Below are positions 1 to 64,000 of a stretch of 64,000 nt of DNA, piece by piece. Location: contig NC_083409.1 of assembly GCF_020745735.1 (NCBI RefSeq), forward strand, positions 14,479,873-14,543,872, in the 5' to 3' direction. A program made the translations under genes and the position numbers. Position 1 is the first letter of the stretch. Every line of letters starts with the position of its first letter. Under the pieces are notes generated by a model. That model was not told the DNA's origin. It searched no databases and saw only the letters and a program-made list of their open reading frames with translations. Origin of the DNA: Hemiscyllium ocellatum (lineage: Eukaryota).

Positions 1-2
1 CC

Positions 3-179
3 CTCGCTGGTATGACCATTGTGTTTGTGTTGTCTGGATGTTGTTGTATCCCCTGTATCAGATCCTTGTTGAACAGGGTAATTATTACAGCAATTGAAGG
101 GAAGGCTCCACCGCCCAATCAGATGTCACAAATAGCGGCAGAAACCATGGCCCTGGCAAGAGGGGAGGACTATGCGTAG
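3..179 (+). CDS. env: C-terminal end of an endogenous retrovirus envelope (TM anchor and cytoplasmic tail), 5'-truncated by the window edge
   Basis: Frame 3 is open from base 3 to TAG at 177-179: LAGMTIVFVLSGCCCIPCIRSLLNRVIITAIEGKAPPPNQMSQIAAETMALARGEDYA*. A hydrophobic stretch is followed by GCCCIPC and a basic juxtamembrane segment, as I recall for fish ERV Env tails. A PPT and LTR follow directly. Confidence 0.75.
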   Translation, partial: LAGMTIVFVLSGCCCIPCIRSLLNRVIITAIEGKAPPPNQMSQIAAETMALARGEDYA

Positions 180-232
180 GAGAGTGAATGTGATGCGTAA
201 AACTGGTTTGTTGGTCTCATTTTCATGAGACC

Positions 233-243
233 AAAAGGAGGAG
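233..243 (+). other. Retroviral polypurine tract
   Basis: AAAAGGAGGAG, one base before the TG that starts the LTR. Preceded by an 8-bp-stem hairpin GGTCTCAT-tttc-ATGAGACC (213-232). Confidence 0.7.
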
Positions 244-244
244 T

Positions 245-777
245 TGTAAATATATATATAAAAAAACTTACCTGGAAACTAAATTGTCGAGTCTGGGGGG
301 CGTGTCCTCGATGCTCGGAGGTCATGTGGTCCTCTGATGCGCGCGCAGAGGATGATCACGTGATGCTCCGAGATGCGGCGCGGTCACATGGTCTCCCTGT
401 TTCGCGCTCCGGGACGTCACATGATCGGCCGTTTCGCTCCCCGGAAGTGGGCGAGACTGCCGTTTTGCGCTCGAAAGGAGGCCGCATGGTGGTCCTTTGT
501 CTCCTAAAAGGGAAGGCCACGTGAGGTCGGACAGCCGGAAATGCGAGGAGGCGGGGAATGGAGTCGGAGCAACAGCCAATTAGAAGACAATTTCACTTGA
601 GTGATGGTATGATGTTTTCTATGGTATAAAAGACGGTGTCAGGGACAGATATAGGTTTTTTTGTTCTTTCTGAACTGACTGAGTGAGTAGTTTGTCAGGG
701 ACAGGAAGGTTTAGACCCAGAGCTCTGTATACTTTATCCACTTACTGATAGAATAAAACTAAAAGTGTAAGATTACA
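245..777 (+). mobile_element. 3' LTR of an endogenous retrovirus (533 bp)
   Basis: Starts TGTAA and ends TTACA (5-bp terminal inverted repeat). GC box 548-556, CCAAT 576-580, TATAAAA 625-631 and AATAAA 752-757 occur in U3-R-U5 order; U3 is CpG-rich. Confidence 0.8.
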
Positions 778-1139
778 TATTTTTCCTATTGCTTTATTTA
801 AAGAGCACGCAGGACTTGGCTCACACATAAAAGATAATAAATTTGTAGATTGAGCCTAAAGTCCGTCACCTAGAACACATTCCCCCTTAATTCTGTAACC
901 CTTACCTTGCTGAGCGAATAAACATTGAACCATGACCTTGATAGCTTTTTCAGACTGAGAGTTCCAGATTGCCACCACTCTTTGTCAGAAAGAGTTCTTC
1001 CTGAAATCATTCCCAATTCTAATTTTATCCATCTCCTTGTTTTGGACTCGACAATGGAAAAAATATGGACATGAACATTGTTAATTATTTTCCGTGGAAA
1101 TGCCTCGCTTTTGCAACCTGTTCTCTCTCATTAACAGTT

Positions 1140-1490
1140 TCTGATCTGAAGGTGACATGACAGGCTGGATACTGAGAGGGTGGAATCTGTTATAGCGCAG
1201 ACGAGAACTGGAGGGACAGTTTAACACAAAACAGTCTCCCGTTTAAAAGGAAGGAGGGGTTTTCATGCTGAGGTTTGACAGTCTGTGGAATTCTCTTCTC
1301 TACGTGGGAATGGAGGTTGGGTAATTAAGTATACTCAAGGTTGAGGTAGACAGGTTTTTGATGAATAAGGCAGTTTAGGATAACTGCAGAAAGTGCAGGT
1401 GAGACCATAACCAGATGAGCAGTGATCTTCTTCATTGGCACAGCAGCTCCCAAAAGGCCTGCTCCTGCTCCTGGGTCCGATGTTCTGGCA
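1140..1490 (+). mobile_element. Decayed CR1 LINE 3' fragment
   Basis: Resembles the CR1 ORF2 C-terminus and 3' UTR (ctgtggaattctct ... aaggttgaggtagacaggtttttgat ... ggcctgctcctgctcc). Confidence 0.6.
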
Positions 1491-1959
1491 GAGGCTGCAG
1501 CAACCCTGGACCCCCATCTTTCCTTTGTCACTCACTGACAGAAATACAATTTCAAAACAAACATTATTTTCTTTAACAAGACCCAGTCAATTATGGTTGA
1601 TGTCGTTTTCTCAGCTCTCTTTTCATCTCAACATGTTTTTTGTGTTACGTTGGAGAGGAGACAGATACAAGACAGAGTGAGGCCTCAGAGAACACAGGGA
1701 GCTCTCACTCTGCACAGCAAGGCTGTCACGGGAAACATCTGGAGAAAGGCTTGGAGGGAGGTGGAGAGGAGAGAGGCATGGGAAAAGAGACCTGACAGTT
1801 CAAAACAAAAACATTTCACATGTTGCTATCATCTAGTTAATAAAGTTGAGAGGATTAGAAAACAATAACAGTGAGAATGTGGTGTCTCAGAACCTCAAAG
1901 GCAGACAGCAAATAGCTGCATTAGCCCGCCTCAGGGTGTTCATGTCATTGGGAAGCTTC

Positions 1960-3970
1960 AAATTTATTGCCCATCTCCAACTGCTAGAACTGAGATATTT
2001 TCTGAGGCAGATCATGGAGACGTGAAGAATGAATCATGTCTCTGTGGTCATGCTGCAGCTGTACAAAACTCTGGTGTGGCCGCAATTGCATACTGTATTG
2101 CATACAGTTGTGGTCACGGCATTTAAAAAAAGGATGTGAGAATTTAAGGGTTCAGAGGAAATATACGAGGATGTTGCCTGGCACGGAGGGAAGGCCTTAT
2201 GAGGGAAGGATGAGGGACTTGTGGCTGTTTTGTTAGAGAGAAGAAGGTTGAGAGTTGTCTTAATTGAGACATACTAAGATAATCACAAGGTTAGATAGGG
2301 TGGATAGTGAGAGCCTTTTTCCTCAGATGCTGAGGGGACATAGGTTTAAATTGAGGGGTGATAGATATAGGAGAGATGTCAGAAGTAGTTATTTACTCAG
2401 AGACTAGTAGGGGCATGGAATGCACAGCCTGCAACAGGAGCAGACTCGCCAACACTAAGGGCATTTAAATGGACACGGGATAAACATATGGATGAAAATG
2501 GAATAGTATAGGATAGAAGGGCTTTAGATTGGTTCCATAGGGCGGCACAACATCGAGGGCTGAAGGGCCCGTACTGCGCTGTCATGGTCTATGTTCTATG
2601 TTCTATGTTCTGGATTTGACATTGCTCACCACCGCCCTCTCCAGGACAATTAGGGAAGGACAACAAATAGACAAATCGAAGCTTGCCCCCATCCCAGGAG
2701 AAATCAAAATAAATGATGTACAATTCAAATGATTAAACTGGTGAGGCTTGAACTCATTTCTTTGAAAGACTGGAGCCTCGGCCATGATATGGGTGAGCCT
2801 GCATTTTTAAATTGCAAGGTGGAGTGCCCTACGGATCAGGCACAAAATGAATTACACAAAGACCGAACAAACGGCTACCAAAGTGTGTCACCAAACTGCA
2901 GTAAACAGCAATTTGTCAGGAAGAACTCAAGAGAAAGCCATTAGTGGGTGTAAGAGGGTAAGACAGACAAGTGTCAGGTGTCATTGAATGCACCATAAAT
3001 GCACTAAAGCTGTTGGGATAGAGCAGGGCAATGGGATTAATTGAATTTTTCTATTGAGAGCTTTCCTGGTTGTAATGACTCAGAACGTTAAAGGATGAAG
3101 TGTAGCTCATATTGTAAACAATGTACTGCAGTGGGCAAGAAAGGATGTTGAGCAACATAAATGCTTAAAATTGGGAAAGAAAGTCCTATAAAAGAAATGG
3201 GAAAGGCCAATGGGACTTTGGAATGAATATTGAGAGTGAGGAGACGGAGGGGAAATTGGCCAGGACAGCTGTACTGAAGAATGGTTCGGTCACATCTGGG
3301 ATATGGTGGATAGTTATGGGTTTCTTTGAGGGGCAATGCAGAATGGGACAGGGACAGGGGATCTAGGTTACAGGGAAACACCAGAACAGGATCTTGAGGA
3401 GAGAGGGAGGGTATTCTGATAACAAAACTTCTTAACAAAATCGACACAGTAAATGTAGATTTACTGTCAATACCGACAAACAGAAAGGCAAAATGACACA
3501 TTTTCCGGTCATTCACCAAGTACAGGAAGGAGATCAGGAAAACTATTTTGATGCAGAGATTGGAATTTAGTAAATTCTGGTAAATTGGGTCCTCCATTTA
3601 CAATAGGACAGAATTACTTCTTGGAATTTGAACAGGTCTGAAGCAAAAGAGCAAATTATGACCAAATGGTCATTTGAGAATATTGAACTGGCCTGAAAAT
3701 GCCCGGTTTTTAGCAGCTTTTCATTTTGCCTTCATCAGGATAATTGTAAAAGTACCAATCAAAGGAGAAAAACATGACATTGATATTGCATATGAGGAAA
3801 GTGCTGACAGGTTGAGATGTTGTCACTATGAACACGCCAGTTTAAATATTGTTTCCTTTGCTTTGACATTTCTTGTAAATTGTCCTGATGTATGCAAGAC
3901 AAAAAGCTTCAACAAAATGTTTTGTTTTTTGCAACATTCAAGTTAGGGTCGGTTTGGAGAGAAAGAATGA
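1960..3970 (+). repeat. Old inverted segmental duplicate, arm A (pairs with 9730-12715)
   Basis: Blocks 1960-2050, 2620-3380 and 3390-3970 are reverse complements of 12625-12715, 11720-12500 and 9730-10280 (roughly 75-80% by eye). Confidence 0.8.
2045..2612 (+). mobile_element. CR1 LINE 3' end with (TTCTATG)n tail
   Basis: ORF2 C-terminal remnants (LYKTLV..., KYTRMLPG) and a ctatgttctatgttctatgttct tail. Absent from the paralogous arm A'. Confidence 0.8.
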
Positions 3971-4529
3971 AGATGGAAATGAACATGAAAATTGGTCTAA
4001 ATTCAGCAGAGACCAGGATAGCTTCACCTTGAACTTAATACAGGAATTACCAGGTGAAGTTTAATCATTGGAATGATTGAACCACCTTCCACCAGTTTGA
4101 TTGTTTGAATTGTCCATCAGTTATTTTGATTACTCCTGGGATGGGGAGGACATTGATATGTCTGCTGTTTATTGCCCTTCCCTAACTATCCTGGAGAGGG
4201 CGGTGGTTAGCTTTCTCCTGAATGCACAGCTGGGAAACTAGAGATGGTCTCATTCCTCCAAATGCGGCCTGGGATGGGGAAGCAAGGCAGGCTATTGGAC
4301 CGGGAGTTGTCAGCCTAGTCTCAGTGGGGAGCACTCTCCCCTCAGACTCACAATGTTGCAGACTGGGTGGATGAGCCATTGGGAAATGCAGGGTTACAGG
4401 CACAGTGTCGTGGTTTGGATCTAGGTGGGATGTTCCTTGGAGGACTGGTGTGAACTTATTTGGGTGAATGGCCTGCTTCAACATGGTAGAGATTCCATCT
4501 TTACATGATCCTATCACTGAAGAAAATTA

Positions 4530-5040
4530 TCCAGGCTGAGAGTGCAGTGCAGCGCTGATGGGATGCAGCACTGTCAGAGAGCCAGTACTGAGGGACTGCC
4601 ACACTGTCAGAGGGTCAGTACTGAGGGAGTTCCACACTATTGTAGGTTCAGTACTGAGGGAGTGTTGCACTAACGTTGGGTCAGTACTGAGGGAGTGCTG
4701 CACTGTCAGAGGGTGATTACTGAGGGAGAGCTGCACTGTCAGAGGGTGAGTGCTGAGGGAGTACTGCACTGCCAGAGGGTTCGTACTGAGGGAATGCCAC
4801 ACTGTCAGAAAGTCAATACTGTGGGAGTGCCATCCTGTCAGATAGTTCATGCTGAGGGAGTGCTGCACTGCTGTTGTGTCAATACTGAGGGAGTGCAACA
4901 CTGTTAGAGGTTCAGTGCTCAGGGACCATTTTTCAGACTGAATGTTCTGATGTCTGCCCTCTCAGGGGCCAGTAGAAGATGCCATGACACTATGAGAAGA
5001 GCAGAGCAGATCCCCATGGTGTCCTGGTCAATATTTTAAA
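4530..5040 (+). mobile_element. Deu-domain (SacSINE1-like) SINE with an expanded 33-bp internal tandem array
   Basis: About 11-12 units of GAGGGAGTGCTGCACTGTCAGAGGGTCAGTACT, then gtctgccctctcagg...gatgccatgacactat..gaagagcag...ggtgtcctggtcaatattt, typical of shark DeuSINEs. Confidence 0.65.
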
Positions 5041-5224
5041 AATATATCTTTTAAAAAATACCTGGATGAGCGCCTGAAATATCCGAACATTCAATACGTT
5101 GGGCCCAGTTCTGGAAAGTGGATGGAGAGTAGATTTAGTTTTGCCTTGGTGGGACAGACATGATCAGATGAGGGACCTCTTCTACACTGTATGATTCTCT
5201 GATTCTGTGAAACCTCTGGCTGAT

Positions 5225-5352
5225 GACCATGTTCTGTCCGCCCTCGACTGATGAGTCAGTCTCTCCTCCATGTTGAACAGCACTTGGATGAAGCTCTGAG
5301 GGTGGTCAGGGCACAGAATGTACTCTGGGTGGGGGACTTCAATGTCCACAAT
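5225..5352 (+). mobile_element. CR1/L2-group LINE endonuclease fragment
   Basis: Encodes RPRLMSQ/HVEQHLDEALRVVRAQNVLWVGDFNVH (APE GDFN motif). The same family occurs at 36640-38780 and 56100-56620. Confidence 0.7.
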
Positions 5353-5422
5353 CAAAAAGAAATTTAAAAAACATCCGGTTTGTTGGGTATTGGATACAAA
5401 TGTTCAAAATTATACTTTTGCC

Positions 5423-5511
5423 AGTCCAACGCTCATTTCTCCTGTGCCCTCACCCATGTGACCCTCTCCGCTCCCCTCAGCAAGAGCATCAGGAGATCAG
5501 AATGTGTGTAG
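5423..5511 (+). pseudogene. IGKC: 5'-truncated Ig kappa constant-exon remnant (last 28 codons)
   Basis: SNAHFSCALTHVTLSAPLSKSIRRSECV*; 81/89 nt identical to the 3' end of the intact C exon. No acceptor or 5' part; the 3' UTR homology continues to about 6190. Confidence 0.9.
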
Positions 5512-6137
5512 AGTGTTTGAGACAGTCCACAGAGGAGACACAACTTTAAACAGAACAGGGCTGAGCTGGAAGGACACAGGTCATTGTCAGCACTGAATTT
5601 CAACTCTCTTCCTTCTTGAGACTGGCCTCTGGGAGACTCTGTGGTTCAACGGTTAAGGCAGGTTACTGTGACACTTTGAGAACCCAGTACTGTCCCTGTC
5701 CTGGGAGTATTGACAAGGACAGTGTGGAGACAGCTTTATTCTGTTTCTTATCCTGTCCCTGTCATAGGTGTCTTTGGTGGGAACAGTATGGATAGAGCTT
5801 TACTCTGCATATAACCCTATTCTGTCCCCGTCCAGGAGACTGTTTGTTGGGGACAGTGTTGACTTGCAACAACAAGTATAACCTTTCAAAGATATTGAAA
5901 ACTGTGAGCTGTATAAAAACAATATGAACCTCAGAAGTCTCTGCTTCAGTAAACCAGATCTCCTTCCTGCTCAGCCACCAGCTCCACCTAAAGGTTTTGT
6001 CACTGTTTCTCATGCTATTGAGAAAATCTCCACAAGCGTTTTCCTCAAGCTCCATTGTGGCTGTGAATTTGAGCAGCTTCCTCTGTCTGGGCTGTTAATT
6101 GCTGACTGTTTTCTGTCAATGTCAATCTGGAAAAGGG

Positions 6138-6143
6138 AATAAA
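6138..6143 (+). terminator. Polyadenylation signal of the C remnant
   Basis: AATAAA followed by a GT-rich element; context matches the reverse complement of 21240-21276. Confidence 0.75.
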
Positions 6144-6296
6144 GATGAAGAAGATTCAGTCTCTGTCTGGTGTGTGCTTTGGAGATGGCCCGAGCTGAAG
6201 CCTCTGGGAAAGGGTGTGTGAATTGAAACCCTCCACCATCAAGGCACGGAACAGGAGGGGGAGAATAGAGAGGGCAATGGGGTCCTGGGAGCAGGA

Positions 6297-7130
6297 GGGC
6301 AATACTACAGCTAGGGACAGAAGGGGCACTTTCAGCAGGAATGCAGGGCCCTGAGAAAATCTTCCCCAATAAATGGGGAAAAGAAGGAAGGTGTGTTGGA
6401 GTTCAGAAAGATCAAAGAATGAAGCTGAGAGTGAGCTGAACTCAGAGTGTAGATGGGAAAGATCCAACCCAGAGTGGGGAGGGTACCTTTCACTCGATAA
6501 CCACCCATACACCATGGTGATGCTCTGAAGGGGCAGTACCCATCCTGAATAGCTGTGCCTGATAGTGTATGATGAATGGGGAAGAGTCTGTGTCCATACG
6601 TGTGTGGGTGGGGAACAGGGAATATATCAAGCTATATATATATTATATATATGTATATATCTCATTATATCTCACTCACAGATGCATCCATCAAAACCAC
6701 TGGGACCAGCCCTCACTAGTGGAGAGCAAACTGAAGAGATTCATGGGAGGACTCTGTGGTGGGAGGGCTATCAAAACCTTGGAGTGTAAGGGTGGGCTCT
6801 CTGGCAGTCTAACCGAACATAATGGAGTGCGCCAACTCAGGGAGTATTCAGAGCAGATTGGCTCATTGCTGATGGACTGGCAATGGGTCTTTACACAGTT
6901 GGTCATTTTGAATGTGCCCTGGTCCAGGGAGGGCTGAGGACCAGGACAAGTTCACATTCACATTTAATGAACAACAATATTGGTGGAACTGTCTGCCCCT
7001 AGGGTTCCCCAGTAGTCCCTCCATCTTTCAGCAGAGCATGGCACAGGGCTGTGAGAGTTCAGGTCAGTTCCCCCAACCAGTTTGGACAGAGTGTGCTTGA
7101 CTTGCTGCTGTTTGTGTGAACTGAGGAGGA
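6297..7130 (+). mobile_element. Degenerate retroviral gag-pol fossil
   Basis: 6303-6344 reads Y-YS-*-GQKG-H-FQQE-C (CCHC knuckle with both first Cys mutated). 6935-7110 reads EDQDKFTFTFNEQQYWWNCLPLGFPSSPSIFQQ and then QSVLDLLL (decayed QYVDDLLL), retrovirus-type RT motifs. Confidence 0.7.
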
Positions 7131-7805
7131 GGAGGTGTCCGTTTGGGATGACAGAATTCTCAGGAGTTGCTTGGAAGGATCCAGATGTTGATCCCTTCCC
7201 TGGACTAGCAGGCTCCTTGATGCCACACACCATCAAAGAGGCCTTGATGTCAAGTGCTGTCACTCTGCCCTCACCTCACTCACATGGTCAGGGAGAGCTC
7301 ACTGACTCACATTTATCGGAATGAATTCCATTTGTTACTGATCAGCCCATCTGACCCTCCCAGCCCATCTATATCCTCATGTCATCTTGTACTGCTTCGG
7401 GATACCCCCATTCGAGAAGGTCAATAAATCAAAAGCACGAAAATTTAAATTCAGATACTGAAGACAATTACTGGATTAATAGAGGAAGCCGTATCTTCCA
7501 TTTGTAAGTGGGATCTATATTTCTTTATTAAATTAAAATGACTCAGATTAAATACATCTGCAGTGAATGTATAAATTACAACAACTCCCACACAGGGTGT
7601 TTGGACTGGAGGCTGTGTTGAAATAATTGGTGACACATCAGGGAGGTGCAGAGATACCTGGAGATCTTGTTCCAGAAGGAAGTCATAATCCTCAGGACCA
7701 GGCTGTCCCATTCCATATGTAGGAAGGGGCAGGAGGGTATGACAATGAGGAGGGCAGGTAAGGATTTGGAGCGCACTGTAGGACAGGAAAACCCCTCACT
7801 CTTGC

Positions 7806-8968
7806 TGTAGTTGTGGGTATGCTCACCGAGCTGGGAAGTTGATTTGTAGACATTTTGTCCCCTGTCTCAGTGACACCTTCAGAGCTTTGGAGCTTCCTGT
7901 GAAGCGCTGTTGTGCTGTGTCTTCTGGAATTTATTTGGTTCCATCCCTGCTGTTTCTGGTTGCTGGTTTGGGAATGTTCATTTCAGTGGTCGGTCTACTG
8001 GGTCTCGGTCAATGTGTTTATTGATGGAGCCCATGGTTCTAGAAATTCTCTGGCTGCCCTCTGTTGAGCTTGTCCTATGATCATAGTGTTGGCCCAATTG
8101 AATTTGTGGTCCTTTTCATCTGTGTGTATAGCTACTCGGGACAGCTGCTCATGGGGTTTAGTGGCTCGTTGGTGTTCATGGATGTGGGTGGCTAGTTGTC
8201 TGGCTGTGTGTCCTGTGTGTTTCATGCAGGCTTTGCATGGAATCTTGTAAACTACATTTGTCTTTCACATGATTGGTTTTGGGTCTTTTGTTCTCACGCA
8301 CTGTTGTCTGAGTGTGGCTGGCAGTTTCTGGGCAGTATTTGAGTGATTAGATTCCCTACAGTATGGAAACAGGCCCTCCGGCCCAACAAGTCCACACCGA
8401 TCCTCCAAAGATAACCCACCCAGACACATTCCCCTACCCAATACTGACCTCAACTGATGCACCTAGCACTAGGGGCAATTTAGCATGGCCAATTCACCTG
8501 ACCTGCACATCTTTGGATTGTTGGAGGAAACCGGAGCACCCGGAGGAAATCATTGCAGACACGGGGAGAATATGCAAACTCCAGACAGACAGTTGCTTGA
8601 TGAGGGAATTGAAATCGGATCCATGCCACTGTGAGGCAACAGTGTTAACTACTGAGCCACCGTTCCATGATTGGACAAGTCTGGCTGTCAGTTCGGTGGC
8701 GTTTCTTTATATACGGTAGCGTGGCTAGGAGTTAGGTTGTAGCATGTCCTCATCGTGTTGTTTGTCTGTTAGGTATCTGCGGATAAAGTTGCAGGAAAAT
8801 CTGTTCTTGGTAAAGACTTTGTAGAAGTGTTCTTCTCTTCGCAGGTCGGGAGTGCTGCAGTGTGTTGTAGCCCTATTGAACAGGGGCCTAATGCAGCTTC
8901 TCCTGTGTGTGTTTGGGTGGTTGCTGTTGTAGTTCAGGATCTGGCTTTTCTGTCCACTTTTGTTATAC
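7806..8968 (-). mobile_element. Penelope-like element (RT C-terminus and GIY-YIG), interrupted by an HE1 SINE
   Basis: ORFs 8725-8970 (QILNYNSNHPNTHRRSCIRPLFNRATTHC) and 7995-8225 (HIHEHQRATK...FNWANTMIIGQAQQRAAREFLE). Confidence 0.85.
8347..8667 (-). mobile_element. HE1 SINE
   Basis: tRNA-related head (ggtggctcagtagttaacactg...gatccgatttcaattcc), central ggaaaccggagcacccggagg core, CR1-type tail. Confidence 0.85.
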
Positions 8969-9729
8969 ATTCACCATTCTGTGATGGATGAGAATGTGAC
9001 ATTGGAAGCAAAATCACATCAGCCATGGTCCTATTCATTGGTCGAGAATTTTGAAGGATTGAATGACCTAATTCAGCCACTAATTTGTAAGTTCAAAACA
9101 ATTGAATGGTCTTTTCTCTGTATCCACTCATACACACTCTCTGTGTGAAAGATTACTTCAACGCTTCACCCTTTCTCATTCGTGTCTTAACCCTGAGCTC
9201 TCATTGTTGCTGGGAAATTTGAGAAGCAGATACATTCACTTGCTCATTCATTCCCTCCTCAGCCTCTCTTTATCTCCTGAAACTCCACTCAACACCAATC
9301 TGTTGGGTCAGGAGCAAGGCTCTCAGCTCAATGAATAAAGGAACCTTTTCTAGCACCAAGCTGGTGACAGTCAGCTGGAGAATAATGTTCCATTGCACAT
9401 GCCTTCTTCAAAAACCAAGGTGTTCAGCTATTCTGTACATCCACGTTCACTCCTGAAGGGATCAGGCAGAGAGGAAGAGTCAGTGCAGCCATTGTGCAAC
9501 ATCGAGTGTCGAGTTGTCACATTTCCAATCCCACTGCAATGTCATTGTCTGCCCTGACACCAAGTAGATGCTCCCATCTCAAGAGGCTCCATGGCCCTGA
9601 GGACTGTGAGAGTAAGCCCTGTCAATTCAGCTCGATCATCAAGCTCCAGCCTTCCTGATGTGGTGGCAGCCAGGAGAACCCTGCCCATGGGAGATTCCAC
9701 ACACACTCCCTCCCTCCCTCCCTGCAGGG

Positions 9730-12715
9730 AAAGATGATTCCATGGCCCTGCTTTCTCTCCAGACTGATCTGGATTTGAGAGTTGCTGAAAAAAAGAGACA
9801 TTTTGTCGAAGCTTTTGTCTTGCACACATCAGGGCATTTTGCGAGAAATAGCACAGCAAAGGCAAACACCATGTAGACTGGAGACCCCAGCGGGTCAGGC
9901 ATCATCCATGGAGAGAAAGCAAGGCAAAATGAAATGTTTTCATAAAAAGGACTTTCTCTCACTCAAGTTCCAGATTCTCAAATGACTATTTGATCCTGAT
10001 TTCCTCTTTTGCTTTAGACCTGTTGAAATTCTAAAAATCATTCTGTCCTTTTTTGAATGGAGCATTCAGTTTATACATCATTCATCATTAAATTCCGTAA
10101 CTGCATCAAAATATTTTTCCTGATTTCCTTTCTGTACTTGGTATATGACTGGAGAATGTGTCATTTTGCCGCTCAGTTTGTATGCTCTGATGGTTAATAT
10201 GTATTTTTTGTGTTCCTTTCTATAAGAATTTTTGAACATCAGAATACCCCCTCTCCACTGTCGAGATCCTGTTCTGTCCTTCATAGAATCATAGAATCAT
10301 AGAATTGAGGAATCCCTTCAGTGTGGAAGCAGGCCACACAGCCCAGCAAGCTCATACCGACCCTTTGAAGACTATCCCACCCAGACCCACACCTCCCCTA
10401 CCCAATCCCTGTAACCCTGCGTTTTCCATGGCATTTTCCATTTGCTAGCCTGCACATCTCTTGGACATAATGAGTAATTTAGCACGGCCAATCCCCAACC
10501 TACACATCTTCTCTCAGTTTTGCAAATGAAACATCAGTTTTGATTTTTACGCTTTGGGCTAGATTTAATACAGTTGGAAACATGACTCTAGGCAAACTTA
10601 ATCATTCCAGTGGCCCATTTCAATGCCCCCAATGGCAGCAAATCTCTCCCAATGAATATCAGGATAGAAGTAATGAACTGAAATTCTCAGCTACCATCAG
10701 ACGATATCAACTTGACTGAGGAGCCAATTGACCCCTAAATTCTTGAATCTATCCTGATTATATGGCAGCTCAGGGATTAAATCGGCTTGGCTGTCCCACA
10801 ATTTGTCTAATCAATGGACCAAGCTTCAGATGATGTCCTCATGTTAAACTGCCACCCCTCTCATGACCCACATCTGCTTTTAGTTGCATTTGATCAGGGA
10901 TTCCATAATAAGCCAAGGTCTCCAGTGAGAGCCTTGTCTCCAACAAGCATTGCTCTGCTCGCTCCCAACTGGGGACCTCCCCAGGAACCAAAAGGAGCTC
11001 CCCGGCAGTTCTGTCACTGATGGGTGAGATTGTTGTTGACTCACCTTAGAGTGGACTGAAGCCAAACCTTTCTGACTCCATGGAAGGAGTTCTAACAACT
11101 TAGCCAAGGCTGATACTTTAAAAAATCATAAAATATGTCAATAATTCATACTGTCTTTGTGCAAGGTCAGAGTTTTGAGGTTTTAACGTGTTCTTTTGGA
11201 ATGCAATGAAGTGTTACCATGGAGAATGTTGCTGCAGGACAAGAACAGCCAACTCTGCCCAAAACGTCACCGCAATAATTAATCCATTACCATCCAGTCG
11301 AATGCTTTCTCACATTACTTTCCCTTTATTATTCCTCTTTTTCAGGTTATTAAATGCCTTTTAAAATAGTACACACATGGAAACACCGTCACCTGCAGGG
11401 TTTTCCCCAAACCATTCATCATCCTGACTAAGAAATATATCCCTGTTCCTTCACTGTCACTGGGTTATTATCAAGAAATTCTCTCTCTCAGGGCATTCTG
11501 GGTCTACCTACAGCACATGGCTGCAGCGGGTTCAGGAAGGCAGCTCCTCACCACGTTCAAAGAATATCAGGGACAGGCAGGAAATGCTGCCAGCCAGCAG
11601 CGCCCATGTCCCACCAGAGAATAAAACATGGATAGGTTTTGTTTAACAGCCTGTGGTAGAAAATTGCAAATTCTTACCACCTTCTGTGTAAGGAAATCTA
11701 CATCCCGAAATAAAACCTTGTGACCGAGATCCCTTGTCCCTGTCACATTATGTATTATTCCTCAAAGCAGCCCCTAACTGTACACCATATTCTAGACGTG
11801 ACCGAACCATTCTTCAGGACAGCTGCCATGGTCACTCTCCCCTCCATCTCCTCACTCTCAATATTCAATCCAAAATCACATTGACCTTTATGTTTCTGAT
11901 ATTGTTTCCAATTTAAAGGAGACGTGTCACTTGGCATCCTTTCTTGCGTGCTGCAGTGTTGTTTATAATATAAACGGCCCTTCAACCTTTATCGTTCTCA
12001 GAGGCTTTATAACCAAGAAAACCCCTTCCAGCTCTCAGTGGAGAAATTCAGTTATTCCCGTTTCCCTGCTCTATCCTAATAGCTTCCCTTTCTGTGTGAC
12101 TATGTTTCTGGTGTGTTCAACAATATCTGACACTTGCCTGCCTAATGCTCTTACACCCACTGATACCTGTTGAGGTCTCCCAGATAAATTGCTGCTCTTT
12201 GCAGTTTGGTGACCTGCTTTGATAGCCGTGTGTTCGGTCTTTGAGTGTAATTCATATTGTGTCTGAGCCCAGTATCAATCCGAAGGACACTCCACCTTTC
12301 AGTCTGACAAACCAGGGTCACCCATGTCATGACTCTATTTCCAGCCTAGGCTCCAGTTTTTCAAAGAGATGAATTCAAGCCTCACAGTTTGATCATTTGA
12401 AGTGTACCTTGTTTATTTTGATTTCTCCTGGGATGGGCGGGCACAAAAGTGGCAGTTATTTGTTGCCCTTCCCAAATTGTCCTGGAGAGGGCATTGGTGA
12501 GCCGTGTAACATCTGGGAAGGAAGGCGCTGGGATCTGAACCAAGAAAAACCCCATGAAACTCAATGTCATGTTCATGAATGTAGTTTGGACAAGGGAACC
12601 CAGTCATCACCCGGTCTGTGACTCCAGTCCCACAGTGACGTGATTCATTCTTAAGGCCCCATGATTTGGCTCAGAACTCAGTCCGAGTAACTAGAGATGG
12701 GCAATAAATTTGAGG
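9730..12715 (-). repeat. Old inverted segmental duplicate, arm A' (pairs with 1960-3970), with insertions at about 10285-11710
   Basis: For example 9790-9880 (CPDVCKTK) and 10230-10280 match 3860-3940 and 3390-3425 in reverse complement. Confidence 0.8.
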
Positions 12716-13519
12716 TTTAATTTACAATAGTTTATAAAATAGTTCACTTTAAAAACTATTTAAATAGTTAAATCTATGTTAACCTGAGGGTACAAGGCAT
12801 AATTTCAAAATTTGCTGAGGGTATGAAACTTGGATGTATTATGGCTCATGAAGAAGATAGTGTCTAACTTCTATATATATATAAGTTATTGGGATGAGCA
12901 GATGGTTGCGGATAGAATTTCATGGAAAGAGCTGTCACTGATTCATTTTGGAAGGAAAACGTGGAGAGACAAACAAAATAATGGGTACAAATATGGTTGG
13001 GTGTAGGGGCAGTAGGACCTGGATGTTTATGTGCATCAGTCACTGAAGGTGGCAGGATAGGCTGCTGTTCTCATGAGAGAGCAGCTGATTAAAGCAGATG
13101 CCATATCAACATGAGCATAGAATACAGCGTGGATGTGAAATGAATGCTTCCTTTTCAGGGAGAATATAAAACTAAAATAAGTTCCCTCATTTAAGACCGC
13201 AATAAGCAGGTTTTCTTTCTTTCTTAAGGTCATAAATCTTTGGAAATCTTCTTCAAACATAGAAATGAAACCTCTGAATGCTGGTAGTGAAGAAGTAGAT
13301 AGCCATTGCTTATCATAAATCTATTGGAGTGAGGCAAAAATGTGGAATAATCAGGTCAGCCATGGGGAGCAGGCTCAAGAGGATGAATCTCCTTCATTTT
13401 TGTCCCTAATTCGTATGATGGTGTGTCCAGTTCCACCGTTGAAAGAACAATGCCTTAAAGTTTGTGGTTTTCAATAAATCAGCTGAAGTGGCTGCTGGTT
13501 TGTGTGGGCGCGAATGGAA

Positions 13520-13582
13520 GGGGACTTTACCCATAATCCTCAGCAGCAGTGCAAGCGCTCTCTCGCCACTAGAGGGCAGCTG
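13520..13582 (+). promoter_or_regulatory. Candidate CTCF site with adjacent kB-like site and E-box
   Basis: CCACTAGAGGGCAG (13566-13579) with TGCAA at the upstream-motif position (13550); GGGGACTTTAC (13520-13530); CAGCTG (13577-13582). Confidence 0.5.
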
Positions 13583-16500
13583 CTTCACTGTCCCTGATCA
13601 GTAAAGTGGGACTCTGCTTGCAACTAACAGGCTCAATCTGGAGAGACACATGAAGTTCCTGAAGAAGGCAACGTCGATTCTCCTGCTCATTAGATGCTGC
13701 CTGACCTGCTGAGCTTTTCCAGCAACACATTTTCAGCTCTGATCTCCAGCATCTGCAGTCCTCACTTTCTCCTCCAGACACATAGAGTGTACAGCTCTAG
13801 AAGCAGGGTACTTATCACACCACAATGAAAATATCCCCTGTGAGAAGAAAAGTACTTTGATGTGACTTTTGTTTGTCTTCACAGTGTGCTGTTTTGTTCA
13901 TTCTGTGATACACATAGACAATGTCAGTACTGAGTGGCACAAAGTATATTTCCTCCTCTAACCCCTTTCCAACACACCCTCTCCATCTTGCTTTACTCTC
14001 TATTGACTCTTCTACAATTACCCCTGCTCCCTCCGTCCCAGTCTCAGAATTGATGGTTGGAGTTCATGATCCCGCACTGTGTGAAGGTTGGTGTGAAGTG
14101 AGGCCAGTGTGTTGGAGCTTGGGCTCCTGCCTCAGGCCCAGGTGTAGGGGCCTGTTCAACAATCTGCACATTGTCCTTTTTCTCTTTCTGACCGTACTGG
14201 AGTTTTCAAGCTGCAGTAACTTGCTGGCAACAAGGTGTCTTGTCTAAAATGATCCCAGCACTGGGCAGATCTCTGCTGTTGATTTTTTTTCTCTCTCTCA
14301 GGAGCCTGCTCTGTATTCAATGCCTGTTATCATGAGTTTGTTGGAGTTCATATGTCAACTGCTGCTTCCTTGCATAGAACTGAAAAAAAGTCATCAATAC
14401 CTCTTGAGTTTTAAATACTCCATCTTCATGAAAGTGGTTGGCAGACTTTTTAACATCATTTAACCCTCTAATTATGTGAATGCATCAGTGTTATTTATGG
14501 CTGGGAGCATTTAACATCATGGTCCTAGTTTTTAATGGATCCTCACTCGTGTTAATACAGTTTGCAATGTTTCGCTCCCCTTTTGTGTTATTAAGAAGCT
14601 TGCAAACTTATTATGATGAGGACAATGCAACTTCAACACTGTTTGAGGGAGTGGGTGGCTGTTTGAATTCTCATCTCATTATCATACAGCTTTCGAAGAA
14701 AATGCTGTAGTCTCTGAAATTAGATTGTACTCAGGTTTTATTGCATATTGTGTTTTTATTTAATTTTGGAATGCCAATTTGTCATAAAAATATCCTGTTC
14801 AGTTTTGTAGCTCAATAGTTGTGTTTGTTCCCGAGACACTGGAAGTTTACACAACACACCATTTGCCTGTGACCCAGTTACTGGCCAAAGCCTCTGGTTG
14901 TTCGGTGAGTCCAAGCCATTGTCTTGCTCTCTGCAGTTATACAATCAACTTGGTTTCTCAGTGTGAGCCAGGAGACCACTGTGTGGTGACTTCCTGTTCC
15001 ACTGTCGGGGTAAAGGCAAGTGGGAACTGTCGAGGTTAATCCCATCATGAACATCAGAACATTATAGTCAGCTGGAACAACATCCACTGACTAATTTCTT
15101 TGGCTGCCATTGCAGGAAAAGCAAATCCTTCCCTTTTCTGGCACAAAGAGAAAGTGCCCATCAGACTCTCTGGTGTGTGATGGTTTAGCCCAATAGGAGC
15201 AGCTCTGGTAGATCATGCTGTATCAGCCTGGACAGAAACCTGGGCAAACTCCAAATGAAAACATGTCCTTCAGTAGATCTGCTGCTATGCAAAATATTGA
15301 ATTGGAATCCTTGTTCCCGAATCTCCTCATCAAACCTAAACACAATTGAGAAAATATAACCCAAACCAATTTCCCAATGACATATGTCACAACAAGAAAG
15401 TGGGGAGCAGACAGTTACTGTTCGCCTGTCTCTGGGGAGCGTCACTTTTCCTGTCTCCTCTCTCTTTGCGGATATCATTTTTACCATCCTTTCTGTCTGA
15501 GAATATTACTGTTCCTGTTCGCACTCTCTTGGAGACAGTGTGTGGGTCTCATTTACTCTCATGAAATGTGTAATCCCTGCTTCACTATGTGTGTAAGCCA
15601 TGGGTGAAAACCCAGCACAGCTAACCCTTCACTTCAATCAGATCACAGGGTCCGACTGACTGGATCACGCTCAAGATAACCCAGATCAAGTTCCAGTGAG
15701 ACTGCTGTTGACCTTCCCCCTCAAAGCCCACTCAGGAGGTGGTCATTAATCCCAGTGTTGTCATAGATTAAGTTCTCCCAGAGATTCATGATTCATTCTA
15801 GATTTTACACAAGTGTGTGATGTTGTCAGGCGACAGCTGGGAGACATGGAGATAAAATATAAAAGGAGAGAGAATTAAATGTGTGTTATACATTCCTTGA
15901 ACTTAGGATGTTTAGAAATATTTTACAGCCAATGGAATACTTTCAAAGTCCAGACATTGTTGTAATGTGGGAACTGTGACAGCCTGGGCATGGCAGATCA
16001 TTTGGCAGCACCACCCAGAGACTGGAGGCTGCTACTGCAGGCATGGTCCAACCAGCTCTGCTGTGAGGGAAGGACACTGGAGCACACAAGGACATGAGAA
16101 ATAGGAGCAGGAGAAAGCCTCCAATAGCTGTCCATCCTTTCTTAAATACAGGGACCAAAATTGCACACAATACTTCAAATTCTGGCTCACTAACACCCTC
16201 TATAGTTTTAACAGGATTTCTCTACTTTTAAATTCCAACCACCAGCAATAACGGTGAAAATTCAATTCGCCTTCTCAATTACTTGCTGTACCTGCACTAA
16301 CTTTCTGTGTTTCATGCAAAAAACTACCCAGATCACTCTGTACTGCACTTCGTTGGAATCTCTCACATTTAAATAATAGTCGACCTTTAGATTATTCCGA
16401 CCCAAGTGCATGGTCTCACACTTTCTTACATTGAATTCCGTCCACTGTGTATGAGTGTTTCATTTCCAGTTTTGTCTTCTCTTTGTGATTGACCATCTCA

Positions 16501-16589
16501 GTGCATCAGTCTGTAGCATGTCCCATTCCCATTTGTTGATGGCCCTGACACTTGATTATCTAACCCTTTCCTGCTGGTTCCATTCAATG

Positions 16590-19300
16590 ACAGGCAGGAG
16601 GTTGGAAGAACACAGCAAGTCAGGCAGCATGAGTTGATGTTTTGGGTGTAACTCTTCTTCAGGAATGGGGTTAGGTGTCAAAAAAGTTGCAGACAAAGAG
16701 GGTAGTGGGGACAGGATGATGAAGTGAGGATAGGTGATGACAGGTAGATGGTACAACATGGATGGTCAATGGGAGGAATGAATCCGGTAGGCAGCATGCA
16801 GGAGTGGAAGGGAGGGGGAGGGGCTGGGAAGGGAATCGGGGAAGGGAAGTGTAGTTATTTGAAATTGGAGAACTTAATGTTGAGTCATCTGGGTTGTAGG
16901 CTGCCCAGATGGAAGATGAGATATTGTTCCTCCAATTTGTGGCTTGGTTTATTGTGACAATGGAGGAGGCTAATGATGGTCATGTCGGAAAGGGAATGGG
17001 AAGGGGAATTGAAATGGGTGGGGACTGAGAGTTCTGGTCAGCCCCTGCAGGCCTGGCTGAGATGCTCGGTGAAACGTTCCCTAAGATTATATTTGCTCTT
17101 CCCAATGTAGAGAAGACCACATCGCGGGCACCTGATACAGTGAAATAGGTTGGAGGAGAAGCAGGTGAACCTCTGTCTCATCTGGAAGGACTGTTTGGGG
17201 CCCTGGATGGAGGGGAGGGATTGGTTTACCAGCAAGCTTTGCAACTTTTTGGGTTGCAGGGGAAGGTTCCTGGAGGTTCGGGAGGGTAGGTGGGCAAGTG
17301 GCACAAACCAAGAATTGTCAAATGGAACAGTCCTTGTGGAAGGCAGCCACAAGGGGTGGGGAGAGGAAGATGTTCTTGGTGGTGTGGTCTAGTTGGAGTT
17401 GGTGGAAGTGTTTAAGGATGATGCGTTGCATATGAAGATTGGTAATAGTTGAGGACAATGGGAACTCTGACTTTATTGCGTTTGGAGAGGGGGTGGTTTG
17501 AGAGCAATAGAATGGGAAATAGAGGTGTTGCAGTGAATGACAGAAGGAGGAAAAACACGTTGTTCGTAACAGGTGGACATCTGTGATCAGTGGAATGTCT
17601 CCTCTTCCGAGCAGATGGAGTGGAGGCAGAGGAATTGGGAGAATGGGATGGAGTTCTTAGATACTGGTTGACAGGAGGTGTGGTCCAGGTAGTAATGGGA
17701 GTCTGTGGGTTATTAGTAAATGTCTGTCTGAAGATTATCACCAGAATTGGAATGGAGAGGTAAAGAAAGGACAGGGAGGTGTCTGAGATGGATGAAGTGA
17801 AGTTGAGGACAGGGTGGAAATGTGGGGAAAGTCAATGAACTGCTCCAGTTCAGCCTGGGTGCAGGATGCCCTGCACTGATGTAATCACTGATGTAATGGC
17901 AGAAGAGTTGGGGCACAGTGCCTGTATAGTCACTGAAGAGGGACTGGTGAACGTAGCTCAACCGGGTGCCCATGGCCACCCTCTGGACCAGTTTGGCAAG
18001 GCGGATGAATGGATTGGTGGAGAGAGACTAAATGGGTCTGTTGCTGAGGTAAAGTTGTTGGGCCTGGAGGCCATCCTTGTGGGGTATGGACATATGTAAG
18101 GACTGCACATCCATTGTGGAGATAAAGCACTTAGGGCTGGGGAACTGGAGGTGACTGAAGAGATGGAGGGCATGGTTGGTGTAGCCGATGTAGGTGGGCA
18201 GTGCCTGAACCAAGAAGGAGAGTTGAGGTAGGATGAGAGGAGTTTGGTGGGGCAGGGGCATGCTGAGACAATGGGTCAGCTGGATAGTTGGGCTTGTGGA
18301 TCTTAGGGAGCAGGTAAAACTGGGCAATGCAGGGCTTGGGGACTATGAGGTTGCAGATAGTGGAGAGGAGATCACTGGAGGCAATGGGGGCACTGACAGT
18401 GCGAGTGATTTTGACCTGATGGGACACCGCGAGGTTATGGGCAAGGGGGAGGTAGGACATGGTGTCTGAGAATTGGGGTTCGACCTCTGTGAAATTTAGG
18501 TCAGTTCTCCAGACTAACACCACCCCACCTTTTTCAGTGGGTTTGATGATGAACCAGGGGTTGGCGCAGAGAGAGTGGAGTGCTCGATCGGAGGGGGTGT
18601 GGTTGGAGTGGGTGAGGGGAGAAATTGAGGCGACTGATGGCACATCAATAGTCAGCAATGATGAGGTCTCAAGTGTGTACACAGCTGGTGGTGGGAGGTT
18701 GGTGGGGTGACCAAATGGAGGAGGTAGGTTGGAGGTGAGTGAAGGGGTCCTCAGAGGGAGTTTGGGAGTTTTTATTAAAGAAGAAGACATGGAAGTCGAG
18801 GCTGCGGAAGAAGAGCTCCGCATCGTGGTGGGTGTGGGACTTTTTGAGGTGGGGTCAGGCAGGAATGACTGTGACCCCTTTCCTGAGGATAGACCTTTTG
18901 GTCTCAGAAAGTTCGAGGTCAGTGGGGATAGTAAATGTGGTGCAGGGCTCAGGGGTGAGGTTTTCGGGAGGGCCCAAGTTGGTTGAAGGAGGGGAGGGGA
19001 GAAGGATGATGGCATGTGGTGGGTGAGGGTTGGTTGTGATGTTGCATGGGGAATGGGTGTGGGAGAGAAAGGAGATTGGGACGGAGGTGGGCTGTGGAGT
19101 GAGATGGGGGAGTGGGTAGGTGGAGATGAGGTGAAGAGGGAGAAGTGGAGGCATAGCGTGCACTGTGGGGGTGGATGGGTGAGGAGGGAGAGCGAGTGTG
19201 CTGGATGGCTGCAGGTAGGCAATTGGACTCAGGCTATCTCTGGGAAATGCAGTCTGAGTCTTGGTTGCAGAGTGGGTGGGGCCAGAAGTGGAGGCAGAAA
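16590..19300 (-). mobile_element. Near full-length degenerate Penelope-like element (second family)
   Basis: RT motifs IIKPTEKGGVVLVW and FYLLPKIHK (ORF 18131-19222); GIY-YIG region CIRCPRCGLLYIGKSK...RERFTEH (17038-17352); frameshifted. Confidence 0.85.
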
Positions 19301-19319
19301 CTGGAGCGAAGTCAAGGCC

Positions 19320-19637
19320 AGTCTGAGTGTTTTGACTCAGGTTCAATTCCAGCCTCAGGCAACTGTATGTGTGGAGTTTTCATATTCTCCAAGAGTCTGC
19401 GTAGGTTTCCTCTGGGTGCTCTGGGTTTCCTTCCACAATCTAAAGTCGTGCGGCTTTTGTGAATTGGCTGTGCTAAGTTGCCCATAGTGGTCAGGGATGT
19501 GTAGGTTAGGTTCATTAGTCAGGGAAAAAGTAGAGTAATGGGATAGGGGATTGGATCTTGGGTGGGTTACTCTTCCAAGGATCAGTGTGGACCTGTTGGT
19601 GAAAATGGCCTGTTTCCTCACAGTAGGGATTCTATGA
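19320..19637 (+). mobile_element. HE1 SINE (head decayed)
   Basis: B box ggttcaattcc at about 19341, gggtttcctc core, tail gtagggattctatga. Confidence 0.8.
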
Positions 19638-20676
19638 CAGGCCATTCCAGATTCCCACCACCCGCTGAGTGAAAACATTCTTCCCCAAATCTTATTCGCG
19701 GTGTTCCTGATGAAAACTTTCAAACCATTCATTTTGTCTCGTGTCGTTTAGCTCTTGAGCTCCTTGTTCAATAAATGTTTTATTCTTTTTGATAAAATAT
19801 GAGTTCCCTGACAGGGACAATTAACTTTATCCAGTCAGGGAATCCTGGCTGACAGATAAAAAGGGGAGTGTCAGAAGGACTGAAACTCTGGGACCTGACT
19901 CTGAATAACAACCTGCCAACCAACCCCCTCCTTCTGTCATCCTCAATCTCCCCATGCTTACTCTTGATGCCACTTCGATCCAGCCTGTGCTGCCTTTGGG
20001 AGAGGTTGGCCTTCCCTCCATCACCCAGGAATGTGGTCATCATCCCAGAGCAGTCACACTTTTAACCTGAGGGTCATCACAGCTGGGGCAGGGGGAGCGA
20101 AGGTGGCACCTTCATGGTGGTCATACCTGTCATTAATCCACCGCAACCTCTCTTGGGGCTGCAAGAATTCAACCTCCCTCCCTCAGACAGCTCCCCTCCC
20201 TGGAAGGTAATATTGCTCATTTAGTTTTGGGTTAACTAACCACTGAAATATGACGATGGGGAGTCAGCATTGGCTGGGCAGGCAGCCACGACTGCTCAGA
20301 CCCTGGATCCAGAATTCGGCAACACATTAGGGAGCACAGTGCCCACTGCCTCTGAGATCCCTCCCTTACTGAGAATACACTCTCAGTATTAACCTTTTAC
20401 AGCTGCTATCTGAATTTGCTATAAATTCTGTGCCCAATGAACCTGCCCTTCCAGCTACCTAATGAAGGAGCAGCACTCCAAATGCTTTTACTTCCAAAGA
20501 AACCTGTTGACTATAACCTGGTGTTGTGTGTTTTTTAACTTTGGTCATCTGAATGAGCTGCCATCTCAGACTGAATCAGATGAACCGTTTTCCATTCATG
20601 ATTTGAGAAGATGAAAGCCTCATCTTCAATCCCCAGCACAAAGCCCATTCCCAATCCATCGCTCGGAGACACAGAC

Positions 20677-20880
20677 CTCAGAGAGACACATACAGGCAGC
20701 ACTAAGTAACACACACACTCTGAGAGACAGGCCACACTGAGTAACACACTCACACTCACACTCCATGCTGCCTGAAGGAGTCTCCGAATGTGGGTGCGTT
20801 ACTGAGTGCTGCCTGTGAGTGTCTCTCTGAGTAACACACCCACACTCAGAGAGACACCTACAGGCAGCATTAAGTTGAAC
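20677..20880. repeat. Degenerate ~34-bp repeats with one inverted unit forming a 26-bp hairpin
   Basis: 20807-20832 pairs with 20844-20869 (24/26), 11-nt loop; another forward unit at 20677-20710. Confidence 0.8.
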
Positions 20881-21270
20881 ACTCACACCGAGAGTGATAC
20901 AGCCGGCAATGTCTGTGAATGGCTGATGATTGTTTCAGGGGCTGTCTGACATACAGCAGAGATTGCACAGTTCGATCCCATCAGCTGGGCCTGGACCAAC
21001 AGAGTGAAGAGGGAATGCATCAGATTGTATTTATTGAGTCCTAACAGCTTTCAGTTTCTGTTATTTTTGGAATCTTGTAACCTACACAAATCCCTGATCA
21101 AAGGGATCATTTGAAAATGATTAATGATTGAAATTGATTGACAGGCCAAGTAACCAATTGTGACAACGATCTGCTGAAATGCAACCAATTAACTGAGGGG
21201 TTTGGGGGTGGGGATGGGCTGGAGGTCAGTTATTTCCAAAGCGCACAGAGGCAGAGACTGAATCTTCATC

Positions 21271-21276
21271 TTTATT
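21271..21276 (-). terminator. Polyadenylation signal of the intact kappa gene
   Basis: AATAAA on the minus strand about 485 nt after the stop, with a downstream GT-rich element; conserved in the C remnant. Confidence 0.75.
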
Positions 21277-21759
21277 CCCTTTTCCACATTCACATTGACG
21301 GAAAAAGAAACAACTGCAATTAACAGCCCAGACAGAGGAAGTTGCTCAAATTCACAGCCACAATGGAGCTTGAGGAAAACACTTGGAGAGATTTTCTCAA
21401 TAACACGAGAATCCTGCCCCTTTAAACAGTGACAAAACCTTAAATTGGAACTGGTGGCTGAGCAGAAAGGAGATCTGGTTACTGAAGCACAGACTTCTGA
21501 GGTTCACATTGATTTGTGCAGCTAACATCACAAGGCAATCCTGTCCCCATCAAACACTCCCAGGACAGTATGAGTTTTGACATGGTGTTCTCTCACCACT
21601 ATCCCAATGATATGCTTTAACATCCAAACCTCAGATGTTTCTCTGAGCAATCCTGAGAAGGAAGGAAGAGAAATTCAGTGCTGACAATGACCTTTGTCCT
21701 GCCAGCTCAGCCCTGTCCTATTTAAAGTTGTGTCTCCTCTGTGGACTGTCTCCAACACT

Positions 21760-22088
21760 CTACACACATTCTGATCTCCTGATGCTCTTGCTGAGGGGAG
21801 AAGGGAGGGTCATGTGGGTGAGGGCACAGGAAAAGCGAGCGTTGGACTCCCAGTCAGACCCAGAGAGGGTCAGCAGGCTACTGACACTGTAGGTGTTGTC
21901 CGAAGCTCGCAGGTAGTTGCTGGTCTGAACCCCGTCCGAAATGACTGCACCGTCCTTCTTCCACTGCACCTCCAGCTCATCGGGATAGAAGTGATTGGCA
22001 AGGCACACCAGGGTGGCAGTGCCCTTGGCATTGACCTGCTCCGGGGAGGGGGGCAGCAGGGTCAGCTTGGGCTGTGAGTTCTCACGGC
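21760..22088 (-). CDS. IGKC: Ig kappa (shark type III/NS4) constant exon, intact
   Basis: Acceptor tttcag at 22094-22089, phase 1. (S)RENSQPKLTLLPPSPEQVNAKGTATLVCLANHFYPDELEVQWKKDG...FSCALTHMTLPSPLSKSIRRSECV*: C1-set Cys-Trp-Cys plus the terminal interchain Cys. Confidence 0.96.
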
Positions 22089-22439
22089 CTGAAAGACAAG
22101 AGAAATAATTTTAATTCCTACCACTGGAAGGGAATTCAAACCTCCCAATATTCACTGGCCATTCAATCTTTTTGAACATTTGTAGTCAATACAGAATAAA
22201 CCCAACAAATTACCAGACATTGTTCAAATTGCTTCTTGGGGATGTGAGTATCACTGGCAGGGCCAGCACTTACTACCCATCCCTACTTGCCCCTGAGAAG
22301 GTGATGGTGAAGCAGCAGAGAGAGAAGGGACAGTTTTGGATCATTGTTTTTAGAATGAATGTGGGCAGCTGGAAAGGCTATCAATGGGGGAGCATTTCAG
22401 TGACAGTGATCAGAACACAGTGAGCTTGAGAGTAGGGAT

Positions 22440-24090
22440 GGAAATGGAGAACCATGGAGCAAGTGTAAAAGATTTCATTTTACTAAACTGTGCGGTGCTT
22501 TGGTAAAAGTGGATTGGAACCAGCGACATGATGGGAAATCAGTGTCAGGGCAGTGGGAGCCCTCGAAGGACGAGACAGACTGTTCAGAATCTGTTCCCAT
22601 AATTAGTAAGGGTGGGACTTCCAGATCTAGACCAAATGAACAAGAGGATTGGGGTCATGTACTGACATGGACTGGGAACTGATTGGTGGACAGGACAGAA
22701 ATAGTGAGTCTTTTTCTGAATGACAGGTAGTCACAACTTAGCGTACCACACGTGTCAGTCCTTGGCACTCAGTTATTCATAATATAATACAATAGAGTCA
22801 GAGAGTCAGAGAGACCCAAAGGCCTATTGTGTCCATACTGGTCAAAAAACCACAACTCAATAGTTCTCATCCATTTTACCAGCATGGTGGAATTAGATGC
22901 AGTATGTGTTCAATAAAGAATTAGATGGAATGCTTTGGATTAAAGGGATCAAAGAATGTGGGGAGAAAGCAGGAACAGGGGACTGTGTTGGATGATCAGC
23001 CATAATCATATTGAATGGTGAAACAGGCTTGAGGAGCCGAATGGCCGACTGCTGCTCCAGGTTTGGATGTTTCTATCTGTTTCCCAGGTAATGAAGAAAT
23101 GTCTCTCATCAGTTTGAAGATCTAAGTCAAATGTGTGTGGAGGTGGAAGATGTGGCCATGGTGATTACCGCAGGTCAGTGAGGTGGTAAGAAGACACATG
23201 GGATAAACTGTTTTTCATTTTCCTTGATGGAATGAGGGCATTGCTGGATCAGCAGCATTTATTGCCCATCCATAATCACCCAGAGGGCAGTTTAGAGTCA
23301 CCCACATTGCTGTGGGTCTGGGGTCACACGGTAAGGATGGCAGTTTCTTTCCCAAAAGGACATTAGGGAATCAGATGCTTTTTCCTGACAATCAACAATG
23401 GTTTCATGGTCGTCATTAGACTCCTAATTGCATTTTTTAATTGAATTTGAATGCCACCATCTGCTGGATTCTAACCCTGGTCCCCAGAACATTACCTGGA
23501 TCTCTGGATTAACAGCTCAGCAATAACACCATTAGACCATCACCTCCCTTATCTCATTTTTGGTTGACTGTGAAAGCAAGGTGTTTGTTTATTCTGGAAC
23601 TGTATAAAACCCCAGTTAGAGCACAGTGAGAGAACTGTGTACGGTTCTGGTCACCACATTACAGGAAGGATGAGATTCCATTAGAGATGGGGACAGAGGA
23701 GGAGTTTGTCTGGAATGGGGACTTTGAGCTTTGAGGAATGATTGGTTTGGCTGGGAGTGTTTTCTTTGGAACAGAAGAGGCACAAGGGAGATTTGATGGT
23801 GGTGTGTAAAATGATGAGGGGCCTGGACAGAGTGGGTAGGAAGGACTGATTTCCACCAGCACAGAGAGCAATAACCATGGGGAAAGATTGAAATCAGTTC
23901 TGGGCAGGATTAGAGGGGGGTTGAGGGTATTTGTTTTCACCCAGAGGCTGGTGGGATGTGGGACTCACTGTCTGAAAGGGTGGGAGAGGCAGAAACCCTC
24001 ATCACATTGAAAAAACACTTGTATATTCATTTGAAACAGCGAAACCTCCAGAACTATGGAGCAAGAGCTGGAAAGTGGGATGGAGCTCGA
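22440..24090 (+). mobile_element. Decayed CR1 fragments with L2/Deu-type tails in the J-C intron
   Basis: CR1 RT and tail remnants (gatgatcagccataatcatattgaatgg; ctgtataaaaccccagttag). Confidence 0.65.
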
Positions 24091-24251
24091 TACCTATTTA
24101 ACAAATCTCCGATCACACACAGATCTGGAGAACCTTATCCGAGAACATTGGAGCAGACTCGGATCCACACACTTCGGGAAAGTCACATTGGGGTGTCTGT
24201 GTAGAATGTTCTAGATTACATTTTAAACCTTGCTGCACACTGCTGGGCTGA

Positions 24252-24329
24252 GGGTCAAGGGTGACGCTGCAAAGAGTCTCAATGTCCTGGGGTCAGACAG
24301 GGTCACTGCTCCTAATGACCCCATGACCC
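24252..24329. promoter_or_regulatory. Cluster of nuclear-receptor direct repeats (DR1, DR4, DR2) in the J-C intron
   Basis: GGGTCA-A-GGGTGA (24252-24264), GGGTCA-GACA-GGGTCA (24290-24305), TGACCC-CA-TGACCC (24316-24329), in a stretch with no recognisable TE. Confidence 0.4.
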
Positions 24330-24649
24330 CTGGAAGGTGAGAGTGCGCAGACAATGGATGAGAACCCGGATCAGGAGACTCCAACCTTAAAAAAGACTTG
24401 CATTTGTGTAGCACCTGTCCAACTCAGGATGTCCCACTGGCTCTTTCCAGCAAACTGTGCACAGCGAGATCCCAAACACAGTATGATAATTAGCAGAGAA
24501 ACAGATTTTTAGTGATTTTGACTGGGGGATAAATATTCATCAGTTACACCAGTGGGAACTGCCTGCTTTTCATCCAATAGTGCCATGGAATGGCATCTTT
24601 CCCAACTGAAAGACTCTCAGTTCATCCAAAAAAACGAAGAAATGTTCCC

Positions 24650-25215
24650 TCAAAATGGAGTTGCAGGTAATTAGGTCGGTGACAAAGTCATTTGGTATGT
24701 TTTCCTTTATTGGTCAGTGCATTGGGTATTGGAGTTGGGAGCTGTTGCGGCTGTACAGGACATCAGTTCGGCCTCTTTTGGAATACTGTGTGCAATTCTG
24801 GTCTCCCTGCTGGAGGAAAAATGTTGTGAATCTTAAAATGGTTCAGAAAAGATTTACAAGGATGTTGCCAAGGTTGGAGGGTTTGCGTGAATGGGAGAGG
24901 CTGAATGGGCTGAGGCAGTTTTCCCTGGATCATTGCAGGTTGATGGGTGACCATATAGAGATTTATAAAATCATGAGCGGCATAGATAAGGTTAATAGAG
25001 AAGATCTTTTCTCCAGAGTGGGGGAGTCCAGAACTGGAGGGCATAGGCTGAAGGTGACGGGGAAAGATTTAAAAGGGACCTAAGGGACAACGTTTTCATT
25101 CAGAGGGTGTTAAATGTATGGAATGAGCTGCCAGAAGAAGTGGTGAAGGCTGGTACAATTACAACATTTAAAAGGCATGGATATGTGAATAGGAAGAGTT
25201 TAGAGGGATATGGGC
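24650..25215 (+). mobile_element. CR1 ORF2 3' fragment
   Basis: ORF 24655-25083: LYRTSVRPLLEYCVQFWSP...VQKRFTRMLP. Confidence 0.9.
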
Positions 25216-25394
25216 ATCAATCCAACTCTTAACATTTCAGGGTCTTCCAAAGACATTTACAGACAGTTTTGTTTGACAAGCTACACTGTCGCAATGTCAG
25301 GAACGTGGCAGCCAGTTTCTACAGCAAGATCCAAGTAGAAGCAATGAGATCAAAGAGCAATAATGATGTTGGATTAATGATAAATATTGCCCTG

Positions 25395-25712
25395 ATTAGA
25401 TTCCCTCCAGTGTGGAAACAGGCAGTTCAGCCTGACAAGTCCACACCAACCCCCCGAACAACAGCCCACCCAGAAACAGTCCCTACATTTACTCCTGACT
25501 ATTTCACCGAACACTGTAGGCAATTTAGAATGGCCAATTCACCTGGCCTGCACATCTTTGGACAGTGGGAGTAAACCAGAGCACCTGGGGGAAACCCACA
25601 CAGACACAGGGAGAATGTGCAAACACCACACAGACAGCTTCCCAACGACGGGAATTGAACCCAGGTCCTTGATGCTGTGAGGTAGCAGTGCTAACCACTG
25701 AGCCACCATGCC
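25395..25712 (-). mobile_element. HE1 SINE
   Basis: A box TGGCTCAGTGG and B box GGTTCAATTCC on the minus strand, HE1 core and tail. Confidence 0.9.
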
Positions 25713-25999
25713 TGAAGGTAACCCAAAGCGAAAGTAATTTGGTTCAATTGGATGGAAAATGAGAAAACGGAAGGTGAAGAAGAAGGTAGGATTGCTGGTC
25801 AGTGATGGGATTGATTGTTACCAGAAAATAAAAGGTAGGGACGGACATTTCAAAATCAAAGGAACCAAAGAAGAGCCGGGAAAATCAATAATAGAACATA
25901 CTTAAAGAGTTTGTAAGGAAATGCACGAAGCATTTCGAGTAAGGTTGACAAAGTAATGCCACAAATCCAGATGAATTGAGTTTCCAAGGAATTTAAACT

Positions 26000-28930
26000 A
26001 GTTAAAGTGGAGGAGGGCTCAGGGGAGATTATTTAAGTTTCTAGAAGATGTAAAAGGACAGAGAGTGTGGAAAGGATCAGGAATCGAACGTAAAGCACAG
26101 CAGATAAGAGAACAATGATGAGAAGGACGGCAGTCAATACAGGACTGAGGGTGTTGTACTTTAATGCATACAGTGTACACAATGAGCTTGTAGTGCAGAT
26201 TGAAACTGGCAGGTACGATGTTGTGGGTATCACAGAGACATGGCTCTAAGGGGATCCGGGCTGGGAACTAAATATCCAAGGATACGTGTCCTATCAAAAG
26301 GACAGGTAGATGGGCAGAGGGGGAAGAGTTGCCTTGTTAGTGTGCAATAAAATTCACTCAATAGCAAGAAGTGATATAGAGTCAGAAGGTGTAGAGTCCG
26401 TGTGGGTAGAGTTGAGGAACCGCAAGAAATAAAGAATATGATGCAAGTTATGTCCAGGTCTCCAAGCAGTAATCAGGGTGTGGGGAAGGAAATCAATTAG
26501 GAGGCAGAGAAGCCGTATACAAAATGTCAGGGCAGACTTCAATGAATAGGTGGACTGGGTAGCGCGTCTCAAGGAAAGGATTTCATGGAATGTCTATGAG
26601 ATGGTTTTTGGAGCAGCTTGTGGTTGAGCCATGATGGAACAGGCAGGTCTGGATTCAGAGATGTGTATTGAGGCAAACTTGACTTGTGAGTTTAAGGTGA
26701 AAGCATCCCTGTGGATAAATTACCATAATATGATAGAATTCCCACTGTAGTTTGAGAGGGAGAAGCTGCAATCAGATGGAACAGTATTTCAGTTGAGTAA
26801 AGGTAACTGCAAAGACATGAGGAAGGAGCTGGCCAGAGTTGATTGTAAGGGGAGCCGAGCAGGTAAGATGGTGGGGCAGCAAACAGCAGGGTTTCTGGGG
26901 GTAATTCAGGAAGCAGAGTAGGAATTCATACCAAAAAAGAAGAAATATACTAAAGGGAGAACAAGGCAACCATGGCTGATGAGGGACGTCAAGGACAGCA
27001 TAAAAGCAAAAGAAAAGGCAGACAATGTGGTGGAGAATAGTGGGAAGCCAGAAGGTTAGGAAGTCTTGAAAAACCTGTAGAGGACAATGATAAAAGCATT
27101 AAGGATGGAGAGGTGAAATGTGGGGGTGAGCGAGCTAGTAATACAAAAGAAGATTGTCAGAGTTTTATCAGATATATAACAAGGAAGAGGGAGGCAAAAA
27201 TAGACATTGGATCACTGGGAAATGAGGTTGGAGAAAGAAAAATAGAAATAGCAAAGGAATTGAATAGATACTTTGCATCTGTCTGCACCATGGAAAACAT
27301 CAGCAGTGTACCAGTACTTCAAGACTGTCAGGGGGCAGGGGGGCGTGTAGTGGCCATCAGTAAGGAGGAGGTACAGGGGAAGCTGGAAGGTCTGAATGTG
27401 GATAACGCACCCAGACTGGATAAACTTCATCAGTGTGTTCTGAAGGAGATCGCTGAGGAGATTGTGGAGGCATTGGTGATGATCTTTCAGGAATCAATGG
27501 AGTCGGGGTGAGACAGTGGGGTGGGGTGGAATTTGATGGGGGCAAGGAAATAGAAAATGGCTCCCATAGCAGCCCTGTTTAGGAAGGGAGGGAGTTGGAA
27601 GACGGGAAATTATAGGCCAGTTAGCCTGGACTATTGTTGGTAAGGTATTAGACTTCAATTTAAGGATGAAATTGCAGAGGACTTGGAAGTGCAATGAGAA
27701 AATAGGGCTGAGTCAACATGGCTTCATCAAGGGGAGGTCCTGCCTGGCAAATCTGTTAGAATTCTTTGAGGAGGCAATGAGCCAGTCAGACAAAGGAGAG
27801 TCTGAGGAAGTAATCTATTTGGATTTTCCAGAAGGCCTTTGACATAACTTAAGAGCCTGTAGTGTTAGGAGCAATGTACTGGCATGGACCGAGGACAGAC
27901 AGGTTGGCATAAAGCAGAGAATGAGGAAAGATGGCCACTGGTGACTAGTAGAGTTCTGCAGGTGGCAATGTTGGGGCAATAACTACTCACGTTATACATG
28001 AACAATCCGGATGAAGGAAGTGAAGACATTGTTGCTACGTTTGCAGACAACATGGGATAGGTGGAGGGACAGGTAGTGTTGAGGAAGTGGGAAGACTGAA
28101 AAAGGTCCTGGATAGGCTCGGAGAGTGGGCAAAGAAGTGGCAGATAGAATACAATGTGTTACAGTGTGAGGTTATGCACTTTGGGAGGAAGAAGAAATAC
28201 AAAGACTGTTTGCTAAATGAGGAAAGCCTTTGGAAATCTAAAGCACAAACCACATTCAGGTTTCTCTTCAGGTTAACAGGCAGGTCCCCTTTGTGTTTGG
28301 GAAGGCAAATGAAATGACAGCATTCATTTCAATAGGGCCAGAATACAAGAGCAGAGATGTACTGCTGAGGCTGTGTAAGGCTCTGGTCAGACTGCATTTG
28401 GAATATTGTGAACAGATTTGGGACCCAAATTCTAAGAAACAATGTGCTGGCATTGGAGGGATTTACAAGAATGATCCTGGGGATGAAGGGCTTGTCATAT
28501 GAGGTGTGGTTGAGGACTCTGGGTCTGTACTCGATGGAGTTTAGAAGGATGAGGAAGGATATCATTGAAATTTACAGAATACTGATAGGCCTGGATAGAG
28601 TGGATGGGGAGAAGATTTATCCAATAAGAGGAGAGACTTGGTAACCAAGGCACAGCCTCAGAATGAAGGGCCGACCCTTTAGAGCTAAGATGAGGAGGAA
28701 TTTCTTCAGCCAGAGAGTGGCGAATCTGTGGAACTCATTGTTACAGAGGGCAGTGGAGGCCAAGTCACTGAGTGTATTTAAGACAGAGATGGATAGGTTT
28801 GTGATTATTAAGGGGATGGAAAGTTCCTGTGGAGTAGGCAGGAGCATGGGGTGAGAAGCATATCTGCCAAGATCAAATGGCAGAGCAGATTCAATGGGCT
28901 GAATGGCTGATTTCTGATCCTACTTCTTAA
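26000..28930 (+). mobile_element. Long degenerate CR1 ORF2 (APE endonuclease to RT to 3' tail)
   Basis: LYFNA..., YDVVGITETWL near 26150-26250, RT remnants, and 3' tail at 28860-28925; many stops and frameshifts. Confidence 0.9.
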
Positions 28931-29089
28931 AAACTTCTGGAGAGTTTCCACAAAACCCTGGAACACTGAACCCACTGGACTTTGAGCCCTGCTGTAGCTG
29001 TTTGTCATCAGAACTTTGCCAAGAGATAACCAAAGAGTGGAGAGGGTGTGGTTCTATGTGGGAATTTCAGGATACTTTGCAGTTCCTGG

Positions 29090-31740
29090 AATACCATGAG
29101 TACAGGAAGTGTGGTCAGTGACAGCGGTTGGAGCTCTGGGCTTCGGAGCTTGAGCAGCAGCTGGTGTCAGTGCGGAGCGTCCGTGAGGCTGAGAGCTCCG
29201 TGGAGAGCACGTTTCTAGATGTGGTCACTCTGCAGCTTCAGAGTATGCAGGGAGAGAGGGAATGGGGGAGCAGCAGACAGTCCAAAAGGACCAGGCAGCT
29301 AGTACAGGAATTCCCTGAGTGCATCCCAGTCTTCAACCAGGATTCAGTTCAGAATCCTGATGAGAATGATGGTTAATCTGGGGAATGCAGCCAGAGCCAA
29401 GTCCCTGGCAGCACATGTGGTCAGCTGTACAGGGGAGCACAAGAAGACTGGAAGAGCTATAGTGGGAGGAGATTTGAGCGTGAGGGCATCGAAAGGTGTT
29501 TCTGCAGCTGCAGATGGGAATCCAGGATGGTGTGTTGTCTCCCTGGTGCCAGGGTGAAGGATGTCACTGAGCGACTGCAGAGCACCCTGAGGGGAGAGGG
29601 GGAACAGGCAGCAGTTGTGGTCCACATCGGTCCCAGTGACAGTGGGAGGAAAGGGATGTGGTCCTCCAGTCAGAATTTAGGAGCAGGAGCTAAAAGGTAG
29701 GAATCTTCAGATTACTCCCATTACCACATGCAAGTGAGAAGAGGAACAGGAGGGTAACACAGGTGACGGTGGAGCTGGAGAAAGGGTCCAGGAGGCAGGG
29801 CTTTAGATTTTTTGGACATTGTGAGTGGGTCTGGGGGAGATGGCACCTGGACAGACCAGACAGTGTTGCTCCTGAACAGAGCTGGGACTGAGTTCCTTTG
29901 AGGTGATTTACTAGTGCTGTTGGTGAGGGTTTAAACTAACGTGGCAGGGCTGTGAGAGCCAGGGGGAATATCAGAGAGGAACACCAAGGTCCACAGAATT
30001 CTCAGTGCAGTCAATAAGTCACCAGCCAGTGGGAAGGATGTGGAGGAATGCAAATGCAAGGAATTTACAGAAACCTGCAAATATGATCGAGCCGTTATAA
30101 ATGGGGGAAAGGGGTATTTAATTTCTGAATATAGACTGGGATAGTAGCAATGTAACGGGCAGAGAGGGGTGAGAGGTGTGAGACTGTGTTCAGGTGAATT
30201 TTCAGGTGGCATCGTGGCCAGTGAAAAAGGCTGTCTAAGAGTACAATGGGATCTTGACCAACTGGGCCAGTGGGCTGAGGAATGGCAGATGGAGTTTTAT
30301 TCAGATAAATGTGAGTGCTGTATTTTGGGTAAGACACAGGAGATGGGTGAGATTCTAAACAAATATTTCAGGTCAGTATTTATTGTGGAGAAGGACATGA
30401 ATGCGAGGGAATTTGGAAAAAATAGTGATGCTTTCAAAAAGTCCACAATACAAATGAGGAGATGCAAAAGGTCTTAAAACATTTAAAGGTAGATAAATCC
30501 CTAGGACCTGATCAGGTATATCCCAGAACATTGTGGGAAAAGAGGGAAGAGATTGCTGGGCCCCTTGCTGAGATATGTTTATCATTGACAGCTACAGGTA
30601 AGATGTTGGAGAACCAGAGAGGTTGGCTAATGTTGTACCATTATTTCAGAAAGGCTATAAGGAAAAGCTAGGGAACTATAGACCAGTGAGCATGATGTCA
30701 GTGCTGGGTAAGATGTTGGAGTGGATTCTGAGGGACAGGATTTCCATCCATTTGGATAATCAATGTGGTTTTGTGCGTGGGAAATTGTGTCTCCCTGATT
30801 TAATTGAGGAGGTGACAAAGAAGATTGATGAAAGCAGAACAGTAGACACTGTCTGTATGGACTTCAGTAAAGTATTTGACAAGGTTCCACATGATAGACT
30901 GGCGAGTAAGGTTAGACCACATGGGATTGAGGGGGAGCCAGCCATTTGGGTAAAAAAATTAGCTTGAAGATAGGAGAGAGGGTGTGGCGGTAAAGGGTTG
31001 ATTTTCAGATCGGAGATCTGTGAATAGCTGTGTGCCGCAAGGAGTGGTGCTGGGTCCACTGCTTTTGGTCATTTAAATAAATGATTTCACCTGAATATAG
31101 GAGTTAACATAAGTGTGTAAAAGACATCAAAATTGGTGGGACAGTGGATAGTGAAGAAGATTATCTCAGGGTACAGTGGAACCTTGATCAGATGGGGCAA
31201 TGGACAGAGGAGTGGGAAATGGAGTTCAGTTTAGATTAATGTGAGGTGTTGCACTTTGGAAAGGCAAACCAGGGCAGGAGTTATACAGTAATGGTAGGGC
31301 CCTGTGGAGTGTTGCTGAACAAAGACACCGAGGGGTGAGGGGTGAGGGGTGAGGGGTGAGGGGTGAGGGGTGAGGGGTGAGGGGTGAGGGGTGAAGGGTG
31401 AAGGGTGAAGGGTGAATGTAAGGGAAATGTGCATTATTCCTTAAAACTGGATCACAGGGAGACAGGACGATGAAGAAGGTGTCGGGAACCTTTGCCTTTA
31501 TTGGTCACTGTATTGAGGATAGGAGTTGGGTCATCATGTTGCAGCTGTACAGGAGATTGGTGAGGCCAGTTTGGGAATAATGTGAACAATTCTGATCATT
31601 CTGTGATAGGAAGGATGTTGTTCAACTTTTAAAAGGTGCAGAAAAAGATTTACAAAGATTTTGTGAGGAATTGGAGGGTTTGAACGATAGGGAGAGGATG
31701 AATCGGAACATCGGAGGCTGAGAAATTTATAAAATCATGA
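29090..31740 (+). mobile_element. CR1 ORF1 (esterase-like) and ORF2 fragments
   Basis: AIVGGDLSVR...CCLPGARVKDVTERLQ...VVHIG (ORF1 SGNH-like), then RT remnants. Mirrored at 62200-63900 on the minus strand. Confidence 0.85.
31330..31413 (+). repeat. (GAGGGGT)9(GAAGGGT)3 microsatellite, G-quadruplex-capable
   Basis: Twelve 7-bp units counted directly; absent from the paralogous arm. Confidence 0.95.
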
Positions 31741-32702
31741 GGGACACAGATAATGTGACTAATTCAGGAATGTTTTGGATAGATGACAAATTATATTCCC
31801 AAAAGTCATTCCAGGGATGAGGAACATCAGTTATGAAGATCTACTGGAGAATTTGGGACTGTCTTCTTTGGAGAAGGCTGGAAGCAGATTTATTCGAGGA
31901 ATTCAAAATCAGGAGGGGCCTGAACAGAATAAATAGGGAGAAAATGTTCCCAATTGAGAAAAGATTAAGACTGAGAGAACACAGCTTGAAAGTAATTGGG
32001 AAAAGTAACAAAAGTGAGACAAGGAAAAACATTTTCGGCCAGTGGGTGGTTAAGGTGTGGAATGCACTGCCTGAGAGTGTGGTGGAGGCAGCTTCAATTA
32101 AAACATTCTGAAGGGAATGAGACTGTTAGTCGAAAAGGAATTATGTGCAGGGTGACAGGGAGAAGGCAGGAGAATGACACTCAGTGAATTGCTCATTCAG
32201 AGAACCAGTACAGACAGGATGGGTGGAATGGCCTCCTTGTGCACTGTAACAATTCTGTGATTGTGTGGTTGAGCAGAGTTAAAGCTGGGGGAGGTGGGAG
32301 CTCGGTGTCTCACTGTGCTGCTGCTGCTGCTGCTGAGGTCAGTGAGATCAGAGACTGGGACAGGGAGCCAGAGCTCACATCAAACTCTGCCCGTGTCTGT
32401 CACACTGAGACTGGCAGGAGGCTACTCACTGATTTCACTCCATGCTGCAGGAATGGGACCACAGGCTGCAAATGGACAGAGCTCCTCCACACGGTGAGTA
32501 AAACTTACTGACTTATATCTTGCTTTTTAAAGGGGGCAATGGAACGAAATAAAATACAGCTGGACACACTATTAGACACAATGCTCCTCAATCAACTATT
32601 TCATTCACTGCAGCTTCTCACGAACACCTTCAACAATTCAGCATTTGTGTTTTAGAAATTGTGTTTGACAGGGTTAACAACAGAGGAATGAGGTTTACTT
32701 AC

Positions 32703-33029
32703 TCAGTCTGAGCTTGGTTCCTGGACCGAACGTGAATGTGCTGTAATGCTGCATACAGTAATAGTCAGCGACATCCTCATTCTGAACGTTGCTGATTGTC
32801 AGGGTGAAACTGGTCCCTGATCCACTGCCGGTGAATCGCTCGGAGACTCCTGTGAATCGAGTTGCTGCACTGTAGATCAAGACAGAGGGTTTCTGACCTT
32901 CTCGATGCTGGTACCAAGCAAGGGAGCTGCTAATGCTTTGACTGGCCGTACAGGTGAGTGTTGCGGTCTGGTCCAGTCCCACTGACAGCACCGGGGGAGA
33001 CTGAGTCATGATAATGTCCCCACTGATAC
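32703..33029 (-). CDS. IGKV: Germline-joined Ig kappa VJ exon, in frame
   Basis: Acceptor tcag at 33033-33030 and donor GTAAGT at 32702. [26 protein letters not shown]...WYQH...[21 protein letters not shown]. No heptamer or nonamer between V and J; 327 nt keeps the frame with leader and C. Confidence 0.96.
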
Positions 33030-33215
33030 CTGAGGGGTCAGAGAGTAACACAGTGAAGTCAGAACTGTCACAGAAAGAGCCTGTCAAATGAGAGATTGTT
33101 GGAGACACTGAGCATTCCTCTGGTTTCAGCATTTTCCCTTCAATCACAAGTCAGTGGAATTGGAGTGAAATGGAGACCAGCTAAAGATTCAAGGTGGAAG
33201 GAGAGAGATTTGTAC

Positions 33216-33264
33216 CTGTGACACAGAATGCCAGGGGCCAGATCAGCTGGATGTGTGAAATCAT
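33216..33264 (-). CDS. IGKV: Ig kappa leader exon
   Basis: ATG at 33264; MISHIQLIWPLAFCVT-G; donor GTAC at 33215; 186-nt intron, same length as in the paralog. Confidence 0.93.
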
Positions 33265-33324
33265 GGTGTGTGCTCCTGTCCCTGTGCCTGGTTCCTGATA
33301 AACTCTCCCTTCACTGGGCTCTGC

Positions 33325-33404
33325 TTTATAAAGCTGCAGCCTGTGAGAGTCTGACTGGGTGTTCCTCAGTATGTAAATGGCATCAGGCAGAGAGAGCCAC
33401 GTCA
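33325..33404 (-). promoter_or_regulatory. V promoter: TATA, octamer variant, CRE/UPRE-like site
   Basis: TTTATAAA 33325-33332; ATTTACAT (one mismatch to ATTTGCAT) 33371-33378; TGACGTGG 33397-33404. Confidence 0.75.
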
Positions 33405-34399
33405 GCCCCTCACACTTCCGCTCCTGTCTCTGTCTCCCCATTTTCCCTCTCTCTCTCTCTGTCTATCCTAGAGAGACATTGATGTGAACTGTGCTGAATT
33501 AGACCATTTGTCCCATTGTGTCTGTGTTGGATAACAAAGACCTTGACAAACTAATCCCATTTTCCCACTCTTGGTCCATAGGCTTGGAAGCTACAGCCAT
33601 GCAAATGTATATCTAAACACTGCTGCAATGTCACGAGAGTTTGTGACTCAAACAGCCTTTCAGGCAGTGAGTTCCAGACTCCCATCACCCTCTGGGTGAA
33701 AACATTTCTCCTCAACTCACCTCTCACACTCTAAGTCGACTGGGCCTGAACTCACTTGAGTTCAGAAGGATAAGAGGGGATCAGATTGAAATGTATAAAT
33801 TTCTAACAGGGCTGGGCAGGGAGGAGGTTTCCCTGGTTGGGAATTCTGGAACCAGGGGACCCAGTCTTGGGGGATACAAAGTTGACCATTTAGGCCTGAG
33901 ATGAGGAAACATTTCTTCACTCAGAGGGTAGTCAACCTGTTGAACTCTGTACCTATGATCCTGACAGCTATGGAGGAGAGAGAATTGAATATATTCAAGA
34001 TTATTGTTTTGCCTTTTCACAGCATGAATGGAATGGGGAAAAAGCAGGAATATGGCTTTGAGATGGAGGATCAGCCATGATCATACTGACTGACAGAGCA
34101 GACTCAAAGGGCTGAGTGGGCTACTCCTGTTTCTGTGTTTCTGTGTCTGTGTTACCCTCAGTTTCTGACCCTAGTTTCTGACTCCTTTATCCATGTAACA
34201 AATGCCTTCCTGTCGAATCTATCTGTGCCCCTCATAACCTTACAGTCCTCTGTCAGGTTTCCTCTCAACTTTCACTGCTCCAAGGAAAACAATCCCAGTC
34301 TTTCCAATCTTTCCTCATCACTCAGACCCTGCAGCCCAGGCAGCATCCTGGGAAATCTCTGCACCTTCCCGAGTACAATCACTTCCTTCCCACAATGTG

Positions 34400-34880
34400 G
34401 TGACCGGATCTCTTTCTCACTTTCTCTCTTTATCACTCTCTCTCTCTTCCCATTCTGTCTCACATCTGCCAACTCTTTCTCTCTATCTCTCTCTTTGGCA
34501 CTCCTAATCTCTCCCATCCTCTCTCTCTCGCACTCTGTCCCATCATCACTCTCTTCAACTCACTCACACTTTCTCACTCTGTCTCATCATTTCTATTTCT
34601 CCATCTCTCACTGTTTCCCTCATTCCGTCCCTTTCTTGTTTCTTATCTATTCCTTCTTCTTTCTCCATCCTTCCTCTCCATCTACCTGGTCTCTCTCTCT
34701 CTCTCCATCCCTCTTAGTCACACTATTTCACACCCTATTTCTTTCCCCATTTCCCTCAACCTCACCATCTCTACTTCCATCTGCATCTCTCTCGCTCCCT
34801 CTACACACCTCCCTCTCTCTCTCACACACACTCTCCCTCCAACTCTCATTCTTTCTCCCTTCCCTCTCTTTCCCACAGTA
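34400..34880 (+). repeat. Polypyrimidine (CT-rich) tract, mirrored by the GA tract at 58720-59225
   Basis: Low-complexity CT sequence in both arms about 1.1-1.6 kb upstream of the ATG. Confidence 0.85.
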
Positions 34881-34944
34881 TCCCAGATGGTGACAGTTAA
34901 TTGCAGGGCAAATCTCCCTCTGCTCTGTCCCACTAATGGATGTT

Positions 34945-35246
34945 CGACTGGGACAACACTACTATTGTAGGACAAGCCAAACAGAGAACAGTCAGGGAAT
35001 TCCTAGAGGCATGGTACTCATCCACAGATTCAATCAACAAGCACATCGACCTGGACCCAATATACTGTCCACTGCAGCGGACAGCTGGAACTGACAACCG
35101 GAAGCGGCAGATACAAATCACTACAAATGCCGGAGGAAAGATCACAGAAGTGCTTCACAGGAGGCTCCCAAGCACTGAGGATGTCACCTAGATAGGGACG
35201 AAACATCTGCAACACAAATTCCCAGCTCGGCGAACAGAACCACAAC
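34945..35246 (+). mobile_element. 5'-truncated Penelope-like insertion with a 10-bp target-site duplication
   Basis: DWDNTTIVGQAKQRTVREFLEAWYS. Flanked by AATGGATGTT at 34935-34944 and 35247-35256; the paralog near 58650 carries the empty site. Confidence 0.92.
35172..35210 (+). ncRNA. Penelope-associated minimal hammerhead ribozyme relic
   Basis: GCA-CUGAGGA-U-GUCaCCU(agau)AGGGAC-GAAA-CAUC-UGC: catalytic core and stems I and II are present; the stem-III palindrome reads ACAU instead of ACGU. Confidence 0.55.
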
Positions 35247-35679
35247 AATGGATGTTAACCCTTAACCTCAGAAGCATGTCTTCTCCTGGAGTAAGGCCCC
35301 ATTTTCCACATTGACCAGGCATTAGCCTGTCTCAAGATGATGGACAGATTCTTGTTAAATGAAGACAGTTCTGTGCTGTTGGCCTATTCTCACTGGGGAC
35401 TGGTTTGGACACAAACCTCATTCCATGAAGATCCAGCAGAGAGAGGAGATCCTCAGGCCATCAGTGTGAGCTGGGGGGACAGGACAGGATCTGACCCACT
35501 GACTCATCCTGTTCATTCACAACATGTTCCAATCCCTTCCCCTCTCCTTCCCCTTCCACAGTCAGGCTCTGGGTCAAGGTGTTTTACTGGGATGAGGTCA
35601 GGACCATCACACAATTACACCCGAAAGGAATTGAGCCCCACATCCACCATGATATCCATGACCCACTGGGACTCTCCAA

Positions 35680-35995
35680 TGGAGACCAGTAAACATAGGC
35701 CTCCTTCCCAATGGATATCCAGCAGAGACCAGTATATATGGATCTCCATACTATTGGATCATCCAATACATATCAGTAAACATGGACCTCCATTACACTG
35801 GGCCCTTCAATAGACACCAGTAATCATAGGCCCACAGCCCACTGGATGCTCCAATAGACTCCAGTAAACATGGGTCACCATCTCACAAGATACTTCAGTA
35901 GAGACCAGTAAACTAGGGCCTTCTTTCCCCTGAACCTTACAATAGAGACCAGTAGGCATGTATCCTGTTCCCACTGATCCTCAGTAAACATGGGC
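35680..35995 (+). repeat. Degenerate ~44-bp minisatellite (core AGAGACCAGTAAACATGGGCC), about 8 units
   Basis: Core recurs near 35681, 35723, 35770, 35812, 35857, 35900, 35944 and 35981; reverse copy at 58030-58260. Confidence 0.75.
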
Positions 35996-36639
35996 TTCCA
36001 TGCCGCTGCACCCTTCAGTATCTGAGCTTCAAACCGCACATCCTCTCCATCACATGGGCCTCTTTTCTATCTCCACAACATTGTCTCTCTGCACTATGTC
36101 AGCTCCTTGACCACAGAAACCCTTATTCCTGTTCATCCCACCTCCTAACTCCATAATCCTGATGTCCTCTCCCACCTTCCTTCCACCCACTCCATAAAGC
36201 CCAACTGTCTGAAATGGAGTGGTCATTTCCCTGTCTCACACCAAGGAGGAGATGGGCAGATATTTAATGGGTAATGGGTTGAAAGAATCATGGAGAGTGA
36301 GCAGGAAAATGGAGTTGAGTCTGAGATGGGATCAGCCATGATTGTATTAAATGGTGGAGTGGGCTTGAGGGGCTGAATTGCCTGCTCCTGCTCCTAGTTC
36401 GTATGCTCATCCACCCTCTCCCCCATCCCTCTTACTGCAACTTTGTGAACCATCTTAGAATGTTTTGAATATTGAAGGTGCGATATGAATTCAACATTTG
36501 TGTGGATTTAATGTGGGGACAGAATTGTGCAGGGGGCTGTGAAATCTCCTGCAGTTGAATATCCTACTAGCAAACTTCAGCCTTCCACATACAGAATGGG
36601 AAAGTCGGGGAGGTCAAAATGTGATGTTGGGGTCCTTGG

Positions 36640-38780
36640 TACTGTCCCCCAGCAATGTGGTTGACTCTCTATTGCCCTGTGAAATGGCCGAGCAAGGCTC
36701 TCAGTTGTATCAATTGTGACGACCTCTTAACAAAGAAATGAAACTGGACGGACCACAGGCATCGATGCAGATACAGTAAAGGTATTGACATACCTGCTCC
36801 ATCCTTCTTACTGACATCTGGGGGCAAGTGCCAAATTCAGGAGAGCTGTCTCACAGACTTGTCAAGCAACAGCTTGACACAGCCATACTCACAGACTCAT
36901 ACCTTACAGACAATGTCCCAGACACCGCCATCACTGTCCCTGCATGTATCCTGTCCCACCAGAAAGGCAAACCCAGCAGAGCTGATGACACAGTAGTCTA
37001 CAGCCAGGAGGGAGTTACCCTGAGAGGCCTCAAAGTTGATTCCAGACCCCATGGAGTCTCATGACTCCAGCCTAAACATGGGCGAGGAAACCTCCTGGTG
37101 ATTACAAGATATCTTGCTCCCTCGGCTGATGAATCAGTCTCTCCTGGATGTTGAACAGCACTTGGAGGAAGCACTGAGGGTGGTGACAGCACAGAATGTA
37201 CTTTGGGTGGGGGGGTTTCAATGTCCACCAATGAGAGTAGCTCGGCAGCAGCATTACTGATCGAGCTGATTGGTTCCTAATGGGTGTAGCTGAGGGACTG
37301 GCTCTGCAGCTGGTGGTGAAGGAACCAAATAGATGGAAAAACGTACTTGACCCCATCCTCACCAATCTTGCGGCTGTAGATGCATCTGTCCTTGACAGTA
37401 TTGGTAAGAGTGACCATAACACAGTCCTTGTAGAAACAAAGTTTGACCTTCACATTGAGAATACCCTCCATTGTGTTGTGTGGTACAATCACCGTGCTAA
37501 ATAGGACAGACTCCAAACAGATATTGCAACTCAAGGCAATGATCATGAATGGGGAGCATTGCCAATGTGTGCACAATCTCAACATCTCATATACTGAAAC
37601 AGTCCATGTTCGATTGCAGCAATATCTGCACAATATCCAATTTCATCTGAGAAGCAATATTTCCCATTGGTGCCATGCAAATACCAGCCAATGACCATCA
37701 CCAATAAAAGACAATTTAGCCATCGTCCCTTGACAGTCAATGCTATTACCATCACTGAATCCCCACTATCAACATTCTGAGGTACCATTGACCAGAAACT
37801 CAACTGGACTCACCACAGAAACACAGTGATTACATGAGCAGGTTAGAGGCGAGGAATACTGTATCGAGTAACTCACCTCCTGATTCCTCCAAAGCCTGTC
37901 AACCAAGTCAGGAGTGTGATCGAATACTCCCCACCTGCCTGGATAGGTACAGCTCCAACAACATTCATAGAATAATGGTGTCACAGAGTCATACAGCACA
38001 GAAACAAACCCTTAAGCCAAACTTCTATATTCTGACCAGGTTTTCTGAAGTGAACGAGTCTCATTTGCCTGCATTTGGCCCATATCCCTCAAATCCATTC
38101 CTGTCTATGTCTATCATATCCTGTGTCATTCTTATCCACTCAGAAAGCTTGATACCATCCAGAGCCAAGCAGCCTCCTTGATTGGCATCACATCCACAAA
38201 GCATCCACTCCCACCACTGCTCCATAGCAGCAGCGTGAATTATTGATCAGATGCTCAGCAGAAACTCACCAAAGATCCTCAGATAGCACCTTCCAAACCC
38301 ATATGGGAAAATAGAAATTGCACGAAAAGCTCAGCAGATCTGGCAGCATCTGTGGAGAGAAATCAGAGCACGAAATGTTAACATTGATTTCTCTTCACAG
38401 ATGCTGCCAGACCTGCTGAGCTTTTCCAGCAATTTCTATTTTTGTCTCAGATTTACAGCATTTGCAGTCCTTATGGTTTCCTTCCAAACCCACGTTCACT
38501 TCCATTTAGAACAACAGCAGCAGATACATGGGAACACTGAGCTGCAAGTTCCCCTCAAAAAAAGCTTAGCATCCTGACTTGGAAATGTATCACTATTCCT
38601 TCACTGTCACTGGGTCAAAATGCTGGCATTCCCTCCCCAAGAGCATTGTGGGTCAACTTACAGCTTGTGGACTATAACAATTCAAGATGGCAGCTTCCCA
38701 CCACCTTCTCCAGGGCAACTAGGGACAGGGTAAAAAATGTTGGCCCAACCAGTGAAGCCCACTTCCCACAAGTGAATATG
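36640..38780 (+). mobile_element. Decayed CR1/L2-group LINE (APE region to 3' tail)
   Basis: LVKQQLDTAILTDSYLTDNVPD..., GGFNVH, LDPILTNL and the 3' tail ttcaag...cagggcaactagg. Confidence 0.8.
38302..38479. mobile_element. Penelope-terminus-derived foldback mini-element with a 13-bp TSD
   Basis: 38308-38365 pairs with 38385-38442 (54/58), 19-nt loop; CCTTCCAAACCCA at 38289-38301 and 38480-38492. Confidence 0.85.
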
Positions 38781-39039
38781 CAAAACCAAATGAAGTGTTC
38801 CTCAGGAGGGGAGAGGGAATGTTCAGGATCCTGAACTCCATTTCCCAGCCCAGGCAGTTTGTCTCCCAATGAATGAATGAGATGCCAATTTGAAGCCCAG
38901 CTTCAGAGCAGTATCACTCTGTGGACATGAGGTCTATAAGAGGGAATTGGAGATTGAGCTGAAAAGGAAAGATTTGCTGAGTTATGGGGAGAGAAGCAAT
39001 GGGGCTAATTGAGTAATTGAAAGGCATGATGGGCTGAAT

Positions 39040-39960
39040 GGCCTCCTCCTGTGCTGTCAGATTCCAGGCAGTGGAGATGGCTCACAGTTTTCTTCTGTCT
39101 CAGTAACACACATCCAGCTGCTCCGAGCTCCTTCTTTCACTTCCTCTTTGGTGAAGTTTCAACCTTGCGATCTGACAGTCTTTGCAGTTATTTTTTAAAC
39201 TGGGGCTTTCTGCTGTGATCAGAATCTCTAATAATAAGTGTCCAATCAGTGACAATCACAGCAGCTGAGAGCAGTCAGGACTGAGGAGCCAGGCTCACTG
39301 GGAAACACATTGGGAAGATCAAAGTCATCCTCTTCAGCTCCCGGTACAACTCCATCCCTCTCCCTGAGCACTGTCTGCTGCTCAACCAGACTCTTTATAA
39401 CTTTGGCCTCATCTTTGAGGCTGATTTGAGGCCCAAGTCCTCCACATCATAAAGATCATCCACTGAAAATCTCAGCCATTTTTTTGGGACTCCAAATGTG
39501 ACCATTCCAATGTTATCCAGGCCCACGTCACAGCCACTGCCTTCCGTAAATATCAGCTCATCCCAAATCTGCTATCGGTGTTCCAACTCACACCAAGTCC
39601 ACCCCACACCCCCGCCTCTGTCTTCCATCCCACCATGACCACCACAATCCTCACTGACCGACATCAGCTCCTGGTCCAGCAACACCTTGATTTTCAAATT
39701 CTCATCCTTGTTCTCAATCCGCTCCCTGTCCTTCTATCCTCCCTATCTCTGTGACCTCCTGCAAGCCACCTCAGTGTGGTCAGCAATCTTGGATATATGC
39801 TTTCTTCATCCAAGTCATTGAAAAATATCGTGAAAAGCTGAGGTCCCAGCACAGATCCCTGGCAACACCACTATTCACATCTGGCTCATTGGAACACAAA
39901 CACATTATCCTTCCTCTCTGTCTCCTAGACAGACCCATTTCTGACACAAGGTAAATGCAT
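39040..39960 (-). repeat. Left middle arm of the inverted duplication (pairs with 55060-55935), including an L2 fragment at 39310-39760
   Basis: Reverse-complement match, for example QVIEKYRE.LRSQ in ORFs 39751+ and 55050-. Confidence 0.92.
39100..39180 (-). promoter_or_regulatory. Candidate B-cell enhancer (EICE + E-box), copy 1
   Basis: GGAAGTGAAA (reverse of 39135-39144) plus CAGCTG 39115-39120; non-TE sequence conserved with copy 2. Confidence 0.6.
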
Positions 39961-40251
39961 TTCTCAAATTCCATCCGATTCCATGATTTGGAGGTGCCAG
40001 TGTTGGACTGTCGTGTACAAAGTTAAAAATCACAGAACACCAGATTGTAGTCCAACAGGTTTGTTGGAAACACCAGCTTTCTGAGCGGTGCTCCTTCACC
40101 AAGTGATTGTGGAGTGCAAGATCTGATTCCATGTTTCTTTTGTGGAATGTTCTTAAATGTCTTGTGGAATTCCCTGTGGACAATAGCCATCGGCATTCCC
40201 TTATATCCCACATTAGGGAACTCCTAACAATGTGTAACCTCGTTAGTTAAA

Positions 40252-40540
40252 GATTAGATCAGATTCCCTACAGTGTGGAAACAGACCCTGTGGACCAACA
40301 AGTCCACGCTGACCCTCTGAAGAGAAACCCAGCCAGACCCATTTCCCTCTGAACTAATGCACCTAACATGATGGACAATTTAGAATGGACAATTCACCTG
40401 ACCTCACATCTTTGCACTGTGGGAGGAAACCCACGCAGACACAGGGAGAATGTACAAACTCTACAGACATCTGAGGCTGGAATTGAACCTGGGCCCCTGG
40501 TGCTGTGAGGCAGCAGTGCTAACCACTGAGCCACCATACT
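40252..40540 (-). mobile_element. HE1 SINE
   Basis: A and B boxes (tggtggctcagtggttag; ggttcaattcc) on the minus strand. Confidence 0.88.
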
Positions 40541-40849
40541 GAACCTTCAATGTCTGAACCTTTGTAAATCCATGCTGATTCTCTCAGACCAGTTCATATT
40601 TGTCCGTTATTCTCTCTCTAAAAACAGACTCAATCACGTCCTGACAACAAACATTCAACAGAGATGTTCATCGTGAATGAGGTTACTAAACCGCTAGCAC
40701 TGACATGAGGGGCTGAAGAGCCTCCTTCTGAGCTGGAGCCTTCTCTGTCTCCATGATGGAAATATTTTACAGATTAAAAATTAAAGACTAACAGCAATTT
40801 TTTTTAAAAAATCAAAAACTCCTCAAATAATTTCCACATACAGGGCCGG

Positions 40850-43800
40850 GCGATGTGTAGTAATTGTACGATGGGGAAGCTGGTGGAGCCCATTGTAGCT
40901 CAGAGTGACCACATCTACAGCAAGTGTTGGTTGCTCAAGGCACTCCAGCTCAGAGTTGATGAGCTGGAATCTGAGCTTCAAACACTGCGACACATCAGGG
41001 AGGGGGAGAGTTACTGGACACTGTGTTTGGGGAGACAGTCACACCTTGTAGGTTAAATGCTTCAAATTATGGCCAGTGGTCAGGTACAGGAGGGTGTGAC
41101 TATAAATGAGCAGGTTGATGCAGCCTGAATTTAGTATTGCAGGAGTCTCAGCTCCTTGTCCAACAGGAATGAGGTACTTGTTCCCTGTGTCACTGAGGAA
41201 AAGGATTGCCGGGAGAATGGGCAAACGTAATGTGAGCATTTTGGTGATAGTGACCATAACTCTGTAAGTTTCAAAGTCATCATGTAAAGAGATAAAGATG
41301 AAGCAAAAATTAAATGTGTAAATTTCAACTAGGCAAAAGTGAGGACTGCAGATGCTGGAAACCAGAGTTTAAATCAGAGTGGTGCTGGAAAAGCACTGCA
41401 GGTCACGCAGCATCTGAGGGCAAGAAAATTGACATTTTGGGCAAAAGCCCTTCATCAGGAATAGAGGCAGGGAGCCTCCGGGGTGGAGAGATAAATGTCG
41501 GTGGGGGGCAGGTTTGGGGAGAAGGTAGCAAAGAGTACAATAGGTGAATGGGGGTGGGGATGGAGGTGATAGGTCAGAGGGGAGGGTGGAGCAGATAGGT
41601 GGGAAGGGAGATTGGCAGGTAGGACAAGTCATGAGGATGGTGCTGATCTGGAAGGTTGGAACTGGGGTAAGGTGGAGAGAGGGGAAATGAGCTCTTCAAC
41701 CATGTACTGAAAGAGACTCGACTTCACCAGTTTCCTCATTTCCCCTATGATTGTATGATTCCATGTGGTTGTCTGTTCACTGCCCTATAGGCAGTAAATA
41801 TTGGCTTGGTCAGAGATGCTCATATCCTATGAATGAATGAATGAAAGCCACTGCACCATGGTCCAGGAGGCCATTCAGGCAGGGGGAGCACACAGGAAGG
41901 AGGAGGATTCGATAAAGAGGGGGACTGATAGCATCCTTTGTGAGTAGGATTGAGAGTTGGTGTGTTGCCTGCCTGGTGCCCAGGTAAGGGCATCTCGAAC
42001 CAGCTTGAAAGGATATTGGAGTGGGGGCGTGGAGGAGGATCCAGTTGTTGTTGTGTTGAGACCAACAACATTGGCAACATCGGCTAAAGGTCCTATTTGG
42101 GCAATATCAGGAAAGCTATCAGAAGGATATTGATTAAACAGATAGAGAGAAATAAGAAAGAGATGAATACAGTATCAGTGCTGAGGAACAGATTCCAGTG
42201 AATGGACCAAATGAGAGTTCTATATATGAATGCACGGAGCGTAAGGAATAAATACAATAATCTGCGGGCACAAATTCAAATTTAAGATTTTGCTGTAGGA
42301 TCAATTACTGAGACATATTTGCAGAATAGTTAGGATTGGGAACGAAATATATCGGGTTATAAGGTTCACAGGATGGGCATGGGGAAATGACAGAAGAGGT
42401 AGAGCAGCCTTATTCATTAGAAACAAAATTACTTCAATGGTGAGGGAGGTTAAAATGAGGAGAAAACATTCAGTGGAACTGAGGAGCAGGAAAGGATCTA
42501 AAGCTGTAATAGATGTTGGATACAGAACCCCTCCCCACTCCCCCCCAACCATCATCCTTTGTAGCAGCTCTGAGGTGCTGGATTGTATAAATGTAGGAAT
42601 TAGGCAAGTGTGCAGCAAAGCCAGTGCATTATTAATGGGGAAGTTTAATTTTAACTTAGATTGGGAGAGAGACAAGCCCTCTGTCAGAAAGGTAGTCAAT
42701 TTCTGGAGGATATCCGGAATAGTTTCCAACAGCAATAGGTCCTGGATACAACAAGGGGATAAGCAATATTGTAATTAGTAATGAATAATGAACCAGATTT
42801 AGTTGGTAACTACTTGTACATGAACATTTATCAAATAGTGATCATAACATGATCGAGTTCAATGTCACATTTGAAAGTGAAAAGCATGAATCAGCTGCTA
42901 GAGTTTGAGATTAAGGTAAGGCTGACTTTAACGAGATGCGACAGAGACTGTCCACAGTAAACTGTGAAAATCTGCTCATGGGTAAAACAACTGAAGAACA
43001 GTGGGGAATGTTTAAAGAAACATTCAACATAAAACAAAGCCAGTTTATACCTGAGAGGGGAAAGCTCCACTTCTTCGAACAAACAGCAATGGACAATAAA
43101 AGAGATTAGGGAAAGAATAAAACTAAAACAAGGGCTTACAAAAAAGCAAGTAAAATGACATCATCTGCTGAATGGGAAAGATACAAAGGGCCACAAAGCA
43201 GCTTCGAATAGCTACCAAAAGGGATTCTGAAAGGGAACATGTAAGGGATATCAAAATCAATAAGGAGAAATGTTTCAGTTCCATAAAAGGGAATCTGGGA
43301 GGTCAGGAGCAATGTTGGTATTAAAGACTGAAAGTGGGGGATATTGTCAGTGACAATGGGGAAATGACAGCCAACTGAAATAATTACTTTACCTCAAGAT
43401 TTGCAGTAGAAAAGGAGGAGGACTTGCCTGAAGTCCCAAAAGAATTAACGGGGATTAGGGACAGGGACTGAATAAAATTAATATCAGAAAAACATCTGTA
43501 ATGAGGAAAATAATGAAAATAAAGAGTGACAATCCCTCAGGATCTGATATTCTCCATCTGAGGGTGATAAAGGTAGCAACAGACCACATTGTAGACACTC
43601 TGAGAAAAATCTTTCAGAGTTCCCTGGATACAGGAGTCGTACCTCTGGCTTGGAAATTTGCAAATGTCACTTCACGTTTAACAAGGATTTGAGAGAAAAT
43701 CCAGGGAATTACAGGTCACTCAGCCAGCGTTTGTAGTGTGGAAATTGTTGAAGTCTATAATCAAGGATGGGGGTAACTGAAGACTTTGAAAATGGTCAGT

Positions 43801-44230
43801 TATTCAGGGAGAGTCAGCATGGATTCATGACAAGGTGGTCATGGTGAAAATCCTCATTGAACTTTTTTGAAGAGGAGACTAATGTATTGGACACAGTAAT
43901 GTCAATGGATGTTGTTTATTGGGACTTCCAGAAGACATTTAATAGTGTCCTATGTAAGAAAACGTCAACTTCGATAGAAGTCCACAGAATCGAGGCTAAA
44001 ATACTGACACATTGGAATGCTGGTTGAGTGACAGGTGACCGAAAATATGGATAATGGGTAAGTGCTGAAATTGGCAGGATGTAACCAGTGGTGTCCAATA
44101 GGAAAGTGTGCTCACACCTCAATTATTTACATTATTTATCAATGACTTGGATAATGGCACAGAAAGTCAGACATTTCAGTTTGCTAATGACACAAAGTTT
44201 GGCAGCATTGTAGACAGTGTCGATAGAGTC
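40850..44230 (+). mobile_element. Near full-length decayed CR1 (ORF1 zinc finger/coiled coil, esterase, APE, RT), interrupted by a Penelope terminal repeat at 41334-41700
   Basis: CSNC...SKCWLLKALQLRVDELESELQTLRHIREGE; CCLPGAQ; LYMNARSVRNK; FINDLD...FANDTK. Confidence 0.85.
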
Positions 44231-44514
44231 AGAGAGTCATACAGCATTCAACCAGGGCAGTCTTTAACAGAGTATAATTTATCTTTGATATACAACTCCT
44301 TGAACTCCATCTCTCTCTCTCTCACTATATCCCCCCTCCTCCCTCTCTACCTCAGCTGCATGGATCTTACTCTGATTTTAATCCCTCTTTTCTCTCTCCA
44401 AGCTCCATCTCCCTCTCTCTCAAAGCTCCCATCTCTCTCTCTCTTTTTCTGAGCTCCATCCCTCCCTCATTCTGAGCTGCTGGGAGTTCGATCTGAGCCA
44501 ATGCCAGTGAATCC

Positions 44515-44780
44515 CATGGAGAATAATGACGGGATATTTGGCGTGTAAGCTTGATGATGTAAATGTGAACAATTCCAGCAAAGACATTACAGATGGTTTG
44601 TACAGACAGCAAAGCCCCAACTAGAACATTGTGTCAATCAACACAGAACTTATGAAAGCTTCAATAAAAACGGCTATTAATGTGATTCTCAGAGATGTGT
44701 CATTATTCTCATTACAAATGGCTGTTTCCCAGTGAAGGCCCATCCTGCTGAATATTAGATACAGATGGGCTTTGGAGTGT
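44515..44780 (+). repeat. Innermost inverted-repeat arm (pairs with 46820-47010)
   Basis: 44515-44625 is about 90% or more identical to the reverse complement of 46900-47010; 44710-44780 matches 46820-46900. Confidence 0.9.
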
Positions 44781-45194
44781 AATGTGGTGAAATGTGACCT
44801 TGTTCACTTTCACGATAATCATTAAATTGTGACTGGCGCACACTTAGGATCAAATGGCAATTGGGTATAATCCTGAAGGTGAAAGAGATACAGAAACTCA
44901 CATAGTTCTAGTTATCAATGAGGTCTTATCAACACCCTTTTAACAAATCAATTTTAGGGAAGAATAATACACTTCCAATCTTATCTATGCAATCTTCTCA
45001 TCTGGGAATAGGGAATGAATCTGGTTTTGTGACTATATTCACTTTCTTAGAGTCTACACAGAATCAAATTGAACAGTTTGGTTCAGGAACCAATGTTACA
45101 GGAGAACTCCAATTACTCTGACTTGGTTCAATCAACTGATTCTCCAACATGGAAGCCCTCTGTTATGTTGGCCTGTTCCTGTTTCATTGTGTCA

Positions 45195-45640
45195 GTCCCA
45201 GAAACATACAGACAGATGTTTCAGAACTTACAGAAACAGCCTGGACAAACATCTACTGAGTTTGAGACGGTGAGGTAGCAGTGCTAACCACTGAGCCCCC
45301 GGGCCACCATGGTTAACTTCAGAACAGAGTGCTGATGAGGAAGTGGAGACCGCCTCATGGACCCCTAGATGAAGAATGGTTGGTTAGACATTGGTTAGTG
45401 GTCCCACTAGCTATCAGAGGGAACTAGTTCAAGGAGCACATGAGACTCCCATGGCAGATCAGATGGGGATTTGGAAAACATAGGCATCCAGAAACAGGTA
45501 TTTTACTGAGCTACAATTGGATAAAGATGTGGTGCAGTTTTATAAAACTTGTCCTACTTGTCAAGTTGTAGGTAAACCTCAACACAAAACCAGCATCCTT
45601 AATTCCTCTCCCAGTTTTTGAGGAACCATCGTGCCATGTA
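45195..45640 (+). mobile_element. Gmr1-like Gypsy LTR-retrotransposon relic (gag, then integrase zinc finger)
   Basis: VPETYRQMFQNLQKQPGQT (gag); VLMRKWRPP...AHETPMA...KTCPTCQVVGKP...LIPLPVFEEP (HHCC integrase). Confidence 0.75.
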
Positions 45641-46800
45641 CAGATTTGTCAGGTAGTGAGTATAATGGAGATGGGGATGACCCTTCCTCCTTTCCATAAT
45701 AACTATGAAACATATGGAGTTATGTTCACTATCTCCAAAATGCTCACCCACTGACACTTCAACCATTTGACCAGCTTCATTACCAAGGATTGAGTCCAGC
45801 ACTGCCCATGTGTAGACGGACTACCTATGTACTGGCACCAAAAGCTCTCCTGGGTGGACTTTATAATTTCTACCATTCACACAAAGGCAATCCCAGTTCA
45901 TGTTAGAGAAGTTGAAATTCCCTAATAATATAACCCTATTCCTCTCACACCTCTCTGTGATTTGCCAACATATCTGCTCCTTTCTCTCCATCTGACAATT
46001 GGGGGGCCTGTAGTATAATCCCAGCAAAGTGATTGTCCTTTTGTTATTTCTACCTTTACCCAGATGGCCTCATTTGAAGAGCCTTCCAAGAAATGCTCCT
46101 TCAATCTTGCAGTGATGGTCTCCTTTATCAATAATGCAATACTCCCACCTCTCCTGCATTCCCTCTATCCCACCTGATACTTCTCTACCCTAGAATGTTG
46201 AGCTGCCAGTCCTATCTTTCTTCAATCATGTCTCAGCATTTGCAGCAATGTGATATTCCCACGTGCTGGTCAATGCTCTCAGTTCAACCATCTTACTCAT
46301 CAAGCTCCTAACATTAAAATAGATACAGTTCAGCTTTCTGGTCCTCCTGTGTTCCTGATCCTGTCCTAGTGGTTACCCAGTGGTTTTCTGTGTAGCCCTT
46401 ACTCTCCCATGAAGGGAAACATCCAGCATTTCCCCTGTCAAGCCCCTTAAGAATTTGATACATTTCGATGAGATTCCCTCTCATTCTTCTAAACTCCAGG
46501 GATCAGATTCCAAACCTGTTTGATCTTTGCTCATAAGACAATCGCTCCATACCAGGAATCAGTCAAAGGAACTATCTCAGAACTACATCCAATGCAGGTC
46601 CTGTCCTTTCTTCAATAAGGAGCCTGATGCTGGACACCATATTCCAGATGTGCTCACACCAAACACCTAACCCTAACAGCAGTAGTAAAACGTCCCTGCT
46701 TTTAGATTGCATTCCCTTTACAAGGAGCACCAACACTCCATCTGCCTCCGGATTCACTTGCTGTAGCTGTGTACTAACTTTATGATTCATGTGCCCCCAC
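45640..46800 (-). mobile_element. Decayed CR1 fragments
   Basis: ORFs 45599- (LDSILGNEAGQ), 45821- (LGLYYRPPN..GNFNF) and 46572-. Confidence 0.8.
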
Positions 46801-47758
46801 ATTACACTCCATCTGCCTAATATTACTCCAAAGCCCAGCTTTGTCGAATACTCAGCAGGATGGACCCCTTCACTGGGAAATAGTCATTTGTAACAATGCT
46901 CTGGTTTGGGCTTTGCTGTCTGTACAAACCATCTGTAATGTCTTTGCTGCAATGGTTCACATTTACATCATCAAGCTCACACTCCAAATATCCCGTCATT
47001 ATTCTCCATGGCTGAAGAATACGGCCCTGGCTGATCCTTTCCCTGCAGCAAGGGACCCAGTGGAATGTCATCATTAGGATTGTTATTTGAGTGGAGCAGG
47101 TCCACTCCGGATCTGGATCTCAGGTTTGGGAATGTGCGGCGATGCTGGATCAGAGGATGGAGTCTCCTCCAGAACTGGGAAAATGTAACAATGAGAATCC
47201 AATCAGACAGAGCCTTGTCAGGGAGGGAGGGAGGGGGATGTCGGTGGTGGGCACTGTAAACCAGCTCATGGTGTCTAAGAGGCCGAGTGGACAGTTTCTG
47301 GTTAGAAATTGAAGCTTCTGCAGCTTCCCCGGCTTCCAGCTCCATCATTAAATCAAGAGCAGTTTCAACAGAGGAACCCCATTTCTTAGCAGCACACACT
47401 GACACCATCATCAGAACAGAAAGAATAGGGACACAGGAGGCCATTCAGCCACTCCAGCCTGCTCCACTAAACCCCAGGGAATAGTGTCCCAATTGACTCC
47501 ATTTGGCCTCATCAGAGTATCCCCTTATGCCAGGAACCAACTTCACGAATCTTTGCTGCACTCCTTCCAGGTAGAGTCTGGGTGAGTCTATCCTTCCATC
47601 GGGAAGGAAATCAAAACTGGACCCAGTGCTGCCGGTGCGGCCTCACCAAGGCCTGACATAATTGGAATAAGACTCCTTCCCTCAGACATGGACAACAGCT
47701 GGCTCCCAATAATTGGCTCCCTCTCCGTCTCTATCTCTCTCTTTCTCTATCTCTTTGC

Positions 47759-47790
<32 letters not shown>

Positions 47791-48289
47791 CTTTCCCTCT
47801 CTTTGTCTTTGCATCACCCCATCTCTCCCTCTCTCTCAGTCTCGATGCTGACTTCTAACTCTGCAAGGGTTCTCTGGTGGTCAGTGTTTAATAGAAGGTG
47901 CTGTGTGTCAGTATATTTTCGATGCTGTAGGGTTTATGAACATGGGGGGAGGGGAATCAGGCTCCGTTCTTTGATGTCAGGCAGTGATGGCTGTCCCAGT
48001 GGGTCAGACTGTGATACTGCTGTTTGCTGGCACTGATACTGTGATATGGATTGCAATGTCACTCAGTGTGACAGGAGGTTACATGGCTTGATCAGTGGTG
48101 AGGGAGGAGCAGTCTGAACAAGGAGATGCAATCATCAGTCACTGCTGAAACCCTTCACACAGCCCTCACCGTCCAGAAACTTCTTCACCAAAGATTCTTT
48201 CAGCTCCTTCATGACAGCCCTGGAGCTGAAAATGGAAACAGAGGAAGACACCTGTTCAAGATGCTCCTGGACACAATGTTGCCCACTAA

Positions 48290-49560
48290 TGTGTGCAAAA
48301 TCATGTCTCACAAACTTGATTGAGTGTTTTGAAGAAGTAACAAAGAGGATTGATGAGGACAGAGTGTCAGATGGGATCTATGTGGATTTCAGTAAGGCAT
48401 TCAACAAGGTCCCACGTGGGAGACTGGTTAGCAAGGTTATGTCTTATGGAATACAGGGAGAACTAGCCATTTGTATCCAGAACTTTCTGAAAAGTAGAAG
48501 ACAGCGGAGGTTGGTGGAGGGATGGTTTTCAGACTGGAGGCCTGTGACCAGTGGAGTGCCACAAGGGTTGGTGCTGAATCCACTACTTTTCATCATTTAT
48601 ATAAATGATTTGGGTGTGAACATAGGAGATATAGTTAGTAAGTTTACAGATGACTCCAAAATTGGTGGTGTAGTGGACGGCGAAGAAGGTTTCCTCAGAT
48701 AACAATGGGATCTTGATCAAAAGGTCAAATGAGCTGAAGTGTAGCAGATGGAGTCTAATTTAGATAAATGCGAGATGCTTCATTTTAGCTAAGTAACTCT
48801 TAGCAGGATGTATGTACTTAATGGTCATGTCCCAAAGAGTGTTGCTGAACAAATACACCTTGGAGTGCAGTTTCATAGCTCCTTGAAAGTAGAGTCGCAG
48901 GTAGATAGGATAGTGAAGAAGGCATTTGGTATGCTTTCCTTTATTGGTCAGAGTACTGAGTACAGGAGTTGGGAGGTCATGTTGTGGCTGTACAGGACAT
49001 TGGATAGACCACTTTTGGACAATTGTGCACAATTCCAGTCTCCATCCTATCGGAAGAATGTTGTGAATCTTGAAAGGGTTCAGAAAAGATTTACAAGAAT
49101 GTTGCCAGGGTTGGAGGATTTGTGCTATAGGTAGAAGTTGAATAGGTTGGGTCTGTTTTCGCTGGACCATCAGAGGCTAAGGGGTGACCTTATAGAGGTT
49201 TATAAAAGTATGAGGGGCATGGATAGGATAAAGAGATAAGTCTTTTCCCTGGGGATGGGGAGTCCAAAACTAGAGGGCATAGGTTTCGGGTGAGAGGGGA
49301 AAAATATAAAAGAGACTTGAGGGGGCCAATGTTTCACGCAGAGGGTGGTGTGTGTGTGTGAAATGGGCTGCCAGAGGAAGTGGTGGAGGCTAGTACAATT
49401 ACAACATTTAAAATGCATCTGGACAGGTATATGAATAGGAAGGGTTTCGATGGACATGGGCCGGGTGTTGGCAGGTGTACAAGATTGGGGTGGGATGTTT
49501 GGTCGGCATGGATGTGTTAGACTGAAGGGTCTGTTTCCGTAATGAACATCTCTGCGACTT
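48290..49560 (+). mobile_element. CR1 RT and 3' end
   Basis: KSCLTNLIECFEEVTK...DFSKAFNKVP...GVPQGLVL...YINDL...KFTDDSK. Confidence 0.92.
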
Positions 49561-50429
49561 AATGACTCCAGGAGGATGTTGTTCAGCCCCTCGATTCAGT
49601 GCTATCTGTTTACTAACCTCACTCACCATGAAAATCTCTGTTGAATGTCCGTTGTTGGGATTTGATTGAATCAAGTTTTAGAGACAAAATGTCTGACAAA
49701 TCTAAACTGATCAGAATAAGTCAGCATGGAATTAAAAAGGTTCAGACACCTTCAACTGACCTGGTGACATACTATAAAGAGGTCACTAATGTGTGAGATA
49801 AGGGAATGTGTTGTTTATATGGACGTCCAGATGACATTAAAGGAAGTTACGCACAAATATTATGATGTTATAAATGAAACAAAGAGATGACAGATAAACA
49901 TATTCTGGATCTTTCTTCACAAATGAATTCTCAAATATATCTTTAAAATGTTGGTGAACCCAGGGTCTTATCAGAGGAAGGAACTAAAGGAATCAGTTTT
50001 TGTAGGGAAATTGTTCTGGGAAAATTAAAGTATGTTAAATCAGCAGGGACAAATAATCTATTTTCGGGAGTACTTCAGGAAGTGGTTGCAAAACATTGAC
50101 AGCTATCTGTTTGTCAGCTGTGGAATAGGTTCTAGGGAGTGGTGGGCAGCTAATTTAACACAATTATTGAAAAAAAGAGAGAGAGAGGGAAAATAAGGCA
50201 TTTGAGACCAATTAACCGGACATCAGCAGTGGGAAGTGGAGAAAATGTTCAAGTTCAGTATAAAATATTTTATAGCTTAGCACTTTGAAAACAGTGACAG
50301 AATTGGACAGAGTCTGCATGGATTTTCGAAAGGGAAATCATGCTTAACAAATCACCTGGAATTGTTCAAGGATGTAGCAAGTGGATGTGATAATGTGGAC
50401 CCCATGGATATGGTTTATTTGGACTTTGT

Positions 50430-52920
50430 AAGGGGAGAAGGCAGGTGGTTCTGTGGTCAAAAATGAGACTTCTGAATAGCATGTTGCCTCCCAGGTGCAC
50501 AGGTCAGGGATGTTTCAGATCAGCTGCAGGACATTCTGAATGGGGAGGTGAACAGTTAGCTGTGATGGTGCATGTAGGCACAAATGATATCAGCAATAAA
50601 TGGGATAAGGTCCTACAAGCAGAATTTAGGGTTAGGAATCATGTTAAAAAGTAGGACCTCAGAGGTGGTAATCTCAGGATTGCAACCAGTGCCAAGTAGC
50701 AGAAATGAAACAAAAAAGGCAGGATGAAGGCATGACTTGAGAGATGGTGTAGGAGGGAGATACTCAGACTTTTGGGACATTAGGACCAGTTCAGGGAGAG
50801 GTGGGACTACTACAAATCAGATGGTCTACACCTGGGCAGGACTGGAACTAATGTCCTCTGTGGTACCTTTGCTCACTCTCTTGGGGAGGGTTCAAGATAA
50901 GGTAGCAGAGGGTTGGCAAGATTAGGGAACCCTGGATGACAGATGAAATTGTGAGACTAGCTAAGAGGAAAAAGGATGCATACATAAGGTCTAGGCAGCT
51001 GAAAACAGACAAAGCTTTGGAAGAATATCGGGAGACTAGTAATTTGAAATGAGGAATGAAAAGGGCTAAAAGGGGTCATAAAATATCATTAGCAAACAGG
51101 GTTAAGGAAAATCCCAAAGCCTTTTATTCATATATAAGGAGCAAGTGGGTCACTAGCAAAAGGGTTGTCCCACTCAAGGACAAAGGAGGAAGGTTATGTG
51201 TGGAGTCAGAGAAAATGGCTGAGCTTCTTAATGAGTGCTTTGTTTCAGTATTCACCAAGGACAGGGAAAGGATGGATGTTGAAATTGGGGATAGATGTTT
51301 GATTACTTTAGGTCAAGTCGGTTTAAGGGTGGAGGGAGTGTTGAGTATACTAAAAGGCATTAAGGTGGACAAGTCCCCAGGTCGGGATGGGATCTATCCC
51401 AGGTTACCGAGGGAACCGAGAGAGGAAATAGCTGGGGCCTTAGCAGATATTTTGTAGCCGCCTTAAAAGTGGCAGAGATCCCAGAGGACTGGAGAATTGC
51501 TAATGTTGTCCTCTTGTTTAAGAAGGGCAGCAAGGATGATCCAGGTAATTATAGACCGGTGAGCCAGACATCAGTGGTAGGGAAGATGCTGGAGAAGATA
51601 CTGAGGGATTGGACCTATTTACATTTGGAAGAAAATTGACTTATCAGTGATAGGCAGCATGATTTTGTGCAGGGAATGTCATATCTTACTAACTTAATAG
51701 AATTCTTTGAAGAAGTGACAAAGTAGATTGATGAGGAATGGGCTATAGATGTCATATACATGAGCTTCAGTAAGGTGTTTTGCAAAGTTCCCCATGGTAG
51801 CCTGATGGAGAAATGAACGTTGCATGGGGTCCAGGGTGTACTAGCCAGATGGATAGAGAACAGGCTGGCCAGCAGGAGACAGAGAGTAGTAGTGGAAGGG
51901 AGTTTCCCAAAATGGAGACCTGTGACCTGTGGTGGTCCACAGGGATCCATGTTGTTTATGATATACATAAATGATCTGGAGGAAGGTATAGGTAGTCTGA
52001 TTGGCAAGTTTGCAGATGACACTAAGATTGGTGGAGTAGCAGATAGTGAAGGGGACTGTCAGAGAATACAGCAGAATATAGATAGATTGGAGAGTTGGAC
52101 AGAGAATGGGACAGATGGAGTTCAATCCGGACAAATGCGAGCTGATGAATTTTGGAAGATCCAATTCTAGAGTGAACTATACAGTGAATGGAAAGCCCTG
52201 GAGAAAATAGATGTACAGAGAGATCTGGGTGTTCAGGTTCATTGTAACGTGAATGTTTCAACACAGGTCGAGAGAGTGGTCAAGAAGGTATATGGCATGC
52301 TTTCCTTCATTGGATGGGGAACAGAGTACAAAAGTTGGCAGGTCATGTTAGAATTGCATCGGACTTTGGTTTGGCCACATTTGGAATACTGCCCACAGTT
52401 CTGGTCTCCACATTACCAGAAGGATGTGGATGCTTTGGAGAGGGTGCAGAGGAGGTTCACCAGGATTGCCTGGTATGGAGGGCACTAGCTACGAAGAGAG
52501 GTTGAGTAGATCAGGATTATTTTCATGAGAAAGTCGAATGTTGAGGGGAGACCTGCTTGAGATCTACAAAATCATGAGAGGGAGAGACAGAGTGGATAGC
52601 ACGAAGCTTTTTCCCAGAGTCGGGGACTCAATTACTAGGGGTCATGAGTTCAAGTTAAAAGGGGAAAGTTTAAGGGAGAAATGCATGGAAAGTTCTTTAC
52701 ACAGAGTGTGGTTGGTGCCTGGAACGTATTGCCAGCGGAGGTGGTAGAGGCAGGCATGATCACACCATTAAAGATGTATCCAGACAGACACATGAATGGG
52801 CAGGGAGTAAAGGGATACAGATCCTTGGAAAATTGATGGCCAGTTTAGGTAGAAGATCTGGATCGGCGCAGGCTTGGAGGGCTGAAGGGTCTGAGTATGC
52901 ACTGTAATTTTCTTTGTTCT
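50430..52920 (+). mobile_element. CR1 ORF1 remnant and ORF2 to 3' tail
   Basis: VMVHVGTNDI (esterase); ENPKAFYSYIRSK; YINDLEEG...KFADDTKIGG; tail gcactgtaattttctttgttctttg. Confidence 0.9.
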
Positions 52921-52929
52921 TTGAACTGA

Positions 52930-54190
52930 GGAAGCTCAGTGGGACAGATTGATCTTGGGGTACTTGCCTACTGATCTCTGAATGTGGCTAGACAGGTTAA
53001 CAGAGCAGTTATGAAGGCACTTGCATTTGTCATTTCAGGTATTGGTTATAAAAGCAGGAGAATATGGTGCAGTTAAGCAGAACATTGGTTAGGCCACAGC
53101 TGGAGTACTGTGTACAGTTCAGGTCAACACACTGTAGGAAGGATTTGATTGCACTTGATGGGGTGCAGAGGGGAATCACCAGGATGTTTTGTGGGATGGA
53201 ACCTCTCAGTGATGAAGAGAGATTGGATCAGCTCGGGTTGTTTTCTTCAGAGCAGAGAAGGTGGAGGGGGGACCTGATAGAGATGTATAAGGTTATGAGG
53301 GGAATGGACAGGGAGGAGAGAAAGCAGCTATTCTCCTTTGTGGGAGCGTCAATAACAAGTTGGTTCACATTCAATGTGAAAGATAGGAGGTTTCAAGATG
53401 CTTTGAGGAAATTGTTTTTCACCCAGAGGATGGTGTGGGTCTGGAATGCACACTGTGGGAGGATGGTTGAAGTGGGAAACCTCACAAACCTTAAATAGTG
53501 CTTGGGTGAGCAGTTAAAATATCAGAACATTAAAACTATGAGCCTTGTGTTGGAAAGGGAGACTGGTGTAGGTTTAGTGTAAATTGGTTGGTACACAGTT
53601 AATGGGCCAAAGGGCCTCTTCTGTACTGTGTGATTTTATGATTCTATTGCATGCAGTTTTGGATTCAGTATCTGAGGAAGGATGTTCTGGTTGTGGGGGG
53701 AGGGCAATGAAGGTCTACCAGACTGATCCCTGGGACGACAGCACTTATATCTGTTGAGAAACTGGATCAGTTAGGACCATATTCGCTGGAAGTTAGAAGA
53801 TTGAGAGGAATCACATTGAAACCTTCAAAATCCTAACAGGACAAGACCGGAAAAACACAGGAAGGAGTTCCTAATGACTGGAGAATCCAAAACCAGGAAT
53901 TACAGTTTAAAGAAAAGGAAAAGGCCATTTCGGACTGAGATGAGGAGATATTTCTTTAGCCAGAGAATGGGAAGCTGGTGGAATATTCTGTCACTGAAAG
54001 CAGTTGAGCCCAAACCATTAAATGTTTTCAAGAAGATGATAGGTACAGTTCTTGGGACTGAAGGGATTAAAGGTTATGGGGGAAATTGGGAACAGGGGAC
54101 AAAGTTGAATAATCAACCATGGTCATATTGAATGGTGGAGCTTACTCAAAGGGCTGAATGGCCTCCTCCTGCTCCAAGTTCCTTTGCTTC
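52930..54190 (+). mobile_element. Two CR1 3' fragments
   Basis: ORFs 53064+ (LVRPQLEYCVQF) and 53874+. Confidence 0.85.
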
Positions 54191-54249
54191 TTTGTATGAG
54201 AGATTGTTCATAAACATGGAAACAATGGAATTTATAGAGTCACAGAATC

Positions 54250-55030
54250 ATCGAGTCCTACAGCACAGAGACAGGTCCTTTGGCCCAAATTGGTCCACGC
54301 TGACCGAAACATCCATCCATGCAAACCCCATTTCCCTGCTCTTGGCCCATATCCTTCAAAAGTTTTCCTATCTATGTATTTGTCAAAATACCTTTTAAAT
54401 GTTGTTAATGTACCCGCTTCAATCATTTCCACTGGCAGCTCATTCCATATGCGGATGACCCTCTCTGTAAAGATGTTGTCCCTCAGGTTCCCTTTTATTC
54501 TAACCTTAAACTGATGCCCTCTAGTCCTCGATTCCCCAACTCTGGGAAAAAGACTGAGTGCATTCACTCTATCCATGTCTCTCATGATCTTATATACTTC
54601 TGAAAGATCCCCCTCAGTCTCCTACTCTCTAAGAAATAAGTCCTAATTTTCCCAACCTCTCCCTGTAACTCAGATCATTGAGTCCAGGCAACATCCTTGT
54701 AAATTTATTCTGTACTCTTTGTGATTTAATAATATCCTTCCTATAACAAGGTGACCAAAACTGAACACAATACTCCAAGTGTAATCTCACCAATGTACTG
54801 TACAACTGTAAAATAACTTCCCAAATTCTATACCCGGTACCCTGACTGATGAAGGTCATGATACCGCTTCTTGTAATGTCATCTACAAACTTACTAATCA
54901 TGCTTTGCAGATTCTTATCCAAATTATTGATATAGATAACAAACAGTAATGGGTCCAGCACTGAACCCTGAGGCACTCCCTAAGTTACTGGCCCCCAGTC
55001 TGACAAGCAGCCTTCCACTATGACCCTCTG
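54250..55030 (-). mobile_element. CR1 3' fragment
   Basis: PQGSVLDPLLFVIYINNLD; LVRLHLEYCVQFWSP. Confidence 0.88.
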
Positions 55031-55799
55031 CTTCCTACTATTAAGCCAATTAAAGAAAAGTATTTGTGTTTGGTGAGGAATTCGTTTGGATGTAGGAGGC
55101 CTTTGGATGTAGGAGACAGAGAAGAGGGATAATGTGTGTGCTCTCCAATAATGTGAATATTGGTGTCTCCAGAGATCTACGTTGGGACCTCAGCCTTTCA
55201 CGATATTTCTCAATGACTTGGTATAGATTGCTGACCACACTGAGCGAGGCAGGTTGGAGGAGGTTACAGAGATAGGGAGGGTGGAGGACAGGGAGGGATT
55301 CGAGAACAAGGATGAGAATTTGATAACCGAGGTGTTGCTGATCCAGGAGGCAATGTAGACATGGCATGCAGGGGGTTGGGGGAACAGACGTTGGTGCAAG
55401 TTTGGACATGGGCAGAAGACTTTGGGAAGAGTGGAGGGCAATGACTGTGATGTGTGCAAGCACAACATTGGAATGGCTATGTTTGGAGTCACAACAGCAT
55501 GGCTGAGATTTTCAGTTTCTGATCTTTGTGATGTGGAAGATGTGAGGCTCAGATCAGCCCCAAAGATGAGGCCAAGGTTGTAAAGAGTCTGTTTGAGCAG
55601 CAGATAGTGCTCAGGGAGAGGGATGGAGTCTATACCAGGAGCTGAAGAGGATGACTTTGATCCTCCCAATATGTTTTCCAGTGATCCTGGCTCCTCAGTC
55701 CTGACTGCTCTAAGCTGCTGTGATTGTCACTGATCGGACACTTATTATTAGAGATTCTGACCACAGCAGAAAGCCCCAGTGTAAAAAAATAACTGTAAA

Positions 55800-55870
55800 G
55801 ACTATCAGATCGCAAGGTTGAAACTTCACCAATAGAGGAAGTGAAAGGAGCTCGGAGCAGCTGGGTGTTT
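55800..55870 (+). promoter_or_regulatory. Candidate B-cell enhancer (EICE + E-box), copy 2
   Basis: GGAAGTGAAA 55837-55846 and CAGCTG 55858-55863. Confidence 0.6.
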
Positions 55871-56099
55871 GTTACTGATATGGGAGAAAACTGTGAACTG
55901 TCTGCACTGCCTGGAACCTGACAGCACAGGAGGCTGGTTCTGGGATTTTTTTTTTACAGAAACAGCACAGTGATGGAAAAAGTGTCAGTCACTCTCTCAC
56001 AAACACACACACCTGCACTCAGAGATCAGAAACAGAAACCAGCAGCAGCGCTGTCTCCAAGCTGTGGAACCTAAACAGAATTGTTCCCTCATTCAGTTT

Positions 56100-58010
56100 T
56101 TATCTGGCAGGCTAGACCAAACAGCGGAGGCAACACAGTGGTGTGTACAGTCGGAAGGGAGTTGCCCTGAGAGTCCTCACCATTAACTATGGAATCCATG
56201 AAGCCTCATGACAGCAGGTCAAACATGGGGAAGGAAACCTCCTGCTGATTACCACATAGCACCGCCCTCCCCTCCAACCTCAACTGAGCAGTCAGTCCTC
56301 CTCCATGTTGACCAACACTTGGAGGGAGCACTGAGGGTGGGAAGGATGCAGGATATACCCTGAGTAAGGGACTTCAAAGTCCACCATCAAGGGCTGCTCA
56401 GAAGTATCACTACTGAGCAAGCTGGTCAAGTTCCACCTGATTCAGCTGCTAGACTGGACCTGGGGCAGGTGGTGAGGGAACCAACAAGAGGGAAAAACAT
56501 ACTCACTATCACCCTCACCAACCTGCCTGCTGCTGGTGTATCTGTCCATGACAGTATCAGTAAGAGTGACCATAGCACAGTCCGTGTGGAGACACAATCC
56601 CGTCTTCACATTGAGATTACCTTACATTTTGTTGGGCAAGAGATATGGAATATCAGGAAGGACTTTGTTTTTAGTAGCAATTGGTAATGACTTGGAAATT
56701 AGTGCCCATTCAGGTGAGGCAGGTGAAGACACTCAGTAATTGCAATGGCAGATTGGATGGGCTCTTGATGGAAATAAACCTGCAAGGCTCTGGGGGTCGA
56801 GTAGGGGAGGGGGTGGGACTGACTGGATTGCTCCATGAAATGACAGCATTTACCTGAGAGGCTGAATGTTCTCCCCCTGTGCTGGAAATAGGTCTCACTC
56901 AATGAGGGGTTCACAATTGGAGAGTTTAGATGCAGCAAATACAGGACAAATTGTTTCTCCAGGCAGGAGGGTCAGTAACCAGAGGGCACACATTTCAGAA
57001 AGGGTCTGAAGAACAAGAGAGAAGATAGGAACATTTTTATCCAGCGAGTTCATGATGACTGTCTGCAAGGTGAGTGGAAGTGGATTCAACAGCAACTTTC
57101 AAAAGGGCATTTAGAGAAATAGCTGAAAAGGAAACAATTGCAGGGTTATACAGGAAGGGCTAGGTAAATGGGACTCATTGGACTAATTTGACTAACAGTC
57201 ACAATAGGCCCAATGACCTCTGTCTGTGCTGTATAAGAGCTCACACACACTTAGACTCACCTTTACACAAAGACCAGGAGAAACAGGCACCCATTTTACA
57301 GAAGATTGTTTTCTCAAGCAAAATTTACAGTGTCCAAATGTGGCCTTACCAATGCCTTGTACAGCTGTAACATAATGTCCCAACTCCTGCACTCCCTGCT
57401 TTCACCAGTGAAGGTGAGCATGCCAAATACTTTCTTCACCAACCTGTCTGGTCCCACTTCCAAAGAACTATGTACCTGTACCATTAAGTCTCTCTGGTCC
57501 CCATGGCTCCACCATTCATTGTGTAATTCCTGCCCTGGTTTGTCTTATCAAAATGTAATTCCTTGCACTTATCAAAATTAAACTCCATCTGGATTTGTTG
57601 ACCCACTGGCCCAGTTGATCAAGATGACATTACACTCTGGATAACCTTCTTCCCGGTCCACTATGCCAACAATTTTAATGTCAGCCACAAACTTACTGAC
57701 CATTCCTGCTATTTTCTCATCCAAATTGTTCATATAAATGATGAACAACAGTGGATCCAAGATTGGTTCTTGTGGCAGACGGCTGGTCACTGGCTTCCAG
57801 TCTGAAGAATAACCCTCTCTCACCAGCCTCTGCCTCCTACCATCAGGCCAATTTTATATCCAATTGGCTAGCTCTCCCTGGATCCTCTGTGATATCATCT
57901 TACTGAGCAGTCTACCATAGGGAACCTTGTATAAGGCCTTGCTAAAGCCCATGTAGACGGTGCGCACTGCTTTACCGTGATCTATCTTCTTGATTACTTC
58001 TTCAAAAACT
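56100..58010. mobile_element. LINE fragments: CR1/L2-group APE (+, 56100-56620), CR1 tail (+), CR1 RT (-, 57260-58010)
   Basis: VREPTRGKNILTITLTNL; LPQEPILDPLLFIIYMNNLDEKIAGMVSKFVADIK. Confidence 0.75.
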
Positions 58011-60171
58011 CAGTCATCTGCTCATCTCCATTGGAAACTCCAATGAACAGTAGGCCCATGTTTACTGGTCCCTCATGGAGGATCCAGTCAGAAGGAGGCC
58101 CATGTTTACTGTTCTCCTTTAGAGAATCCAGTAGGAAGGAGGCCAATGTTTAATGGTTTTCTAGCTTCAGTGATAAAGAGGCCTATGTTTCTCCATTGAG
58201 CAGCCTTGTGAACTGAATTTCATGTTTACTGGACTCTGTTGGAGTATCCAGTGTTTCATGGACATCATGGCTGGTGTGTGGCCGAGCTTCTTTCTGTTGT
58301 AACTGTGTGATACTCTGACCCTCATACCAGTCAAACAGCCTGACTCAAAGACTGATCATGGAAGGGGAAGGAAAGCGAAGGGATTGGAACATGTTGCGAA
58401 TGCATTGGATGGGTCAGTGGGTCAGAGCCTGTCCTGTCCCTCCAGCTCACATTGAGGATCTCCTCTCTCTGCTGGGCCTTCATGAAATGAGCTTTGAGTC
58501 CAAACCAGTCCCCAGTGAACATAGGCCAACAGCACAGACTACCCTTCATTTGACAAGAATATGTCAGTCTTCCTGAGAGAGACTAAACCCTGGTCAATAT
58601 GGGAATTGGGACTTTACTCCAGGAGAAGACATGCTTCTGGGGTCAAGGGTTAACATCCATTAGTGGGACAGAGCAGAGGGAGATTTATTCTGTATTCAAC
58701 TGTCACCACCTGGGACACTGTGAGAAAGAGAGAGAAGTGAGATAGAGAGGTAGAGGGTGGATGTATGTTTGTGTAATTGAGGGAAAGATGGGGGAGCATC
58801 TGAGACAGTGTGAGATATGTGAGGGGACCAAGACCAAGGTAGAGGGAGGTAGAAATGGTGAGGTTGAGGGATAGAGAGAGAGAGAATCAAGATGTGACTG
58901 AGAGGGATGGAGAGAGAGAAAGAGACAGGATGGGTGTGATACCAAGAATGAAGGGAATCAAGAGAGAGAGAGTAGGGTTGAGTGTGTGTGAGAGAGAGAG
59001 ATAGATGAGCATGGTTAGAGACAAAATGGCAGAGAGGGAGGAAGAGAGACTGTAGATTGGGAATGCAGACAGGGAGGGAGAGACAGAGAGAGGAATAGAG
59101 AGGGGCAATTAACATTTGGAGGTTTTCAATTGATGTGAGAGATGCAGTGAGTGACAGTGAGAGAGAAAGATGCAGAAATAGAGATTATGAGACAGAGTGA
59201 GAGTGAGAGAGAGAGAGAGAGAGGTCTTGGTCACCACATTCTGGGAAGGATGTGATTGTACTTGAGAGGGTGCAGAGATTTCCCAGGATGCTGCCTGGGA
59301 TGGAGGGTCAGCTGTGAGGAAAGCTTGGAAAGGTTGGAATTGTTTTCCTTGGAGCAGTGAAGGCTGAGAGGGGACCTGATAGAGAGGGATAAGATTATTC
59401 GGAGCAGTGATAGGGTGGGCAGGAAGGCACTTTTTAAAAGAGTCAAGGATTCAATAACCAGGGACAGAGATTGAAGGTAACACAGACATGGCCACACAGA
59501 AACTGCTGCAGGAGTAAACCATTCGGCCCTTTGAGTCTGCTCTATCATTCAGTATGATCATGGCTGATCCTCCATCTCAAAGCCATATTCCTACCTTCTC
59601 ACCAGTCCCTTCATGCTTTGAAAATGCAAAACAATTATCTCTCTCTTTCTCTTGAATATATTCAGTTCCTTGTCCTCCATAGTTTGACTACCCTCTGAGT
59701 GAAGAAATGTTTCCTCATCTCAGTGTGTAATGGTCTACGCTGTATCCCCCTGAGATTGTGACCCCTGGTTCCAGACTCCCCAACCAGGGGAAAACCTCCT
59801 CCCTGCCCAGCCCTGTTAGAATGTCATATGTTTCAATCAGATCCCCTCTCATCCTTCTGAACTCGAGTGATATCAGGCCCAGTTGAGTTAGAGAGTGAGA
59901 GGTGAGTTGGGGAGAAATGTTTTCACCCAGAGGGTGGTGGGAGACTGGAACTCACTGCCTGAAAGGCTGGCTGAGTCACATACTCTTGTGATATTAGAGC
60001 AAGGTTTAGATATTCCTTTGTGTTGCTTAGCCCCCAAGTTAATGGGTGAGGAGGTGGCAGATGGGATTAGTGTCATCAGATCTTTGCTGACCAGTTTAGA
60101 CACAATGGGCCAAATGGCCTCAGTCAGTGCTGTTAACATGAATGACTATCTGAGACAAAGAGAGAGAATGG

Positions 60172-60205
<34 letters not shown>

Positions 60206-60241
60206 GACAGAGACAGAGAGAGAAGAGGAATTGTGAGGGGC

Positions 60242-60321
60242 TGACATGGCTCTTTCTGCCTGATGCCATTTACATACTGAGGAACACCCAGTCAAACTCT
60301 CACAGGCTGCAGCTTTCTAAA
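60242..60321 (+). promoter_or_regulatory. Decayed V promoter of the pseudogene
   Basis: TGACATGG (was TGACGTGG), ATTTACAT kept at 60268-60275, TTTCTAAA (was TTTATAAA). Confidence 0.7.
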
Positions 60322-60381
60322 GCAGAGCCCAGTGAAGGGAGAGTTTATCAGGAATCAGGCACAGGGACAGGAGCACACACC

Positions 60382-60916
60382 ATGATTTCACACATCCAGC
60401 TGATCTGGCCCCTGGCATTCTGTGTCGCAGGTACAAATCTCTCTCCTTCCACCTTGAATCTTTAGCTGCTCTCTATTTCACTCCAGTTCCACTGACTTGT
60501 GATTGAAGGGAAAATGCTGAAACCAGAGGAATGCTCAGAGTCTCCAACAATCTCTCATTTGACAGGCTCTTTCTGTGACAGTTCTGACTTCACTGTGTTT
60601 CTCTCTGATCCCTCAGGTATCAGTGGGGACATCATCATGACCCAGTCTCCCCGGTGCTGTCAGTGGGACTGGACCAGACTGCAACCATCACCTGTAAGGG
60701 CCAGTCAAAGCATTAGCAACTACCTTGCTTGGTACCAGCAGTGAGAAGGTCAGAACCCCTCTCTCCTGATCTACAATGCAACAACTCGATACACAGGAGT
60801 CTCCGAGTGATTCACCGGCAGTGGATCAGGGACCAGTTTCACCCTGACAATCAGCAACGTTCAGAATGAGGATGTCGCTGACTATTACTGTCAGCAGTAT
60901 TACAGCTGGTCTTACG
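60382..60916 (+). pseudogene. IGKV: Ig kappa V pseudogene lacking both J and RSS (leader 60382-60430, V 60617-60916)
   Basis: Leader MISHIQLIWPLAFCVAG. A -1 deletion near 60651 and a +1 insertion near 60699 compensate but lose the first Cys; CGA>TGA stops at 60742 and 60808. Ends [12 protein letters not shown] and fuses directly to J-C intron sequence. Confidence 0.95.
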
Positions 60917-61299
60917 AAAACACAAATATTGAATTGTTGAAGTATTGCAGTGAATGAAATGATTGATTGAGGAGCACTGTGTCTAACAGGGTGTCCAGCT
61001 GTATTTCTTTAGTTCCATTGGCCCCTTTAAGCAGCAAGACATAAGTCAGTAAGTTTTACTCACTGTGTGAAGGAGCTCTGTCCATTTGCAGCCTGTGGTC
61101 CCATTCCTGCAGCATGGAGTGAAATCAGTGAGTAGCCTCCTGCCAGTCTCAGTGTGACGGACGCGGGGCAGATTTTAATGTGAGCTCTGGCTCCCTGTCC
61201 CAGTCTCTGATCTCACTGACCTCAGCAGCAGCACAGTGAGACACCGAGCTCCCACCTCCCTCAGTTTTAACTCTGCTCAATCACACAATCACAGAATTG

Positions 61300-63900
61300 T
61301 TACAGTGCACAAGGAGGCCATTCCGCCCATCCTTTCTGGACCAGCTCTCTGAATGAGCAGTTCACTGAGTGTCATTCTCCTGCCTTCTCCCTGTCACCCT
61401 GCACATTGTTCCTTTTCAAATAATAGCCTCATTCCCATTGGAATGTTTCAATTGAAGCTGCCTCCACCACACTCTCAGGCAGTGCATTCCACACCTTAAC
61501 CACCCACTGGCTGAACATGTTGTTCCCCATCTCACTTGTGTTACTTTTCCCAATTACCTTCAATCTGTGGTCTCTCGGTCTCAATCATTTGTCAATTGGG
61601 AACATTTTCTCCCTATTTACTGTATCCAGGCCCCTCGTGGTTTTAATTCCTTGAACAAATCTCGTCTCAGCCTTCTCCAAAGAAGTCAGCCCAAATTCTC
61701 CAAACTATCTTCATAACTGATGTTCCTCACCCTTGGAATGATCGTTGGGAATATATTTTGCCATTTCTACAAAACTTCACCTGCTCCTTGAATGATTCAC
61801 ATTATCTATGTCCCTCATGGTTTTATAAACCTCTGTATTGTCACTCCTCAGACTCTTGCACTTCAGGTAAAAAAGTCTCAGCTTTTCCAGCCCCTCATAG
61901 TCATGGAGTCATACATCGTGGAAATAGACCCTTCAATCCAACTTGCCTGTGCTAATCAGATATCTTAAACAGACCTCATCCCATTTGCCAGTATTTGGCT
62001 TACATTCCTCGAAACCTTTCTTATCCATGCACCGATCCAAATGTGTTTTAACTGCTGTAATTGTATCTGCCTCCAACACTTCCTCTGGCAGCTCGATCCA
62101 GACATGCACCACCCTCTGTGTGGCAAGTTCCCCCTCAGGTCCCTTTTGAAACTTTTCCTTCTCACCTTAAACCTATGCCGTCTTGTTTTGGACTCCCTTT
62201 CCCAAGGAAAAGACCTTGGATATACACCCTGTCCATGCCCCTCATGATTTTATGCACATCTATAAGGTCACCCCTTGGACTTGGATGCTGCAGGGAAAAT
62301 AGGCCCAATTTCTTCAGCCTCTCCCATCAGCTCAAACCCTCCAGTTCCTGGTCACGTCCTTGTAATTCTTTTCCGCAGCTTTTTAAGTTTAGCACCATCC
62401 TTCCTTTCACAGGATGATCAGAATTGTTCACATTATTCCCAAAGCGGCCTCACCAATCTCCTATATAGCTGCAACATGATGTCCCAACTCCTATCCTCAA
62501 TGCAGTGACCAATACAGAAAAGCGTACCCAACACCTTCTTCATCACTGTCTACATGCGACTCTACTGTCAAAGAATAACACACCTGCACCTTCACTTTCG
62601 GTCTCTTTGTTCAGCAACACTCCGTAGGGCCCTACCATTAACCGTATTGTCACATTTATCTGAACTAAAGTCCATCTGCCATTTCTCAGCCCACTGGCCC
62701 AGTTGGTCAAGGTCCCATTGTACTCTGAGACAGCCTTCTTCACTGTCCACGATGCCACCTGAAAATTCACCTGAACAGACTCTCACAACTCTGGCCCCTC
62801 CCTGCCCATTACACTGTTATTACGCCAGTCTATATTCAGAAATTAATGAGCCCACCTCCCCATTGATAACGACCTTATCATATTTGCAGTTCTCTGTAAA
62901 TTCCTTGCTTTGTATTCCTCTACATCCTTCCCACTGGGTGGTGACTTATTGATTGCACTGAGGATTCTGTGGTCCTTGGTATTCCTCTCTGATATTCCCC
63001 CCTGGCTCCCACAGCACTGTGAAGTTAGCTTAAACCCTCTCCAACAGCACTAGTAGATCATCCCAGAGGAACTCAGTCCCAGGTCTGTTCAGGAGCAACC
63101 CCGTTTAGTCTGTGCAGGTCCCATCTCCCCCAGACCCAGTCCCAATGTCCCAAGAATCTAAAGCTCGCCTTCCTGGAACCCTCTTTCCTGCAATTCAGTC
63201 ACCTGTGTTATCCTCCTGTTCCTCTTTTCACTTGCATGGGGCACTGGGAATAATCCAGAGAATCCTACTTTTGAGTTCCTGTTGCTAATTCCCTCCTGAG
63301 TTCCCTAAATTCTGACTGCTGGACCATATCCCTTTTCTCCCTCTGTCAATGGGACTGATGTGGACCACGACTGCTGCCTGTTCCCCCTCTCCCCTCAGGG
63401 TGCTCTGCAGCCGCTCAGTGACACCCTTGACCCTGGCACCAGGGAGACAACACACCACCCTGGATTCCCATCTGCAGCTGCAGAAACACCAATTGATAGC
63501 CCTCACTCTCGAATCTCCTCTCACTATCGCTCTTTCAGTCTTCCATGTGCCCCTCTGTACAGCCGAACCCTCCCCGTGGTGCCAGGGACTTGGCTCTGGC
63601 TGCACTCCCCAGATGAACCATCATTCTCATCAGGATTCTGAACTGAATCCTGGTTGGACAGTGGGATGCACTCAGGGGATTCCTGTACTAGCTGCCTGGC
63701 CCTTTTGGACTGTCTACTGCTCCCCCATTCCCTCTCTCCCTGCATACTCTGAAGCTGCAGAGTGACCACATCTAGAAACGTGCTCTCCATGGAGCTCTCA
63801 GCCTCACGGACGCTCCACACTGACACCAGCTGCTGCTCAAGCTCCAGAACCCGGAGATCCAACTGCTGTCACTGACCACACTTCCTGTGCTCATGGTATT
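61300..63900 (-). mobile_element. CR1 fragments mirroring 29090-32260, plus one arm-specific CR1 tail near 61900-62230
   Basis: ORF 63524- is nearly identical to ORF 29128+; ORF 63285- CCLPGARVKGVTERLQ. Confidence 0.85.
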
Positions 63901-64000
63901 CCAGGAGCTGGGAAACATTTGGAAGTTCCCACATGGATGCACACTCTCTCCACTCTTTGGTTATCTCTTGGCAAAGTCCTGATAACAAACAGTTACAGCA

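Follow-up and report, generated by a model that had tools for sequence, protein, structure and literature searches.

The arms of the human immunoglobulin kappa locus (IGK) extend over hundreds of kilobases, hold many V segments that share one J–C, are near-identical, and undergo ongoing exchange. Sex-chromosome palindromes consist of inverted arms around a unique spacer, with more than 99.9% identity maintained by arm-to-arm gene conversion. The proximal and distal V-kappa clusters of human IGK are two large inverted segmental duplications (PMC11327106). Lee, Fitch and Hsu (2000, PMC2193156) described the nurse shark kappa (type III) family NS4 as a mixture of split and germline-joined clusters; the joined genes include pseudogenes, retain the same octamer and regulatory elements, and were ascribed by the authors to germ-cell RAG activity. 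In teleost light-chain loci, RSS-bearing V and J segments are opposed and become joined by inversion (zebrafish, PMC3014032; review, PMC5192425); the usual shark condition is V, J, and C in one orientation (PMC5192425). How the immunoglobulin miniclusters of cartilaginous fish multiplied and are arranged relative to one another is little documented: the clusters themselves have been described, and our literature search found no paper on how neighbouring shark kappa clusters are oriented.

Here we consider a 64,000-nucleotide stretch of Hemiscyllium ocellatum DNA (contig NC_083409.1; hereafter the window), in which two shark antibody kappa units, one of them intact and the other dead, form an old and decayed head-to-head mirror repeat. 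The layout is real and fairly ordinary for the shark kappa family, and it does not reveal how that family multiplied. As in human IGK, an inverted segmental duplication sits within a kappa locus, and its arms hold functional genes as well as pseudogenes; unlike in IGK, an arm here corresponds to an entire V–(J)–C mini-gene, divergence between the arms is 12–17%, and no conversion is seen. The locus resembles the sex-chromosome palindromes in having inverted arms on either side of a unique spacer, but at 80–87% identity its arms show no homogenisation. With teleost loci it shares light-chain segments in opposite orientation within tens of kilobases, although V, J, and C of each cluster here share one orientation and no V carries an RSS.

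The mirror-image layout is summarized in Table 1. Four nested pairs of reverse-complement blocks had been described in the initial annotation, and a blastn self-comparison of the window recovered all four to within tens of bases, at per-block identities of 67–94% and with strict nesting throughout. The best inverted colinear chain between 28990–46800 and 46801–64000 comprises 10 blocks (6698 aligned bp, 6648 bits), scoring ten times as high as the best direct chain between the same two halves, a control that yielded only LINE fragments (4 blocks, 1380 bp, 636 bits). Two reverse-complement colinear arms, joined by 6.7 kb of chain, thus flank a spacer, which supports the earlier view that they are homologous head-to-head kappa units and not independent transposon insertions. 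From its outer edge inward, the left arm contains 3.7 kb of J–C intron, VJ, leader, promoter, and upstream blocks 2 and 3; the right arm, from the spacer outward, contains block 3', old LINE fragments, block 2', promoter, leader, pseudo-V, and the start of the J–C intron. Since the window end clips the outer arm (28990 pairs with 64000), arm lengths are lower bounds; each kappa unit spans at least 12–14 kb, and the units lie head to head with their leader ATGs separated by 27.1 kb.

Table 1. Features of the paired kappa units and their surroundings (coordinates within the window)
Feature	Coordinates	Strand or orientation	Evidence and remarks
C-kappa remnant and 3' flank	5423–6186	+	91% and 83% identical to 21848–21232, opposite strand
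Left C-kappa exon	21766–22083	-	C1-set, Pfam E=6.5e-23; ends ...SECV stop
Left arm	28990–40730	-	Kappa minicluster unit; inverted chain; colinear with bamboo-shark L001, L002, L003
Left V-J exon	32703–33029	-	V-set domain, Pfam E=7e-18; translation
Left leader exon	33216–33264	-	MISHIQLIWPLAFCVT, ATG at 33264; read from sequence
Left-arm repeat insertion	34935–35246		312 bp; absent from right arm and bamboo-shark L001
Left-arm inserted DNA	36606–38789		About 2.2 kb, including LINE fragment 36988–37478; L002 has 36 bp here
Block 2 left	39045–39983	-	79.8% identity to 55933–55110
Block 3 left	40138–40730		Split by SINE-like insert of about 298 bp (40253–40550); alignment
Inter-arm spacer	40731–49568		8.8 kb
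Block 4 left	44514–44778		75-bp extra internal segment; alignment
Block 4 right	46825–47011		blastn, alignment
Right arm	49569–64000	+	Kappa unit, opposite orientation; inverted chain; cut by window end
Block 3 right	49569–49856		Uninterrupted; adjoins 3' end of high-copy LINE (48290–49568)
Right-arm LINE RT fragment	54226–55042	-	Sits in junction uninterrupted in bamboo-shark L002
Block 2 right	55050–55933	+	Conserved island 55582–55928
Right leader and pseudo-V	60382–60911	+	Alignment with left arm; V-set fragment E=1.7e-4, below Pfam cut-off
Block pair	28990–30314 / 64000–62650	inverted	86.8% identity, blastn
Block pair	31434–31702 / 62578–62313	inverted	82%, blastn
Block pair	31726–32653 / 61829–60917	inverted	87.3%, blastn
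Block pair	32740–34944 / 60906–58652	inverted	79.8%, blastn
Block pair	35247–35696 / 58661–58222	inverted	81.6%, blastn
Block pair	35816–35948 / 58157–58025	inverted	71%, blastn
Block 2 pair	39045–39927 / 55933–55110	inverted	79.8%, blastn
Block 3 pair, piece a	40138–40252 / 49856–49750	inverted	67%, blastn
Block 3 pair, piece b	40551–40730 / 49748–49569	inverted	78.9%, blastn
Block 4 pair, piece a	44514–44632 / 47011–46893	inverted	94%, blastn
Block 4 pair, piece b	44712–44778 / 46893–46825	inverted	85.5%, blastn

Assembly error might also give such a picture, through two kappa loci wrongly connected inside the LINE-rich spacer or through a spurious inverted duplication, and the very high-copy LINE in the spacer (word depth 10^5–10^6 at 48200–49600) is prone to mis-joins; read unitigs over 44000–49990, at 100–200 bp and 2–5% off the window, report copy number rather than the 35-kb layout. 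However, arms that differ by 12–17% and carry many arm-specific indels are neither a duplicated haplotype nor a chimeric-read fold-back, and nested blocks 2 and 3 flank the candidate join on both sides, making an assembly artefact very improbable. Inversion of one of two tandem clusters, for example by recombination between opposed LINE copies, is in our view unlikely: the spacer and arm edges are rich in same-family LINE fragments in both orientations, and the depth of divergence would fit old paralogues of possibly separate origin, but the homology is nested inward through blocks 2 and 3, and possibly 4, to within about 1 kb of a centre, a pattern expected of a palindromic duplication but not of an inversion whose breakpoints are arbitrary, except where the length of the unit alone accounts for it. 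Nor was any flanking inverted LINE pair identified that would mark breakpoints.

The left cluster is a minicluster with one V, J, and C, its leader, VJ, and C exons all on the minus strand. Its VJ is intact, in frame, and germline-joined (taking the assembly as germline DNA), with V and J fused without an RSS between them, an open reading frame, and a GTAAGT splice donor at 32702–32697. The C-kappa exon lies 10.6 kb downstream of J, and the promoter has a ATTTACAT octamer variant about 115 bp, and a TTTATAAA box about 60 bp, upstream of the leader. Assignment to kappa over lambda or sigma was judged from best matches rather than from an isotype tree: these are shark proteins, including RefSeq entries named 'immunoglobulin kappa light chain-like' (C. 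punctatum, H. ocellatum, and others), and outside sharks the best matches of the left V are kappa V regions. Judging from its sequence, the left arm appears to have remained usable as a gene, C exon included, and its VJ fits the description of the germline-joined NS4 genes.

The right cluster, of which the window includes only the leader and pseudo-V (its C lies beyond the window end), resembles the dead NS4 examples. The pseudo-V has suffered a 1-bp deletion after 60648 and a 1-bp insertion at 60696, contains TGA stops at 60742–60744 and 60808–60810, and follows a promoter whose TATA box is altered to TTTCTAAA. With J absent there is no germline-joined VJ in this arm; the splice donor and about 40 bp of intron are missing as well, leaving 76 bp of the left arm (32659–32734) unmatched after 60911. 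Of the two kappa clusters named in the initial annotation, the left one has an intact VJ and a C, and the second consists, within the window, of a dead V.

No RSS was found in the sequence flanking either V end, and neither copy has a 12-spacer V RSS or a 23-spacer J RSS. Kappa contigs of the bamboo shark Chiloscyllium punctatum retain both (CACAGTG-12-ACAAAAACC and GGTTTTTGT-23-CACTGTG), so both copies here are derived and have lost their RSSs. The bamboo-shark germline V end consists of TGT, 24 nt, and the V RSS; the right arm retains 22 of these 24 nt, and the left arm retains 15 nt together with a larger number of J nucleotides. Neither junction could have given rise to the other, indicating that each arm lost its V–J spacer independently, and the inverted pair is thus older than both losses. 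Conversion in patches from third clusters might give the same appearance of independent junctions; the start of the left CDR3 (ATGCAG) is similar to contig L003, and that of the right (CAGCAG...TGGTCTT) to L002. A search for a cryptic RSS where the right-arm deletion ends on its 3' side found none. The NS4 study (PMC2193156) used clones of 2–6 kb and is silent on neighbour orientation, whereas here the independent V–J spacer losses occur in adjacent arms. Such an internal ordering, with duplication first and then two separate germline V–J spacer losses in adjacent copies, is rare, and it fits the idea that RAG acts repeatedly in the germ cells of sharks.

To place the arms in a wider context, we compared both with five bamboo-shark kappa contigs (L001–L005). 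All five are colinear with both arms at 84–93% identity, including the transposon junctions and block 2, and for the right arm the colinearity with L002 extends over 49902–61735; the duplicated unit is thus large and common across species. Because blocks 1 and 2 and the fossil-transposon junctions are common to the arms and all five contigs, the decayed junctions are a family-wide feature and do not prove local fold-back. By segment, the left–right K2P distance is 0.104–0.170, against 0.09–0.16 for either arm versus bamboo shark. We withdrew a reading of the pairwise distances in which the arms are not sisters, since trees group left with right (96/96; V exon, 86/94), a grouping that may merely reflect species, having been made against bamboo-shark contigs only. 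The inner branch joining the two arms is 0.017, compared with 0.056–0.074 for the tips. With an inter-arm distance close to the cross-species distance and so short an inner branch, the proposed multiplication of clusters by repeated fold-back is indistinguishable on these sequences from one old inverted pair amplified later, or from inversion.

It is possible, and we hold this only tentatively, that the inverted pair formed once and that pair and spacer were then copied along the array, the present locus being one such copy. The similarity of inter-arm and cross-species distances would be expected in that case, and the right arm shares with L002 two features that the left lacks, namely the 3' end of an old LINE directly next to block 2 and a colinear stretch reaching 49902. 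In addition, the claim of a tail-to-tail C remnant proved correct: the last 28 codons and stop of a C-kappa exon lie at 5423–5510 (+), tail-to-tail with the left cluster, so that three cluster remnants in the window alternate in orientation. Against this stand the continued grouping of left with right in both trees and the prospect that the left arm's lack of a 2.2-kb segment is a simple deletion.

The geometry would permit arms to exchange sequence by gene conversion, or V and J to be joined inversionally between clusters, and high-identity tracts (32184–33382) around V and in the J–C intron, 93–98% identical between arms, at first made conversion a candidate. We rejected it: the same tracts are 95–100% identical to bamboo-shark clusters, an equal conservation that points to constraint rather than conversion, and the 83–90% background identity is not that of a Y-type palindrome maintained by conversion. 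The lesions of the right V have also gone unrepaired. Inversional V–J joining, raised in the initial annotation, requires RSSs and is impossible here with none at either V; the window's sole J has already been fused in the germline, and the right J is deleted, unlike in a teleost-type inversional system. We accordingly give almost no credence to an active palindrome. It seems to do nothing today, with no demonstrated present function.

The locus is probably best understood as two standard type III/NS4 kappa units that arose long ago by duplication in inverted orientation, or by an inversion of equivalent effect, and then underwent separate insertions, losses, and drift. The kappa unit would already have held fossil transposon fragments before pairing, and the pair would have come from a cluster with separate V and J. 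LINE and SINE copies then entered each arm and the spacer separately, as the empty sites described below bear out. An event in its own germline history would have given the left arm its in-frame V–J coding joint, and another, in the right arm, would have removed a stretch beginning 2 nt before the V heptamer border and ending about 45 bp beyond J; the junctions visibly differ, and RAG is the presumed agent of the right-arm loss. Subsequently, the right V would have gained its two frameshifts and two stops. The arms have drifted to K2P 0.10–0.17, save for the promoter/leader/intron tract and the J–C intron element, whose constancy across clusters and species is due to constraint. The locus is a clear and dated instance of an inverted kappa pair; no new mechanism is established by it. 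One speculative and rather improbable extension is that the head-to-head pair is a building block of the array, once folded back and then amplified, in which a common upstream region, with its two conserved enhancer-like islands facing one another, might hold both clusters open in germ cells so that RAG strikes neighbours together; if true, this would explain two independent V–J spacer losses in one pair.

The islands in question belong to block 2. On the left, a conserved 350-bp island (39050–39400) lies 5.8–6.1 kb upstream of the leader ATG and is 93.5% identical to L002 3264–3615; its right counterpart is 90.9% identical to L002 3268–3615. Block 4 found no match in the bamboo-shark contigs and, taken alone, might be two repeat fragments paired by chance. 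Its 94% piece had suggested that it is younger than the arms, an idea we dropped because both pieces pooled give about 90% over about 190 aligned bp, not clearly distinct from the arms.

The spacer contains LINE remains as well as the block 4 pair. Plus-strand LINE-like ORF fragments occupy about 40800–44450 (family assigned by eye; two tested ORFs had no Pfam match), and minus-strand endonuclease and RT fragments occupy 45824–46747, with a weak, sub-threshold Pfam Exo_endo_phos_2 at 45824–46069 and a putative RT portion at 46402–46747, suggested by a blastn match to 28303–28635. The plus-strand LINE at 48290–49568, whose end is set by L001 9288 and L002 6200, overlaps an above-cut-off Pfam RVT_1 at 48118–48699. 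The claim that arm-specific insertions pushed the arms apart is upheld by empty sites in bamboo-shark contigs for 34935–35246, about 36606–38789, and 54226–55042 (which includes a sub-threshold RVT_1 at 54632–54979), and by an empty site in the other arm for the SINE-like insert at 40253–40550. No target-site duplications could be convincingly read for 40253–40550 or 54226–55042. A right-arm LINE piece at 56133–56634, similar to 36988–37478, lies in direct orientation to it and is thus an independent insertion. Further copies of the SINE-like repeat occur at 8345–8661 and 25394–25709, and another copy of the 34935–35246 repeat at 7810–8102.

A blastn self-comparison of the whole window recovered every pair of reverse-complement blocks that the initial annotation had proposed, with strict nesting across all of them (see table). 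As an orientation control, matches between 28990-46800 and 46801-64000 were chained both ways: the best inverted chain (10 blocks, 6698 bp, 6648 bits) far exceeds the best direct chain (4 blocks, 1380 bp, 636 bits), which is made of LINE fragments. The outer limit of the arms is set by the window end, where 28990 mirrors 64000. The two kappa clusters do lie head-to-head, with leader and V on the minus strand in the left arm and on the plus strand in the right. The human kappa locus likewise contains an inverted segmental duplication (PMC11327106). A literature search returned no description of mutual orientation among shark kappa clusters; the inverted pair is a fresh example of an already known type of structure.

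Inverted block pairs (identities from blastn self-comparison), gene features and arm-specific insertions in the window
Feature	Coordinates	Strand or orientation	Remark
Block pair	28990-30314 / 64000-62650	reverse complement	86.8%
Block pair	31434-31702 / 62578-62313	reverse complement	82%
Block pair	31726-32653 / 61829-60917	reverse complement	87.3%
Block pair	32740-34944 / 60906-58652	reverse complement	79.8%
Block pair	35247-35696 / 58661-58222	reverse complement	81.6%
Block pair	35816-35948 / 58157-58025	reverse complement	71%
Block pair (block 2)	39045-39927 / 55933-55110	reverse complement	79.8%
Block pair (block 3)	40138-40252 / 49856-49750	reverse complement	67%
Block pair (block 3)	40551-40730 / 49748-49569	reverse complement	78.9%
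Block pair (block 4)	44514-44632 / 47011-46893	reverse complement	94%
Block pair (block 4)	44712-44778 / 46893-46825	reverse complement	85.5%
Left leader exon	ATG at 33264	-	read from sequence
Left V-J exon	33029-32703	-	reads through 21 protein letters into GTAAGT donor
C exon, left cluster	22083-21766	-	
Right leader	ATG at 60382	+	same as left leader
Insertion, left arm	34935-35246		312 bp
Insertion, left arm	~36606-38789		2.2 kb, with LINE fragment
Insertion, left arm	40253-40550		SINE-like
Insertion, right arm	54226-55042	-	LINE RT fragment; splits junction intact in L002
Insertion, right arm	much of 50428-53357		

Because the left V-J exon runs straight into its splice donor, V and J are already joined in genomic DNA, in an open frame. 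Pfam finds a V-set domain (7e-18) and a C1-set domain (6.5e-23) in the left cluster; the nearest proteins are from bamboo shark and, beyond sharks, kappa V regions, and longer relatives in several sharks are annotated 'immunoglobulin kappa light chain-like'. The right V (+) is dead: one base is deleted after 60648 and one inserted at 60696, TGA stops lie at 60742 and 60808, and 76 bp of the left arm have no counterpart, so that the end of CDR3, the whole J, the splice donor and ~40 bp of intron are gone. Any C exon of the right cluster would lie outside the window. Nurse shark is known to have germline-joined kappa genes, some of them dead (PMC2193156); the left V-J matches this pattern, and the right copy resembles the dead ones. 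A scan for recombination signals (RSS) found none adjoining the left or right V, so the suggested inversional V-J joining between the two clusters is impossible as they stand, unlike in teleosts, where IgL segments in opposite orientation recombine by inversion (PMC3014032, PMC5192425).

With 12-17% divergence and numerous private indels, the arms cannot be one haplotype assembled twice or the product of a chimeric fold-back read. It is unlikely that two loci were mis-joined inside the LINE-rich spacer, over which (44000-49990) public reads gave unitigs of 100-200 bp. LINE-like sequence makes up most of the rest of the spacer (40731-49568), and 48200-49600 is extremely high-copy in public runs. 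Across 44000-49990, public short-read unitigs of three samples (two studies) all show the same differences from the window, at 2-5% of bases, and only ~45% of sampled 31-mers were found in public runs. The individual sequenced in these runs is probably not the assembled one; the unitigs may come from a close relative or represent near paralogues.

As an outgroup we used five Chiloscyllium punctatum (bamboo shark) contigs from GCA_003427335.1, L001-L005, which are colinear with both arms across many kilobases at 84-93% identity. L001 tracks the left arm over 35568-29222, and L002 tracks it through block 2 (39983-38790), promoter and V to the J-C intron (31812); L002 tracks the right arm too, from 49902 to 61735. 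The decayed transposon junctions shared by the arms, which had been offered as evidence of segmental duplication, are real; the same fossil fragments and junctions are present in the bamboo-shark contigs, however, and so cannot establish fold-back of either arm from its partner. They belong to the kappa unit itself and are older than the split between these lineages. The unit includes block 2, whose 350-bp core (39050-39400 / 55582-55928), ~6 kb upstream of each V, matches L002 3264-3615 at 93.5% (left) and 90.9% (right), and is a candidate upstream enhancer. The rest of block 2 is just 72-75% identical to the bamboo-shark cluster, against 91-93.5% for the core. Block 3, whose left copy lies 155 bp past block 2 and whose right copy lies 46 bp past the end of L002 colinearity, is read as the putative distal end of the unit; block 4 is short and lacks support from the bamboo-shark contigs. 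Judged against empty sites in those contigs or in the opposite arm, the tabulated insertions are later additions, and the proposal that LINEs private to each arm drove the arms apart holds. Two similar LINE pieces, 36988-37478 and 56133-56634, have direct orientation and are thus independent insertions.

The V-J junctions bear on the order of events. The bamboo-shark contigs carry ordinary split genes, with CACAGTG-12-ACAAAAACC 3' of V, a 0.5-0.7 kb spacer, and J preceded by GGTTTTTGT-23-CACTGTG; their V coding end runs 24 nt beyond the Cys codon before the heptamer. The right arm retains 22 of these 24 nt (...AGCTGGTCTT), followed by ACG and then intron ~45 bp downstream of J, and the left arm retains 15 nt, followed by AC and then ATTCACGTTCGG of J. 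Each junction thus has nucleotides that the other lacks (V nucleotides on the right, J nucleotides on the left), and neither can be derived from the other by deletion. On the simplest reading, V and J would still have been separate when the inverted pair arose, and each arm would have lost its V-J spacer on its own at a later time; alternatively, patchy conversion from third clusters could explain the differing junctions. Two independent spacer losses in adjacent arms would add modest interest. Within 60892-60925, the dead right V stops 2 nt before the heptamer site of the split bamboo-shark genes and continues into J-C intron, a proximity suggestive of RAG cleavage, perhaps through a joint made out of frame and a subsequent 73-bp deletion; no cryptic RSS was found at the other edge of the right-arm loss.

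K2P distances between the arms are 0.104 (proximal J-C intron), 0.119 (upstream, leader and V), 0.134 (outer segment), 0.150 (35247-35600) and 0.170 (block 2), and either arm differs from the bamboo-shark contigs by 0.09-0.16 over matching segments. Maximum-likelihood trees of the two window arms and bamboo-shark contigs place left and right together (1.35 kb, four taxa, 96/96; V exon, seven taxa, 86/94), a grouping that may reflect true sisters or merely their common species. Their common inner branch (0.017) is short relative to the tips (0.056-0.074), and this, together with distances near the cross-species level, argues that the inverted pair is old.

The tail-to-tail C remnant reported earlier is also real: the last 28 codons and stop of C-kappa are intact at 5423-5510 (+), with 3' flank to 6186, ~16 kb from the functional C exon, and 5423-6186 (+) matches 21848-21232 (-) tail to tail at 83-91% identity. 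The three cluster remnants in the window thus alternate in orientation. This alternation fits the idea that clusters multiplied by repeated inverted (fold-back) duplication, but is predicted equally well by later copying of a single old inverted pair as a module. Structure common to the right arm and L002 and absent from the left arm slightly favors module copying. A further inverted pair (2613-3978 / 12513-9738) straddles the truncated C-kappa.

In a sliding-window comparison the arms show a background of 83-90% identity, which rises to 93-98% in tracts across 32184-33382 and to ~95% at 29090-29389. Arm-to-arm conversion, first suspected from the 93-98% tracts, is ruled out because promoter, leader and leader intron (33437-33012) and the J-C intron (32508-32225) are 95-100% identical in every pair, window versus bamboo shark included; the dead right V, moreover, still carries its lesions. 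The tracts instead point to regulatory sequence under constraint, which Lee et al. also noted in the NS4 genes of nurse shark (PMC2193156). A ~280-bp stretch of the J-C intron, ~200-480 bp 3' of J (32225-32508 (-) / 61050-61335 (+)), is 93-100% identical among both arms, L002 and L004, against 78-89% for its flanks, and contains ATTTGCAG, TGTGGT and GGAGTGAAA-type motifs. This stretch may serve as a control element within the intron, and its position resembles that of the kappa intronic enhancer in mammals. A GA/CT microsatellite whose length differs between arms lies just 5' of each promoter (33380-33440 / 60190-60260), and the apparent dip in identity at 34417-34824 and 58700-59200 is due to long CT-rich stretches of low complexity.
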